A stretch of 62,612 nt of DNA, filler included, from Globobulimina sp. (GCA_003354225.1; 28 parts of 28 records of this genome joined end to end with filler, not necessarily neighbours in it); one strand, 5' to 3'. Positions 1 to 62,612 are shown, numbered from the whole stretch's first letter. Made by a program: numbers and translations. Notes: generated from the letters alone by a model not told the origin.

Positions 1-1177
1 GATTTGGTGGATGCTGTTCCGCCACAAATCCATTCATGTTTTAATGCGTCGGCTGCACTCATTCTATCTGAAACATCATAACACAACAAACCTTGTATAA
101 AATTCTTACAAGACGCAGTAAGATCCATTGGATACAACAATTTCTTTTGTTTTTTATTTACAATATTTGTTAATATCTCCTCATACGAGCTGCCATTAAA
201 TGGTGGACGGCCACACACCAATAAATACGCCAACACTCCAACGCTCCATAAATCTGATTTTTTCAACTCTTTCCCGCTTCTATCACGGATTATCTCTGGA
301 GGCACCTACATGTACAGCATATATATATTTGTGTGATGCGGAAAGAATTCTACAACTAAACGTAATGAACAGTGCCAACAAATTCACTGTACAATAGATC
401 ATCTTTTACCAATTTGCTGTCGCCAAAATCGATAATCTGCAGCACGCCGTCCTTTCCTTCTTTATCAAACACCATATTTTGAGCTTTTATGTCGCGATTA
501 ACTATGTTTAAAGAGTGCATATAGTGCACTGCGGATAATATGCTTTTTATATATTGCGACGCTTTGCGCTCCGAAAACGATTTCATTTTTATTATTTTCT
601 CCAACATTGTCCCACCCGAACAATATTCAGTGGCAATGTAATAATATTTGTCATCAACATAACAATCGTAATAGCGTAATATATTTGGATGATGCAACTT
701 TTTTAATAACTGCACTTCCTGGCAAAATAACGCAGCATTTGAGGCAGGCTTTTTATTTATTTCTTTGATAGCATACAGTTTATTGTTTGAAATGTTCTGT
801 GCTTTGAATACACGACAACTGGCACCCCGGCCCAACTGTTTTAGGTAACGGAAAGAGGAGTTTATATTTGATATTCTGTTTTCTTTTGGAACGAAGGATA
901 ATTGATCATTCTCTGAGTGTGGTGGTTTTTGTTGGATTAATTTTAGATCTTTTTCATATTGTTTCTCAACTTCATCCACAATATCTGTTAAAAAAGCATC
1001 CAATTCATTTGTGTCATACATTTGTAACGTTTTGGTAAGGCTTTCTTGAAACGATTTGTGTGCGGATGTGGATTTTGTCTGTTTACAGCGATGCGATCCT
1101 ATGGATTGTTTGTCAGCTGTTGGGAGAACTTGGTGTGTCTTGTTTAATTTGGGCGGTGTTCTTTGTGTATTCCCCAT
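1..1177 (-). CDS. CaMK/CDPK-like Ser/Thr protein kinase, 3'-partial, intron 306..361
   Basis: GRGASCRV G-loop, AIK, NRDIKAQN and DFG. Splicing the GT..AG intron 306-361 continues VPPE..SDLWSVGV..GRPPF..RMSAADALKHEWI. Probable start is MGNTQ at 1177. Confidence 0.9.
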
Positions 1178-1292
1178 GTTTGGAAGGTGTAAAGTGGTTA
1201 AAATGGATTGAACTGACAAAATGCTGAGATATCAAAAATCTGAATTTTAGTTATCTTACAGTTGAATTAATTGATCATTTCATTAATAATAT

Positions 1293-1895
1293 TCATGATT
1301 CATCAATCATATCAAGTTTCCATTTTGCTTCTAACTGACGTAATTTTCGTATTCCTTTACCTTGCACATCAAACCAAAATATACACCATAACCAATGTCG
1401 TCTTTCTTTACAATTTAAATCTCGAAATAATTTACGCACATTTTGATTTTCAATGATATCTTTAACAGCTTCTAAATCCGGAAATGAATCGATAAATTGA
1501 ATATCATTCGCTTTATTTTCCAACTTAACATTTGAAAATGCAAATTTTGGAATACATGGCGTATAAATCGTATTTATTTTTGTATTTTGAAATAAATTTA
1601 CGTCTTCCAATAAATTACTTAATTCATTTACATCCTCACGATCATTGACAACAAAATATTGCAAGTTATGTGCGCCTCTTCCATCCATTAATAATGCTTT
1701 TACATAAACCAACGAATTATTTAACAGCACAATCTGTTTAATTTTATGTCTACAAAAACTAAAATCAAACCGAAACATTTCGTTTCTTTCTCGATTCATG
1801 CATTTCAGTACAAGAATTTCAATGTTTTCAGGTAAGACCAATGTAAATGGATTATCTTTGTTATATATATCATTATTTACAGAAATTGCTTTCAA
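1293..1895 (-). CDS. Hypothetical protein (5' end uncertain; frame open to ~2115)
   Basis: Open frame of more than 200 aa in AT-rich DNA; no recognised motif. Confidence 0.45.
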   Translation of the reverse strand: MKAISVNNDIYNKDNPFTLVLPENIEILVLKCMNRERNEMFRFDFSFCRHKIKQIVLLNNSLVYVKALLMDGRGAHNLQYFVVNDREDVNELSNLLEDVNLFQNTKINTIYTPCIPKFAFSNVKLENKANDIQFIDSFPDLEAVKDIIENQNVRKLFRDLNCKERRHWLWCIFWFDVQGKGIRKLRQLEAKWKLDMIDES

Positions 1896-2142
1896 ATTTA
1901 AATCTAAAACAAATATACTTAAAGTCTCTTCGTGGGAAAATAAAAATAATTGCAGTTTATCAAATATATTCTGGTCCCATTTTGTTCGCGTGTCATCTAA
2001 AAAAAAAGTAAACCAATATAAGGATGGAAATTTATCGTTTAATTCAATCGAATCAGACCAAACACCATCGGTGGCAATGGCGAATAACTGACATTGCGGA
2101 AATACAAATATTTCATTTTAGGATTTCTAACTTTTCTCTTCT

Positions 2143-2242
2143 NNNNNNNNNNNNNNNNNNNNNNNNNNNNNNNNNNNNNNNNNNNNTTAATTAATTAANN
2201 NNNNNNNNNNNNNNNNNNNNNNNNNNNNNNNNNNNNNNNNNN
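2143..2242. other. Artificial contig linker (first of 27 identical linkers, one every ~2.24 kb)
   Basis: N44-TTAATTAATTAA-N44 puts stops in all six frames and recurs throughout. The contigs between linkers are 2142, 2142 ... 2138, 2137 bp, i.e. length-sorted. Confidence 0.98.
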
Positions 2243-2524
2243 TTTTCACATAAAGTTATAAGTATATTACATATAACCGGTTCTATCTCGATCGGTTCTG
2301 TCTGAATATATCGTAGATAGTTTAGTGTGAAAAGAGAATATGCGAAACTGCGCATAAATGTGTAGAAAGTAGAAACGTTGTTCAGTTGCGTTTGTTGACT
2401 ATGAACATAGTCACTGTCACATAGAGATATGGATCAGATCAGAATGGGCAAAATATAACAAGTTAAATTAAATAAAACTAGATATCGATTCTACAGACGT
2501 CAAAAATGTAACCACACATTTATT

Positions 2525-3883
2525 TTATTGTGATAATAATGTAATTTGTGAAATAATTCCACCAATTCCTAATACAATACCAATCAACAACAAAATAGCT
2601 AATAAAATCACAAAATATGTTTTCTTTTTATTTGCTGTATTATAATTATTAACCAATCCAATTTTTAAAGCCATTAATATTGGAAATATACATATTAAAA
2701 ATAAGACAGTGACAGCACCCTCAATGCTTGAAACCGGACCAACATCTTCAACAAACAAAGCAATGCTTAATAAAGTAAATTGAGAGGATAATATTACAAA
2801 TATTCTTATAAATTTATTATCATCGAAATTATATTTATATCCCCGTTTTTTACTAAAAAATTTGTTTTCTATTGTTTGCAAACATGATTTAAATGCAATC
2901 GGATATGAACCAATTATGCTTGTATTATATGATAATCTGGCAATGATAAAAAATATATTATCATTCGGGAAATTATTAAATATATCACTTTGCGTATTTG
3001 AACCAAATAAATAATAGCCAGAAACTGCAAATATTAAATAAATTATAGTAACTAAAATATATGAAAATATTATAATGAATGACATTGTTTTGGCATTCCT
3101 GTTTCTTAATTGTTGGTACATGACAGGAACAGAGTACTGGGAAACACTCGCTTTTGATACGACATTGGTGACGATTAATATTTGGTAATTATTAAAATTA
3201 AAATAATTAAACCCATGGCCAGCTTCTGTTATGTTACTTGTTTTCGCAAATAGTGCGAGTGCAACAATTAAAATAACACAATACGAAGTAGCAATAATGC
3301 CAATAATTGAACTTATTTTTAATGCTTTCAATTGTTTTAACAACGACAATGGTAATAATATAAATAAAAAGACAATGCTAATATATATTTGTCTGTCATA
3401 AGTAAATCTTAAATCTGGATTTATTCCATCGATTGCTTCCGTTGTAAAGTCACCGATTAATATAAAATATGAAAGTAAAGTACTTAACGTTACATAAATT
3501 ACTATCAACGCTCCTGATATTTCACAATATGGATGTATATACTTTAGCAATTCCGAATATTCAAAGATTTGGGTTTTTTCACACCCATTTAATACAAATA
3601 TACAAGTTAAACATGAATACAATGAACCAAATATTAATCCAATTATGCCTTCAACTAATGACGATTTACCAAATGCCCAGGGAAGTGATAGCATTCCAGC
3701 GCCGCCATAGATAAATTTTATGTTATTCAGGATTGCTACACTTGTGCTTGTAGTCATAGTAGTAATATCAGTCTCATATTTCTCACTTTCATTCAATAAC
3801 GATGTAGATTCAGTTAGCTTGTTTATTTTGACTGCATCTTGATCTTGGTGTTGATTTGCGTTATTGACACTCATCAGTCTCAT
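2525..3883 (-). CDS. Amino acid transporter (Aa_trans / SLC38-like)
   Basis: GAGMLSLPWAF motif in TM1, GYYLFG, and about 11 hydrophobic segments. Confidence 0.9.
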   Translation of the reverse strand: MRLMSVNNANQHQDQDAVKINKLTESTSLLNESEKYETDITTMTTSTSVAILNNIKFIYGGAGMLSLPWAFGKSSLVEGIIGLIFGSLYSCLTCIFVLNGCEKTQIFEYSELLKYIHPYCEISGALIVIYVTLSTLLSYFILIGDFTTEAIDGINPDLRFTYDRQIYISIVFLFILLPLSLLKQLKALKISSIIGIIATSYCVILIVALALFAKTSNITEAGHGFNYFNFNNYQILIVTNVVSKASVSQYSVPVMYQQLRNRNAKTMSFIIIFSYILVTIIYLIFAVSGYYLFGSNTQSDIFNNFPNDNIFFIIARLSYNTSIIGSYPIAFKSCLQTIENKFFSKKRGYKYNFDDNKFIRIFVILSSQFTLLSIALFVEDVGPVSSIEGAVTVLFLICIFPILMALKIGLVNNYNTANKKKTYFVILLAILLLIGIVLGIGGIISQITLLSQ

Positions 3884-4004
3884 CGAGAATGAAGTAGCTA
3901 GTATAGGTTTTTCATACAGAGCCGCCACTGATGACTGTGACTTTGCAAGAACTGAGTGCAAATCAAATTGGATGAAAATGTTAATATTAAAATATCAAAA
4001 TTAT

Positions 4005-4384
4005 TTAACAATAAAGAAAACATGGATAATATTGTAAGACAAGTTTTTTTAAATAAAATGGAAAATTATATAATGTGCTCTCATTATTTTGCATTTCGTT
4101 AATATATCCAAATATTAATTTATTATATTTATTATCTCTATAAAGATTATTCAATTTTAATGGTATCATATCGGTTAAACATATTTTATAATGAGTTCTA
4201 AGGTCAATATCTCGATTAGCTCCAGTAATAAAATAAACATAGTTATCCATTGCATTAGCCATTGCATGAGGTGGTTTGCCTGACACTGGCAGAATTTTAT
4301 CACATTCAAACCATTTTGATGTTAATAAATCAAAAAACATAATTTTTACATTATCAAACCTAACCAATAATAAATGGTCAAATA
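4005..4384 (-). CDS. C-terminal fragment of a kelch-like protein
   Basis: IMFFDLLTSKW..YVYFITG blade-like segment followed by an LIFGYI..FPFYLKKLVLQYY tail; truncated by the contig end. Confidence 0.5.
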
Positions 4385-4924
4385 NNNNNNNNNNNNNNNN
4401 NNNNNNNNNNNNNNNNNNNNNNNNNNNNTTAATTAATTAANNNNNNNNNNNNNNNNNNNNNNNNNNNNNNNNNNNNNNNNNNNNTCTAGACTTTTTCTTT
4501 TTTAATTTTCAAAAATCCATTGGATTTTAATGAAATTAGCTGTGTGACTTCGTTATAAAATTTTTCATTTTTATGTTTTCTTATTCCTTTTTTGTTTGTT
4601 TAGCACTAAAAATAATAACTTGAGTGTCTGTGTGTGTGTGATTGCGACATTTTTATTTGTCTCAATTTTGCCCAATCTTGTTTTGACTGTGGATTTCTGT
4701 TTATTTTAAATTTAACTCAAGATATTTTCAATTAACGTACGTCATATTCGCATAAAATGAAACATTTCTTTTCAGAAACTTTGAAACGTTTGTATACAAA
4801 TATATATATGGTATACAAATATATAACGCATTAAACGCAAAAACTTTAAAAACCTCATCTATTTTAAAGTCTGTACCATGCCATGGATGATATTTTTAGG
4901 ATTGTAAATATCCCCAAGACTTAA

Positions 4925-6626
4925 ATGGATGAAAAAGCTGTACTAATCAGTGCTCAAATAATAGAATATTCATCGACATATTCTCAATCAATCGCTCCGA
5001 GAGATAGTTCATTCTCTTTGCCTCGATGCTTCCACAGATTCACAAAGTGCATTGAAACACATTTTAAATTGGATGAACGCAATCCAAGGGGTTCATGGAA
5101 GACAGAATTAAAGGCTGCATTTGCAGACTATGTTACTATGGCGTACATGTTAATTGATACATAACCCAAAAGCGTTTTTATTTACATTTTCGTAATATAT
5201 TTATATTTATATTTATTTACTACCCATACAGATTAGCAGTGAATGCAAGCATGCTGACACAAACAGGAGGAACATGTAACAATGCTTCATCTCCACCAAC
5301 ATTTTCACCAACAACTGACGATATCTGTTCCATTCCAGTTGCAACATCAGATCCATGTCTACATAAATTAAGATTATCACTGATTACAGCCACTGCAGCA
5401 TCGACATGCATATCAACATTAATAATGGGAATAGTGGCAAATCAACCCTTCGCATTAGCACCTGGCATGCGTATGAATGTGTACTTTGTTTATAGCGTAG
5501 TTGGCACATATTCAAGCCCGAAAGGGCTCAATTACGAGGCCGCATTATTTGCGACACTGTTGGAAGGATGCATATTTTTATTAGCTTCTGCATTTGGTAT
5601 TACTTCCTATATTATCAAACTAATCCCAATGCATATAAAACTAGCTATTACTGCAGGAATTGGCTTATTTTTAGCACGTATTGGCTTCGAAAAAGATCAA
5701 GGTATTGGCTTAATTGATGGCGATGAAATACTGTTTGGCTACGATGCAATACTTGGTATATGTGGTGCATTGTTAATGGTGGTTTTATCTATACGCAAAG
5801 TTCCAGGCAGTATGCTTTGGTCAATGTTAATTATATCATTTATATCATATGGATGGTGTGGATGGCGTGGCCAATGGAAAGAATTTGAGCAAATATGGCG
5901 AGTGCCAAGAACAGTTGAATATATTCCGCGAAACATATTTAGTTTTTCCTCCTTAACAAGAGATGACAGCGCGGGATATTTTGAATTTGTTGAGGCAGGA
6001 ATAACATTCTTAGTCATTGACATATTGGATACGACGCAAACTTTATATGAATTGGCAGATGTTTTGGATAATAATGATTTTGAGGAATCAAAACATGCAT
6101 TTTGCGCAGATGCTGCGGGGACTATTATAGGCGCATTATTTGGCACATCACCGGTTACCACTTTTGTAGAAAGTTCAAGTGGAATACACCAAGGTGGAAG
6201 AACTGGAATTACTGCAATCTTTTTATCTATTTTTTTTGGCATTTCGGTATTTTTTAGCCCCATATTTGCGTCAATACCGCGTTATGCAACAGGTGCATGT
6301 TTAATTATTTTTGGAGTTATGAATATAAGATTTTATATTGGGAATATAAATTGGTCCGCACCAAGAATTGGCATACCAGCTGCATTAACTATGATTGTAA
6401 TGCCATTTACTAAATCTATTACTTACGGCATTGTTGCGGGATGTTTATCTGATCTGTTTATCAAATGTATAGATAAATTGATTGGTTGTTGTATATGGAG
6501 ATTTGGGCCATGTTCTTGCTCTAAACCTAGAGCTTTAAGTGATTTAGGTGACAATCAAATTATATACATCAGTACAACACAAGAGACATATACTCCATCA
6601 ATACAGCAACAACATGTACAATCCAT
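4925..6626 (+). CDS. AzgA-type (NCS2 family) purine permease, intron 5149..5231, 3'-partial
   Basis: Spliced TMAY-ILAVN, NQPFALAPGM, GTSPVTTFVESSSGIHQGGRTG and MPFTKSITYG are AzgA/Azg signatures. Confidence 0.92.
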
Positions 6627-6798
6627 NNNNNNNNNNNNNNNNNNNNNNNNNNNNNNNNNNNNNNNNNNNNTTAATTAATTAANNNNNNNNNNNNNNNNNN
6701 NNNNNNNNNNNNNNNNNNNNNNNNNNGATTATCGTTTATGAAAAATCTCTTACGTTCAATTTATGATAGACCAAACAAAAAAAAATGTATACAATGTA

Positions 6799-6808
6799 GT
6801 GCAAGGAT
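6799..6808 (-). repeat. ATCCTTGCAC dispersed motif copy, downstream of Nup155
   Basis: Exact GTGCAAGGAT on the + strand. Confidence 0.8.
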
Positions 6809-6966
6809 AATGTATACAATTTCAAAGGAAAAGTGTTTCAAACATGTTCTATTCTAAAGTATGTTGACTAAACAAAGTGGATCCAAAGAGAATATTTAAT
6901 TTAAAAAGACAAAGTGAAAAACCTTAAATAAAAAAGAAAGCTTTGTAAATATCATTAGAGTCTTCT

Positions 6967-8868
6967 TTAAAGAGAATATTGTTCCGCCAACTCATGAAAT
7001 TGTTTTGTTAGCTCAATAATCTGTGGTGCATTCCGTCGATTATTTTGCCGTTCTAAATAATTGATACAATTTTGAATTAAATCTTGTGTATTTGAGGTGG
7101 CAGAAATAATCGAATGAGAAGTATTGACCAAAGTACCTAACCGCGGATTGGCATAATTATTATTATTCAAACTATTGCTATGATTCATCGGTTGCGCCGG
7201 TATTTTTTTTGTAATTAAATAATAGATCGATTCAATAATATTGATTTTATATTCATTTTCAATTTGATTCAACAAATACTTGTAATTCTGTATTAATTCC
7301 ATATATTTAATATCTTTGATCTTCGGATAAATGGCATCAATGATAATCGTATTGGAGGGCAACTTATGTGTTTTGTAATTGGTTTTATTTAAATACAATA
7401 AAATGCTGCACATATCAAACATCCATGGCTGTTGTTGCAAATTATATTTATTTACAATTTTATGAAAATTATTCAATAAATGTGTGGTCCATTCGTTTTT
7501 ATACTTTTTTATAATATTTGCAATGTACAACAACCAGCATCCATTCACATGTTCGATGGTGGAGCCGTCGTTGGTAAACGATAAACAATCCAATGCATAG
7601 GAAAACAGTTCATATTTCTTGGAAATTAAATAAATCCTCTCCAAATTCAGCAATTTATAATTCAAATCATGCAAATCCTGCTCCTCGACCTCGCAATGGA
7701 TGTGGCCATGGCCGCCATTCTCCCGCTCCTTCTCCATTTGCACAATGTCGTGGTAGATATTTAACTGAATGCCGCATAAAATTGATTTTTCCTCAAATTT
7801 ATTGTATTTGTCAGTGATCACATTATGCGGATTATATTGCGATGATTTTATAGTATTTAACGACTGTTTGGTGGCTCGCTTTGCTTCGATTAAAAAATTA
7901 TTCCTTTCTTCTAACTTAAAACCATTTGATTTGGTCAACGCGTCTAACAATTTGATCATTTTATTGATGTCATGATTCTCTTTGTAATAATACACCAATT
8001 TTATTAATCGATTATTCCGATCCACAGCTTGAATGTTATTGTTTTCACTTAAAAAGCCCTCCAAATATCGCGGTTTGTATCGAAACAAAGTATTTATTAA
8101 TTTGTTGCGCAAAAACCATTCATAAAATTTATAATGGAAATCGCGATTAGTTTCGTTTAAACATAATCGCAAAACCCGTTCCTTGGAATGCGACAATAAG
8201 TTATTATTACTCATCGAAATGCCGTCGCAAAGATTATTAGCTCCCACATACAAAATGCGCAGACATTTAAATATCTCATCCCAGGCCATAATAATGCGAT
8301 TGTTCAAATCTTTCATCTCGATCTCAAAATGTTGAACTTGCTCGTTTTGCTGGTACACATTGGCATTATTTTCCTCTCGCTGTTGGACTTGCAATTTCTG
8401 CTTAGAAATATCGTTGATTTTGCGGATTAATTTGTTTTGCAACGTAAACACTAATTTAATAGCACCGTTATAATATTTGTAATTAATTAATAATTTACAC
8501 ACATCGGAAATGTCAAACGATTTATCGTCGCAAACCTGTCCATTACATACAAAATAAAAGAAAATAAAAAGTATAAAGGCAAACCTGTTCAAACATTGAC
8601 AATGATTTCTCCAATAACTCGCCGCTGTTATTTAGCTGCGATTTGGCTAAGAATGTGATCAATTGCGCAGAGGTGAAATATGTGGGACAGTCCGCGTGCA
8701 ATTTACGAATGTCCGTATCGGATAATTTTAATATCATTAACGATATGATGGATTTCAATAAATTGTAACCGCAATCTTTCGTAATTAGCTGTTCAAAGCA
8801 GATATGATGCAATAAATTCTGGTCTTGCGGCGATAATAAATCGTAAATATTGCTAAAAAGACAGCGAC
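6967..8868 (-). CDS. NUP155: Nucleoporin Nup155/Nup170-like C-terminal region, intron 8536..8584, 5'-partial
   Basis: CPTYF..., FHYKFYEWFL..YLEGFL, LVYYY..LEERNNFL..IQ match the Nucleoporin_C pattern. A 49-nt GT-AG intron joins the two ORFs. Confidence 0.75.
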
Positions 8869-9005
8869 NNNNNNNNNNNNNNNNNNNNNNNNNNNNNNNN
8901 NNNNNNNNNNNNTTAATTAATTAANNNNNNNNNNNNNNNNNNNNNNNNNNNNNNNNNNNNNNNNNNNNTTAGTGTTTATTAATTAATATTATTTTATTGA
9001 TTATT

Positions 9006-9645
9006 TTATTGATCATCTTTATTTTCTTCTTGTTTATTGTCATTGCTATCATCGGCTAAGATATTTTTAATTTCTTCAGGGGATTTGCCTTTGATTAAGG
9101 TCGCTATTTTGGCACAACCTAAATGTAATAATGAGGGTAAATCCATATAATTTGCGCCGAGAATGACTTGAAATATGGTTTTTTTATTCATTTTATTGAT
9201 ATAATCGGCGTCCCATTTATCAGCAACAATTCTCTCCATCTTAACAGATCGTATTGGTTTGGCGATCTCCTCTGGTTTTTTGCCGTTATGATGCTTTAAA
9301 TATCCCACAATTAACTCCAAGATATCACCTCTCACTTTCTTAATTGGTATTTTTTTCGCATTCACATCTATTTATTATTTTATTTTTGCGAATTTGCGAT
9401 CGCAATTTCGCAACAATCAATAAATGGAATGGAATGGAATAAAATAAAATAAAATGCATTTTACCTCCTTCCAAGATAGATTTTACCAAATTGCACATTA
9501 AAGCGGCTTTACGCGATATTTCAAATTCACGCGGATTGTCATCCTCTGAAGAAATTAATATTAAACATTCATCATCGCCATCATCTAAACCACCCATTTC
9601 CTCCTCTGGCTCAGCATCCGCATCTGTTTTTGCTTCTGTTGCCAT
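9006..9645 (-). CDS. SKP1: SKP1 (SCF ubiquitin ligase adaptor), intron 9368..9464
   Basis: LILISSE..FEISRKAA..IPIKKVRGDILELIVGYLKHH..WDADYI..ILGANYMDLPSLLHLGCAKIATLIKGKSPEEIK. Confidence 0.95.
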
Positions 9646-10110
9646 TTTGCAATTATTAATTTACTATCGACTTAAAAAAAAGTTACAATGATCAGATGGG
9701 AGACTCTTTTTTTTTACTTGAAGTTTTGTTTAGATTTCATAAACAAGAATACTAAAATAGAAGAATATGCAACCAAGCTGAAAACCTTGTTCAGTTCGAG
9801 TACCCTATGAGTAGAGCAGCAAAGCTCTTGGTATGTTGTTCCTGATGTTATGTTTAGTCTGTTTGCTAATTTTGAGCAAATTCGACGAGAATAATGTATA
9901 TAAAACATAACTCGGTTCACAGCCCCAGTAAAAATACCATAGGATTTTTGGAGATTTGGAATTGGATTTTCGAAGGAAAATTTGATCATAGATGTATTTT
10001 AGAATTGTATGGTATGTTTTATTTTGATATTAATGAATCTGAAGATTGATTCATTGCAATCTATTTATTATTGCATTAAAGTACATTTTCGCCCTTTTTT
10101 AACATATTGT

Positions 10111-10165
10111 GTGGCTGCTCGGTAGCACTGGTTCACACCGATCAGGTTCGACTCCTGTGCGCCAC
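10111..10165 (+). ncRNA. Miniature tRNA-like element (55 nt)
   Basis: Acceptor-like stem GTGGC/GCCAC, arm TGCT-cggt-AGCA, arm GGT-tcac-ACC, and T-arm CAGG-TTCGACT-CCTG (B-box). Confidence 0.6.
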
Positions 10166-10405
10166 GGGTATGTCATGGGGCGATTGGTTGATTGGTAAAT
10201 GCGGATATGGAACAATGGAATTATGGAAGTATTAATTCAGATGAATATAAAAACCCATTGCAAATCGGTGAGGAATATATTATTGTATGCAAATTATTTG
10301 TTGTTTTATCCATGAAAAATAAGAAAATATTAAAACAATTTAATGGTGCTGAATAATTGGCTCTTTTCAAACTGCCAGAACAAAAGTATAACATATTATA
10401 TATAA

Positions 10406-10696
10406 CAGAAATTATTCAGTTTGCTAAAGGTAATAAGCAGTGCAAAGTGATCAAAAATCAATAAGGAAATACACTTATACACAGTTGACTTTTTAGGTTC
10501 ACACTTCTAAACACTTCTTTTGTGATTGGCAAGGTTTTTAGGTTAGCTAGGGTGGTTTTCAACTTTGAATACTAGGATTCGAACACTAGGTGAATTAAAA
10601 TATATTGATGATATCAAATATTTACAATGTAATATTAAATATATATTTTTTGATCACTTTGCCTGCTTATTACCTTTAGCAAACTGAATTGTTCTG
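10406..10696. mobile_element. MITE-like element with ~45-bp terminal inverted repeats
   Basis: ATTCAGTTTGCTAAAGGTAATAAGCAGTGCAAAGTGATCAAAAA (10414-10457) is the reverse complement of ~10647-10689 with one indel. The ~190-bp interior is non-coding. Confidence 0.7.
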
Positions 10697-11043
10697 AAAG
10701 TTTGTAAACAAACAGAGTTCATTTCATACAATGTTTTAGTCAATTTACTGAATTGAGGCCATTAAAACAAAAAGAAAAAAAAAAGAAAAAAAGTATGAAT
10801 ATGCACAGGATAGTTAGATAATATCTAGGGAGGTCAAATTGGTTCCCCGCTCATCCCATGTAGGTAGAAATGAGAAATCCTATAACAAACACAAAAAGTA
10901 TATAATTTATAGTAGATGTACGTCAATTGGTGGTGCTAATAATTAAAATTTAAACTTGTCAAAAACATTTGTTACAAACACTTACAACAATAACAATAAC
11001 AATAACATACCATAACAAAACAATTATTTATTTATTTATTTAT

Positions 11044-11110
11044 TTATGCCCAAATGCGTAGTATTTTATCCCAACAGCCGGTAGCAATGGAATAGCCATT
11101 GGGCGCGGCC
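11044..11110 (-). CDS. G-protein beta subunit, last 21 aa
   Basis: AAPNGYSIATGCWDKILRIWA* matches the G-beta C-terminal ATGSWD..LRIW motif. Confidence 0.7.
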
Positions 11111-11210
11111 NNNNNNNNNNNNNNNNNNNNNNNNNNNNNNNNNNNNNNNNNNNNTTAATTAATTAANNNNNNNNNNNNNNNNNNNNNNNNNNNNNNNNNN
11201 NNNNNNNNNN

Positions 11211-11642
11211 TTGCCACTGCGTTTGTTGAGTCTGATCATTCAGATAATAAACTTTATTCTGCTCAGTATACGCTTTCCTCCATCCAACTGGTAATTCTTT
11301 CTCTTGCTCCATTGTTAAAACTGGAGGAACATTCACATATGTTTCAGTTTGGTTATTTTTCTTAGTTTGTTTTCTTTGTTGGTTTTGATGAATATATTTT
11401 TCTTTCATAATATCTTTATCTTTTTTATCTTTGTAGCCCAAATAAGAGAGACATATTGAAATTATGATAGTGATTATTCCATACGTGATACCACCAATAT
11501 AATACAGTAAATATTGTACTGACAAATTTAATCCACGCAATATGTTACCACCAACAGCATATAACACGATGATCAAAACTATAATGAAACATATAGCATA
11601 TTTAAAAATATTTGAAGTGCAAAGTTTTTGTCTGAGATTCAA
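11211..11642 (-). CDS. Membrane protein with WW domain (partial)
   Basis: Two TM segments, then LPVGWRKAYTEQNKVYYLNDQTQQTQW. Confidence 0.75.
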
Positions 11643-11838
11643 TTGATTTTGAACCGGTGCAAGTTGAAATCTTGAGATTTGTGTGGATTATAGCACCTTT
11701 ATATAGGCTCCTTTGCCATTGACTTAGTAACTGTGTGACTGAAGTGTTTAACTTAAAGTTTTCTAGTTACATATTGTATTGTCTTTACCTTTGAATCCTA
11801 CTTCCTATCTCTAGCAACCTAAGCAAGTATACAAGTCT

Positions 11839-12063
11839 CTACATTTGTTGATGTTGAATTGGTTTTTGTTGCTGCCGATGATGTTGTTGGTATTGATGAT
11901 AACATGATGGACAAAGATCATAATTGCATTTACGACAACTATACACATACACGTAGCCGGAATGGCGGGGTGGAATTGTAATACCGCATCTGTCACATCT
12001 CACGGATGCTAATCCATGTGAAACACCTTGTAACCCTCCATGTGGACATGATGCTTGAGACAT
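11839..12063 (-). CDS. ZZ-type zinc-finger exon or small protein
   Basis: CDRCG...YSCRKCNYDLCPSCY. May be exon 1 of the WW gene. Confidence 0.6.
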   Translation of the reverse strand: MSQASCPHGGLQGVSHGLASVRCDRCGITIPPRHSGYVYVYSCRKCNYDLCPSCYHQYQQHHRQQQKPIQHQQM

Positions 12064-12270
12064 AAAAACATTCACTGACTGACACAGACTAATTAAGTAT
12101 TCATGGCTTGTTGGAAACATTTTTCGTTTATCATTGATACAAATATCATCACTTACTGAGCTTTATGTTTGATGGAAATTGTGCGCGCGGGATAAGAGTA
12201 AATTGATTTATACGCAAATAAATTACATACACTCACTGCAGACAAAATAATAAAGATCGTGATTACCCCA

Positions 12271-12299
12271 AACTAAGCGTTGCGTAGCAACGCCTAGTT
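12271..12299. repeat. GC-rich hairpin ending in CTAGT (Helitron-3'-end-like)
   Basis: AACTAAGCGTTGC-gta-GCAACGCCTAGTT, a 13-bp stem with one mismatch. Confidence 0.45.
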
Positions 12300-12442
12300 C
12301 GGAGATATCATGATTTCTATGTTCAAACAATCACAATAAAAAATTAAAAATAAAAATAATATAAAGATATATAAGCACATAGCTACTATAATCAATTAGA
12401 TACATACACAAATATATGAGTAATAAATAACTAAATTCCTAA

Positions 12443-13352
12443 TCATTGATCACGTCTCTGTAACAATTGTTGGATACATGTTTGCATTGCGGAGTGATGC
12501 TGTTGCAATCTGTCACTTATAATTAGCTCATTTAACTGATTTACTTGGCCTTGTTCTTCCAATAGATTATGAAGAAATTCTTGTAAATTTGTAGATTTAG
12601 CGGTCAAATGCTTGATCATTATGTTATCTTTTTGTCGATCTTCCTCACATTGAAGCAATTTCGCCTTATATTCGTTGCATTGTTGCTGCGATTCATTCAA
12701 TTTTTGCTGCATTTTACTTTGACCAGCACGGCTTTCTTTGTTTGAACCTATTTGCAAAATATCAATGGCACATTCAGATCTTTCCAAACATTTACAATTA
12801 TGTTGATATGGCACTAATTTATGTTGATCGTAAACATCCAAATATATGGCACACGGCGTTATTGTCGCAGCTTTTGTATTTTTAATAACTTTTAATGAGA
12901 TTGCAATATTGACATTGATATTTATTCCAATATTCACAATCCAAACAACTTCAAAATAATATCCGGGTCCATCTTTATCAAATTTTATGATTGGTAGTAA
13001 ATGGATATTATCCACATTATCATTTGCATATTTTCCAAGTCGATATAAAAACTCTTCTTTTGTCAATTCAAGAGATATCGCGCACTTTGTTGCTTTGGAG
13101 ATTTTATTAAAAATAGGAATGTTATCTCGATTGTTCCATTTAATTTTATTTTTTTTATGAATATTAAATATTTTTCTTCTTTGATTTTCATCGCGAAGAA
13201 TATTTTCAATTTCCTTTGTTACCTTTTTCATATTTTCAATTTTTGACAAACATATTGCATCCATGGATAGTTTTGTTAGGTTATTGGCAGAGATTCCATC
13301 TTTTTCCTTAATTTGCGTTTGTGTATACATACAATCGTTGCTTTTCCAAACA
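12443..13352 (-). CDS. Hypothetical protein with C-terminal coiled coil (5'-partial)
   Basis: ORF of about 300 aa with a Q/E-rich heptad tail. Confidence 0.55.
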
Positions 13353-13615
13353 NNNNNNNNNNNNNNNNNNNNNNNNNNNNNNNNNNNNNNNNNNNNTTAA
13401 TTAATTAANNNNNNNNNNNNNNNNNNNNNNNNNNNNNNNNNNNNNNNNNNNNTGTTGTAAACGTATTGCTCAAAGAAAAGCTCAGAAACAAAGAAGTGAC
13501 GCAACAGAACTGCAAGTTTCTTTGCTACGTGACTCACAACTTTAGATCTTTGAATTATTCACGTCTTGTTCAGTTTGGCCGGCATGTTGATGACTAGTGT
13601 CAATAAAGTGTTTTT

Positions 13616-13625
13616 GTGCAAGGAT
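13616..13625 (-). repeat. ATCCTTGCAC dispersed motif copy, downstream of the SAP/BRCT gene
   Basis: Exact GTGCAAGGAT on the + strand. Confidence 0.8.
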
Positions 13626-13701
13626 AAAGTTAGTATAAACTGATAGTGGTTTACTATTAAATTTATTCACTGCGTGCACACTTTAAATTAAAATGGAATG
13701 A

Positions 13702-15312
13702 TCACTCAATGGCAGGTAAATCAGCAGGCACAAACCGGGAAACACATTTCCAAGCAAGAATAGGAACATTTTTCAAAATATCTGCCATTTCTGCATTATC
13801 GTTTCCGTTTTTATTGTTGATGTTATTGTTATCAACAATACATTTTACTGCATTCAAAATCTTTGATTCGCAAAAATCAATCCGTAATGTCATTGGCCAA
13901 TACGTTGAAAATATCTTTGGATTTGTATTGATTTCCTCTTCCAAATTCATAGCAACACCAATGATTTTCTCCAATTCATAAGAATTTGCATAAATTGCTT
14001 CTAAATATGTATCATCCGATAAATTATACTCATTTTTCTGTCCATTCTCTTTAATAAGTTCATCGACACTCTCTTTCAATTCATACTCACCAATCATAGC
14101 CACACCGTATCTCTTCGCATCACGATATTTCTCATCCTCATAACTATATCTTTTATTTTTTTTGCTAACAATCAAATAATTAATTTTCGATGTCACTCTT
14201 TGTTTAATTATGCCACCATAATATTGCACTAAACCATACACATTGGAAATGTCATCAAATTTATCATCATTTACGACAAATAACATTCCGTTTAAATATT
14301 TATTTGATAAATTTCCATGCGATATATACACCATTGAATCAGCACAATGATGTCCAAAATCCATATCATATTCATCTGATTCATACTCTGTAATAATATC
14401 TGTATTGCATTTAATAAAACTGGTACAGTCTCCATAATATTTATGTCCATTGATACTCGCCAATATTTCTCCAGTTTTGCGATGTTTTACTTGGCCAAAA
14501 CAACCCGTATTTGTATCTTCATCGCCTTCCCATATTTCCAATCTGCACTCAATTTCTTCGCCGCTTTTGCAAATTATATCAAAATCCGTAATGGAAACAT
14601 TAATATCATAATTATCTTTCTTCTCATACTCAGATATTTGTAATCCGGGGACGTGTTTCAGCGGCAATCTGTTCACAAACTTAACCGGCCTCACATGATA
14701 ATGTTGGAAATATTTAGCATCACCATCCAATATTGCACCATTTATATATTTTGTTCGTGTCTCATTTACTTTTTCTTTGTCATTCCACCAAACATTTTGC
14801 AAATTTTTCTTGCTCTCAGCGATGGTTTGCTGCAAATCATCTGTTTCTTGGTTATAATTTTCTGACCATTTAAATGCTTTTTTATCGCATATTTTTCGAA
14901 TTTTATAATTAATCTTTTTTTCAGATTTTGTATTTTGTTTTTCTTTCTCGAAGTTATATTGTGATGAAAGCCGCTGTTTTTTTGTTGGTGGTTGTTGAAT
15001 ATCATTATTTCGCGCATTTCCATCCAAATATCTTTCAATTAAATCTGCTTTGGACGCTTTTAACGTGGATAAACCTTTTAATTTTAACTCAGCCATAATG
15101 CCTTTAACTGGTAATTGTTTTATTATACCTTCGTCGATATCGACTATGCATTCGTTTTCTAAATGTTCAATCATAATTTCTTTAGTTTTTGATTTACTGG
15201 ACACCTTTGCATTTCTATTGAAAAGTAATCTCATTAATGTCTTGTTTGATAAGTCATCAACACATGATTCACCCCATGCAGTTTCTATTGAGTCCCTCTT
15301 TCTGGATGTCAT
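13702..15312 (-). CDS. SAP-like plus BRCT domain nuclear protein
   Basis: SAP-like LPVKGIMAELKLKGLST..KADLIERY; NLS PPTKKQRL; BRCT-like LNGMLFVV..YGGIIKQRVTSKINYLIV..KYRDAKRYGVAMI. Confidence 0.7.
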   Translation of the reverse strand: MTSRKRDSIETAWGESCVDDLSNKTLMRLLFNRNAKVSSKSKTKEIMIEHLENECIVDIDEGIIKQLPVKGIMAELKLKGLSTLKASKADLIERYLDGNARNNDIQQPPTKKQRLSSQYNFEKEKQNTKSEKKINYKIRKICDKKAFKWSENYNQETDDLQQTIAESKKNLQNVWWNDKEKVNETRTKYINGAILDGDAKYFQHYHVRPVKFVNRLPLKHVPGLQISEYEKKDNYDINVSITDFDIICKSGEEIECRLEIWEGDEDTNTGCFGQVKHRKTGEILASINGHKYYGDCTSFIKCNTDIITEYESDEYDMDFGHHCADSMVYISHGNLSNKYLNGMLFVVNDDKFDDISNVYGLVQYYGGIIKQRVTSKINYLIVSKKNKRYSYEDEKYRDAKRYGVAMIGEYELKESVDELIKENGQKNEYNLSDDTYLEAIYANSYELEKIIGVAMNLEEEINTNPKIFSTYWPMTLRIDFCESKILNAVKCIVDNNNINNKNGNDNAEMADILKNVPILAWKCVSRFVPADLPAIE

Positions 15313-16109
15313 TACTGTTGATTTTTTCACTCAACTGAAGTGCGAAAAAAGATTGTGGTTTTAAATTACATCAACTTTTAAATATACATTCTTATAGTTA
15401 TGTCAGTATACAATATTGTATGCAAAACGAGTGTGTTTTTCCGAGTTTACATAATTTCTTATCGCTATACAGTATCAAATCGCGTTTCCTTTCCACTGTT
15501 CATTAAATTCTTTGGTTAATTGTCGGTCATATTCTATTTCTTGTTGTTTTCTTTGTTGCTTTAATTCTTGTCTGTATTGGCATAATCTTTTATNNNNNNN
15601 NNNNNNNNNNNNNNNNNNNNNNNNNNNNNNNNNNNNNTTAATTAATTAANNNNNNNNNNNNNNNNNNNNNNNNNNNNNNNNNNNNNNNNNNNNTACAGCG
15701 ACAAATAATAAATCGTAAACAATGGATAAATAAACTCCACATTTAATTGGCATACATAAACATTTATCATTCTCTTTTGTTTGCTCTGTTTTTAACATAC
15801 TTTAATTCCGATTTGAAATAATATAACGATGCTATTCAATGAGGTGGCGGAGATTTAACTTTTTTTATTTGAATTAATTTTTTGATTCGCCGAAATGCGA
15901 TATATTGGTCAGCTGCAACACTGAAGACTGTGGCAGAATTAATACAGAAATAAAATTGGTTGTCTGTTTGCTGGCGATAATGACTATTGAATTACAACGA
16001 AAAAGAAGAGATTGCTGTTCTTTTGTTTGTGTTTGGTTGTGTGATTGACTATTTTTGCGTGTATTATTGATTAAATGCTATAATTTGATCAGGATCCACC
16101 ATTATTGAG

Positions 16110-17045
16110 ATGAAAATCAATACAGATTCTACAGACATCCACGGCAAACATTTAACCATTGAATGCATCGCAGAAACGATTACATCAAAACAAGCTAAAA
16201 AGGCATTCACTGAATTTAACATATTTGCGTTAGAATTTGGTAAAGTCGATACAGGATTTGCAGCTACTCAACAACGAGTAATCATGAATCCAAAATGGAA
16301 TGGAATATATGGTCCAGGTCAAACGCATTGGGAAGGTGCTCTCAATGATGGTAAATTCAGAGGCAATGAGCCCTATTACTCTCCAAATGGATGGCAAAGA
16401 TTCGCTGTTCAATTTAGGTTGCAATTGGTGTAAATAACCACACGTACATTTCTTAATTACCATTGACAGAAATGCAGTATTGTTATTTACACCAATTTAA
16501 ATTAATAATTTAGCGAAACGGCGTATAATTTCAGCAATGTGTATGACAAATGGCCCATTGCATATCATGGCACAAAATTTGATTTTTCATTGATGATTAG
16601 TTTCAGTGGTCTAAAAGCAACGGGTGGCGATCATGGAGATGGAGTGTATCTATCTCCGTCAATTGAATATTGTGCACATCCTCGATATGCCAAACCAATA
16701 AAATTGGATTTGAGGCAGTCAAAGCAACAATGGACGCAAGATCAACATGATTTATTTCGGAAATATGATGGTAAGTATATTCAAGTTGCATTTGCTTGCA
16801 GAGTCAAACCTGGCTCATATAAAGTGGCTGACGAAACAATGCAAATGAAACCTTCAGTAACAATTGATCCCAATTTTGATAATTCAAAGTTAGAATGGAT
16901 AGTATGTGAACCTGGTGGTAATATTGTTGGTTCTGATCGAATTTTGATATACGGTCTGATGATTCGAGCAAGCGATAATTATCCAATGTCGCTTCCACAG
17001 TCACATTGGTGGAAGAATATTGCTTGGTATACGCATGAATATTAA
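16110..17045 (+). CDS. NEURL4-like (PARP-fold) ADP-ribosyltransferase domain protein, intron 16418..16513
   Basis: YYSPNGWQRF, WPIAYHGT, GVYLSPSIEYC, QVAFACRVKPGSY, LEWIV and IYGLMIR give an H-Y-E type triad. Confidence 0.75.
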
Positions 17046-17414
17046 TTGACAGATGAATTTAAATAAGGTTCGCTGTCATTTAATTATTGTGTCTGTTTTT
17101 GTAATTTATTTTTAATTTTATGTAAAATACACCACCAATAAATTTATATTCAAATTGTTGGCTCTTTCTCCATTTTAATATTGTTATGTACCTCGCCATG
17201 CTTTTTAAGTGAAATACAAATTATTAGAGGAAATAATCAAAATATAAATTATTAGAGGAAATATCCAGGTCGTTCCTGACACACCACATCAAAAACAACC
17301 TCATCAACCAAACAAGAAAAACGTCGACGACGACATCACCAGAATAATTTTGAAGAATACAATGATGATGGCTATGATGAGGCATATGATGATCACCACG
17401 AAAAATGCGATGGC

Positions 17415-17834
17415 ATGGATCTTATTTATGGATCTCAAAAAGCACTTTATGATCACCACCATCATGACCACCAGCAACCTGCACCAACGACACCGCGCCA
17501 ACCCGGACCAAAGTCACCGCGTCAATCTGGCCCAACTACACCGCGCCAACATGGACCAACTACACCGCGACAAACTGGACCAAACTACACCGCGTCAACC
17601 TGAACCAACGTCACTGCGCCAACCTGGAGCAACGACATCGTGCCAATCTCAAAAGCGCACTTTATGATCATCACCATCATGACTACCAGCAAAAATGCGA
17701 AATTTTGAATATAATGGTTGCATGGTTATGATGTGGATATTTATGCTGAAGATGATGACGATGATGACGATGATGACGATGATGACGACGATGATGAAGA
17801 TGATGAAGATGATGAAGATGATGAAGATGATGAA
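17415..17834 (+). repeat. Low-complexity coding-like repeats: 24-nt QPGPTTPR units, a duplicated ~45-nt block and a (GAT/GAC/GAA)n run
   Basis: Tandem units at ~17475-17645; ATCTCAAAA..GCACTTTATGATCA.CACCATCATGAC at ~17431 and ~17647; Asp/Glu trinucleotide run to the contig end. Confidence 0.7.
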
Positions 17835-18290
17835 NNNNNNNNNNNNNNNNNNNNNNNNNNNNNNNNNNNNNNNNNNNNTTAATTAATTAANNNNNNNNNN
17901 NNNNNNNNNNNNNNNNNNNNNNNNNNNNNNNNNNTTATGAGATTCAACAGTTATCATTGCAGTTAATTTATTTTATTGGCTATGTAGTGCAGTATCCATT
18001 TTTGGTGAAAGTGTCAAAAATGCTGCAAAAGTGACTGCTGCATTTATTATTGCTAAAATAATATCATATCTCTTTAAAAACCAATTTTAAGCACATGTGA
18101 AATCTTTGTTTTTGTTTAATTACTTTTTAGTGATATATATTATCCCTTATTTAGCGTGCATGCCTTATCTCGTATTTTATGTACGCATTTATAAACATTT
18201 TATCAACAAAGGAGTATTTTCATCTGCGAATATTATATATCTTGTTTCTTTTGGAGTGATTGTGAATTTACAATGTTCGAAAAGTTTTTG

Positions 18291-18318
18291 AAAAAACCAG
18301 TACTTATCGGAGAGCCCT
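18291..18318. repeat. Dispersed repeat end ...CAGT(A/G)CTTATCGGAGAGCCCT (possible TIR)
   Basis: Nearly identical to 42645-42673 on an unrelated contig. Confidence 0.65.
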
Positions 18319-18319
18319 A

Positions 18320-19840
18320 ATGGCAACGTGCATGATGTTGCTGATGCTAATGCTAATTATATTTATTGGTTCCAATGATGCAATGATTGATAAATTCAGG
18401 CATTTAAAAATTGGATTTGAAGTTCGTTCAATCCATCAATTTAAATTTGACAAAGGAGGCAACTTAGAGCTGAATGGTGATATTATCGATGAAAAGAAAC
18501 AAAAATCACAAACAATAGAAAGCGACGAGGACGAGACCGATACATTTGCATTAAATTTATATCATTGCACGGATAAAGAAATTGAAAGTTTAAATAAATA
18601 CAATTCAATGCATAAATTATGTGCAAATATTGATGAGTTTGAATGTTTATATTCGTATCACGTAAACGCACAGAATAAATATGATCCGATTACATATTCA
18701 TTCCATTCCTTACACAAACAATGGATGACAATGGTAATAATATCCTGTTCGCCACATAAAATGTATGATATTTCCTCATTAAATTTAGTGTCCAAATCAG
18801 GCTCAACAACCTCCTCAAAACAAGAATATTTATCGTTAAATGAAATAAATTATAAATATATTTTCCTCTGTTTATCCATCGCGTATCTTTTACTATTTTT
18901 TATTTATTTTATCCATTTATTTCCTTATCGATATTTTAATATTTCCATCCAAATTTTATTATTATTTTATCCTTTTTTGCAATGCCTTTCGTGCGTTTTC
19001 ACGCATTTATTTTGGACGTTTTCCTCTCGAAATGGTATGAAAAACAATTATTATTTGATTGTGTCGTATATTGCCAGTGCTTTATGCAACGGTTTATTGG
19101 CTTTGATATTATTGTTCATTTGCTGTGGTTGGGAGTTTATGAATAATTCGCTCAAAAATTACAAAACTAAAATTAAAATATGCCTCATTTGTACATTTAT
19201 TATCATTTGCTCGTTTTTGCAAAATTATTATTCGTCAATGTTGCTATTTAGCTGTTTGTGCTATGTGTTGTGTTTCGGACAAATGCTGAAAGCCTATAAT
19301 AAGAATATGATATTATTGCAGTCGCAAATAGAAATATTGAATGATGCCAACTACAATGATTACAATGGCCGTTCTTCTCCGGCACAAATAAAAAAAAACA
19401 TGTTGACACTTTTTAAAAAAGGAATGATTGCATTTATTGCGTTGGGGATATCATTTTATTTCCTTTCTTCATTGTTATTGTTTGAATATCCGTGGATTAA
19501 TGATATTATTTTAAATGTGTTGCTAATATTTTTTAGCATATTTTTATTTTATAATTTTAGAATGAGCAGAACGTTTAAACCATATTTTTATTTAATAGAT
19601 GAAGACATTGCTGATTGGATCCGGAGCAAAGATGCAGTGATAAATGAGATTGATTATAACTTAAATTTTGAGGCTGATTCGCTTATTGTTGAGAATGGAA
19701 TGGATTATTTGTTGCAACAGCAAGACGTTATAAAAAGTTATAGTTTGTGCAGGCCGTTTACCATCGATTTGAAGCAAGAAAAGCAAGAAAAAAAAGATAT
19801 AGAATATTCGGATGAAAATACTCCTTTGTTGCTAAAATAA
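18320..19840 (+). CDS. Seven-TM protein with luminal N-domain (GPR107/108-TMEM87/GOST-like)
   Basis: Signal peptide, Cys-containing luminal domain, EYLSLNE before TM1, LFICCGW, and 7 TM segments. Confidence 0.65.
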   Translation: MATCMMLLMLMLIIFIGSNDAMIDKFRHLKIGFEVRSIHQFKFDKGGNLELNGDIIDEKKQKSQTIESDEDETDTFALNLYHCTDKEIESLNKYNSMHKLCANIDEFECLYSYHVNAQNKYDPITYSFHSLHKQWMTMVIISCSPHKMYDISSLNLVSKSGSTTSSKQEYLSLNEINYKYIFLCLSIAYLLLFFIYFIHLFPYRYFNISIQILLLFYPFLQCLSCVFTHLFWTFSSRNGMKNNYYLIVSYIASALCNGLLALILLFICCGWEFMNNSLKNYKTKIKICLICTFIIICSFLQNYYSSMLLFSCLCYVLCFGQMLKAYNKNMILLQSQIEILNDANYNDYNGRSSPAQIKKNMLTLFKKGMIAFIALGISFYFLSSLLLFEYPWINDIILNVLLIFFSIFLFYNFRMSRTFKPYFYLIDEDIADWIRSKDAVINEIDYNLNFEADSLIVENGMDYLLQQQDVIKSYSLCRPFTIDLKQEKQEKKDIEYSDENTPLLLK

Positions 19841-20311
19841 AGTGATTGTAGCTCCTCTGTCCTCTCTGTATTGTATACGTAAACGTTTTTCATCGAATGC
19901 AGTTGTTTTTTAATTATCAATATTTAGTCTACGTCCCAGTGATTGCCACGCTGCGGGCAACCTAAACCAAGGGAGAGATGGTGCTCATAATGGCGTCCCT
20001 GTAAATCACAACCGAGGCAAACAATCTCTACACAATCCTCGGATAACAAATCATCGGATAAACACGCAATTTAATNNNNNNNNNNNNNNNNNNNNNNNNN
20101 NNNNNNNNNNNNNNNNNNNTTAATTAATTAANNNNNNNNNNNNNNNNNNNNNNNNNNNNNNNNNNNNNNNNNNNNTGAGAGTGCGTAAAATACCAGAGTT
20201 TGCAAAGCTATTTTCAGCAACTTCAGCACAATCAGGATTGATTAGGTAAAAAATATAAGAACGTAAGAAAAAAATATAAAAATATATGTATAATACTTTG
20301 GAAAACATAAC

Positions 20312-20400
20312 CAAAGTTTAGATTATTTGGATCCACTTGGAACAAAGTTCAGATCATCTCAACTTGAACTTGCAACCGGATCCAAATAATCTAAACTTTG
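20312..20400. repeat. Hairpin with a perfect 23-bp inverted repeat
   Basis: CAAAGTTTAGATTATTTGGATCC (20312-20334) pairs with GGATCCAAATAATCTAAACTTTG (20378-20400); inner AAGTTCA/TGAACTT. Confidence 0.85.
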
Positions 20401-20465
20401 CACATATTAAACTCATTATTTATAGCTATAAATCATAACACTTATAAAAATAATATTTAATTCAT

Positions 20466-22316
20466 TTATTTACTTTGTTTTTGTTGTTTAATACTTTTCT
20501 CAATTTTACCACGATGTAAATTAACATGTCGCGCACTTTTTAGTTTCTCCAAACTTTCCTGTCTATATACTCTATCCCCGCTTGCTCTGTCTTGTATACC
20601 ACCGCGCAAAATATGTTCCCTTTTTTCTTTAACATTCACACCATTATCTCCAATGCTTTGTAATCTCATAACAGGTTCATTTTTTTCTTCATAGGCTGCT
20701 TGCTCATATTTTATATTACCTGTTTGCGCCAATTCATTTGCTAGGGATTGTATTTTATTATCGATATTTATCACTAACACTTCATTTTCATCCTTTATTT
20801 CAATATTTACTACAACAGTAGTCACAATACTCGTGGCCTTTTGCTCACTGTAATCGTTAATCACTTCATCAACACTTTGTACATCACGACCAGGACCACC
20901 TGCAATATGAGCAGGACTACGTTTTACTTCATTATAATTACCAACACATTTCACTCCGTTATCGGCACTTTCCACCTCACGATCATGCCCAGGACCACCT
21001 GCGGTGACACCCCTCTCTTCAATCTGTGCTTTACTTAAATACTCATCATCCACAAACACGGAACTATTCTGACTTTCACCCCTTTCAATCTTTGTATACG
21101 TATTTGTTAAAGGAACAGTTTCTGGATCCGTATCATCGTCATCTTCTTCATCCGTTGGTACTATATTGCCTTTATTATATCCCCCTCTTTTCTCTCCTGT
21201 TTCTGTTGTCTGAACAGGTATATATTTGTTATCCATAAATCTACATTTGCTTATAAACCAATACAGACCACACAACAAAAGAAAAACAAATATAAGCACT
21301 AGAATTACAATAATAACATTTGTCATGTTCATGTTAAATGCGTTTGGATCATCCGGTTTTATTGGCAGCGGTGCTTCAGTTATATTGCCAGGTGGTGTTG
21401 GAATATCCAATACGTAAACATCGATTACTTCTGTTTTATCGGGTTTTTGTTGTTGTAATCGGCGACTGCCACTTTTGTTTTCCTCACTTGCTATCGGCAC
21501 TAATTCATCTAAAGATATATTACATTGATCCAAAAATCGTAGGCTTCTCAAATTATCAATAATAAATGTTTTAAACTGTTTACTATCATTATCGGATACA
21601 AAGTTGAATTTGCTGACGGCTGCAAATTGTGCTTTCCGTTCTGATGGATTTATATTAGGCAAAGTTGGACAATTAATATCTGTGATTTTTTCATTAAATA
21701 CATAACATGTGATCCAATTTACAATTCCAGCGTGTTTCCATGGTCTATCGATGTATGAATCTTTATCACTATATCTCATTGAATATGCAGTAATATGCTG
21801 TAATGATATAAATGCAGCTTCTTTAATTAAATTGCCATATTCAGTTGGTTTTCCACTCCAATCTGCATCTCTTGTCTCATTATAAAATAAATATAATTCA
21901 ACAGCTGTAGCAGTTGACGTTGGTGATGCTGTAGGTTGTGCTGTAGGTTGTGTTGTAGGGTGTGCTGTAGGGAATGAGGTTGGTGATAATGATGGTCGTG
22001 TTGGTTGTCGTGTTTGTTGACATTCTCCTTCTGCCATATCTGCACACGTTCTGTCCCACGACTTGCAACACGTTGGATCTTCTGTCCCACATATCAATTC
22101 TGCACAGAGAGGATCATCTTCACAGCCAGGATCATCTGTTACTTCTACACAATCACAACATAATTGAGATGTAGGTGAGTTCGTTGGTTGCAGTGTAGGA
22201 TTTATAGTAGGATGAGATGTCGGTGTTGTTGTTGGTCGAGAGGTTGGATTCTGTGTTGGAACTGATGTTGGTGTTTTAGTTGGATATGATGATGGGTTTG
22301 ATGATGGATTGTATGT
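20466..22316 (-). CDS. Type I membrane protein with P/T/S-rich (PT-repeat) mucin-like stalk, 5'-partial
   Basis: PTxxPT repeats, Cys-rich module, one TM (VIIVILVLIFVFLLLCGLYWFI) and an acidic cytoplasmic tail. The frame is open to the contig edge. Confidence 0.7.
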   Translation of the reverse strand, partial: TYNPSSNPSSYPTKTPTSVPTQNPTSRPTTTPTSHPTINPTLQPTNSPTSQLCCDCVEVTDDPGCEDDPLCAELICGTEDPTCCKSWDRTCADMAEGECQQTRQPTRPSLSPTSFPTAHPTTQPTAQPTASPTSTATAVELYLFYNETRDADWSGKPTEYGNLIKEAAFISLQHITAYSMRYSDKDSYIDRPWKHAGIVNWITCYVFNEKITDINCPTLPNINPSERKAQFAAVSKFNFVSDNDSKQFKTFIIDNLRSLRFLDQCNISLDELVPIASEENKSGSRRLQQQKPDKTEVIDVYVLDIPTPPGNITEAPLPIKPDDPNAFNMNMTNVIIVILVLIFVFLLLCGLYWFISKCRFMDNKYIPVQTTETGEKRGGYNKGNIVPTDEEDDDDTDPETVPLTNTYTKIERGESQNSSVFVDDEYLSKAQIEERGVTAGGPGHDREVESADNGVKCVGNYNEVKRSPAHIAGGPGRDVQSVDEVINDYSEQKATSIVTTVVVNIEIKDENEVLVINIDNKIQSLANELAQTGNIKYEQAAYEEKNEPVMRLQSIGDNGVNVKEKREHILRGGIQDRASGDRVYRQESLEKLKSARHVNLHRGKIEKSIKQQKQSK

Positions 22317-22416
22317 NNNNNNNNNNNNNNNNNNNNNNNNNNNNNNNNNNNNNNNNNNNNTTAATTAATTAANNNNNNNNNNNNNNNNNNNNNNNNNNNN
22401 NNNNNNNNNNNNNNNN

Positions 22417-24311
22417 AAGACCTCAATCCTTGATTCCAATTCATTTTCTTTTGAAAACGTATAATTATTATGTATCGTTTTTGAATTACTCATCGATATA
22501 AAGTCAGTAAACTTATTATAATTTACTTGTTTCTGTTTCTGTTTCTGTTTCTTATTCGCTTTTCCTTTGCTCACATTGCCCTTCGTCGCCATAAACATAT
22601 CATTGATATTATCATCGCCCGGTTCGTCCACAATGTAATACGGATTCTCGTACACTTCATCCACGTTTTTGTGCGGTATCACCTCAGTTTCATTTATATC
22701 ATCACCGAAATCCACAGCGTTTTTGCGATTTGATAGCGGTTTATTTGTCATCAAATAGTCGACGTATTGTTTTTGTGTTTGTGGTTCATGGTTGTAAGAG
22801 CGCCTTTTTTTGGGTGTTTTGCATAGTCGGCCATGGCCAAAATCATTCAACAAATCAGATTTGGAATGATTGTGCTTGGCTGCTCTTGTACTTTTTTGTG
22901 GCAATGTTTTCGCAGATTTTAACTTAAGAAATTGCAGCTGATTCGGGCCTAAATTGCCTAACCTGCAGCTGTTTGGTGTATTGCTTTTAAATAAGTCGTG
23001 CACCGAACTCGTACTCGTATATATTTCATCATCGTCCTGTTCATTTTCTGACGACGGATTACACGAAGAATCATTCAAAATGTATTTATTTTCATTCATG
23101 GCACTCTCTAAGAAATTTATGATTTGCTTTAAATTGTATTTCTTTGCCAAATCTAAAGGGGTCAAACCCCCATTTTCGAAGGCACTGAAATGGAATAAAC
23201 AGTTCGGACGGAGCTCAGTTATAATTTTTATAGATTCCAAAACTTCCGTTTCTGACAACAGTTTCTTATAATTACCAATTTGCGGTGAAAATGGAGTGTT
23301 TGTATTGGTGTTTGTTAACGACATGATTTCATTATGTAATATTTCATTATATTTCGGGTTTTCTAATAGTTTCCGGGCAGAGATTATCTTTTTTAATTTG
23401 GTTAATAAGGTATTTAATTCCAAGATGGCCATTTCTATTTTGTCAGAATGTGTGTTTTTATATTTTTTTTTTAAAATAACTATCCTCAAAACCACAATTT
23501 TTAACAAATCAATAAACGTTAATTTGTATTTATTGTTATCGTATTCATTTTGATTATTTATTAATCGTTTACTCATAAACCATTCAATTAATTTTATAGC
23601 GATGTTACCCCTATTTTTGCTTGGATTTACCTGCACATTTTCGATAATTTTATAAATATAAATTTTCACATTTTTGGGTGTGGTTTTGAAGGATTTGAGG
23701 TAATTTTTCTTATTTAAACAATGATTTAATAGATAAAAGGATTTAAATTCAATGAATTGATGTATTTTATGTCTATTATTTTTATCATTAAATCTGTATT
23801 TTGTAAAGGTTTTGGAGCCCCAACATTTCATCATAATATCAATCAATTGGCAGCAATACAAATCCATATCGCTCCCTGATGAGCATATATGTGAGGAACA
23901 TATAAAAACTTGGTTTATCCATTCATTTTGTATCAAATAATTCATTTTAAATGGCGAATATTCCTCAAATATGTCATAGATATACAATGTGGCATAGATC
24001 CAATTCTTATTAAGACTCGTAGCGCTGAACGATTGTCGTTTGGATTTTATTGGTCGGTACGGACGTAAGGTAAAGAAACTATTGATCATAAACGAAATAT
24101 CTTCTTCATTGCAGGGCATATATTTATTATTATATTTGTCATCTAAATGTTTGACATGATCACCATTCTTTTGTTTGAGTTTCCAATTAATTTGCTTTTG
24201 CACAATTGTACATAAGTTATCAATCAATAATTCTTGTTGGCCGCGACTGTCCGCATATAAATCGGGGAAACTTTCGGTTATTCGGTGTGGATCAGAAGCT
24301 CCATTGCCCAT
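22417..24311 (-). CDS. Hypothetical N-myristoylated protein with an ankyrin-like repeat, 3'-partial
   Basis: MGNGAS start; GLTPLDLAKKYNLKQIINFL; ORF of more than 630 aa. Confidence 0.6.
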
Positions 24312-24375
24312 TGTTTGTTGTGTTGGTTGATAGTGTAAAAAACCTGAAGTTAATGTGAAGAAAACCTGAAGTAAA

Positions 24376-24556
24376 ATGCTATCTGTCTGGTTGCTATCTT
24401 TCGCATTTTATTATTTCCCGATTACCACCGGACAACCTGATCAAGTCGATACAGTGCATATTGTATTCAGCAATCATTTGGATTTTGGATACATTAACGG
24501 TGTTGGTGGGCAATGTGCAAATAATGATGATTGCTTTGCGTACGCCGTAGCCAATC
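24376..24556 (+). CDS. Secreted GH38-like / DUF5054-like protein, N-terminus only
   Basis: Signal peptide followed by VHIVFSNHLDFGY. Confidence 0.55.
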
Positions 24557-24656
24557 NNNNNNNNNNNNNNNNNNNNNNNNNNNNNNNNNNNNNNNNNNNN
24601 TTAATTAATTAANNNNNNNNNNNNNNNNNNNNNNNNNNNNNNNNNNNNNNNNNNNN

Positions 24657-26783
24657 GATAAGTCCGGCAGTATGAGCGGGAATAAATGGAATTATACAGT
24701 TAAAACCACAAATATGGCATTACAAAAATTAAGAAACGGTGTTGATAGATATCGCATTATTTTATGCGGTTCAACGCTTGATTATATTCCTAAAAATATA
24801 CATATATTACAATTAGTGCAAGAATCAAATATCAATGATTCAATAAAATATTTGCAAGCTCAAAGAGCCACTGGTTCAGAACAATTAAATCAAGGCTTAT
24901 TGGAAGGTATCAAAGCAATTAAAATGGATATTTCAGTATTGAATAACGACAAAAATATTGAATATAATTTTTTTATGAATCAAATTATTTTTATTTCAGG
25001 TATTCTTTCTATTGAACTTTGAGAACAACAAAAACAAAAAACAAATAAATAAAAGACGGAAGACCAACAATCGGAGAATGTAATGTTGATAAAATAATAA
25101 CGAATGTTAAAAATGCAAATGATATTTCTAAAATTGACAAATATTCCAATAAAATATCTGTATTCGCATTTGGTGTCGGAAGAGATGGAAATGGCGCCCG
25201 ATGGATGAATGATTTGCCGCATGCTTTTCTAAAATCATTGGCTGTGAATAATAACGGTTTTTATAAACGGATTCGACAAAAAACTGCGGATAGCGAATTA
25301 ACGCAATATATTGATATTATATCAAAACCAATTTGTGCTAATATTAAAATTAAATACTCGAACAATTCATATGTTAATTCCTCCACATTGACCCAAACAA
25401 AATTCAACTCATTGTATCGAGGAAATGATTTAATTGTTTGTGGTAAGTTCGATAAGACAGCAAAGGCAATGACTGCAGTGATATCATCAATAAGTTGTTC
25501 CAAAACAGGTCAACCGATTACGATCAATAAAACAGTTCAAATTAATATTAATGAGGATTTTGATGATAACAAAGAAACTGAAAATGAATTAGGTGCTGGT
25601 TCCAATAATGTTGACCGAATCTGGGCATATTTATCATTGCAGCAACATGCCACAAAGAAATTAAAATATAATGATATGATTGAAATGGATGAAGATGAGC
25701 AGAAACAGGAAAATAAGGTACCATTGCAATTAGCAATGAAATATAAGTTTGTTACTCCATGGACCTCAATGATCGTTGTTAAACATAAAAAAAAAGAAAA
25801 AGAAAATGAAAGTATACCACCGCCGTCCAAACCAATTGCTTCAAAACCAATACCAAGCTCAGGAAGAGGAAGAGGCAGAGGAAGAGGCAGAGGAAGAGGC
25901 AGAGCTAGAGGTAGAATAAAATATGATGGTAGACACTCTGAAGGGAATAGATTCATTTCAAATGTAGATCTTGGATCTGAAAAGATAAAAAAAGGAAGAT
26001 TTGTTGCCAAACGATCCGTTGCACGGTCCTCCAGACCAATGGCCAGAAGATCTAAAGCTGCAGCTCCAATGTATTCGATAACGTCATCGGCACCGTCGGC
26101 ACCGTCAATGAGAGGGGCTCCATAATTCCCATCATACACTGCCTCTGCAGCTCCATCAATGTCGTCAAATCCGTACACGTCTGCTCCATCAATGATGTCA
26201 CGTATGAATTGTATATACATAAAATGTTTGATTCATTTCATGTAAGTATATTCATCATATTCATATATATAATCATTGTACCTTTAGATTCGACAATGTC
26301 ATCGGTACGGTCGGCACCGCCAAATCCAATGTCATCGGCACCGTTAATGGGATCTGCTCCACCATTGTCAATGGGAGCGGCTGCTCGAGCTCCATCATAC
26401 CGAGGGATGGCAAACAACAATAATAGTCATTTCATGTCACGTATGATTGTATATACATAAAATATTTGATTCATTTCATCTAAATATACTGTATATTCAT
26501 CATATTCATATATATATATATATATTATATGGTCACTGTACCTTTAGATTCTGAACTTTCTTCCACTGCGTATGCTATGGCTCCACCTTCTTTCGGTGCT
26601 CCAATGCAAAATATGGCAATGCATAGCCGTCCAATGATACCAAATATGGGCTCTTTCGGTGCTCCACCTTCAAACATGGGAATGGCTCCACCTTCTTTCG
26701 GTGATAGAATTAAAAACATCGGCACTTTATGTGGTGCAATTCAATCTGCTTGGGCACCGCCCGTCATTGATAGTGACGAATGA
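24657..26783 (+). CDS. ITIH-like vWA-domain protein with RG repeats and P/S/M-rich tail; introns 25000..25055, 26202..26287, 26441..26547; in-frame TAA at 26123
   Basis: MIDAS DKSGSM, spliced IIFISDGRP, FAFGVG, RIWAYL and KYKFVTPWTSMIVV are ITIH hallmarks. Confidence 0.8.
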
Positions 26784-27019
26784 ATTTGTGCAATGTNNNN
26801 NNNNNNNNNNNNNNNNNNNNNNNNNNNNNNNNNNNNNNNNTTAATTAATTAANNNNNNNNNNNNNNNNNNNNNNNNNNNNNNNNNNNNNNNNNNNNTCAT
26901 TGACCGTCGTATGGCCCAACAACGACCACTCTGTGCTGGCTACCAAATGACTAAAAGCATACTGCCCATTGGAATACGATGTGCCTTCGTAATATGCTTC
27001 ATTCTCAGTCGTGTCCTCC

Positions 27020-28921
27020 TCATACTTCATTACAGTCTGTGTGCCATTTAATAATTATATTAATTATAACAACAAAAAGTACTGTAACTGAAATGTCCAT
27101 CAAATCGTTGAAAGGTCCCTTTGTCCGCGCCCTGACCATTTCGATTGGATTGCTTTTTAATTGTTTGATATTTATATTTCTTAGGATTGCATTGTATGAA
27201 TGGCCGGGACTTAAACCTAAGCCAAAGACTGAGGCTCCCACAGAATTTAAGAATATTCCATACAAAGTCGCGCCGTGCGGCAATCCGTCATCATTTACAA
27301 ATAAATTATCGAAAATCTCGTCAGATTGAGGAACATCATCGATATTAAAGCTAAACGAAAAGGCTTCGTCCATTTCTTGTCGCAAACTATTAATTATATC
27401 CATTGCCCACATTTTCTTATTGTTAATTAAGACAAATTTATTTTCTTTATTTGCAATCAAATCCAACCGCTGTAACAATAATCGACTGTGGCCATATCGC
27501 GGCATCACTGCAATATTCTGATAATTTGGGCCAATATCAACATTTTCAATCAACAAACCATTAAATCCATTCATTGCAATACCAGCAATCTCAAAATCGA
27601 TCATTTTCACATTGTAGATATGTACATTGTTGTTGTTATTGCCATGGATGCAATGATGCGAATTTAATCCCAAAATGCCATTCTTTATAATAATATTTGA
27701 TGCAAAATGAACATTTACGGAGCCAAAATTTGCAGGGCCCTGACCAGAAAGAAATGGTTTTGAGCCCAATTCGATTAACATAAAAAATCGTTGCTGAATA
27801 AAGAAATCTTTGCTCATTTTTAATGAAAACGTATTTAAATCGATAACAACATCATCGGTTTCAACTGTAATTCCGGCAAAAAAACCCATGCAATATGGAC
27901 CAATAAAATTATTTGATGGATATTCATTTATATTTGACATTTGTTGATTGGTTGGATACCAATAATAATTATCTGTATTATTTATTTTATTGTTTATATT
28001 TATATCATTCAACGGCGCCGCATTCATATTTAATGTGACATCTTCCATTAAAATATAAGTTCCACACTTTGTGATTCTGTACGTTCCATATTCAAAATCT
28101 TTATTTCGTAATTCAACCACTCTCAGTTTACAATCAATATCATTGCCATCCAAGTCGTTTAAATTAATATTATTTGTGTCCACAAAATATAATGGTTGGA
28201 CTACTTTATTTGTTTTGGTTGCTTTTGGTTTTATGCATGGACAATATTCTCCATTCAAACCAATTGATGGCAAATAATTCCACGACGAAGTAACACATTC
28301 TTTTTGCGTCGTATCTTTATTATTTATCCATTCATCATTTATATTCAATGCAATATGCGTACATAAGCCTGGATATTTTGTGCCATCGTCGTCGCCAAAA
28401 CGACCCAATCCATTCAACGTACATTCATTGCATTGTAAGGTTGTTGCGTCCATATCGCATTTTGCTTTGGTCGCAAAAGAACAGCCATAATAATTACCAG
28501 TCATATAATACGCAATATCAATCTCATTATTTTGTTGTGCACATTTATTACAATCGGATGAAATGGAAAAAGACATATTTTCAGCAATCTGCAGCCATTT
28601 GGGCCAATTTATATGTTCCAATCCGACATTCATTGATCCAAATTCTAATGTCATATTCATAAACGATGTGAAATAATTTACAATATTTGCATCCAAGGAA
28701 TAATCCAAAATTATCCATTCGTTACTACATCGTACTAAGATTGATGGGAATGCATTTTCATCCAATTTCTCTAATTCATAATTATTGAGGAATGTTATTG
28801 GTCGGATATAATGCAATCCATCTGGTAAACCAATACAAGTCACTGGATTTGAGTCCATATCTCTCTCAATGCATACACTAATGTTAAAATAAGATAAAAA
28901 TATCAAGAGAAACGGAGACAT
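27020..28921 (-). CDS. Secreted Cys-rich plus parallel beta-helix-like protein (3' end probably chimeric or spliced)
   Basis: Signal peptide; GTYRITKCGTYILMED, FFAGITVETDDVVIDLN and NIIIKNGILG repeats are typical of pectin-lyase-like folds. Confidence 0.6.
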   Translation of the reverse strand: MSPFLLIFLSYFNISVCIERDMDSNPVTCIGLPDGLHYIRPITFLNNYELEKLDENAFPSILVRCSNEWIILDYSLDANIVNYFTSFMNMTLEFGSMNVGLEHINWPKWLQIAENMSFSISSDCNKCAQQNNEIDIAYYMTGNYYGCSFATKAKCDMDATTLQCNECTLNGLGRFGDDDGTKYPGLCTHIALNINDEWINNKDTTQKECVTSSWNYLPSIGLNGEYCPCIKPKATKTNKVVQPLYFVDTNNINLNDLDGNDIDCKLRVVELRNKDFEYGTYRITKCGTYILMEDVTLNMNAAPLNDININNKINNTDNYYWYPTNQQMSNINEYPSNNFIGPYCMGFFAGITVETDDVVIDLNTFSLKMSKDFFIQQRFFMLIELGSKPFLSGQGPANFGSVNVHFASNIIIKNGILGLNSHHCIHGNNNNNVHIYNVKMIDFEIAGIAMNGFNGLLIENVDIGPNYQNIAVMPRYGHSRLLLQRLDLIANKENKFVLINNKKMWAMDIINSLRQEMDEAFSFSFNIDDVPQSDEIFDNLFVNDDGLPHGATLYGIFLNSVGASVFGLGLSPGHSYNAILRNINIKQLKSNPIEMVRARTKGPFNDLMDISVTVLFVVIINIIIKWHTDCNEV

Positions 28922-29144
28922 TAGGGTTTTTGCTTTTAGTTCATTTCTTCAATGAACGCTTTGATAATTGAAGAAAAAAAAACTTTTGTCATTTAGAAAC
29001 ATAACATTTTGCTTTCGTCATGGCACTCAGCGAATTNNNNNNNNNNNNNNNNNNNNNNNNNNNNNNNNNNNNNNNNNNNNTTAATTAATTAANNNNNNNN
29101 NNNNNNNNNNNNNNNNNNNNNNNNNNNNNNNNNNNNTTAGTAAA

Positions 29145-29567
29145 ATGAACAAACGAATCCGTTTATCCCTCGGCCTTCTGACCATTGGAACCTTTCTCTT
29201 AATGAGCACTGCTTATGGTCAGGATTCAGATGAAGCAGCCCTGGCTAAAGCCACCCAGAATCCCTTGGCTGCCATGTACAGCCTGCCCTTTCAAAACAAT
29301 ACCACCTATGGATATGGCACCTATGACCGTGCTCAGAATATTTTAAATATACAACCTGTTTTGCCCTTCTCTCTGGGAGACAAGGTTAACCTGATCAACC
29401 GAATTATTCTGCCTATCATTACCCAACCTTCCTCCACCGAGGACGCAAGTTCAACCGGACTGGGAGATATGAGCTGGTCGGCCTGGCTTTCACCTTCGAA
29501 AGGAGGGAAGATTACCTGGGGCCTCGGGCCGGTCCTTCAGTTGCCCACATCTTCTTCCAGTGAATTT
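29145..29567 (+). CDS. Bacterial outer-membrane protein fragment ('neuromedin U'-annotated / MetA-pathway transporter-like family)
   Basis: Signal peptide, LAKATQNPLA, LNIQPVLPF, INRIILP, GLGD, WGLGP..LPT. GC is higher than the flanks and the gene is abruptly truncated. Confidence 0.75.
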
Positions 29568-29569
29568 GT

Positions 29570-30127
29570 ACAGGTGATACCACCACTTCTCCTCCGCGAA
29601 GCCACAGCAAATGTTTCGTCAAAATCGCCATTCGATTGCGGTGCCGGTGGTGCTAAGGGCCCAATTATTTTATGTGCGTCGTCGTGGTCGTGGTCGTTGT
29701 CACTTTTTAGTGGCAATCCCGTTAATTGATGATTGGAGGAGCGCATATGTACAAGTTTAGTCTCACGGACATGCTCATGATCATTTATTTTAGACTCAGC
29801 TGCAGCTTCTTCTTCTTCTTCGTCTTCGTAATAATATTCATACTCATCTTCGTCTTCGTCTTCATCATCGATTACTTTTACATGCTGCGTTTTTGCATCG
29901 TGATTGTCGTACAAATCATCGGATGATTTATTTTCATATAAAGCATATTCTTCGTCACGTTCACGCACAATTTCACGGATGAAGTTCATAGGCAACTCCA
30001 TCATGGACGGGGTGTGTTGGAGGCGGGATGAACCCATCAGGTTTTCACATTGGTCGAAAAATAAGGTGGCATTTTGTTTTAATGTACCCACTGACAGTGG
30101 CGACAACATTTCTTGAGTGTCTTCCAT
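29570..30127 (-). CDS. Acidic low-complexity eukaryotic protein, N-terminal part
   Basis: ATG start, D/E-rich; cut at the chimeric junction. Confidence 0.5.
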
Positions 30128-30321
30128 TAGCTATAGCCTAGGAATATTAACCCACGACGGGATGTTCTTGAGTTGAGCGACTGTTTTGGGAGTTAAAGAT
30201 TTTGACGCTCAACTTTTTTTTGTTGAGCCATTTTGGCCCTTAAAATAACGAACCACTTTTCTTTTTTGTGGAAGAAGTACTTTTTTAATCAAGCAATCAC
30301 AACATACAGAATAGAGTGAGA

Positions 30322-30331
30322 GTGCAAGGAT
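30322..30331 (-). repeat. ATCCTTGCAC dispersed motif copy, intergenic
   Basis: Exact GTGCAAGGAT on the + strand. Confidence 0.8.
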
Positions 30332-30435
30332 AAAACAAACTGAATCCCTAATAATAAATATTCAAAAACAACAGGAATTGGTGGATTCTTCACAATTGAT
30401 GTTACATATATACATTTAACTCACCAGCCCTCAAA

Positions 30436-30801
30436 TCAAATTTTCTCATTGTTGTTGTTGTTAAAATTGCTATTTTCGTTTTTTAATTTGCTATTTTCTT
30501 TTTTTAATTTTATATTTTCTTCATTCTTCAGTTTTAATTGCGTTTCCAATGAAGTTATACGCATTTCCAATGTCCTCTTGTCTTGTTTCGATCGATTTTC
30601 TTGTCTGTTTAGTTGTGTATCCAGCCCTTTGACTATTTGATCTTGGAAATCAGCAAATAAGCTTGTAATTCTTGCCTTTGCTATCAATTCATCATGTTTT
30701 ATTTGTGCGATTTCAAATAATAATAATTCATCGATATCTTTTTTATCATCTTCATCTTCATCGATATCTTTTTTATCAAGTTGAGGTGTTTTGTGTGACA
30801 T
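30436..30801 (-). CDS. Small coiled-coil hypothetical protein
   Basis: Duplicated DKKDIDE and ENxKLK heptads. Confidence 0.5.
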   Translation of the reverse strand: MSHKTPQLDKKDIDEDEDDKKDIDELLLFEIAQIKHDELIAKARITSLFADFQDQIVKGLDTQLNRQENRSKQDKRTLEMRITSLETQLKLKNEENIKLKKENSKLKNENSNFNNNNNEKI

Positions 30802-30884
30802 GATAAAGTATCCGTCAACGTCACAAAGATTTCCTAGTACCTTGAAGAAAAAAACAAAAGATTTACATTTAATTAAAGTAATAT

Positions 30885-31276
30885 CTAACAAATAGGATAG
30901 TCGACCCAATTAAAATTCTCATCAGTTGGAGCATTATTCATCAGTATCTCAACCATTTTTTTTTGAAAATACCATTTTGCCTGAAATCTATCCCGAATAT
31001 CTTTCCTTGGGGCACATTTCTGTATTTTTTGTACAAACTCATTTGGTATGCCATTCAATCCGTGAAAGACACCCATAACTCCCCCAACAATGCAGGCGTT
31101 CGTATCTGTATCACCACCCTCTCCAACCACACTTTTAATGGCATCATAATATGAATGCTTTTTCAATAAATGGAAGCAAACCCTTTGAAATGCGATCTTT
31201 ACAAAACCTTTGAACTCTGTCGCTGTCTGCAACTTTTCCAAATCATTGCCATCCACATATTTCAACCAATCATTCA
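30885..31276 (-). CDS. ADP-ribosylglycohydrolase (ARH/DraG family), C-terminal fragment
   Basis: GGDTDTNACIVGGVMG..G..IP signature. Confidence 0.85.
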
Positions 31277-31917
31277 NNNNNNNNNNNNNNNNNNNNNNNN
31301 NNNNNNNNNNNNNNNNNNNNTTAATTAATTAANNNNNNNNNNNNNNNNNNNNNNNNNNNNNNNNNNNNNNNNNNNNAAATAAGCGCTTTCAAGATAGCAT
31401 AAATTATTCAATTAAACCCAAGTTTGATTATAATAATGATGATCCAAATTCGATCGAATGCCTTGAATCTGTAAATACCAACAAAATCACAGGTTTTATA
31501 ATTGACAAACAAAAAAAACAAGACCCCATTGTCGTAATGGTAGACCAAGTCGTTGCAAAACAAAAAAACAAAACTATTACTAAACTGAATACCTTATTAA
31601 ATACAAAATATACCACATCGGGAGTACGAATCACGAATAACGATGTTTTAACCGAATTAGAAAGTTAATTCATCTCTGTTTTCCTTCTTCCCAAATTTTA
31701 CAATGTTTGCGACGACTTTGGTGTATTTTTAATTTGTTCTGGCGCTTAGTATGTGACACAAAATCACTTCTTACGATTGAATCTTTTATTAAATTCTCCA
31801 CTGTTCTCAATTTCATTTATATTATACAACAACCACAACACTTTCCATTTTACAATGTGTATATGTCTGTTTTGTGAATTTTCAAATTTAAATTTCTAAT
31901 CAGATGGCAATTTTAAT

Positions 31918-33516
31918 TTGAATAATATTTTTAAATTGTATTCGCCTTCAAATTCTTCAAAATTAAAAAATATATTAAACAAAACTGATAAATTTGAGAT
32001 TAAAGTTGAATTAATTCTATTTTTCTGTGGATATGTCTCCGATGAATTTAATATTTATGATTTATATTACAAAATATCAAAATATTTAAGTCCCAAAATT
32101 AAAAACATTGATCATTTATCAATCTCAAAAGAGCTAAAATCTTTATTTGTGAATAAATGGAATGCAGTAAATATTAACAATTATATTATCTCATTTATTA
32201 AAATAATTTCAGACAGCTTAAGTTTATTGATACCAACGGATAAAAATCAGACTTTGTTATTTCGTACAATTCATATATTTTGTGCCTATAAAATGTTTGA
32301 TTTATCAAAACTTTCTGAATTATTATTACCATTTATTAAAAATGACAGAGTATCACCATCGTCATTATATTCATGGATTAATAAAGGTATTAAACATGCC
32401 TTAGATAGAAATAATTCATATTATATTACATTTTCTGCAAATTTCATGCAATCTCAAATTGCTACAAAATCAAAATCATCATTGGATCAATTATTGTCAT
32501 CTACATTTTTATCATATGATCAATCAGAATTTCATGAAAAACCAAATAAAATGTTACAGGCCTTAGAAAATGCGATGATTTTGGACAAAATAAAAACAGC
32601 AAATATCACAAATAAAATTAATAATCAGAATAAAAATAATTATAATAATCGGAAACCATGGACAAATTATACAAATAATTCGAATAATCCAACTGTAAAT
32701 AATTCAAATAATAATTCAGTAAATAAACAAAATGATCCTCCAAAAAAAGATCGTAATTTGAATCCATTGGCGGCTGAGAAAGTGTGTCAAAATTTATTAG
32801 GAAAATCTGGCACTTCATTTTCATTAAAAAGCAAATATTGCTGCTTTTATAATGCATATAATTATTGTCGTTTAGGTGCAAATTGTCGCAGAGCTCATAT
32901 TTGTATCATTGATAATAAAAAACATCCATTAATGAATTGTGATAAAATTTAGCCAATTATATTATTGGTATGAATATTCGTTACTATTTTTCTATCAATT
33001 TTTAATATTGGCTCTATAAATTTTATTTGAATTGATAATATTAACAATTTATAATGAAATATTAATTTTTTATTCTCCTTCTTTTCCCTTCAAAATTTCC
33101 AACTTTTTTTACTAAATTTTATCTTATTTTTAATTATTTAATATTACTCAAATTTTAATTTCTTTTGATGTGAATTTAATGATTATATTAATTTGCATTG
33201 TTTGTTGTATACATTCTTTGTCTGTCAATAATATCTACTCTGTCCACACTAAAATCCATTAATATGCCAATAAATCCAGTGATCGATCCATTAATATCTG
33301 AAAAAGTAAAAAATTTACAAAAATTACATGCCGAAGGATATAAAAACAAACACCATTTCAACACAAATGCATTCAGAAAATATTTAAAAAATAAACAAAA
33401 TGGAAACATTGAAATACATTTTATCGAAAAAGGCTTTCCTTTATGGAAATCCTTCCATAATAAAAACTGGGAACCTTTAAACCTGTCAACAAAAATAAAC
33501 AATTTAGTGTGTTCAA
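31918..33516 (+). mobile_element. DIRS/Ngaro-like retrotransposon fragment: gag-like ORF1 (31918-32952) and start of ORF2
   Basis: ORF1 ends in an N-rich linker then CCFYNAYNYCRLGANCRRAHIC..HPLMNC (CCCH finger plus knuckle). The downstream ORF has FIEKGFPL, like the region preceding RT in YR elements. No introns. Confidence 0.5.
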
Positions 33517-33616
33517 NNNNNNNNNNNNNNNNNNNNNNNNNNNNNNNNNNNNNNNNNNNNTTAATTAATTAANNNNNNNNNNNNNNNNNNNNNNNNNNNN
33601 NNNNNNNNNNNNNNNN

Positions 33617-35321
33617 TTCAAAAAAAGACAGGGAATTAATATCAAAAGAAGAAGAAATTGAAAATTTAAAACAAGTCTTAAAAGAAAAGATTTTGGATCA
33701 AGATCAGTTAAATGATAAATTGCAGCGCGAATCAGCTGCAAATGAAGAATTGATAAACAATTTGAAAAATAAAGTATCGGAATTACACGAAAACGAAGAG
33801 AATGCAGAAGAAATTGCATTGAGCCAACGTAAAATTGAAGATATTGAAATGAAACAAGAAGAAATTTTGAAAGAGATAAATAATAACATCGAATTGCAAG
33901 AAAATTTGGAAAAAAAACATAAAGAATTGGAAGAAAATGAGATGGAATTAAAGGAGGAACAAAACAATTTAGAAAAGGAAAAGAAAGAAGAAATACGGAA
34001 ACGATCTAAAAATGCCTATAAAAAATTTGATATTCGCAGAGCAAATATTATCATGGAATGCGAGATAGATTTTGAACGTATTCGGGAAAGAAAATCCTTG
34101 CTTAACACGGACGACATGATGAAAAGTATAAAATTAAAAATGAGGAAACAATTTAAAAAAGAAATGATGAAATTGCGATTGCAGTTAAATAATAAATCAA
34201 AGCATAATACATTGCCACACACAAAGCTCAGCAGTTCTTTTTTCGGCGATGGCGAGATATCATTTCAATGTTCACCAAACAATGAAATGTGTGCTTGTTT
34301 GGGTGTTAACGGTATATTCCATGTTATTGATATAAAAAGTGGCGATGCGGTTTATTTGCACTCTTTGAAAGAAATTATTTGTACTTATCAACAAATAGAA
34401 AGTGTCGAAAGTGTGGAAACAGTGCATATGGAATGGGATAAAAACAGTGTGTTATTCGGTGTATTGTTGGCTAATTGTAAATGGATTGGAATTTGGAATT
34501 CTTTGACGAAACGATTTTATGAATTTAGTGTGGATGATTGCGATGATATTATAACTTCGTTTGGATGGTCGACAAATAAGTTATTGTTAGGTATGAAGAG
34601 CGGTGATATTTATATCAAAGATATGCGTGAAAATGGCGAAGAAGAAAGCAAATTAATTAAGATTAAGAACAAAATGTTAAATAAGATTGATATTTGTAAA
34701 TGGACACTGGATAATAGCTTTGCAATGGTTGTAAACGAGACACATCTGGCTATTATAAATGAGATTGGTTTGACCGCAGAAAGAATGGCATCAAAGCAAA
34801 TCATAAATGACATTAAATGCGGCACTTTGAATGGTAAAAATGTGTTAACTGTGATTTCGTCCAATAATCTAATATTCCATGGCATCAATGATAAAACAAA
34901 ACGAAAAAGAATGACCTTTGATGCTGATTTTGGTTCAATTATAAATCATTGCTGGTGTCAGGATTCGCTGATTGTTGCGTTTGAAAATGGAAACATTGTT
35001 GTCTTGAATGCTAAAACAGGCAAAAACAAACATATCGAGATCGAGTGTTGCAAAACAATGAAAGATATGGACGGAGAGTATTTTTCCAATATAGGTTGTG
35101 TCATTGCAATGATTGATGATAAATGTATTCGGTTTTTAAAGCTCATCGACAATATAAATGTTGAAAGTGAATGGACATTTATGGCAATCATTGATTACAG
35201 CAATTTAGAATGGATCGGAAAGCATGAAATTCCGACAAAAATTCAATTGACATCAAATGCAAAGCATTCAATTGTGGTCACGGACAAAGGCACAATGCTC
35301 ATCTACAAATTGATAATATAG
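33617..35321 (+). CDS. Coiled coil plus WD40 propeller resembling the IFT144/WDR19 N-terminus, 5'-partial
   Basis: MEWDKNSVLFGV..IGIWN, WS..LLLGMKSGDIYI, and FDADFGSIINHCW..LIVAFENG parallel WDR19 blades. Confidence 0.6.
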
Positions 35322-35443
35322 AAATTAGCTACTTCGAGCTGTCAAGATTTGTTATATATATTTAATTTATTTTAACTGGTCGCAGTAAATAAAACAAGCA
35401 AAAAAAAAAAGAGTTCAATTTAATTTTATCATTTGAAATCAAA

Positions 35444-35689
35444 TCAAGACAGCATTGATAACAAATTGCCAAAAAGGCCACCACTGTTCCTCGGCAATGG
35501 TATACCTAAACATGTGTTTGCAGCTCGTTGCAATAAGGAAATCAATCGCGGATCGACTCGAATTAACGGTTCATATGTTTTTATCACCACATTATATAAA
35601 ACAACACTTTTCCTCTCAATGCTTTCACAAAATAAATCACAGAAATTTTCCAATGGATGTCTTAACGACGGGCCTCTTATCTCATCTCT
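35444..35689 (-). CDS. GET4: GET4 last exon
   Basis: HPLENFCDL..YEPLIRVDP..GGLFGNLLSML*, preceded by an AAACAG acceptor. Confidence 0.65.
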   Translation of the reverse strand, partial: RDEIRGPSLRHPLENFCDLFCESIERKSVVLYNVVIKTYEPLIRVDPRLISLLQRAANTCLGIPLPRNSGGLFGNLLSMLS

Positions 35690-35721
35690 CTGTTTTTAAC
35701 AACAAAAACACCATCAAAACA

Positions 35722-35731
35722 GTGCAAGGAT
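35722..35731 (-). repeat. ATCCTTGCAC dispersed motif copy, inside the GET4 intron ~32 nt upstream of the exon
   Basis: Exact GTGCAAGGAT on the + strand. Confidence 0.8.
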
Positions 35732-35989
35732 CCAACAAAAATAAAGCAAAACTAANNNNNNNNNNNNNNNNNNNNNNNNNNNNNNNNNNNNNNNNNNNNT
35801 TAATTAATTAANNNNNNNNNNNNNNNNNNNNNNNNNNNNNNNNNNNNNNNNNNNNGATTGCTTGCCAGCAGCGTGGATTAATTAAAAGTCCTCACTCTAT
35901 TGCCTCTACTGTCTCTCCATATGGTTTATAATCCATTTGCAAAATAAACCTCCACATAGAAAATCGATAATGGTAAATGCAACAGAAAT

Positions 35990-36056
35990 GGTCGCATAGC
36001 TCAAGCAGAGCACTGGATTAATCCAGAAGATACAGGTTCAAATCCTGTGGCGACAG
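35990..36056 (+). ncRNA. tRNA-like element with a 4-nt anticodon loop
   Basis: GGTCGCA-TA-GCTC-aagca-GAGC-A-CTGGA-ttaa-TCCAG-aagat-ACAGG-TTCAAAT-CCTGT-GGCGACA. Confidence 0.7.
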
Positions 36057-36274
36057 CAAAGCATTATGTAATGGATTTGGATTTTATGGAATGGATGAGT
36101 TTGAATTGAAAAAATGGATTTTGTGGTGAGAATTTGATGGTGATGTAAACCGTCCTATGCATCACCGCAACACCCACCCTATTTTATGATCACCGCAACA
36201 TCACGCAAGGAAATTAATTATTGGATTTTATGATGATGGCATAGTGCATCGCCATCATCACAGCAACATTATGT

Positions 36275-36437
36275 TTGATTTTTATGGTGGATTTTTAGGT
36301 GGATGTTTACTGTGGATTTTTACGGTGGATTTTTACGGTGGGTTTTATGGTGGATTTTTACGGTGGATTTTTACGGTGGATTTTTACGGTGGGTTTTATG
36401 GTGGATTTTATGGGGGAATTTATGGTGGATTTTATTT
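36275..36437. repeat. Minisatellite of 12-13-bp units (TGGATTTTTACGG / TGGGTTTTATGG)
   Basis: About a dozen degenerate tandem units seen directly. Confidence 0.85.
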
Positions 36438-36681
36438 TTGTTTTTTGTCAACAAAATAAGGCTGCCCATCGCAATAAATCACGTTGGCTTCGCAATCCAA
36501 TAAAAATTTATTACCAACACCGATGGTCGCACCGCAGCCTTTGCTCAATGTACGAATAAACGGCCGGTGCGAAATAAGATCAAAATCCATAACACAAAGC
36601 CGCATAATAATAAATCCTGAAATATGCGATCTAATTCCATAAATTCCCAACCTTGCGACCCAAATAATACGCCATTCCATG

Positions 36682-36763
36682 TCATCGCCGTAGGATTTGA
36701 ACCTACATCCATTTGGTTTGCAATCCATTCAAACCAATGCTCTGCCAATTGAGCTAGGCGACC
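36682..36763 (-). ncRNA. tRNA-like element with an enlarged anticodon arm (pseudo-tRNA or tRNA-Phe-like with 8-nt insertion)
   Basis: GGTCGCC-TA-GCTC-aattggca-GAGC-A-TTGGT-ttgaatggattgcaa-ACCAA-atggat-GTAGG-TTCAAAT-CCTAC-GGCGATG. Confidence 0.7.
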
Positions 36764-37424
36764 TTCCATATGACTTCCGAATGCTTTTTACTTGATTTTA
36801 AAAAATATCGATTCTTGAAAAAAGTAAATCGGGACGAGTCGATTTTAGATTGTCCTAAATATGATTTTTGATTCGTCGTAGATACTTTTAGACGAAATTC
36901 ATGAATGAGAATCATATTTAGGATCGCCAATCTAAAAGACAAGTGTAGACATTGGAGACATGAAAGTCAATTCAAAAAAACATCTGTTTTTCATACAATT
37001 GTTCCGATGACTTCACGATATCCGATATTGTCATCAACAAACGTTTTCATTCGATTTACAATTCAATTCATATGTGTGTGTGTCATTCCTGATTAATAAA
37101 ATATGTTTAAATCGCACTCGTCCATCATTTCCATCATTGGAACACAATACAGATTCGACATAACTCAACTCCACCTATAATCACAGAAGATAAACGAATT
37201 ATAAATGTTAATTCCGTCGGGACAGGACAGATGCTTCACACATACAAAAAAGATTAAATCCTAGATTAAACACATCCCACAAATATGACAATTCCTTCAG
37301 AACCTCACAACATTTTTCAAACCAACTCCAAAATGTCAAAAATATTTTATAATTTAAAAACACTCCATTTCTATTTCATTTCGTTGCACCATTTTTGACA
37401 ATAATCGCTGAGGCACTTTTGAAT

Positions 37425-37994
37425 ATGTCACAGAACAAAGGATACATTGCACCAAAATGGATATTTCCACGAGATTACCTCTGTCAAAGACACTGCATTT
37501 ATTTCAAAATCTAAAATCTTTCCTGGCAATAAGTATTCTTTCACAATGCATCCGCACTGTTATTTCGAGGAATTCAGGCTCGGAATTATTGAACAGTGTC
37601 CAGAAATGCACGATAGCAGCAAACACAAACAATGTATTCCTTTAATTAAAGTGATGTATTGTGCAATCTATTTCTGGATATGAAGTGCAGGTGCAATGGC
37701 AATGGACATATTTGGAGAAAATTGAAATGATCATAGATTTAAGGGATTCAAAGAATGCATCGTTACAAATCTACATCTATGGAGGGGATAAGTTGCTGTA
37801 TGGAGGATATAAAGATTGTCCACTCTGCCGCAGAAATTCTAAGTTTCACAAGAGTCAAGAGATGTGGCGCCAGAACCGAATTCAAATGCTTCCCCAAAAT
37901 TAAATTTCAACTTGAAAGCACTGATCATCAAGGATATTTCACAGTCATGTCATATTCACGTCGACATTGGCGTGGTTATAATTATCAAAATGTT
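37425..37994 (+). pseudogene. Degraded SPRY-like gene
   Basis: FISKSKIFPGNKYSFTM..FRLGII..IEMIIDL spread over several frames. Confidence 0.35.
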
Positions 37995-38094
37995 NNNNNN
38001 NNNNNNNNNNNNNNNNNNNNNNNNNNNNNNNNNNNNNNTTAATTAATTAANNNNNNNNNNNNNNNNNNNNNNNNNNNNNNNNNNNNNNNNNNNN

Positions 38095-38369
38095 TACGTG
38101 CCTTCGCCTAATTTCTCCAATTTCTCATAGGCTTCTAAGCCGCTCCATTTTTTGTTATCTCCATTGCTAAATTTCGTATTGGTGTCGGTTTTTTGTTTTT
38201 TAATGTTGTTGTTATCTGAATGTCCATTTATATCCAATGCGTCATGCAACGAGCGTTTACGTGATTTTGTATTGTTATTCTTATTATCGGTGTTATTATG
38301 TGTTGATTGGGCAGAAAAATTGCCATTTGGCAGGTGGTATAATGTATTATTATTATTGTTTTCTGACAT
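38095..38369 (-). CDS. Cyclin-dependent kinase N-terminus
   Basis: N-rich extension then LEAYEKLEKLGEGT at the contig end. Confidence 0.8.
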
Positions 38370-38542
38370 TATGGTTTTGTTTGTTGTGTGTGTGCTTTGA
38401 TTTTATTTGCTATAAAACATGAACACGGAATCCTGTATTTTTGTATATGTTTATCCGTGTTGGCCGCATGGGAAGACTGAGCCAAAGTTTTTTGTTGTTG
38501 ATGATAACGTTAAAAATAATATAATTGCGTGACGCAGCAACA

Positions 38543-38890
38543 ATGAATGAAGTTATATACGAGGTCAATTTGGAAATACAGAAAGAGTATGCAGAGGACT
38601 ATATGAATTGGTTGCGACCACATATTATGGATATGCTAAAATTTGAAGGATTTATATCATGCACCATTAGTAATTTTGAGCGAGTGAAAGAATTTAATGA
38701 TCCTCAAATTGTCGGGAAAGTAGTAACATATCGTGTAAGATCAAGAGAAGATTTGCTGCAATATTTTGATTTTGGAGCCACGAAAATGAGAGGACAGGCC
38801 ACAAATAAATTTAAAGGGAAATTTAGAGCATGGCGGCGCGTGATTGCACCTAAAGAAAAGTATCAAATCCTTGCAAAATCAAAATTGTAG
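38543..38890 (+). CDS. DUF4286-like protein
   Basis: IYEVNL..YMNWL..HI.DML..EGF..Y..S..DL..YF..A..MR..KF..F.A.RRV pattern. Confidence 0.7.
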   Translation: MNEVIYEVNLEIQKEYAEDYMNWLRPHIMDMLKFEGFISCTISNFERVKEFNDPQIVGKVVTYRVRSREDLLQYFDFGATKMRGQATNKFKGKFRAWRRVIAPKEKYQILAKSKL

Positions 38891-38945
38891 AAAATTAATT
38901 ATATATAACGACATTTAATGTAACTTTCTTGCTTTAATCTACGGA

Positions 38946-38955
38946 GTGCAAGGAT
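38946..38955 (-). repeat. ATCCTTGCAC dispersed motif copy, between convergent genes
   Basis: Exact GTGCAAGGAT on the + strand. Confidence 0.8.
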
Positions 38956-39116
38956 ATATATTTCATATTTCACTGTTTATGGCTTAAGCACAGCAATTGC
39001 AAAGACATAACAATCTAAAAACACTTTAAAAGTAACACTTAAAAAAAAGAAAAAATAACATAATAGTGGTACAATCATCTGCTGTGACACTTTTTTTTTT
39101 GTATTATTAAATAAAA

Positions 39117-39632
39117 TTATTTTTCTTGTTTATGCTCATCCTGTTCCTGGATGGTGTTATTTCTCCCATACGCCATTAATTGTAATTCAATTGTGGCAGA
39201 TTTTGTTAATAAATCTATTCTATGATCCATAATATTTTTTAAATTTTTAATTTGCTTTAATTCAGAAGTAACATCAGGAAACGTATAGACATACGACCAC
39301 CACGATTTTTTATGTTTGGTGCATTTTTCTTGTACAGAATCCAATTGTGCTTGGATTAAACCCATTGAACTATGTAAATGTTCAAAACAAACCTTTATTG
39401 TAGCTCCGCATTTCGGTAAAATAGGTTCTAAATCTTCTAACAATGCTTTGATTGTACTTAATGATGCTTTTACATCCAATTCAATTAACACTTTGGTCAT
39501 ATCCGGATGGGTTATTTCCATTGATATTATTCCTTCCATCGCTAATACCAATTTACCTGCCACTTGATATGCCATTGAATGATTTATTCCTGAAATAAGT
39601 GACGATGCTGTTGCAAATGCTAACGTTTCCAT
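39117..39632 (-). CDS. Helical-bundle hypothetical protein
   Basis: Complete 171-aa ORF; ELDV..L..I...H..SWWSY. Confidence 0.65.
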   Translation of the reverse strand: METLAFATASSLISGINHSMAYQVAGKLVLAMEGIISMEITHPDMTKVLIELDVKASLSTIKALLEDLEPILPKCGATIKVCFEHLHSSMGLIQAQLDSVQEKCTKHKKSWWSYVYTFPDVTSELKQIKNLKNIMDHRIDLLTKSATIELQLMAYGRNNTIQEQDEHKQEK

Positions 39633-40407
39633 TATTATGATAGATTGGCGTTCCTTATTGATTATGATTTATGGGTAATTAATAATTAAGCGGGAATTGC
39701 TGAAGTAGCTGAACTGCAAAGTTTTTATTTTAATTTTCTGCCAGTGACGCTGAAAAACTTTTAATTAAAATTCAGCATTTATGAACTGTAAACATCGTGA
39801 TTGTTGTTTGCGTTCTAACAACGAGAAAATCCACTTGTTTATTGACAAGGACACAACGGGCAATGTATAAATTCAACTCTTTTCAATTTTATCCACATCT
39901 TTAAATAGTTAGTATCAAATAAATGTATATTAGATTTTAATTCATTACATATTTTATTTGCATCTTTTTCGTGTTCATCACACAAAAAACACCATTTTGA
40001 TGATTTCAAACATATGATAGTGGATATTGAGTCGCATTCACATAATTTCATTTGTGAAAATGAACATTTTTGATTTAGTCGTGTATTATTCACTGATAAT
40101 TCAACTGTATATGTTCCAATCGCATCATATTTAGTGATATTATTAATGCCATTTTTTCTTGAATAAACTATAGATTTATCATCAGGTTCTATCTTTAGAG
40201 AAAAAAATAATAAAATAAAATTGTAGACTAAGTNNNNNNNNNNNNNNNNNNNNNNNNNNNNNNNNNNNNNNNNNNNNTTAATTAATTAANNNNNNNNNNN
40301 NNNNNNNNNNNNNNNNNNNNNNNNNNNNNNNNNCTTCATTCTCTTCTTCACTCTCTTCTTCTTTCTCTTCTTCACTCTCTATATATTAAAACAAAAAACA
40401 TAAAATA

Positions 40408-42059
40408 TTATAAACAATAAATTATATACAAACTGTTGTTATGTTTTTCTGTATCCATTTGATGAGCAACTTTTCCTTCTGAATCATTCTCATATTTTTG
40501 TTCATCATTAAGATTGTTATAATTATCTGGTAGAGGTATTTGAGGATAATGCAATTGGATATATTCATTCAACCAAACATCATCAGTCACTATCTCTCCA
40601 GTAATGGAATAAAAATTAATTTTAAATCTTAAATGCGGTGGAATCTCTGCGGATTTTGCAATCATAAACTTATCCCATAATTGTCTGTTATTTACATGAT
40701 CGTCTGACACAACATCCACTTTATTCACATCATTTAGCTTCATAAATTCATAAACTTTTTTAACTTTTTCTTTTGTAACATCACTATGCTCCAAACCCCA
40801 CTCCTTATTTTTTTTACTGTATAATAATTTTTAATTGATAATTGATCATCAAATTTCTTCATCCATTTATCTGGTAACAATGGTCGTTGATGATTGATTT
40901 TGCACAACTTCATTAAATCAAATATCCGTATTCTAACAATTTCAAATGAGTCGTAATATACGCATGTTTTCCAAATATTATTTGGTATAAAAAACCAATC
41001 CCAAAGATTAGAGTAGAAATTGTTCATCAAAACATCACAATCTTGCGTCAGTTCACCAGCTGATATATTCATATCTTGTTCTAATAATTTAAACACATCA
41101 TTTGTTTTCATAGTCAAATCTAATTTATATTCTTTAATATATCTTGCATTTCGATGAGATATCGTTGTTCTTCTTTGTCTCTGATAATTATAAAACAAAA
41201 AACCATCATTGTACTGATTGCTAATTTCTTCCACCATGCTCCATAATGTTGACGTTAAACTCTGTGGCACATTTTGTAATAAAGCAGTGTATGCGGTGTG
41301 GTGTATTGTTGATAAATGATACATTCTGTTATATTTATTATCTGTTAACACTTGTAATTTTTGTCGTATATCATTAACATTATCAGCTAATAACTTCTCT
41401 GCTAAAATGGCACAGATATCGTTTATAGTGGTTCTACCATCAAACTGACCGCTTTCTTTATTTTCATTAAATATATTAATATTCGGATTCATTTTCATCT
41501 CTGTTTCTTGAGAGTATATATATCCTCGATTGTGGTCATAATGACAGTAATTAATGTTTAGTCTTTGCGACAAAATAATTTTTAATCTCATTGGAAGATT
41601 TAATTCATCAAAATCTTTGTTATTAAAGTGGGTTTTAAATAGTTCAATGTTATATAAATACAATGATTTACAGAATGCGTCAATATTATTTATATCAGTG
41701 ATGGCTGAATCAATATCATTTTCAGATTTTAGTGCGTTTAATATCTCTCTCATATCATTGGTCGCAATTACATCTTCAGTAAATTGTGTAAATAATACAT
41801 TTTGTCTGCATTGGTTGCTATATTCATTTATTTTGTTTCCAAAAACAGTCGACAAACCCAAAGAATTCCACGTTTCTTTATCAACTTCCAATAAATCAAT
41901 TGCTCGGTAATACCACTGTCTCCTTAGCATAGAAATAAATTTAGCAGCATATGCTTCATGGTTCTCAATATTGCGTTTTTTAGCGATTCTTGTTAACACA
42001 GTTGATATTGGAGTTGTTGGTTCGTCGGATGGAGAACAACAGCAACAACTGTTGCCCAT
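40408..42059 (-). CDS. Dually acylated (MGNSCCCC) repeat protein; frameshift in a homopolymer at ~40810
   Basis: Myristoyl/palmitoyl N-terminus and SAM-like internal repeats. The two ORFs join if one base is changed in the A run. Confidence 0.6.
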
Positions 42060-42644
42060 AATTGATTTTCGTGATGGCTAGACCTTGCTGACATGAAAAG
42101 AAATGTAGAAAGTTTTTGAAGTGTTTATATTAATCTTACCTACGCTTCACACCATGTCTGTGTCACAATTTAGACACAGAGTGATACACTCGACAGGTTT
42201 GGCATTAATCTTTTTTTTTATTCGTTGCTCTTATGTTTTCAACATGCAGTAATTGTTTACATCTGGATGTGTTTACATATGCTGATAACAACAAACATGG
42301 CCTCAATATTTGCTAACAATGGATTATGTTGTCAATCACCTGAACAATGTGCAATTACAGGTTGTGATATCGATGAAACAAAATGTTGCCGATTAAATGA
42401 CGATTATATCTGTGATAATAACACGCATACAAATATATATGAAGGCTCATTTACAATAACAATGTTTATTTNNNNNNNNNNNNNNNNNNNNNNNNNNNNN
42501 NNNNNNNNNNNNNNNTTAATTAATTAANNNNNNNNNNNNNNNNNNNNNNNNNNNNNNNNNNNNNNNNNNNNATCTAGATATAAAAGCAAATGCCGAGGTG
42601 TTTGATAAGATCAGTATTAAAAAAAAAAAACTTTTCGAACAGCA

Positions 42645-42673
42645 AAAAAAATCAGTGCTTATCGGAGAGCCCT
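42645..42673. repeat. Dispersed repeat end ...CAGTGCTTATCGGAGAGCCCT
   Basis: Second copy of 18291-18318. Confidence 0.65.
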
Positions 42674-42855
42674 TATAAATATAAATGTTGATATATGCGT
42701 TGTTTGTGTTTTAGTTTATTGCTGGTGATTATATGATCAGTGTCTTCTAAACGCATAGGTTGTAAATAGAATTTTCTTATTTACCTTACAATTTTGCAAG
42801 ATTTCAACTTACAATTCAAAAACAAGCAGCAAATAGTCCAAATACAATATTAAGG

Positions 42856-44057
42856 TCATTCATTTGTATTTTTTAGAGGTTGTATTTCCGCCTCATCAAT
42901 GTGAACCGCAATATCATCTTTCAAGCCATGACCAACGTCATTGCCAGTACCCGCATAACTAGCCATGGCATTAATATTCCCCTTGTCATTATAATTAAAA
43001 GTGGCAATCACTGTCACCGTAGCCCCAATCAAGAAGACAATGTCTAAATAGTCTGCCAACAAAATAGAGCCACCGACACAAATTAAAATCAACGAGATGG
43101 CGGAGGCAAATCCTTTAATAATAACATCCGTATATTTGATAGTTAACGCCACCAATAAACCGCCACACGTCCAAATAATGACTAACATATAGGTCACCAT
43201 CGAAAAACCATTAAAAAACGTGTTCTCTTTATACAGCCAACTCCGGTCAATGAACAATGAAATTATTCCAAATATTATGCTCCAAAATGATAACTGAATA
43301 TTCCTGTCCCATATCGACAATTTCACCGCATCGGTTTGCAATTGTAACTGATCCGTAATGTTGACATTCATTGCGAACTTTTTATTTTTTAGCAATAACT
43401 CTGTCATAACACCGGCAAAACCGGACAAACCAACAATTGTTAACATGGCCGCACTGCCTTTGACCGGATCGTTATTATTCGCTAAGACGCCTTCGTCATT
43501 TAACGAGAAAGTATGATATTCCATCAGTAAGCCACCAGTCATTAACAATAATAAGGCGCGCCATTGCCGCCATAATAAGCGTTTATTTAATAAGCACACT
43601 GACGCCAAAGCAGCGGATAATATTTTCATTTGTTGCAAGCAGGCAAAGACCGCAGATGATAGATTCTCAGAGGCAACGTACTGTAAACTGTTTTGTACAA
43701 AATAACACGTTGCTGGCACCCACGTATAGCCACTGTTGCGGACTAAATAAGTTGTTTTAGAGATGATGGAGCTATGTGACTTGGATAAGCCGCTCTCGCC
43801 GATTCCTAACATGATTAATAAAATGCATACTGCAAATTTACAGATCTCAGTAAGAATTACGGCTGATGTGGGGTTGTAGGATTCTGCTAATACGCCGCGT
43901 GAATATCGCATCACTAAGGTTTGGCTCGCATTCTATCCTTGCGTACAAAAACAATGTATGTCGTTACCGTCCATTTGTATATGCAACTTTTGCACTAAAC
44001 TTGTAAAACCAAAAGGCCTAATACTAGGATTTTTAGGTTGTTAGAGACTTCGGGCAT
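42856..44057 (-). CDS. Nucleotide-sugar transporter (SLC35A; UDP-Gal/CMP-Sia type), intron 43933..44000
   Basis: Spliced LVLQ-NASQTLVMRYSR, VPATCYFVQNSLQY, QMKIL, SGFAGV.TE.LLK, SIWDRNIQL and GGLLVA..IKYTD.IIKGFA. Confidence 0.92.
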
Positions 44058-44809
44058 GATCTGATATTTGTTTTTTACTTGAGCTAAAATGTAATTTAAG
44101 GCCCATAATATAATGCAAATAAAATCCTAGCTAAATTACTTTAAAAATGTTGTATAAGAAATGTCATAAAAGCACTCCGTAATTGATGTTAAGTTGGAAC
44201 AATGCATCATATTTTGAACACAACAATTAATAAACAAAAACAATCAGTCAAGATCACAAAAAAAAAAATCAAAAACATTCTTTTCAATTATTTCATGTTA
44301 ATTGGCTTTTAACACAAAAAAATAAACAATATTGGGGGAGGGCTATGGGGAGGATCAGAATGGACAGACCACAGAGACAGGTCAAGGGATACAGGGGTTC
44401 GCATATTAAAGACCAGGGAGAAAAACCATGCAATAAAAACGATACAATTATAATACAAAAAACAAATTGAAAATGCAAACACACATTGATTGACAAAAAA
44501 GTTTGTGAGTGTGAGAGGTCAAGAAAAAATAAGGAAAAAAACATATAATATTTGAAAAAAAACAATAAAAATAAAAAAATCAATACGCTAAAATGTCCAA
44601 CAAAAAAGAAAAGAACAATTAATAAAAAAAACAGAAATTAACAAACAAAGCGTTAATTATAAATTATTAATTTACAATAATTGTCGATGCAAAATGTAAA
44701 ACTAATACANNNNNNNNNNNNNNNNNNNNNNNNNNNNNNNNNNNNNNNNNNNNTTAATTAATTAANNNNNNNNNNNNNNNNNNNNNNNNNNNNNNNNNNN
44801 NNNNNNNNN

Positions 44810-45527
44810 TTTCCTGCCCAATGAAATTAGCCAATGCACTTTTCGCGTGATAGGCCCCGGTATAATCTTTATATTGCCAATAAAATATACTCTGATCCTG
44901 GTCTTTGCCAATCCACGGTATGAACATCGCATCTTCGATACCCAGGGCTCGCGCCACCGGCGCTGCATAGTCTAATGAGGCACCAAAATGTCCAGAATCG
45001 TTACTCCAATACACAATTTTGCCATTGTCATTGGTAGAAAATGTACCTGCAAACACTACAAATTTGCCAGGTGCGGCTGCGTTATATGCGGATATAAACT
45101 CATCCATTGGCAACACCGAGGTATGTCCGATGTTTTCGATATAATAATGTTCTTCAAAGAAATCAACAACATCCGCTGCATAGGGCGCTATATAACGTAT
45201 ATCCGGCGCCTCGCCGCCACGTATTATGAACCAATAATGTGTGTTCGTTTTAAATGCCCCATTTTCTTGTCTCACTGCGAATTCTGGTAAGGGTTCAACT
45301 GCGTATTCTTTATCGACTACAAATTGTTGAATATCATCCAATGCGACCACGGCTAATAATGGACATTCTGAGGATTGTAAGCCATCATCGCATGGCACGG
45401 ATACACCTAAACATGATACTGTGTCATGGTGAGAAGGCGAAGAATGTATGATAGCTTCTTCTGACTCGTTTGATTCTTCGTTGGCAATGTCATTTTGGTT
45501 TGAATGTGCCCCCAACCTTGGTGCCAT
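44810..45527 (-). CDS. Hypothetical protein with an H-x-S...AG...SN-x-SGH motif, 3'-partial
   Basis: GHTSV..VVFAGTF..GKIVYWSNDSGHF. Confidence 0.55.
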
Positions 45528-45626
45528 GTTTTTTTTTTTTAATATTCAAAGGAAAAAGATGTTTGTTGAGGGGTTGAGTAGAGTAGTTTTTTTGTGAAAA
45601 ACATTGACTTTTATATTGTCTACTTA

Positions 45627-46313
45627 ATGGCGGAGATATTGCTAAAAATAATAGTATTGGGCGAATCTGGTGTAGGTAAAACTGCCTTACTGCAACAATA
45701 CATCAACAAGACATTCTCAGAAGAGCACAAAACGACCATTGGAGCAGATTTTTTCACTAAAAAATTAGATATCGGTCGTAATTTAATAACATTACAAATA
45801 TGGGATACGGCCGGACAGGAAAGATTTCAGTCATTAGGTCGCGCCTTTTATCGCGGTGCAAATGCCTGCATTTTAGTGTACGACATCACTTCGAAACAAT
45901 CCTTTGACAAATTGGCAGATTGGAAATCACAATTTGAAGATATAAATAGTAATACTATGCCACCAAACGAATCCTTCCCATATTTATTGCTTGGCAACAA
46001 ATGTGATTTGGATGTTGATAGAGAAATAACTGCAAATCAAGCCACTAATTATGCGAATCAATGTGATATGCAATTTTTCGAAACTTCCGCTTTAAACGGC
46101 ACCAATATAAAGGACGCTTTCTATAAAATAGCTGAAATCGCTTCTGCTGTGCCAACCACACCGTTAATTATTATATTATTTCTATTGTATATCTGTGCTT
46201 TGTTATATTGTATACCGTACAGTGTGATCAGTACAGAAGCGATCAGATTAATAAAGGACGCGGATGATAATAAGAAGAAAACATGTTGGGGATGTTTGGA
46301 CGGCATGATCTGA
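45627..46313 (+). CDS. Rab7-like small GTPase, probable in-frame intron 46163..46222
   Basis: LLKIIVLGESGVGKT, TIGADF, WDTAGQERFQSLG.AFYRGA, FPYLLLGNK.D and ETSA. Confidence 0.92.
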   Translation: MAEILLKIIVLGESGVGKTALLQQYINKTFSEEHKTTIGADFFTKKLDIGRNLITLQIWDTAGQERFQSLGRAFYRGANACILVYDITSKQSFDKLADWKSQFEDINSNTMPPNESFPYLLLGNKCDLDVDREITANQATNYANQCDMQFFETSALNGTNIKDAFYKIAEIASAVPTTPLIIILFLLYICALLYCIPYSVISTEAIRLIKDADDNKKKTCWGCLDGMI

Positions 46314-46574
46314 AACATGCTGTAAATACATACTGTATCATATATACTTAAATATGACTGCATGATATGCAATGCACGTGATTTTATTTTGAGGATTTGT
46401 TTTTTTTTATTGTTTCTGATCGTATTTTTTTGTTGAGTCTGACATGTGTGAGAATGTACTAAATTTTATCATTTAAAGGATTTCTTTCTGCTTTCTTGTC
46501 ACTTTTTGTTTGTTCCATTAGGTTCTTACGTTAAAAACCACTCTAAGAAGCGAAGTAGTATTAAACTGTAACCA

Positions 46575-46836
46575 TAGGCGGTTGCTGCACAAGCGATACA
46601 AGTGCGTCGTCGCTGAAATCCTTCAGCCGCTCAAGCAGCGTATCGGCCTGGGTGGTCGCGTCGCTGACGTGAAAACGAAGCAGTACGGCAGAGGCTCGGT
46701 TCAGTCCCTTTTCGGCCAGGGCGGCGTCATAACTGGAAAGCAGAGAGTCGAGGGCCTCTGAAAACGAGACGCCGGGTTGGGCGCACATCGTAACGAACGC
46801 CTCGGTTCCGCGGTTGTTACTATGAATGGATATCAT
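46575..46836 (-). CDS. Bacterial Rid/YjgF-like (endoribonuclease L-PSP-annotated) protein N-terminal fragment
   Basis: GC-rich segment; AAGGA Shine-Dalgarno-like site before the ATG; AVLLRFHVSDATTQ..VSLVQQPP motif; truncated. Confidence 0.6.
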
Positions 46837-47047
46837 CAAACAGTCCTTTGCTGCAACATAGATACTCGGTACACCAATCGCGTCTTCATTTTCGACTCCT
46901 GCCGCTAAAACCATTACGGTTAATTTCCCGGTTCCCCAATCGCTACCNNNNNNNNNNNNNNNNNNNNNNNNNNNNNNNNNNNNNNNNNNNNTTAATTAAT
47001 TAANNNNNNNNNNNNNNNNNNNNNNNNNNNNNNNNNNNNNNNNNNNN

Positions 47048-49185
47048 TCAATGTAGTGTCATTATCATTTTGTTTCTGTTGATTAAGTAATTGCTGTTGT
47101 TTTTGTAATTCCATTTTTTCTTTTTCTAACTTTGCCCTTTCCGTTAATATATTTTGTAACTTTTGTTCATGATATTCGTGTTCAATTTGTCTGATTTTTT
47201 CCTGTGGTGTAACTGGTGTGGTGCTCATATTATTGTTAGTTATAATTCGTGGCGATATCGATTTGATCATGGGATATGATTGGAATTTCTTTGCCGAAAT
47301 TCTATTTAAAAGATTACCTTTTAAAGCAGCACCAGCCGCTGGCTCAATGTTTGTTGTTGCTGTTGTTTTTTGTGTGTATAACAATCGTTTTTTTGTATTT
47401 GTATTTATATTTGGCGAAGGACTGCGACTTAATAATGATGAGCTATGCGATGATATATTACCATTATAAGATTTTGATGTATTTATATATGCTGCTTTGG
47501 GTAATGTCGTTTGTGTGTTTTTAATGTTTTTAATGTTTTTGATAATATTTTCTTGATACTGTCCATTAATTAATTGATTTAAGTATTTTTGCAAAACCAT
47601 TTGTTCCTCGAATGTTGAGATCCCAAATCTTTGTACATATGATATATTTTGTGCTAATGTCTTAATTTATTAATTAACGTAATATTGACATTAAAAATGG
47701 AATTTATTGATTTATTTATATGGTTTCTACCATAATAAGCATGCAATAAATTCCATTGTTTATTTTCAACACACAAAACCTTGATATGTTTACCGATTAA
47801 CTGCGCTTTTTTCATTTCAATGCGCAATTTATTTTCATATTTAGTAAATATGCCATTTTCTATGCTGATGATCCAATCCGTGATATCATTGGAATTCCAT
47901 TCTTCCCATTCACCAAAATGTGCAATCATGCACGCTGTCACTCTATTCATCCAATTTCGAAATGTAGATAAAAATTCATTCTCCACAGTAATTAATTCGG
48001 CACCAATGCGTTTACTGCGAAACAACTGTGGCAATAATAACATATAATCATCACTTGCAGTGGTACACCGCTTTATTTTTCGCCCATTTTTTGGTGTAAT
48101 CGTATCATCGAATGTACTGCGAAAATACAACAACACAAATACGCATTTAAGAGCCATACATTTTCTATTTCACAAACCTGCAGATCGCATCAATCATTTT
48201 CTTGGACAAATTCATATCATTTTTGATTTTATCCAACATCTCAAATATATTTTCTTTTTCTTTTTCCTTTTCTTTTGGAATATCGCCGGATGACTTTGTT
48301 TTTAAATTTCTTGTCGTTTTTTGCTTTTGTGATGTTTGTGTTTGTATTTGTATTTGTATTTGATTGGTAATCAATAATCTTTCGTGTTGTGCTTGATTTG
48401 TGACTGAATGTGCCGCCACAATCGATATTCTGCAATTGGGTTTTTTTAATTTTACTGCTAATCGATAACCAAAGTTTTTCTCAATATAAATATTTTTAAA
48501 TGCAATGCCTAAATCATTCACATTCCGTGTGAATGACAAAGTTTTCTGAATCAAATCCAAGCGAATATGGACCAAATCCAACAATGAAAAACCTGAGCAA
48601 TATTTATATTTACTTTGATTTTTATGATATAATATGCCTAAATTATAGTCACTGTTCCGTCTGTTATGAGTTTGTATGCTCTGTTTCAACCGCAATCCAT
48701 TGTGATCGATGCCGAAGCCATACTTTGCATTTTCAAATGATGAGCCCGCCATACTCGTATCCGTATCCTTTGGTAATTATAGCATATTTGTACGTATACA
48801 ATTTCGTTTTCAGTTTGAAACTTACCTTTTGTTCATGGCCATATACACCAAAATGGATAAAATCTGCATTATCGCCTTGTATTTGCAATATCCATTCGAA
48901 GATACCGCGGGATATCCACCGCGAACCATAGGCCGTATCAGCAATGGCTATGTTGCTGTTGCTGTTATTGAGTCCGGTGGCAGTGACACAGGTATTATGC
49001 ACTAACAATTTGAGATAATTATGTTGCGGTTTGCCAATAAATTTGAACCGATCTTGTAAGGGTAATATGGATGATTTGTAGTGATATAAACTGAATTTGC
49101 TTAAATATTCGCAGGGAGAGACTATTGTATATTGCTCGTTTTCATAGAAACAAGAGATGGCTAAACGATATTAGCTCAATGGTAT
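47048..49185 (-). CDS. SPRY - coiled coil - SAM-like protein spanning the contig (introns 48117..48177, 47661..47779; frameshift ~48745)
   Basis: SPRY GIFEWILQI..LDLIQKTLSF.RN..DLGIAFKNI..YRLAV; SAM-like WNSNDITDWI..LIGKHIK-TLAQNISYVQRFGI after splicing. Confidence 0.65.
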
Positions 49186-49285
49186 NNNNNNNNNNNNNNN
49201 NNNNNNNNNNNNNNNNNNNNNNNNNNNNNTTAATTAATTAANNNNNNNNNNNNNNNNNNNNNNNNNNNNNNNNNNNNNNNNNNNN

Positions 49286-49624
49286 CTGATGGAAGCATTG
49301 AATTTATTTGATGAGATATGTAACAGCAAATGGTTTGAAAAAACCTCTATTATTTTATTTTTGAATAAAAGAGATTTATTTATGCAGAAAATAGCAAAAG
49401 TACCATTGACAATATGTTTTGATGATTATGATGGACCAACCAATGATTATGACGCTGGATGCGAATTTTTTAGAGAAAAGTTTGAATCAAGAAACCATAC
49501 CGAAGATAAAGAAATATATACACACGTCACATGTGCTACTGATTCGAATAATGTATCTCATGTTTTTAACGCTGTGAAAGACATAATATTGAAACGAACG
49601 TTAAGGGAAGGCGGCTTAATCTAA
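49286..49624 (+). CDS. G-protein alpha subunit C-terminus
   Basis: SIILFLNKRDLF, IYTHVTCATD, VFNAVKDII..GGLI*. Confidence 0.95.
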   Translation: MMEALNLFDEICNSKWFEKTSIILFLNKRDLFMQKIAKVPLTICFDDYDGPTNDYDAGCEFFREKFESRNHTEDKEIYTHVTCATDSNNVSHVFNAVKDIILKRTLREGGLI

Positions 49625-49814
49625 TTTAATATAAATATGTCACAATTAACAACCAATCATATTGTAAACTTATTCAATTGCAAAGCCTCTATTACTTGAA
49701 TTTAATTAATTTTAATTGCTTAAACTAGAATTTATACATTTTGTGATCGCATTCTTTACACCAAAGCGCAGCGATCATGTTAAATAATATAAATTAATTA
49801 AAGAATTAAGTTTT

Positions 49815-51349
49815 TTACAAGTTACTTCTTAATTTTGCAGGACCCAAACTATGTTTTTTAAACCATTTATCATCAATTAAATTATCATTGACTGTGCTCG
49901 TTTTGAAATCCAATATTTCCTGTAATGTTTTGTGATTGTGTTCAAACGGTCTTTTTAATTTAACATTTGGATTCAACGTCAAACCAAAACCATATTTACT
50001 TCCATCCAATTCAATATATCCATTCTTTGGAACTGGTTCATCAATAAACAAATCTCCAAATAACGGTGATATAACGTCCGCATTGGGCGCTAACATTAAA
50101 AATTCAGCCATCGGACAATTTGGGTATGCAATTTGTAAATGGTAGGAGTAAGGACCAGAGCCATGCGGTATTACAGGTATATCATATGCAGACGCCATGG
50201 ATACCACTCTTTTTGCTTCGGTCAAGCCACCCAACCAAGTTATATCTGGCTGTAATACATCACAGCATTTGTCCTCTAACAATTTCCTGAATCCATACCG
50301 AGTGTATTCATGTTCTCCGCAGGTTAACATAATATTTTGTATTCCATTCGAACCATGTTTCATATATTTATTTAACGAGGAATATCCATCATAATCATCG
50401 GGATGTAACACCTCCTCAATCCACTTAAATTTAACATGTTGGCAATTTATCTCTTTATTGTCAATAATTTCTGCTTTTATTCTATTTAATAAATCCAATG
50501 TATAATTTACTGTCAATGACATATAACAATCGATCATTATGGGAAATTTGGACCCATTCTCATTGGCTTTAATCGACATAACAACACCTTTTAATCGATC
50601 AATATTTCCTTTCATGCCAAATTCGCCATCGCCCGGACCATACGGCAAAGGTATTTTTGCTCCAACAAATCCCAACGACTGTACAGTACATTCAGTCCAT
50701 AACACCAACAGTTTGCATGTTAAAACAAGCAAAAAAAAAGCAAATTGCAAACCTGTGCAATATCTGGACGAGCAGTGGTGGCATAAATTGGTATTTTATT
50801 TTTACATTTGCCACCAATTAAATTGTACACCGGCTCTTGCTTTAATTTTCCAAACAAATCCCATAATGCCAAATCAACTGCAGATATTGCCTGAATTACC
50901 AAACCTTTGCGGCCATAATTCACCGTCGACTTAAACATCTGATCCCACATTAACTCAATGTTATGGATGTCCTGTCCTTCCACAAAACGGGATAAGTGAT
51001 TCTCGACGATATAGCAACCGGGTTCGCCACCAATTGAGATGCCATATCCTTTGGGAACAGTATTATCATATAACTCCACTTCGACAATCATAGTGCCAAT
51101 AGCGTCTATACCCCAATGCTTACGCGAAGATTTATAGATTTCATAGACTGACATGGGAGTACTTATCGGTGTATCTACAATCCAGTGTCCCTTGGCTTGG
51201 GCATGGCAGTCTGCACCACCGCCGGATTGCTCTTCTAATGCTTTATTGTCAATAACGTACGCACGGATTGATTTTATTAAATTCTTGGTGTTGGCTGGGT
51301 TTAATTTTGATGGACGAACAAAAGGATGTCGTCCCAAATACAAAGACAT
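49815..51349 (-). CDS. rhmD: L-rhamnonate dehydratase (enolase superfamily), intron 50679..50752
   Basis: GGGADCH..HWI..ISTPMS, YGRKGLVIQAISAVDLALWDL, spliced ARPDIAQ-SLGFVGAKIPLPYGP, MIDCYMSL, KWIEE, GEHEYTRYGF, QPDITWLGG and PHGS. Confidence 0.9.
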
Positions 51350-51609
51350 GGTGAAAGCTAAGGGAGTGAAAACCTTTTAATAATTAATGCTTCCCCTTGC
51401 AAAGTCACAGTGGATGGACGCTGNNNNNNNNNNNNNNNNNNNNNNNNNNNNNNNNNNNNNNNNNNNNTTAATTAATTAANNNNNNNNNNNNNNNNNNNNN
51501 NNNNNNNNNNNNNNNNNNNNNNNGACCGTGTGTACCAAACTTATTTTAACTAACAAGAGTGCCATCTTCATTGTGCCCCAAAACCTTTACTTCAGTGTTC
51601 TAGTCATCA

Positions 51610-52521
51610 ATGAGTAAGTATTTTGTAAATATAATAAAGATACCAATAGGTGTTGATTTTTCCCATTCAGATGACAATGAATCATTGATTGTTGAAAATG
51701 TAGTAAAAGATTCAATTGGTAATCAATTGGGAATAAATGTAGATGACATATTGATTGCAATTAATGGACATTCGATTATAAACGTAAGTTCTGAAATTGC
51801 ATTCCATTTATTCCGTAAACAATCACTACCATTTACTGCTACATTTGAAACATTAGAAAAAGAAGAAATTATTTCATCATTAGATTATGTTTGTAACGGC
51901 AGTGAGCGTACAATATCAAATTGTAGTTATTATGATCATCAATTATCAGGTTCTATGAAAGTACATTATGGCTCCAGAACTAATGAAAATATGTTTAATT
52001 ATTTTATGGAGAAGGAATATAGTGATTTTTTTGATGTTTATGGTAAATACAATGATATGAACTGCAATAAATATATGATTTCGTCAAATGCCTTTTATAG
52101 CGGCTATCATGAATTTACAATCAAGATATTAAAATGCGATGTGTATAGACAGGAAATTGGGGTTATCAGTAATTTGAATGCAAAAATTAATATAGATAGC
52201 AATGATGGAATATGCGGCACATCAAAATTTGGCGCAAGAGCTGTTTATGGAAATGTATCGGAAACAAATGAAGCTTATTATGCGTCATACAATAAAAATA
52301 ATACAATTCGATGTAAAAAAAAATTATTATCAGCACATCAAATTAGTTGGTGCTCTCAAAGTATTGTTACCGTAAAATTAGATTTAGACAAAGGAAATAT
52401 TAAATTTTATTTAAATAATAAAAAAGTGCGTAAAACCATCAGTGTCGCAAAAAATTTAATATACCATCCGATAATATCGTATTTTGGTGATTGCCAATAT
52501 AAACTTATCAATTATACATAA
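51610..52521 (+). CDS. PDZ plus SPRY domain protein
   Basis: IGVDF..LIVENV..GINVDDILIAING (PDZ); SGYHEFTIKILKCD..EIGV..VKLDLDKGNIKFYLN (SPRY). Confidence 0.75.
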   Translation: MSKYFVNIIKIPIGVDFSHSDDNESLIVENVVKDSIGNQLGINVDDILIAINGHSIINVSSEIAFHLFRKQSLPFTATFETLEKEEIISSLDYVCNGSERTISNCSYYDHQLSGSMKVHYGSRTNENMFNYFMEKEYSDFFDVYGKYNDMNCNKYMISSNAFYSGYHEFTIKILKCDVYRQEIGVISNLNAKINIDSNDGICGTSKFGARAVYGNVSETNEAYYASYNKNNTIRCKKKLLSAHQISWCSQSIVTVKLDLDKGNIKFYLNNKKVRKTISVAKNLIYHPIISYFGDCQYKLINYT

Positions 52522-52949
52522 TACTACATCTTATTGCTATTCATTTTGTATTCTCAGTGTTCTGTGTGTAGTGTGTATCTAGTTTTTAATCTTTTGTTTA
52601 GATTTTAATGATCTTCGTGTGTTTTGCTGTGTTTAGTACGTTGTATCCTTAATTTTTTGTTGTTTTTGGCAAATTAATTGTTTTTCTTCATTACGCCTCA
52701 TGTTCGACCACAGAATTATCATCAATATAATTTTGGTATTTGCTCCATGTTGACAATGATCATCACGTTGTCTTTGCTATAATTATTATAACAGCTGAAC
52801 CACGCACAATACATATCAATTATGAATATATTTTTGTAAATTATGTTAATCATAATCCTAAATATATTGAAACATTATTCTATTTTTATTCTTTCCCTCT
52901 GACTTAAAACACAAAACAACAAAAGCAACAAAAGCAACAAATCAAAAAA

Positions 52950-53399
52950 ATGTTTACAACAGAAAAAAAATATGAATATGCTGAGAGAGTGGTGCAAAAC
53001 TGGTGTGATTGGTGTGATAATTTATGGTCAACCAAAAAAGAATGGGAAATTAAAATATTCAAAGACATGTTTTCCGATAATGTACAGATTGGATGGCAAG
53101 GAAAGTGGACAATCGGTGTTGATCAAGGTTTCAATGCATGGAAACCTGCACAAAATGCATTCGCTTCAAGTGAGGTGGTATCGTATGACATTGATACATT
53201 TAGTGAAACAATGGTCTCCTTTAAAATTCACCAAGTAATGAAAGAATGGGATGGAAAACAAACATTTTTAATTATGCACTTCATACTGGATTTGGATAAA
53301 CAGGGAAGAGTCTGTCGGCAAACTGGTACAGCGAAACCGAAATATGCTGCTTTATTTAACAATGCTTTAGTTTCATATTTTGCTGCACAGAGCAAATAA
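52950..53399 (+). CDS. SnoaL/NTF2-like fold protein
   Basis: 149 aa; DMFSDNV..G....G..W..LDLDKQGRVCR pattern. Confidence 0.5.
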   Translation: MFTTEKKYEYAERVVQNWCDWCDNLWSTKKEWEIKIFKDMFSDNVQIGWQGKWTIGVDQGFNAWKPAQNAFASSEVVSYDIDTFSETMVSFKIHQVMKEWDGKQTFLIMHFILDLDKQGRVCRQTGTAKPKYAALFNNALVSYFAAQSK

Positions 53400-53761
53400 A
53401 TTTTGTTGCAAAGAGTGATGGTGGTATTATTTTATTAAACCTTCAAGACAAATAATCCAATTCCCACCATCTTGGATTTTTAATTTATTTTTTAAATTTT
53501 ATTTTCTGCAGTCTTTGATCACTAATAATGTCCATAATGGCTACTTTTTTTCTCATCACAATCAGCCTAATAATGTCGTGGATTTTGATGAAACATTTGA
53601 ACTGCGATTTGAATTGTTTATTTCAATAACGATCGCTCTTCGTATGGGTGGACTATTAATTNNNNNNNNNNNNNNNNNNNNNNNNNNNNNNNNNNNNNNN
53701 NNNNNTTAATTAATTAANNNNNNNNNNNNNNNNNNNNNNNNNNNNNNNNNNNNNNNNNNNN

Positions 53762-53969
53762 TGGATAAAGGCTGAGATGCGGATAAATCTGATATTAATT
53801 TAATAAATGAAGGACAACTCATTGATATCGAACCTCTATCGGTCATGCCATGCTTTATCAAGAATTGTTTGGCCAGTTCGAGATGGTTGGCTTCGATCCA
53901 TTTATCAAAATCAAAATCATCACCTTCACCTTGGATTTGGTTATGGATTGTTTCTTCGAGACTTGCCAT
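53762..53969 (-). CDS. N-terminus of a SAM-like domain protein
   Basis: FDKWIEANHL..KQFLIKHGM; partial. Confidence 0.4.
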
Positions 53970-54031
53970 TATCTCTGAACAAATAGTTTTGACAATGTCA
54001 AAAGATGTGGCCTATTTAGTTAAAAAAAACA

Positions 54032-55899
54032 ATGAACATACTAGCATCGAGGCAACAATGGCATAAATACTCTAAATTGCAAACATTAACATTTAATCGT
54101 TTATTTTGTGCCGACGCATTATTTAAACAATCATTGTACACCATACCAAACGATAAACCATACCGTCAAATATTACTCGCAGACAGTAAATATTTTTGGA
54201 TTCGATTCCAAAATGAAACCAATACAGATTTTTCAACCATGACTGTCGATGATCAACCTCAACATTCGCCGTTCCCACACAACGAAACTGCTTACAATAC
54301 AAATGCAGCCAATACGTTTAATGGCAGTACGCATTTAAATCGATGGTGGAATGAAATAAACGGTGGATATTTTTATATTTACTCGAAAAACAATAATCAC
54401 ATCAATCATGCAAGAAATTTGCTCAATAAATTTTGCCAAAACATTGAATACTTTGAGCTACCAAATGCATATTCCATCCATGCCATTATTGGAGAATCTG
54501 GCTCAAATCGCTTGAAAATTCAACAACTATGCAATGTGTCATTGTTCCTCAATTTTAATAAACCCACTCAACTTTGGATTATATCCAAACAATTCAACCA
54601 TTCTCACCAACAAAAACAAAGGAAAAACATCAAAGATAGTTTGATATTAATCCAGCAATTAATAAAACCGTTGGAATACAAAATAGAATCGAAATTTTGT
54701 TACTTAATCATCAAAAATGCGCGGCATTTAAATCAAAAACATGATGTATTAATCATATACAATAAAAGCAAAGACAACTCACAATTTGCTTTATCACTCA
54801 CTTTAAACATTTATGGCTTTGAGGAAAATATAAAAAAGTGCATAAATGATATTGAGCAATGTATAAAAAATGATTTGTTTGAAATCAAAGTGGATCCGAA
54901 ATATTTTAATTTGATCATTGGAAAGGAAGCTTGCCATTTGCTGCAATTTGAATATTTATTGAATGTGGATTTACATTCGAGGAAACATCAATGTTTGATT
55001 GTGTTCAAAGCGAATGATAATACAAATATTGTTAAGTTGGATGAAGTTAAGCAATATATTTCAGATATTATTCAACATAGAATCTGTACGTTTGATGGAG
55101 TGAATAAAATGCGGTTTCAGCGATTGCTGAATGTGTCGGAATGGAAAGATATAAATAATATTACTTTTGAATACAATGCGAAAACAGAGAGACTGTCATA
55201 TTGGATCGATTTATGTTTGTATCGAGAGAATGGAATGGCTGATATTCAACAGTTGAATGAAGAGGAACAGGTTGAAAATTCATTGGCGTACAGTTTGCAG
55301 CTCGTTCATTACTCATATCATATGGACAGATTTTAAGCATTATGTATATGAGTAATGATGACTGCAAATAATAATTTTAATTAACAGGCGATTAAGGAGA
55401 AAGCGGATAAATTGATCGGATATTATTGCTTTGATGAGTTTATGAGTTATATTGATATTCGCGAGGGTTTTATGCCTTTAATTCGAGGGGTTGATGGAAA
55501 ACATATTCTTGAGTTGACCCAACACTGCAAACAGGATTTTCAGCAAAATGTTGCCAAATATAACCGGATTCCTGTTATTATGCCACAAAATAAAACAAAT
55601 GTGTTTGTGAATAAAAATGAAAATGGAAATGAAAAGGAAAAGGACAGAGAGTATATATTGGATACGTTTATGAGAGATGATAAAAATGGGAAATATGAGA
55701 ATGAGTCACATCGTGTATGGATATTTAGTAACAATGCGGAATTGTTACGGTTGCTTAAGATATGTTTATTTAATTTGTGTAAGAATGGAGAGATATTTTA
55801 TATTGAGACAATGTTTCATGATTTAGAAACGGCAAAGAATTTCTATGTTCCACAAGGAATGTTAGAAACAAAAACAGCAACAAAAGTGTATTCCAATGG
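54032..55899 (+). CDS. Multi-KH-domain RNA-binding protein, probably mitochondrial, intron 55271..55387, 3'-partial
   Basis: AIIGESGSNRLKIQQ, LIIGKEAC and LIRGVDGKHI KH loops; basic N-terminal presequence-like region. Confidence 0.65.
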
Positions 55900-56729
55900 N
55901 NNNNNNNNNNNNNNNNNNNNNNNNNNNNNNNNNNNNNNNNNNNTTAATTAATTAANNNNNNNNNNNNNNNNNNNNNNNNNNNNNNNNNNNNNNNNNNNNT
56001 AATTGACTTCTGCATACTTCCACCAAAAAGAATTTTTTGAAACAGCTTTTAAATGGTCGAAATCTACCTCCATCTTCTTCCTGTATGAGTTGTTACCACT
56101 CGTTGTCAAGTGATTGTGCTAAAAAAACTTGAGGTATACTTGAGGTAAGTGATTTTATCATGTGTATCGTATACCAGCTTCCTGAAGGGCTTATAACATT
56201 CCAACGCTACACAGGTACAACAAATAAAGTATTTAACAATTTTACAAAGTTAAAAGTTCATAGCATCAATAACACCAAAGATAGAAAAATTGTCATATTA
56301 TCACTTTATAATGACAAATCTCAAAACAAGGTCCATGTGGATTTGGCAATTGTTGATTCAAAATCTGAAAATTTGTCTGAATCCGAAATGTTTATAAAAA
56401 CGTACATAAGTCATGATGCGAAGCACCATTTCGATCAACATTTATCTCAAACGCTAACACTTAACAATAATGAGTGTACACTGCCGGTGTCTACTCCAAA
56501 GAGTGAAAACTGGCCAAGTAAATAACTTTAAACAGAAAATTAAATGTTGTGCATTACGCAGATGATAAAATTATTGCAATTATATGTTCAGAAGGATGGG
56601 ATTCTGGTATTCATGAATGGTCATTTAAGATCTTAGAATGTAATATAAACAGACACGAAATCGGTGTTGTTGGTGTTTCCGATTATCAAATATATTATCC
56701 GATTATTTCGTTTTGTGGCCATTGTCGTT

Positions 56730-57214
56730 AAGAATTGATGATTTGATGTTGTCTCATTGTGATTTGGTAAGTTCCCAAATGCATAGATCCGATGCTGTGA
56801 GTTATCACAAACGCTTTGCAAATCTTGATTGAATAAATTTGCATATTTTATAGAGTCATATTTATCATTGGATAAGAAATCCAACCAAGGATTGGCTAAA
56901 GATATTATTGTGCGCGTTATGCTGTGTTTATCCATAAACTGTAATTTTGAATTAATATCAAAATATTCACTTCCTAGTTTGCGATTGTTTTTAATCTCGA
57001 CATCTGATGGTAATATCACTAAACGATCCTCGTTTTTATCATTTACAATTATTTTGGGAATTTCTTGCCGGCTTTTTAACAAATCAACGTATCGTGGCAA
57101 GTAAACATGACTGTGTACATCTATGCATTGTGATGGTAATGCGATGTTACTGAAATGTCTAACATGTTTGATATGGTTCAATTGGTTTGAAGAGGGCCGG
57201 ACTCGATTGAGCAT
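56730..57214 (-). CDS. Amidohydrolase-2 family decarboxylase (isoorotate / uracil-5-carboxylate decarboxylase-like), N-terminal part
   Basis: IDVHSHVYLPRY..LL..R..IP..RLVILP..KLQFMDKHSI..ISLANPWLDFL. Confidence 0.8.
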
Positions 57215-58605
57215 GCAAAACAAGGCGGTTTTTAGTGACTTCGGTCTGAATAATGCACGCCATTTGCTATATATCACAGCAAATATTACTCGGAATATAT
57301 GGCAAAACCCCAAGCCCATTAGAATCAGAATCCATATTGGAAGAAATAATTGAAATAAAAAAAGAGTCCGTTAGAATTAGGTATCCGATTTGGAGTTGGT
57401 ATGCAATCTGTAATAATACAGCAAGTACTCATAAACTCAATCGCATCAAAGCTTGGATTAATACAAATAAATAATGAATCACTACGTAATATAGCACCAT
57501 CTGATGCATTAAAACTATTCCTTTCGACAAGTCTTCCATTTATCGCAACCTTTGAGAAATCCATTACAAATTTTATTGATGTCGATGATCATGAACCTGT
57601 AAAAAAAACACAATGTAAATACGATATAGATATTGCATCACTATTATTAGAAACAAATAGCAGTGATTCAGACAATTAATCAAGTGTCGATTGTGATGCA
57701 CAGTCGATTGTGTATTCTCCGACATGCGAATCCGAAGTGGATATATATAGTCCTTCATTAGTAACACCTGTACCAACACCATATCATAAATTAGGGAAAA
57801 CGCAAGAAAATGTTGATCTGTTAAAAGATTTATTGTGTGATAATGCAAAAGCAATCCGATTGAGTAAACTGTGGGAAAGTGATGATCCATATGGACCTTG
57901 TTTTGAAATTTGTCATTATAAAGTGATAATCGCGAAATTTGAAATGGCCATAACTTCTGGAATATTGATGCTACGCTAATTCTTTCTGGTGCAAAATTTC
58001 GAAACGACCTAAAAAAAATTGACATCTACCCCAAGTATACCTCAAGTATTTCGTGGAAAGAAATTGACATAACCTTTGAAATATTGATGCTACGCAAATT
58101 CTATCTGTTGCAAAATGTTAATAATTGACTTCTGCATNNNNNNNNNNNNNNNNNNNNNNNNNNNNNNNNNNNNNNNNNNNNTTAATTAATTAANNNNNNN
58201 NNNNNNNNNNNNNNNNNNNNNNNNNNNNNNNNNNNNNCAATTATGTATAACTAAAGAGCGCTATGAATTGAAACAAGACAAAAACAATTGTTTCAATTCG
58301 ATTTGTCAGGATGTTGAGAGGATGTTGAGGTTTTAAATCTGCACTCCTCATATATTTTGTACTTATGATTATTTCTGATTCATTTGAACGCAATCGAATT
58401 AACCGCTGTATACTATTCAAAATAAAAGACGCTGTCATTGTTCATCAGTTTTTTGTGGTTTCACATAAAAATTTTGTTAAATATTTACACAAGTCAAGTC
58501 GTTTGAATGTAAACGCTAACAAACAATCATCATTACCTATATACACAACACAACATAACATAACAAGTTTAATATTTAATTACATATTGAACTATATCAT
58601 TGTGG

Positions 58606-60200
58606 ATGGCAACCCAACCACCAACCGATGAGCCTGGCGCAGACGAAACCATATTTGTCCGTGTCTACATAAACAAACAATATGAGTTGACAAAAGGCTT
58701 TGATCATCACCAAGATCTCTGGAAATTGGCAGAATTGGACAAATCCAAAATTGATCTTGAAAGTTTAAGAGAGGACATACCGCAGGCCTTTAGAAACGCA
58801 AAATGGATTGTACCATTATTCCAAAACACAAAAGAATACGAATGGAAAATCTTCAGCCACCATAAATCCAAAGCCGACCTAGAAATGGAAGAAGACGATG
58901 ACTTGGAAGAAGATATCCGTTTATTTATGAGCAGTGATTCAGATGGATCGTCCGATGGTGATTCAGTTACCAATGAAGATAAATACTTAAAATTAAGAGT
59001 GGTATTCTTCAAAAAAAGTGTGTTTGCTTTATACATCACATAACATTTATCCTTGCACATAATATATATCTTATCCTTGCACACAGTCTTCGAAGAGGAG
59101 GATGACGATAAAAGCGAGCCAGACATAGAGGTACAAACAAGCGATGGTAATAACACTGACATCAGCCACAATGACAATGAATTGGAAAGACCGAATCCAT
59201 CCGATTTAATACCACCCGAATTGAGTATAAAGCGCATCCGCCATATCTACGTAGCCCAGGAAGAGCGCATGGCTTTATTAGCCGACTTGGAATGGATAAT
59301 ATCCACTGCCACATTGGACTACTACCCCTCATGTAACTTCACCTTCGATATCAAGGAAAACCTACAATTCACCCAACACGAATACGTGTCGCGCATCACA
59401 GACAACCAAACGAGTGTCGATTTATCCCCGTTGGAAGTGGACACGCCGTACGAGTTTCAAATCAGAATGTTCGACCCTGAGATGATGCCATCCGTAGCAC
59501 CCTCGCCATGGAGCAAACCTCTGCGTGTCCCCGGCATCAAACCACCGAAGAGATTGCCCACTCCCACATGCTTGCAAGTGACTACCTTATTGCCCGAAGT
59601 GGTGCAACTTCGATGGGACCCTGGCTTTGCGGCCTCCCCCACACAAAATGTCATGTATGTCATTAAGGAGTACTTGCAATTCAGTCAACATCCCTTCGTA
59701 GCGCAGTATGCGTTGCCCACTGGCAAACTATCACCGTTGAAGCCCAATACCCGCTATCAAATCACGGTATATACCTCAAGGAATGCCAGTGATTCGCCCG
59801 AAAGTAAGCCGTTATCCATCATGACGCCGTCGATCCAGTTCGAGCAGTTATATCAAAGTGGCAAATATAAGCCATCTCCGCCCATTAATATCGAGCAGAT
59901 TGTGGATAGAAAGTACAATGAGATATTGTTAATGTGGAGCATCCCGCCCAATACATTTGGAAATGTGATCTTTTATCAGATCTTAGACTTACCGCAACGA
60001 GATGTGTTCACATTGTACGAGTTGCCGTGTCGGATACCGCGGCCAGAGAGGGACCTTCATGTCCGGATTGTGACCGTGGTGCGGATTAATGTGAATAACG
60101 CCAATGTTGAGTTGAAATCTGCAGCAACGCGGATTAAATTGACAGGCGTCAACATGGAAACACCTCGGGGTCCCACTAAATCGATGAAGGGAAAGCCATA
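58606..60200 (+). CDS. Fibronectin type III repeat protein, intron 59018..59086
   Basis: FN3 motifs LEVDTPYEFQIR..SPWS, VQLRW and LKPNTRYQITVY..SPES. Confidence 0.8.
59049..59082 (+). repeat. Two tandem TATCCTTGCAC copies inside the FN3-gene intron, the second 4 nt from the 3' end
   Basis: Exact ATCCTTGCAC at 59049-59058 and 59073-59082, followed by ACAG. Confidence 0.85.
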
Positions 60201-60288
60201 TCCGTGTCATCCAACCTCAGTAAAAAAAAGATTTTACTTCATCACAACTTTCTCATCTCCTCTCTTCCTCACCTCACTAAAAACCATC

Positions 60289-60375
60289 ATGTCTAACACC
60301 GCCCGTGCTGAACAAACTTATAATGTGATTAGAACAGTAATAATCGACTGGGACGATACCTTATTCCCAACCTGG
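60289..60375 (+). CDS. HAD-like protein N-terminus
   Basis: VIIDWDDTLFPT motif I, preceded by UTR-like pyrimidine-rich sequence. Confidence 0.65.
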
Positions 60376-60727
60376 NNNNNNNNNNNNNNNNNNNNNNNNN
60401 NNNNNNNNNNNNNNNNNNNTTAATTAATTAANNNNNNNNNNNNNNNNNNNNNNNNNNNNNNNNNNNNNNNNNNNNGGATGTGTCAATTTGAAGACATGTT
60501 CAAAGCAACAAGTTTTCAAATTGTTAAATAAATATGTCAAACAGAAATAGTGGTGCCATCGATTGTCAATTGATTTTGTAATGAATCAAAAATAGAATGA
60601 CAGCATGTATTTGCTGTGTTTGATCACATGTAATAATATCATTACCAAACATTTTGCAGCTGTGTTTTTGTTCTCCCTCTCGCAATTTCGTACTACTGAT
60701 TTGCAAATCAAAATCAAACATAAAATT

Positions 60728-62111
60728 ATGCAATCAATCAGAATTCAGCTCATTTCCATTCTAATAACATTTGCAGTCATTTCCCTGCCGTTCAGTGTAT
60801 CGGTAGATGTTGCAATTATTCGAATGTTGCGACTGCGAGATCGCGATCGTTCAAACTGGCAAAACAGATTTGGAGGAATGGATACATTGATAAACATCAT
60901 CCAATACATTGATCCTATGCAATTATTACACGACGAGAATATCGAGTTATTGAAAAGATTTGTGATCAATAAATCAGGCGCCAACATTAACACTCATCAC
61001 ATGCCACATGCAAATATTGAAATGGCTGATAAACGTGAAACCAACTGATGCTGATTTGTTTTATCAAACTGCTATTAAAAAAGAAAAGATTTTAAATTCT
61101 TACGCACATTGGAACCACACATTAAATAAATACGTTATCACCAAAAATATCATTTCGCTGATTCATCCATTACAATTATTGAGCATTGACTCATCAAATC
61201 ATTTTCAATTATTTCGCGACAATATCTATGCTGTGGAGGTCAGTGATTTTCCAAACGCTCACTTTCGTTTATTTCACGTGAATGTGACTGATTTCCAACT
61301 AGAATTCTGGGATTTTGTTAAAAATGTTCGTTTTGGTTATTATAGACATTACTTGCGCGCAAAAAGAATATTGGAGCATTTAGGTTGGGGCTACGCGTAT
61401 TCTTATAACGGTAGTCACAGTTATTGGAACCAATCAAAACATTTCGTGATCACAAGCAGCGACGTACAGTATATGTATACACTTAAAATTAAAGAAATAA
61501 ATGCGACTTGGGAAGATGTTAATTTTAAGCGATTGCCATCAGAAATAAAAATAGTTAGTTTGCGAAGTGATGACAGATCGACTGCTGTGATCCGGAATAA
61601 TGTGATTGATTTGTCACAAATTCCATGCGGTGACGAGATTCAGCTGAAGAAGTTAGTAATCATTGCCAGGGAATATGTGGTTAAGTTTGGATTGTGTTTG
61701 CCACCAAACTTGGAAGAGTTGGTGCTGCATACAAAGAGAATCATTTTTGGTGGACCACGAGCTCGAGATGGAAGCATCTGGTCCAGTATGGATAGTGCGC
61801 GCAAACTGAGAAGTGTGGATGTGAGGGAATGGGAGGCCCCATGGACTATGAAAGAGATCAATGGCTTAGGTTTGAGGAATTTGGATCATGAGTTCAGATT
61901 TCGGGTTAATGTGCGGAAAGAGTTCGCGAATGGAATTAATGATACATTTGCTGCGTGGTTTGATAGAATGTGGATTAAACAGCCATTTCATAAAATGTAT
62001 CAGTTAAAATATGATTTAAAATATGATTTAAGTCATTCACCGCGTATAGACAGACAATTTAGATTTTCTTGGAGCAGACCGGAAATCATAAGAAGTTTGT
62101 GTGGTGTTTAA
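60728..62111 (+). CDS. Secreted LRR-like hypothetical protein with an apparent frameshift at ~61000
   Basis: Signal peptide in ORF 60728; LPSEIKIVSL, LKKLVI, LPPNLEELVL and LRSVDV in ORF 61008. Confidence 0.5.
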
Positions 62112-62612
62112 TAACAGTGTATTGTTTGTGGAGGTACTTTTTGATTTTAAATTGTATGATAAAGTCATAATTATAAGTTATAAAATAACACTGTTTGTAT
62201 GTATGTTGTTTCATATTCAGAGACCCATATTTTGCAAGTTACTTCTTTGTCCCATTTATGGATAGTCGCATGCTTTAAAAGTGATTTACAGACGTTTGAA
62301 AAAATGGTGGACTTATCCGTTTGAAAAGTTTTTGAAATTCTGTGAAAACATTTCCAGAGTAAAACTGTAAAAGCAACAAAAGGAGATGAAATTGATAGTA
62401 ATATTTTGAATTAGTATTTAAAATGGGTTACAATATAAAACAAGCACAACCTTGTTGTTGGTCTCTTGTGTCAAGATATTGTTGGTATCGCATCAATGTT
62501 TTATCGTAACCAAATTCCTGAACTATTTTCCGTTTTGATTTCATAAAAGAATAAATATTTTCAACTGCTTCATCTCGAAATCCACCAAATTTCACCAAAT
62601 AGCCTCCGATTA

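Follow-up and report, generated by a model that had tools for sequence, protein, structure and literature searches.

The sites of the yeast general regulatory factors Reb1, Abf1 and Rap1, and of the insect DRE, lie in nucleosome-free DNA, are sometimes paired, and have promoter, boundary or roadblock roles; transcription-factor sites in general usually tolerate degeneracy. The TATCC/GGATA boxes of plants are sites of Myb-related (SHAQKYF-type) proteins. Among RNA signals, the fused branch-site/acceptor motifs of trichomonads and diplomonads occur in essentially all introns at a fixed distance to the acceptor, and the U12 branch word TCCTTRAC is expected to precede the acceptor by about 10-20 nt. 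The ciliate chromosome-breakage sequence is a strictly conserved ∼15-bp non-coding word that is dispersed through the genome. To our knowledge, next to nothing has been established on the organisation and reading of nuclear genes in foraminifera. Here we describe an 11-mer, TATCCTTGCAC, which, judged from its distribution in sequence data, is a conserved word of nuclear non-coding DNA in a foraminifer-like protist lineage.

The window, i.e., the whole stretch of 62,612 nt that was analysed, consists of 28 contigs of 2137-2142 nt each, joined by N44+12 nt+N44 spacers. An exact scan of the whole window found the decamer ATCCTTGCAC at 6799(-), 13616(-), 30322(-), 35722(-), 38946(-), 59049(+) and 59073(+), corresponding to contigs 4, 7, 14, 16, 18 and 27. 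Six of the seven copies extend to TATCCTTGCAC, a G replacing the first T in the copy at 35722, and none lies in coding sequence; copy number, extension and non-coding location are all as given in the preliminary description of this DNA. In 100 dinucleotide-preserving shuffles of the window the decamer occurred 0.02 times on average and once at most, and none of the shuffles reached seven copies, so that the earlier chance estimate of ∼0.05 was of the right order of magnitude. Near-variants are not enriched in the window: with up to two mismatches, the 11-mer has 22 matches versus 15.06 expected (22 or more in 6 of 100 shuffles), and the only one-mismatch match besides the seven copies lies within a long ORF. 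The extended form reads T-N-T-ATCCTTGCAC-W-C, with CCTTGCAC as its invariant core. The flanks had been called unrelated, and blastn of ±250 nt around each copy against the window bears this out, with a 22-nt match (E=0.09) as the best between any two copies. The copies and the features that define their contexts are as follows.

6799..6809, - strand: TATCCTTGCAC copy, 157 nt past the stop of the nucleoporin-like ORF 6967-8631(-), with the contig end 72 nt away
13616..13626, - strand: TATCCTTGCAC copy, 75 nt past the stop of a 542-aa BRCT-like ORF
30322..30332, - strand: TATCCTTGCAC copy in the spacer of two tandem - strand genes, with a stop 103 nt upstream and the following ATG (MEDTQ...) 194 nt downstream
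35447..35689, - strand: last exon of GET4 (Pfam GET4 positions 187-256 of 257, E 7.9e-08), which defines the intron with the 35722 copy
35722..35732, - strand: GATCCTTGCAC copy in the last intron of GET4, sense
38946..38956, - strand: TATCCTTGCAC copy between convergent ORFs, 160 nt past the stop of the - strand ORF and 55 nt past the stop of the + strand DUF4286 ORF
59018..59086, + strand: intron of the FN3 gene, shortest frame-keeping model (69 nt, GTGTGT...ACAG; the acceptor may lie elsewhere)
59048..59058, + strand: TATCCTTGCAC copy 1 in the FN3-gene intron, sense
59072..59082, + strand: TATCCTTGCAC copy 2, likewise in the FN3-gene intron, 24 nt downstream of copy 1 and ending 4 nt before the first possible acceptor

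Four copies (6799, 13616, 30322 and 38946) follow stop codons, at 157, 75, 103 and 160 nt, in agreement with the ∼75-160 nt proposed before. The stop upstream of the 13616 copy is confirmed, and its flank is a true 3′ flank, since the homologue P0005 ends within two residues of it. The 6799 copy is bracketed by an 11-12 nt direct repeat, and the 38946 copy has an inverted near-copy of 9 nt at a distance of 70 nt. Around the 30322 copy, positions 30220-30359 are covered without differences by a contig of run X1, and the match of a contig of run X5, from another study, to the window ends exactly at the motif. Contigs of two runs match the window up to 30332 and differ from it past that point, where they are also unlike each other.

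The remaining three copies lie at two loci in homology-confirmed introns, all on the sense strand, and their position just upstream of a 3′ splice site, once in GET4 and twice in the FN3 gene, holds as first reported. The Bolivina argentea protein P0004 aligns over both exons of the FN3 gene, and the conserved KYLKLRVVFF confines the donor to 59018, 59020 or 59022 (GTGTGT, GTGTTT or GTTTGC). All 26 frame-preserving GT-AG pairs enclose both copies. From motif end to acceptor, the distances are 4 and 28 nt in the shortest FN3 model and 32 nt in GET4, where the inferred acceptor, the first AG, follows the motif after 30 nt. At both intron loci, the first AG more than 10 nt 3′ of the motif is a possible acceptor.

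A search of related genomes had been proposed as a check, and the exact 11-mer does recur in related low-GC eukaryote-like contigs of other collections, which are bin or unassigned metagenome contigs, placed in this lineage on the basis of GC content, the genes present and the motif itself. One public metagenome contig (L039) has 75% nucleotide identity to window positions 30970-31239, with which it shares an ADP-ribosylglycohydrolase gene, and carries two identical 11-mers. There they occupy a ∼110-nt stretch that separates two divergent genes, with the opposite-strand ATG 23 nt away. A 3.1-Mb public bin with low-GC eukaryote-like contigs holds 18 exact 11-mers versus none for the reversed control; one of these 18, on a truly bacterial contig with RpoD and tRNA-Met (L107), was counted as chance. 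Several copies precede, in sense orientation, the start codons of ORFs 249-355 aa long, at 39-88 nt in L104, L108 and L111 and at 18-194 nt in L023, and another is found 52 nt upstream of an ATG in L102/L113. Many other copies lie away from ATGs, to which all of these positions refer. In L105, the copy is antisense between two tandem ORFs, and spacers of convergent ORFs contain copies at 38946 in the window, at 1914/1934 in L048 and in L106. In one gene family the copies follow stops by 2-22 nt (L048 twice, L106), and in L108 the distance is 164 nt. A comparison of three paralogous gene ends shows no change in the second motif of any of them, next to bases that vary.

In seven contigs, the motif is preceded at 3-14 nt by a perfect 24-bp palindrome, both within a conserved block of ∼75 nt. 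Four of them have the exact 11-mer; the other three begin with TCT or TTT instead of TAT and are otherwise identical to it, with CCTTGCAC invariant in all. Motifs also occur in tandem pairs, seven in total, with a start-to-start spacing of 20-41 nt; the pairs arose via small tandem duplications, e.g., a 41-nt indel between L023 and L104. In some relatives, the motif lies within long inverted repeats.

Together, these comparisons support a real, lineage-specific, non-coding element. We tentatively favour the view that TATCCTTGCAC is a lineage-specific, high-information site of a putative DNA-binding factor, of promoter or boundary type. The 11-mer would then act as DNA and not as RNA, its reader would be a protein, and this sequence-specific factor would bind wherever non-coding DNA is accessible, i.e., in promoter-proximal regions, in spacers after genes and in short introns. 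The word could serve as a 'general regulatory factor' or insulator-like element, often in pairs, and binding might result in promoter activation, nucleosome exclusion or a transcriptional roadblock. Several observations argue for a recognition site: seven copies versus 0.02 expected without enrichment of degenerate forms; retention of the word in L039 at 75% identity, in the bin and at the paralogous gene ends; and its presence in all non-coding contexts (5′, 3′, intron, divergent and convergent) in both orientations. The promoter-like look of the palindrome and motif block and the homotypic pairs point the same way. Moreover, the word is confined to non-coding DNA and conserved where its flanks diverge, as would be expected of a promoter-proximal or boundary site. 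On the other side, all 10-11 positions are fixed, which counts against a transcription-factor site, and so does the fact that only a minority of genes (on 6 of 28 contigs) carry the word and that their functions have no common theme.

A serious rival, which we consider possible but doubtful, is that the 11-mer is a cis-element acting in RNA, where introns, 5′ leaders and 3′ UTRs would carry it on their transcribed strand. It could be a strong branch-site or 3′-splice-site-proximal signal for one particular kind of cis-splicing (possibly also of leader- or trans-splicing), or it could be bound by a protein or by a guide RNA of complementary sequence. Sense orientation at both intron loci and in three of four tandem-gene spacers is the pattern expected of an RNA element, and exactness at all positions suits base pairing. 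In GET4, the AG nearest 3′ of the motif is the inferred acceptor; that of FN3 copy 1 is a frame-keeping acceptor, and in several other cases (L104-1133, L023-892, L102/L113 and 13616) it lies 2-10 nt before the ATG. In contrast, the copies in L105 and L039 are antisense, those between convergent ORFs (38946, L048-1914 and L106) have no following exon, and the next AG is 2-59 nt away or, for some copies, absent within 70 nt. The word is also too rare for a general branch site and is embedded in a palindrome-bearing DNA block. The strand bias noted initially is suggestive only: the informative contexts (two intron loci and four tandem-gene spacers) give five sense and one antisense, and a crude and noisy automatic count over 39 copies gives no bias. 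Since copies are also found 5′ of ATGs, between divergent genes and in antisense, the 11-mer is not tied to 3′ splice sites or 3′ ends. Of the preliminary interpretation, the lineage-specific non-coding element stands, the specific role in splicing or 3′-end processing is not supported, and its DNA-level alternative is the one that we favour.

A related proposal, to which we give little weight, is that the 11-mer is read by base pairing with a lineage-specific small or sn-type RNA, as part of a private class of splicing or leader processing, or else marks the DNA for programmed genome processing in this lineage. Either would be compatible with the exactness of the word, with the intronic copies being in sense, and with the lack of AG between motif and acceptor or start codon. 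As for chromosome breakage with telomere addition, telomere-type repeats were found neither at the copies or contig ends nor anywhere else in the window, and copies lie inside genes, which is not the pattern of such a signal.

Similarly improbable is an origin as a selfish or mutational product, i.e., a mobile-element terminus, a footprint or a word spread by duplication without host function. It would account for the loose ends at 30332, where the contigs of two runs share the sequence that starts with the motif's first T and extends downstream, and are unlike the window and each other upstream of it, for the direct repeats around the 6799 (11-12 nt) and 35722 (9 nt) copies, and for the frequent tandem duplications and the long inverted repeats in some relatives; flanking repeats of at least 9 nt are present at 2 of 7 copies versus 4.5% of random non-coding positions. 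However, the seven window copies share no flanks, the inserts between direct repeats have nothing but the 11-mer in common, and repeats at only two of seven copies, of unequal length, are not the pattern of a mobile element or MITE. Of 39 copies, 29 have no inverted partner. The word persists unaltered over 25% divergence in coding DNA and among paralogues with changed flanks, which argues for selection.

We regard it as unlikely, slightly more so than the foregoing, that the word is a transcription-termination or 3′-end element of the upstream gene, acting as a roadblock or processing signal, an idea which in practice overlaps with the boundary version of the DNA-binding-factor site. The location of four of six window loci 75-160 nt after a same-strand stop, the copies of relatives that follow stops in L048, L106 and L108, and the copies between convergent genes would all fit. 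However, only the four copies follow stops among the dozens of ORF ends in the window, most of which have no motif, in contrast to a general polyadenylation or termination signal, and other copies lie in divergent spacers, directly 5′ of ATGs (L039, L023, L104 and L111) and in introns.

It is very unlikely that the 11-mer is a U12-type 5′ splice site or branch site. TATCCTT does equal positions 2-8 of RTATCCTT, and TCCTT..AC resembles TCCTTRAC, but the likeness turned out to be superficial. The sole intron with a visible 5′ end starts GTGTGT, GTGTTT or GTTTGC, in line with the non-U12 start reported previously, and the one U12-like donor, GTATTCTT at 59002, was excluded as its use would delete the conserved VFF. 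Moreover, the base before TATCC is T in five of seven copies and a purine in one, the motif is one base longer than the branch word, and the distances to the acceptor of 4, 28 and 32 nt do not fit. The consensus words are not enriched in the window (RTATCCTTT, 3 versus 1.61 expected; TTCCTTRAC, 0 versus 1.06), and an Rfam scan of the window returned only two tRNAs. On the evidence of these sequence features, the U12 reading appears largely refuted. According to one publication, no minor-spliceosome snRNAs were found in Rhizaria (PMC11347168).

Finally, the chance of an artefact (adapter, amplification primer or assembly chimera), which could be suspected from three of the six window loci lying within 165 nt of a contig end, is negligible, as copies are internal to unique sequence, contigs of two studies reproduce the region, unrelated public collections contain the motif, adapter letters at loose ends lack it, and non-coding DNA is in any case where contigs would be expected to end.

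Literature searches found neither a description of the motif, the word appearing only as part of unrelated primers, nor a publication on cis-elements or spliced leaders of foraminifera. As a 22-bit word, the 11-mer offers a handle for fishing out its candidate binding factor, could help to annotate gene boundaries in very fragmented assemblies, and could flag foraminiferal contigs mis-binned into bacterial genomes, one such bin having been found. If the RNA-level reading were true, it would represent a new class of splicing signal.

Compared with known systems, the 11-mer shares with U12 signals the letters TATCCTT and TCCTT..AC and, for some copies, a sense position near 3′ splice sites, but it differs by the GT-GTGT donor, the acceptor spacing, the extra base and the location of most copies outside introns. 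FN3 copy 2 with its ACAG looks similar to the trichomonad and diplomonad motifs, likewise words at the 3′ end of short introns, whereas the 11-mer lies at variable distances of 4 to 32 nt from the acceptor and is mostly found outside introns. Ciliate chromosome-breakage sequences are also strictly conserved, dispersed non-coding words; unlike them, the 11-mer has no telomeric repeats nearby and has copies in introns of intact genes. With the plant TATCC/GGATA boxes it has the first five letters, the same core, in common, a resemblance of these five letters only, and among the paralogous modules they are the variable part (TAT to TCT or TTT). From the sites of Reb1, Abf1, Rap1 and the DRE, the 11-mer differs in having no sequence similarity, in its exactness at 10-11 positions and in its unusual short-intron copies; like them, it is a short specific word of non-coding DNA near both gene starts and gene ends.

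The 11-letter motif is a selected, non-coding and lineage-specific word which is not tied to any single RNA-processing context. The exact 11-mer occurs seven times in the window compared to a mean of 0.02 in shuffled sequences, and the preliminary description was correct in all seven coordinates and strands, in the extension of six of the seven copies to TATCCTTGCAC, and in describing the flanks of the seven as unrelated to one another. With up to two mismatches tolerated, no further matches above the chance level are gained (22 in the window vs. 15.06 expected). In an extended consensus built from 20 copies, seven from the window and 13 from related contigs, T is found at position −1 in 19 and at position −3 in 17, T or A follows at +1 in 18, and C at +2 in 11. 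Another frequent 10-mer, ATTTATATCA, resembles codon strings within ORFs and was set aside. The letters of the 11-mer are present in 126 papers; in the 20 that were listed they all belong to unrelated work and are consistent with primers. Among the literature matches listed for spliced leaders, branch points or promoter motifs of foraminifera, none was on point.

The window comprises 28 contigs of 2137–2142 nt with a GC content of ~30–36%, joined by N44, a 12-nt stop-codon spacer and N44. Read with the standard code, it has open frames of up to 680 codons and makes use of all three stop codons, and no telomeric repeats were found in it. According to Pfam, the eukaryotic genes that adjoin the motif include a nucleoporin C-terminal region, a BRCT-like ORF, a WDR19-type propeller, fn3, GET4 and an ADP-ribosylglycohydrolase, and the nearest named proteins are three EukProt entries from the foraminifer Bolivina argentea (48–65% identity), which makes a foraminifer or a close relative the probable source of the DNA.

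Copies of the motif in the window, by start position, and the exons next to intronic copies
6799, minus strand: 157 nt past the nucleoporin ORF
13616, minus strand: 75 nt past the stop of a 542-aa ORF, a real stop
30322, minus strand: 103 nt past one ORF, 194 nt ahead of the start ATG of the following same-strand ORF
35722, minus strand: on the sense strand of the intron preceding the GET4 exon, 30 nt to the first AG
35447–35689, minus strand: GET4 exon (Pfam GET4 positions 187–256 of 257), with an in-frame stop just upstream
38946, minus strand: between convergent ORFs, 160 nt beyond one stop and 55 nt beyond the other
59049 and 59073, plus strand: in the intron of the FN3 gene
58606–59017 and 59087–60375, plus strand: FN3-gene exons, both aligned by the Bolivina protein P0004

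P0004 (1013 aa) aligns continuously over both FN3-gene exons, with 57% and 48% identity, and all 26 frame-keeping GT–AG pairs of this gene enclose both motif copies. The peptide KYLKLRVVFF is conserved in the protein P0003 and nearly so in P0004, which restricts the donor to 59018, 59020 or 59022 (GTGTGT, GTGTTT or GTTTGC) and bears out the earlier statement that this host intron is not of the U12 type. An AG-exclusion zone following the motif was considered and is not general. In the Bolivina protein P0001 a ubiquitin-hydrolase domain is joined to an FN3-type region; the window gene at 58238–60375 and two other Bolivina proteins carry an N-terminal domain unlike that of P0001, a difference that reflects either domain shuffling or a chimeric transcript.

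Copies following stop codons had been placed ~75–160 nt downstream, which agrees with the distances of 75, 103, 157 and 160 nt found here. The stop of the 542-aa ORF is real since its best homologue, P0005 (E 1.3e-27), ends within two residues of it. The minus-strand ORF at 39120–39668, beside copy 38946, found no match in a homologue search and is thus a predicted ORF only. Copy 6799 is flanked by a perfect 11–12 nt direct repeat, ATTGTATACAT (window 6785–6835), and 70 nt from copy 38946 a 9-nt near-copy in inverted orientation lies within a DUF4286 ORF (window 38866–38955). Target-site duplication was considered as well: flanking direct repeats of at least 9 nt accompany two of the seven copies vs. 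4.5% of random non-coding positions, a weak signal.

Contigs from four coded sequencing runs were aligned to contig 14, which harbors copy 30322. A contig of run X1 crosses the motif with zero differences. Moreover, contigs of X1 and of X5 (the latter a run from another study) begin to match at the first T of the motif and continue downstream, and their upstream sequences are unlike both the window and each other. Thus, the motif is real DNA and marks the edge of a sequence conserved or shared between loci, this edge being either orthologue divergence or a repeat boundary. At 29137–29552 (plus strand) the same contig reads like the N-terminal part of a secreted protein of bacterial appearance, signal peptide included; this segment is covered by none of the four aligned runs, and the contigs of all four break at 29553 or 29557. 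Bacterial and eukaryotic DNA may have been joined in contig 14 as a chimera.

The preliminary description had suggested looking for the motif in relatives, and it is indeed present in related low-GC contigs. When public metagenome contigs were scanned for copy pairs within 31 nt, 72 loci emerged. Of these, L023, L040, L048 and L039 were kept based on GC content, context and similarity, and the other 68, judged to be unrelated tandem repeats or sequence of phage-like or bacterial type, were discarded. The same scan of viral contigs gave 11 loci, all of one phage-like 28-nt repeat and all discarded, and that of prokaryote genomes gave 18, of which 17 were discarded and L089 kept. L039 shares 75% nucleotide identity with window 30970–31239. 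L023, L040 and L048 have a common accession prefix, which PMC6783311 gives to the unassigned contigs of a metagenome accompanying the foraminifer Globobulimina. L089 lies within G001, a 3.1-Mb public bin labelled Gammaproteobacteria, which contains 18 exact 11-mers compared to none for the reversed control.

Copies of the motif in related contigs
L104: sense, 39 and 187 nt upstream of a long-ORF ATG
L023: sense, 18, 59 and 194 nt upstream of a long-ORF ATG
L108: sense, 57 nt upstream of a long-ORF ATG
L111: sense, 88 nt upstream of a long-ORF ATG
L048: sense, past the stops of one gene family, at 22 nt and also at 2 and 22 nt
L106: sense, 22 nt past the stop, same gene family as L048
L039: pair in the ~110-nt spacer of divergent genes, 23 nt away from the opposite-strand gene's ATG
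L105: antisense, between two tandem ORFs (205 and 245 aa)
L110: antisense, 44 nt past a stop

The motif-bearing contigs of G001 have 28–37% GC, and among their genes are one for a ubiquitin hydrolase and one for a protein kinase; low-GC eukaryote-like contigs such as L104 and L105 stand in this bin beside truly bacterial ones such as L107. The 11-mer is a handy flag for mis-binned eukaryote-like contigs. L107 encodes RpoD followed by a CCA-encoding tRNA-Met. Its copy is counted as a chance match, as expected in 3.1 Mb, and because the contig is genuinely bacterial, a position upstream of tRNAs was dropped as an explanation. Two of the post-stop copies in L048 and L106 lie between convergent ORFs. 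L048, L106 and L108 carry a multi-copy gene family (N-terminus MAS[AV]KKRK..., C-terminus ...YKFN) with the motif or a one-letter variant ~45–57 nt before the ATG and the motif again 2–22 nt after the stop.

In seven G001 contigs (L102, L113 and L116–L120), a perfect 24-bp palindrome, GATCTGACAGTTAACTGTCAGATC, which was not found in the window, precedes the motif by 3–14 nt. Palindrome and motif lie inside a ~75-nt conserved block at the center of long inverted repeats; strings resembling ATGATGATGGGCATGCACTAGCTCATCATCAT occur in the arms of these repeats. The exact 11-mer is present in four of the seven modules, TAT is replaced by TCT or TTT in the other three, and all seven share an unchanged CCTTGCAC. 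Motif pairs (n = 7) have start-to-start spacings of 20–41 nt. Between L023 and L104 there is a 41-nt indel containing one motif copy. Of the two copies at three paralogous gene ends, one never varies and the other is intact at a single end.

Several further structures surround the motif. L089/L115:1–293 shows a foldback-like arrangement with ~105-nt inverted-repeat arms and two motifs 37 nt apart in the loop. L023:1–300 and L104 contain tandem ~150-nt non-coding units with one motif each, preceded by the word GCGAA(A/T)ATGCG and a T-run. The motif region is also repeated perfectly in inverted form over 20 nt (633/716), giving a hairpin with weak matches to miRNA-precursor models, and an Rfam scan of L023, L040, L048 and L039 gave weak hairpin matches only. 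A hairpin partner as a general feature was rejected, being absent in 29 of 39 copies.

The motif is thus found at gene starts, at gene ends, in introns, and between divergent as well as convergent genes. It takes either orientation and also occurs as pairs and within a palindrome-bearing DNA block. These varied settings make a site for a predicted promoter- or boundary-type DNA-binding factor, which would read the word with high specificity, the best fit, albeit a tentative one. Of the two possibilities raised earlier, the DNA-level signal is therefore favored, whereas a specific link to splicing or 3′-end processing is not supported. Established are only the anatomy and conservation of the motif and the exclusions; the mechanistic steps are a proposal.

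It is less probable that an RNA-level or base-pairing mechanism reads the motif, although its position on the sense strand of both introns and of most tandem spacers, combined with its exactness at all positions, keeps this explanation alive. For these introns and spacers the earlier claim of a transcribed-strand orientation is suggestive, but L105 and L110 are antisense, and an automatic count of 39 copies, a crude and noisy measure, detects no strand bias (10 sense and 9 antisense to a downstream ATG-ORF; 21 and 17 to an upstream ORF end). Among lesser rivals to the DNA-binding factor, selfish spread of the motif is improbable, and a role in transcription termination slightly more so.

A U12-type signal of the minor spliceosome, which the motif resembles, is highly improbable. 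The FN3 donor is not of this type, the motif carries one extra base compared to the U12 branch word, and its end lies 4 and 28 nt (shortest FN3 model) or 32 nt (GET4) from the acceptor. RTATCCTTT occurs three times in the window (1.61 expected) and TTCCTTRAC not at all (1.06 expected). U12 and U2 models gave no match in G001, where the controls were likewise silent, so that this result carries no weight. PMC11347168 reports no identified minor-spliceosome components in Rhizaria, and classifies 2.1% of Reticulomyxa introns as ‘minor-like’.
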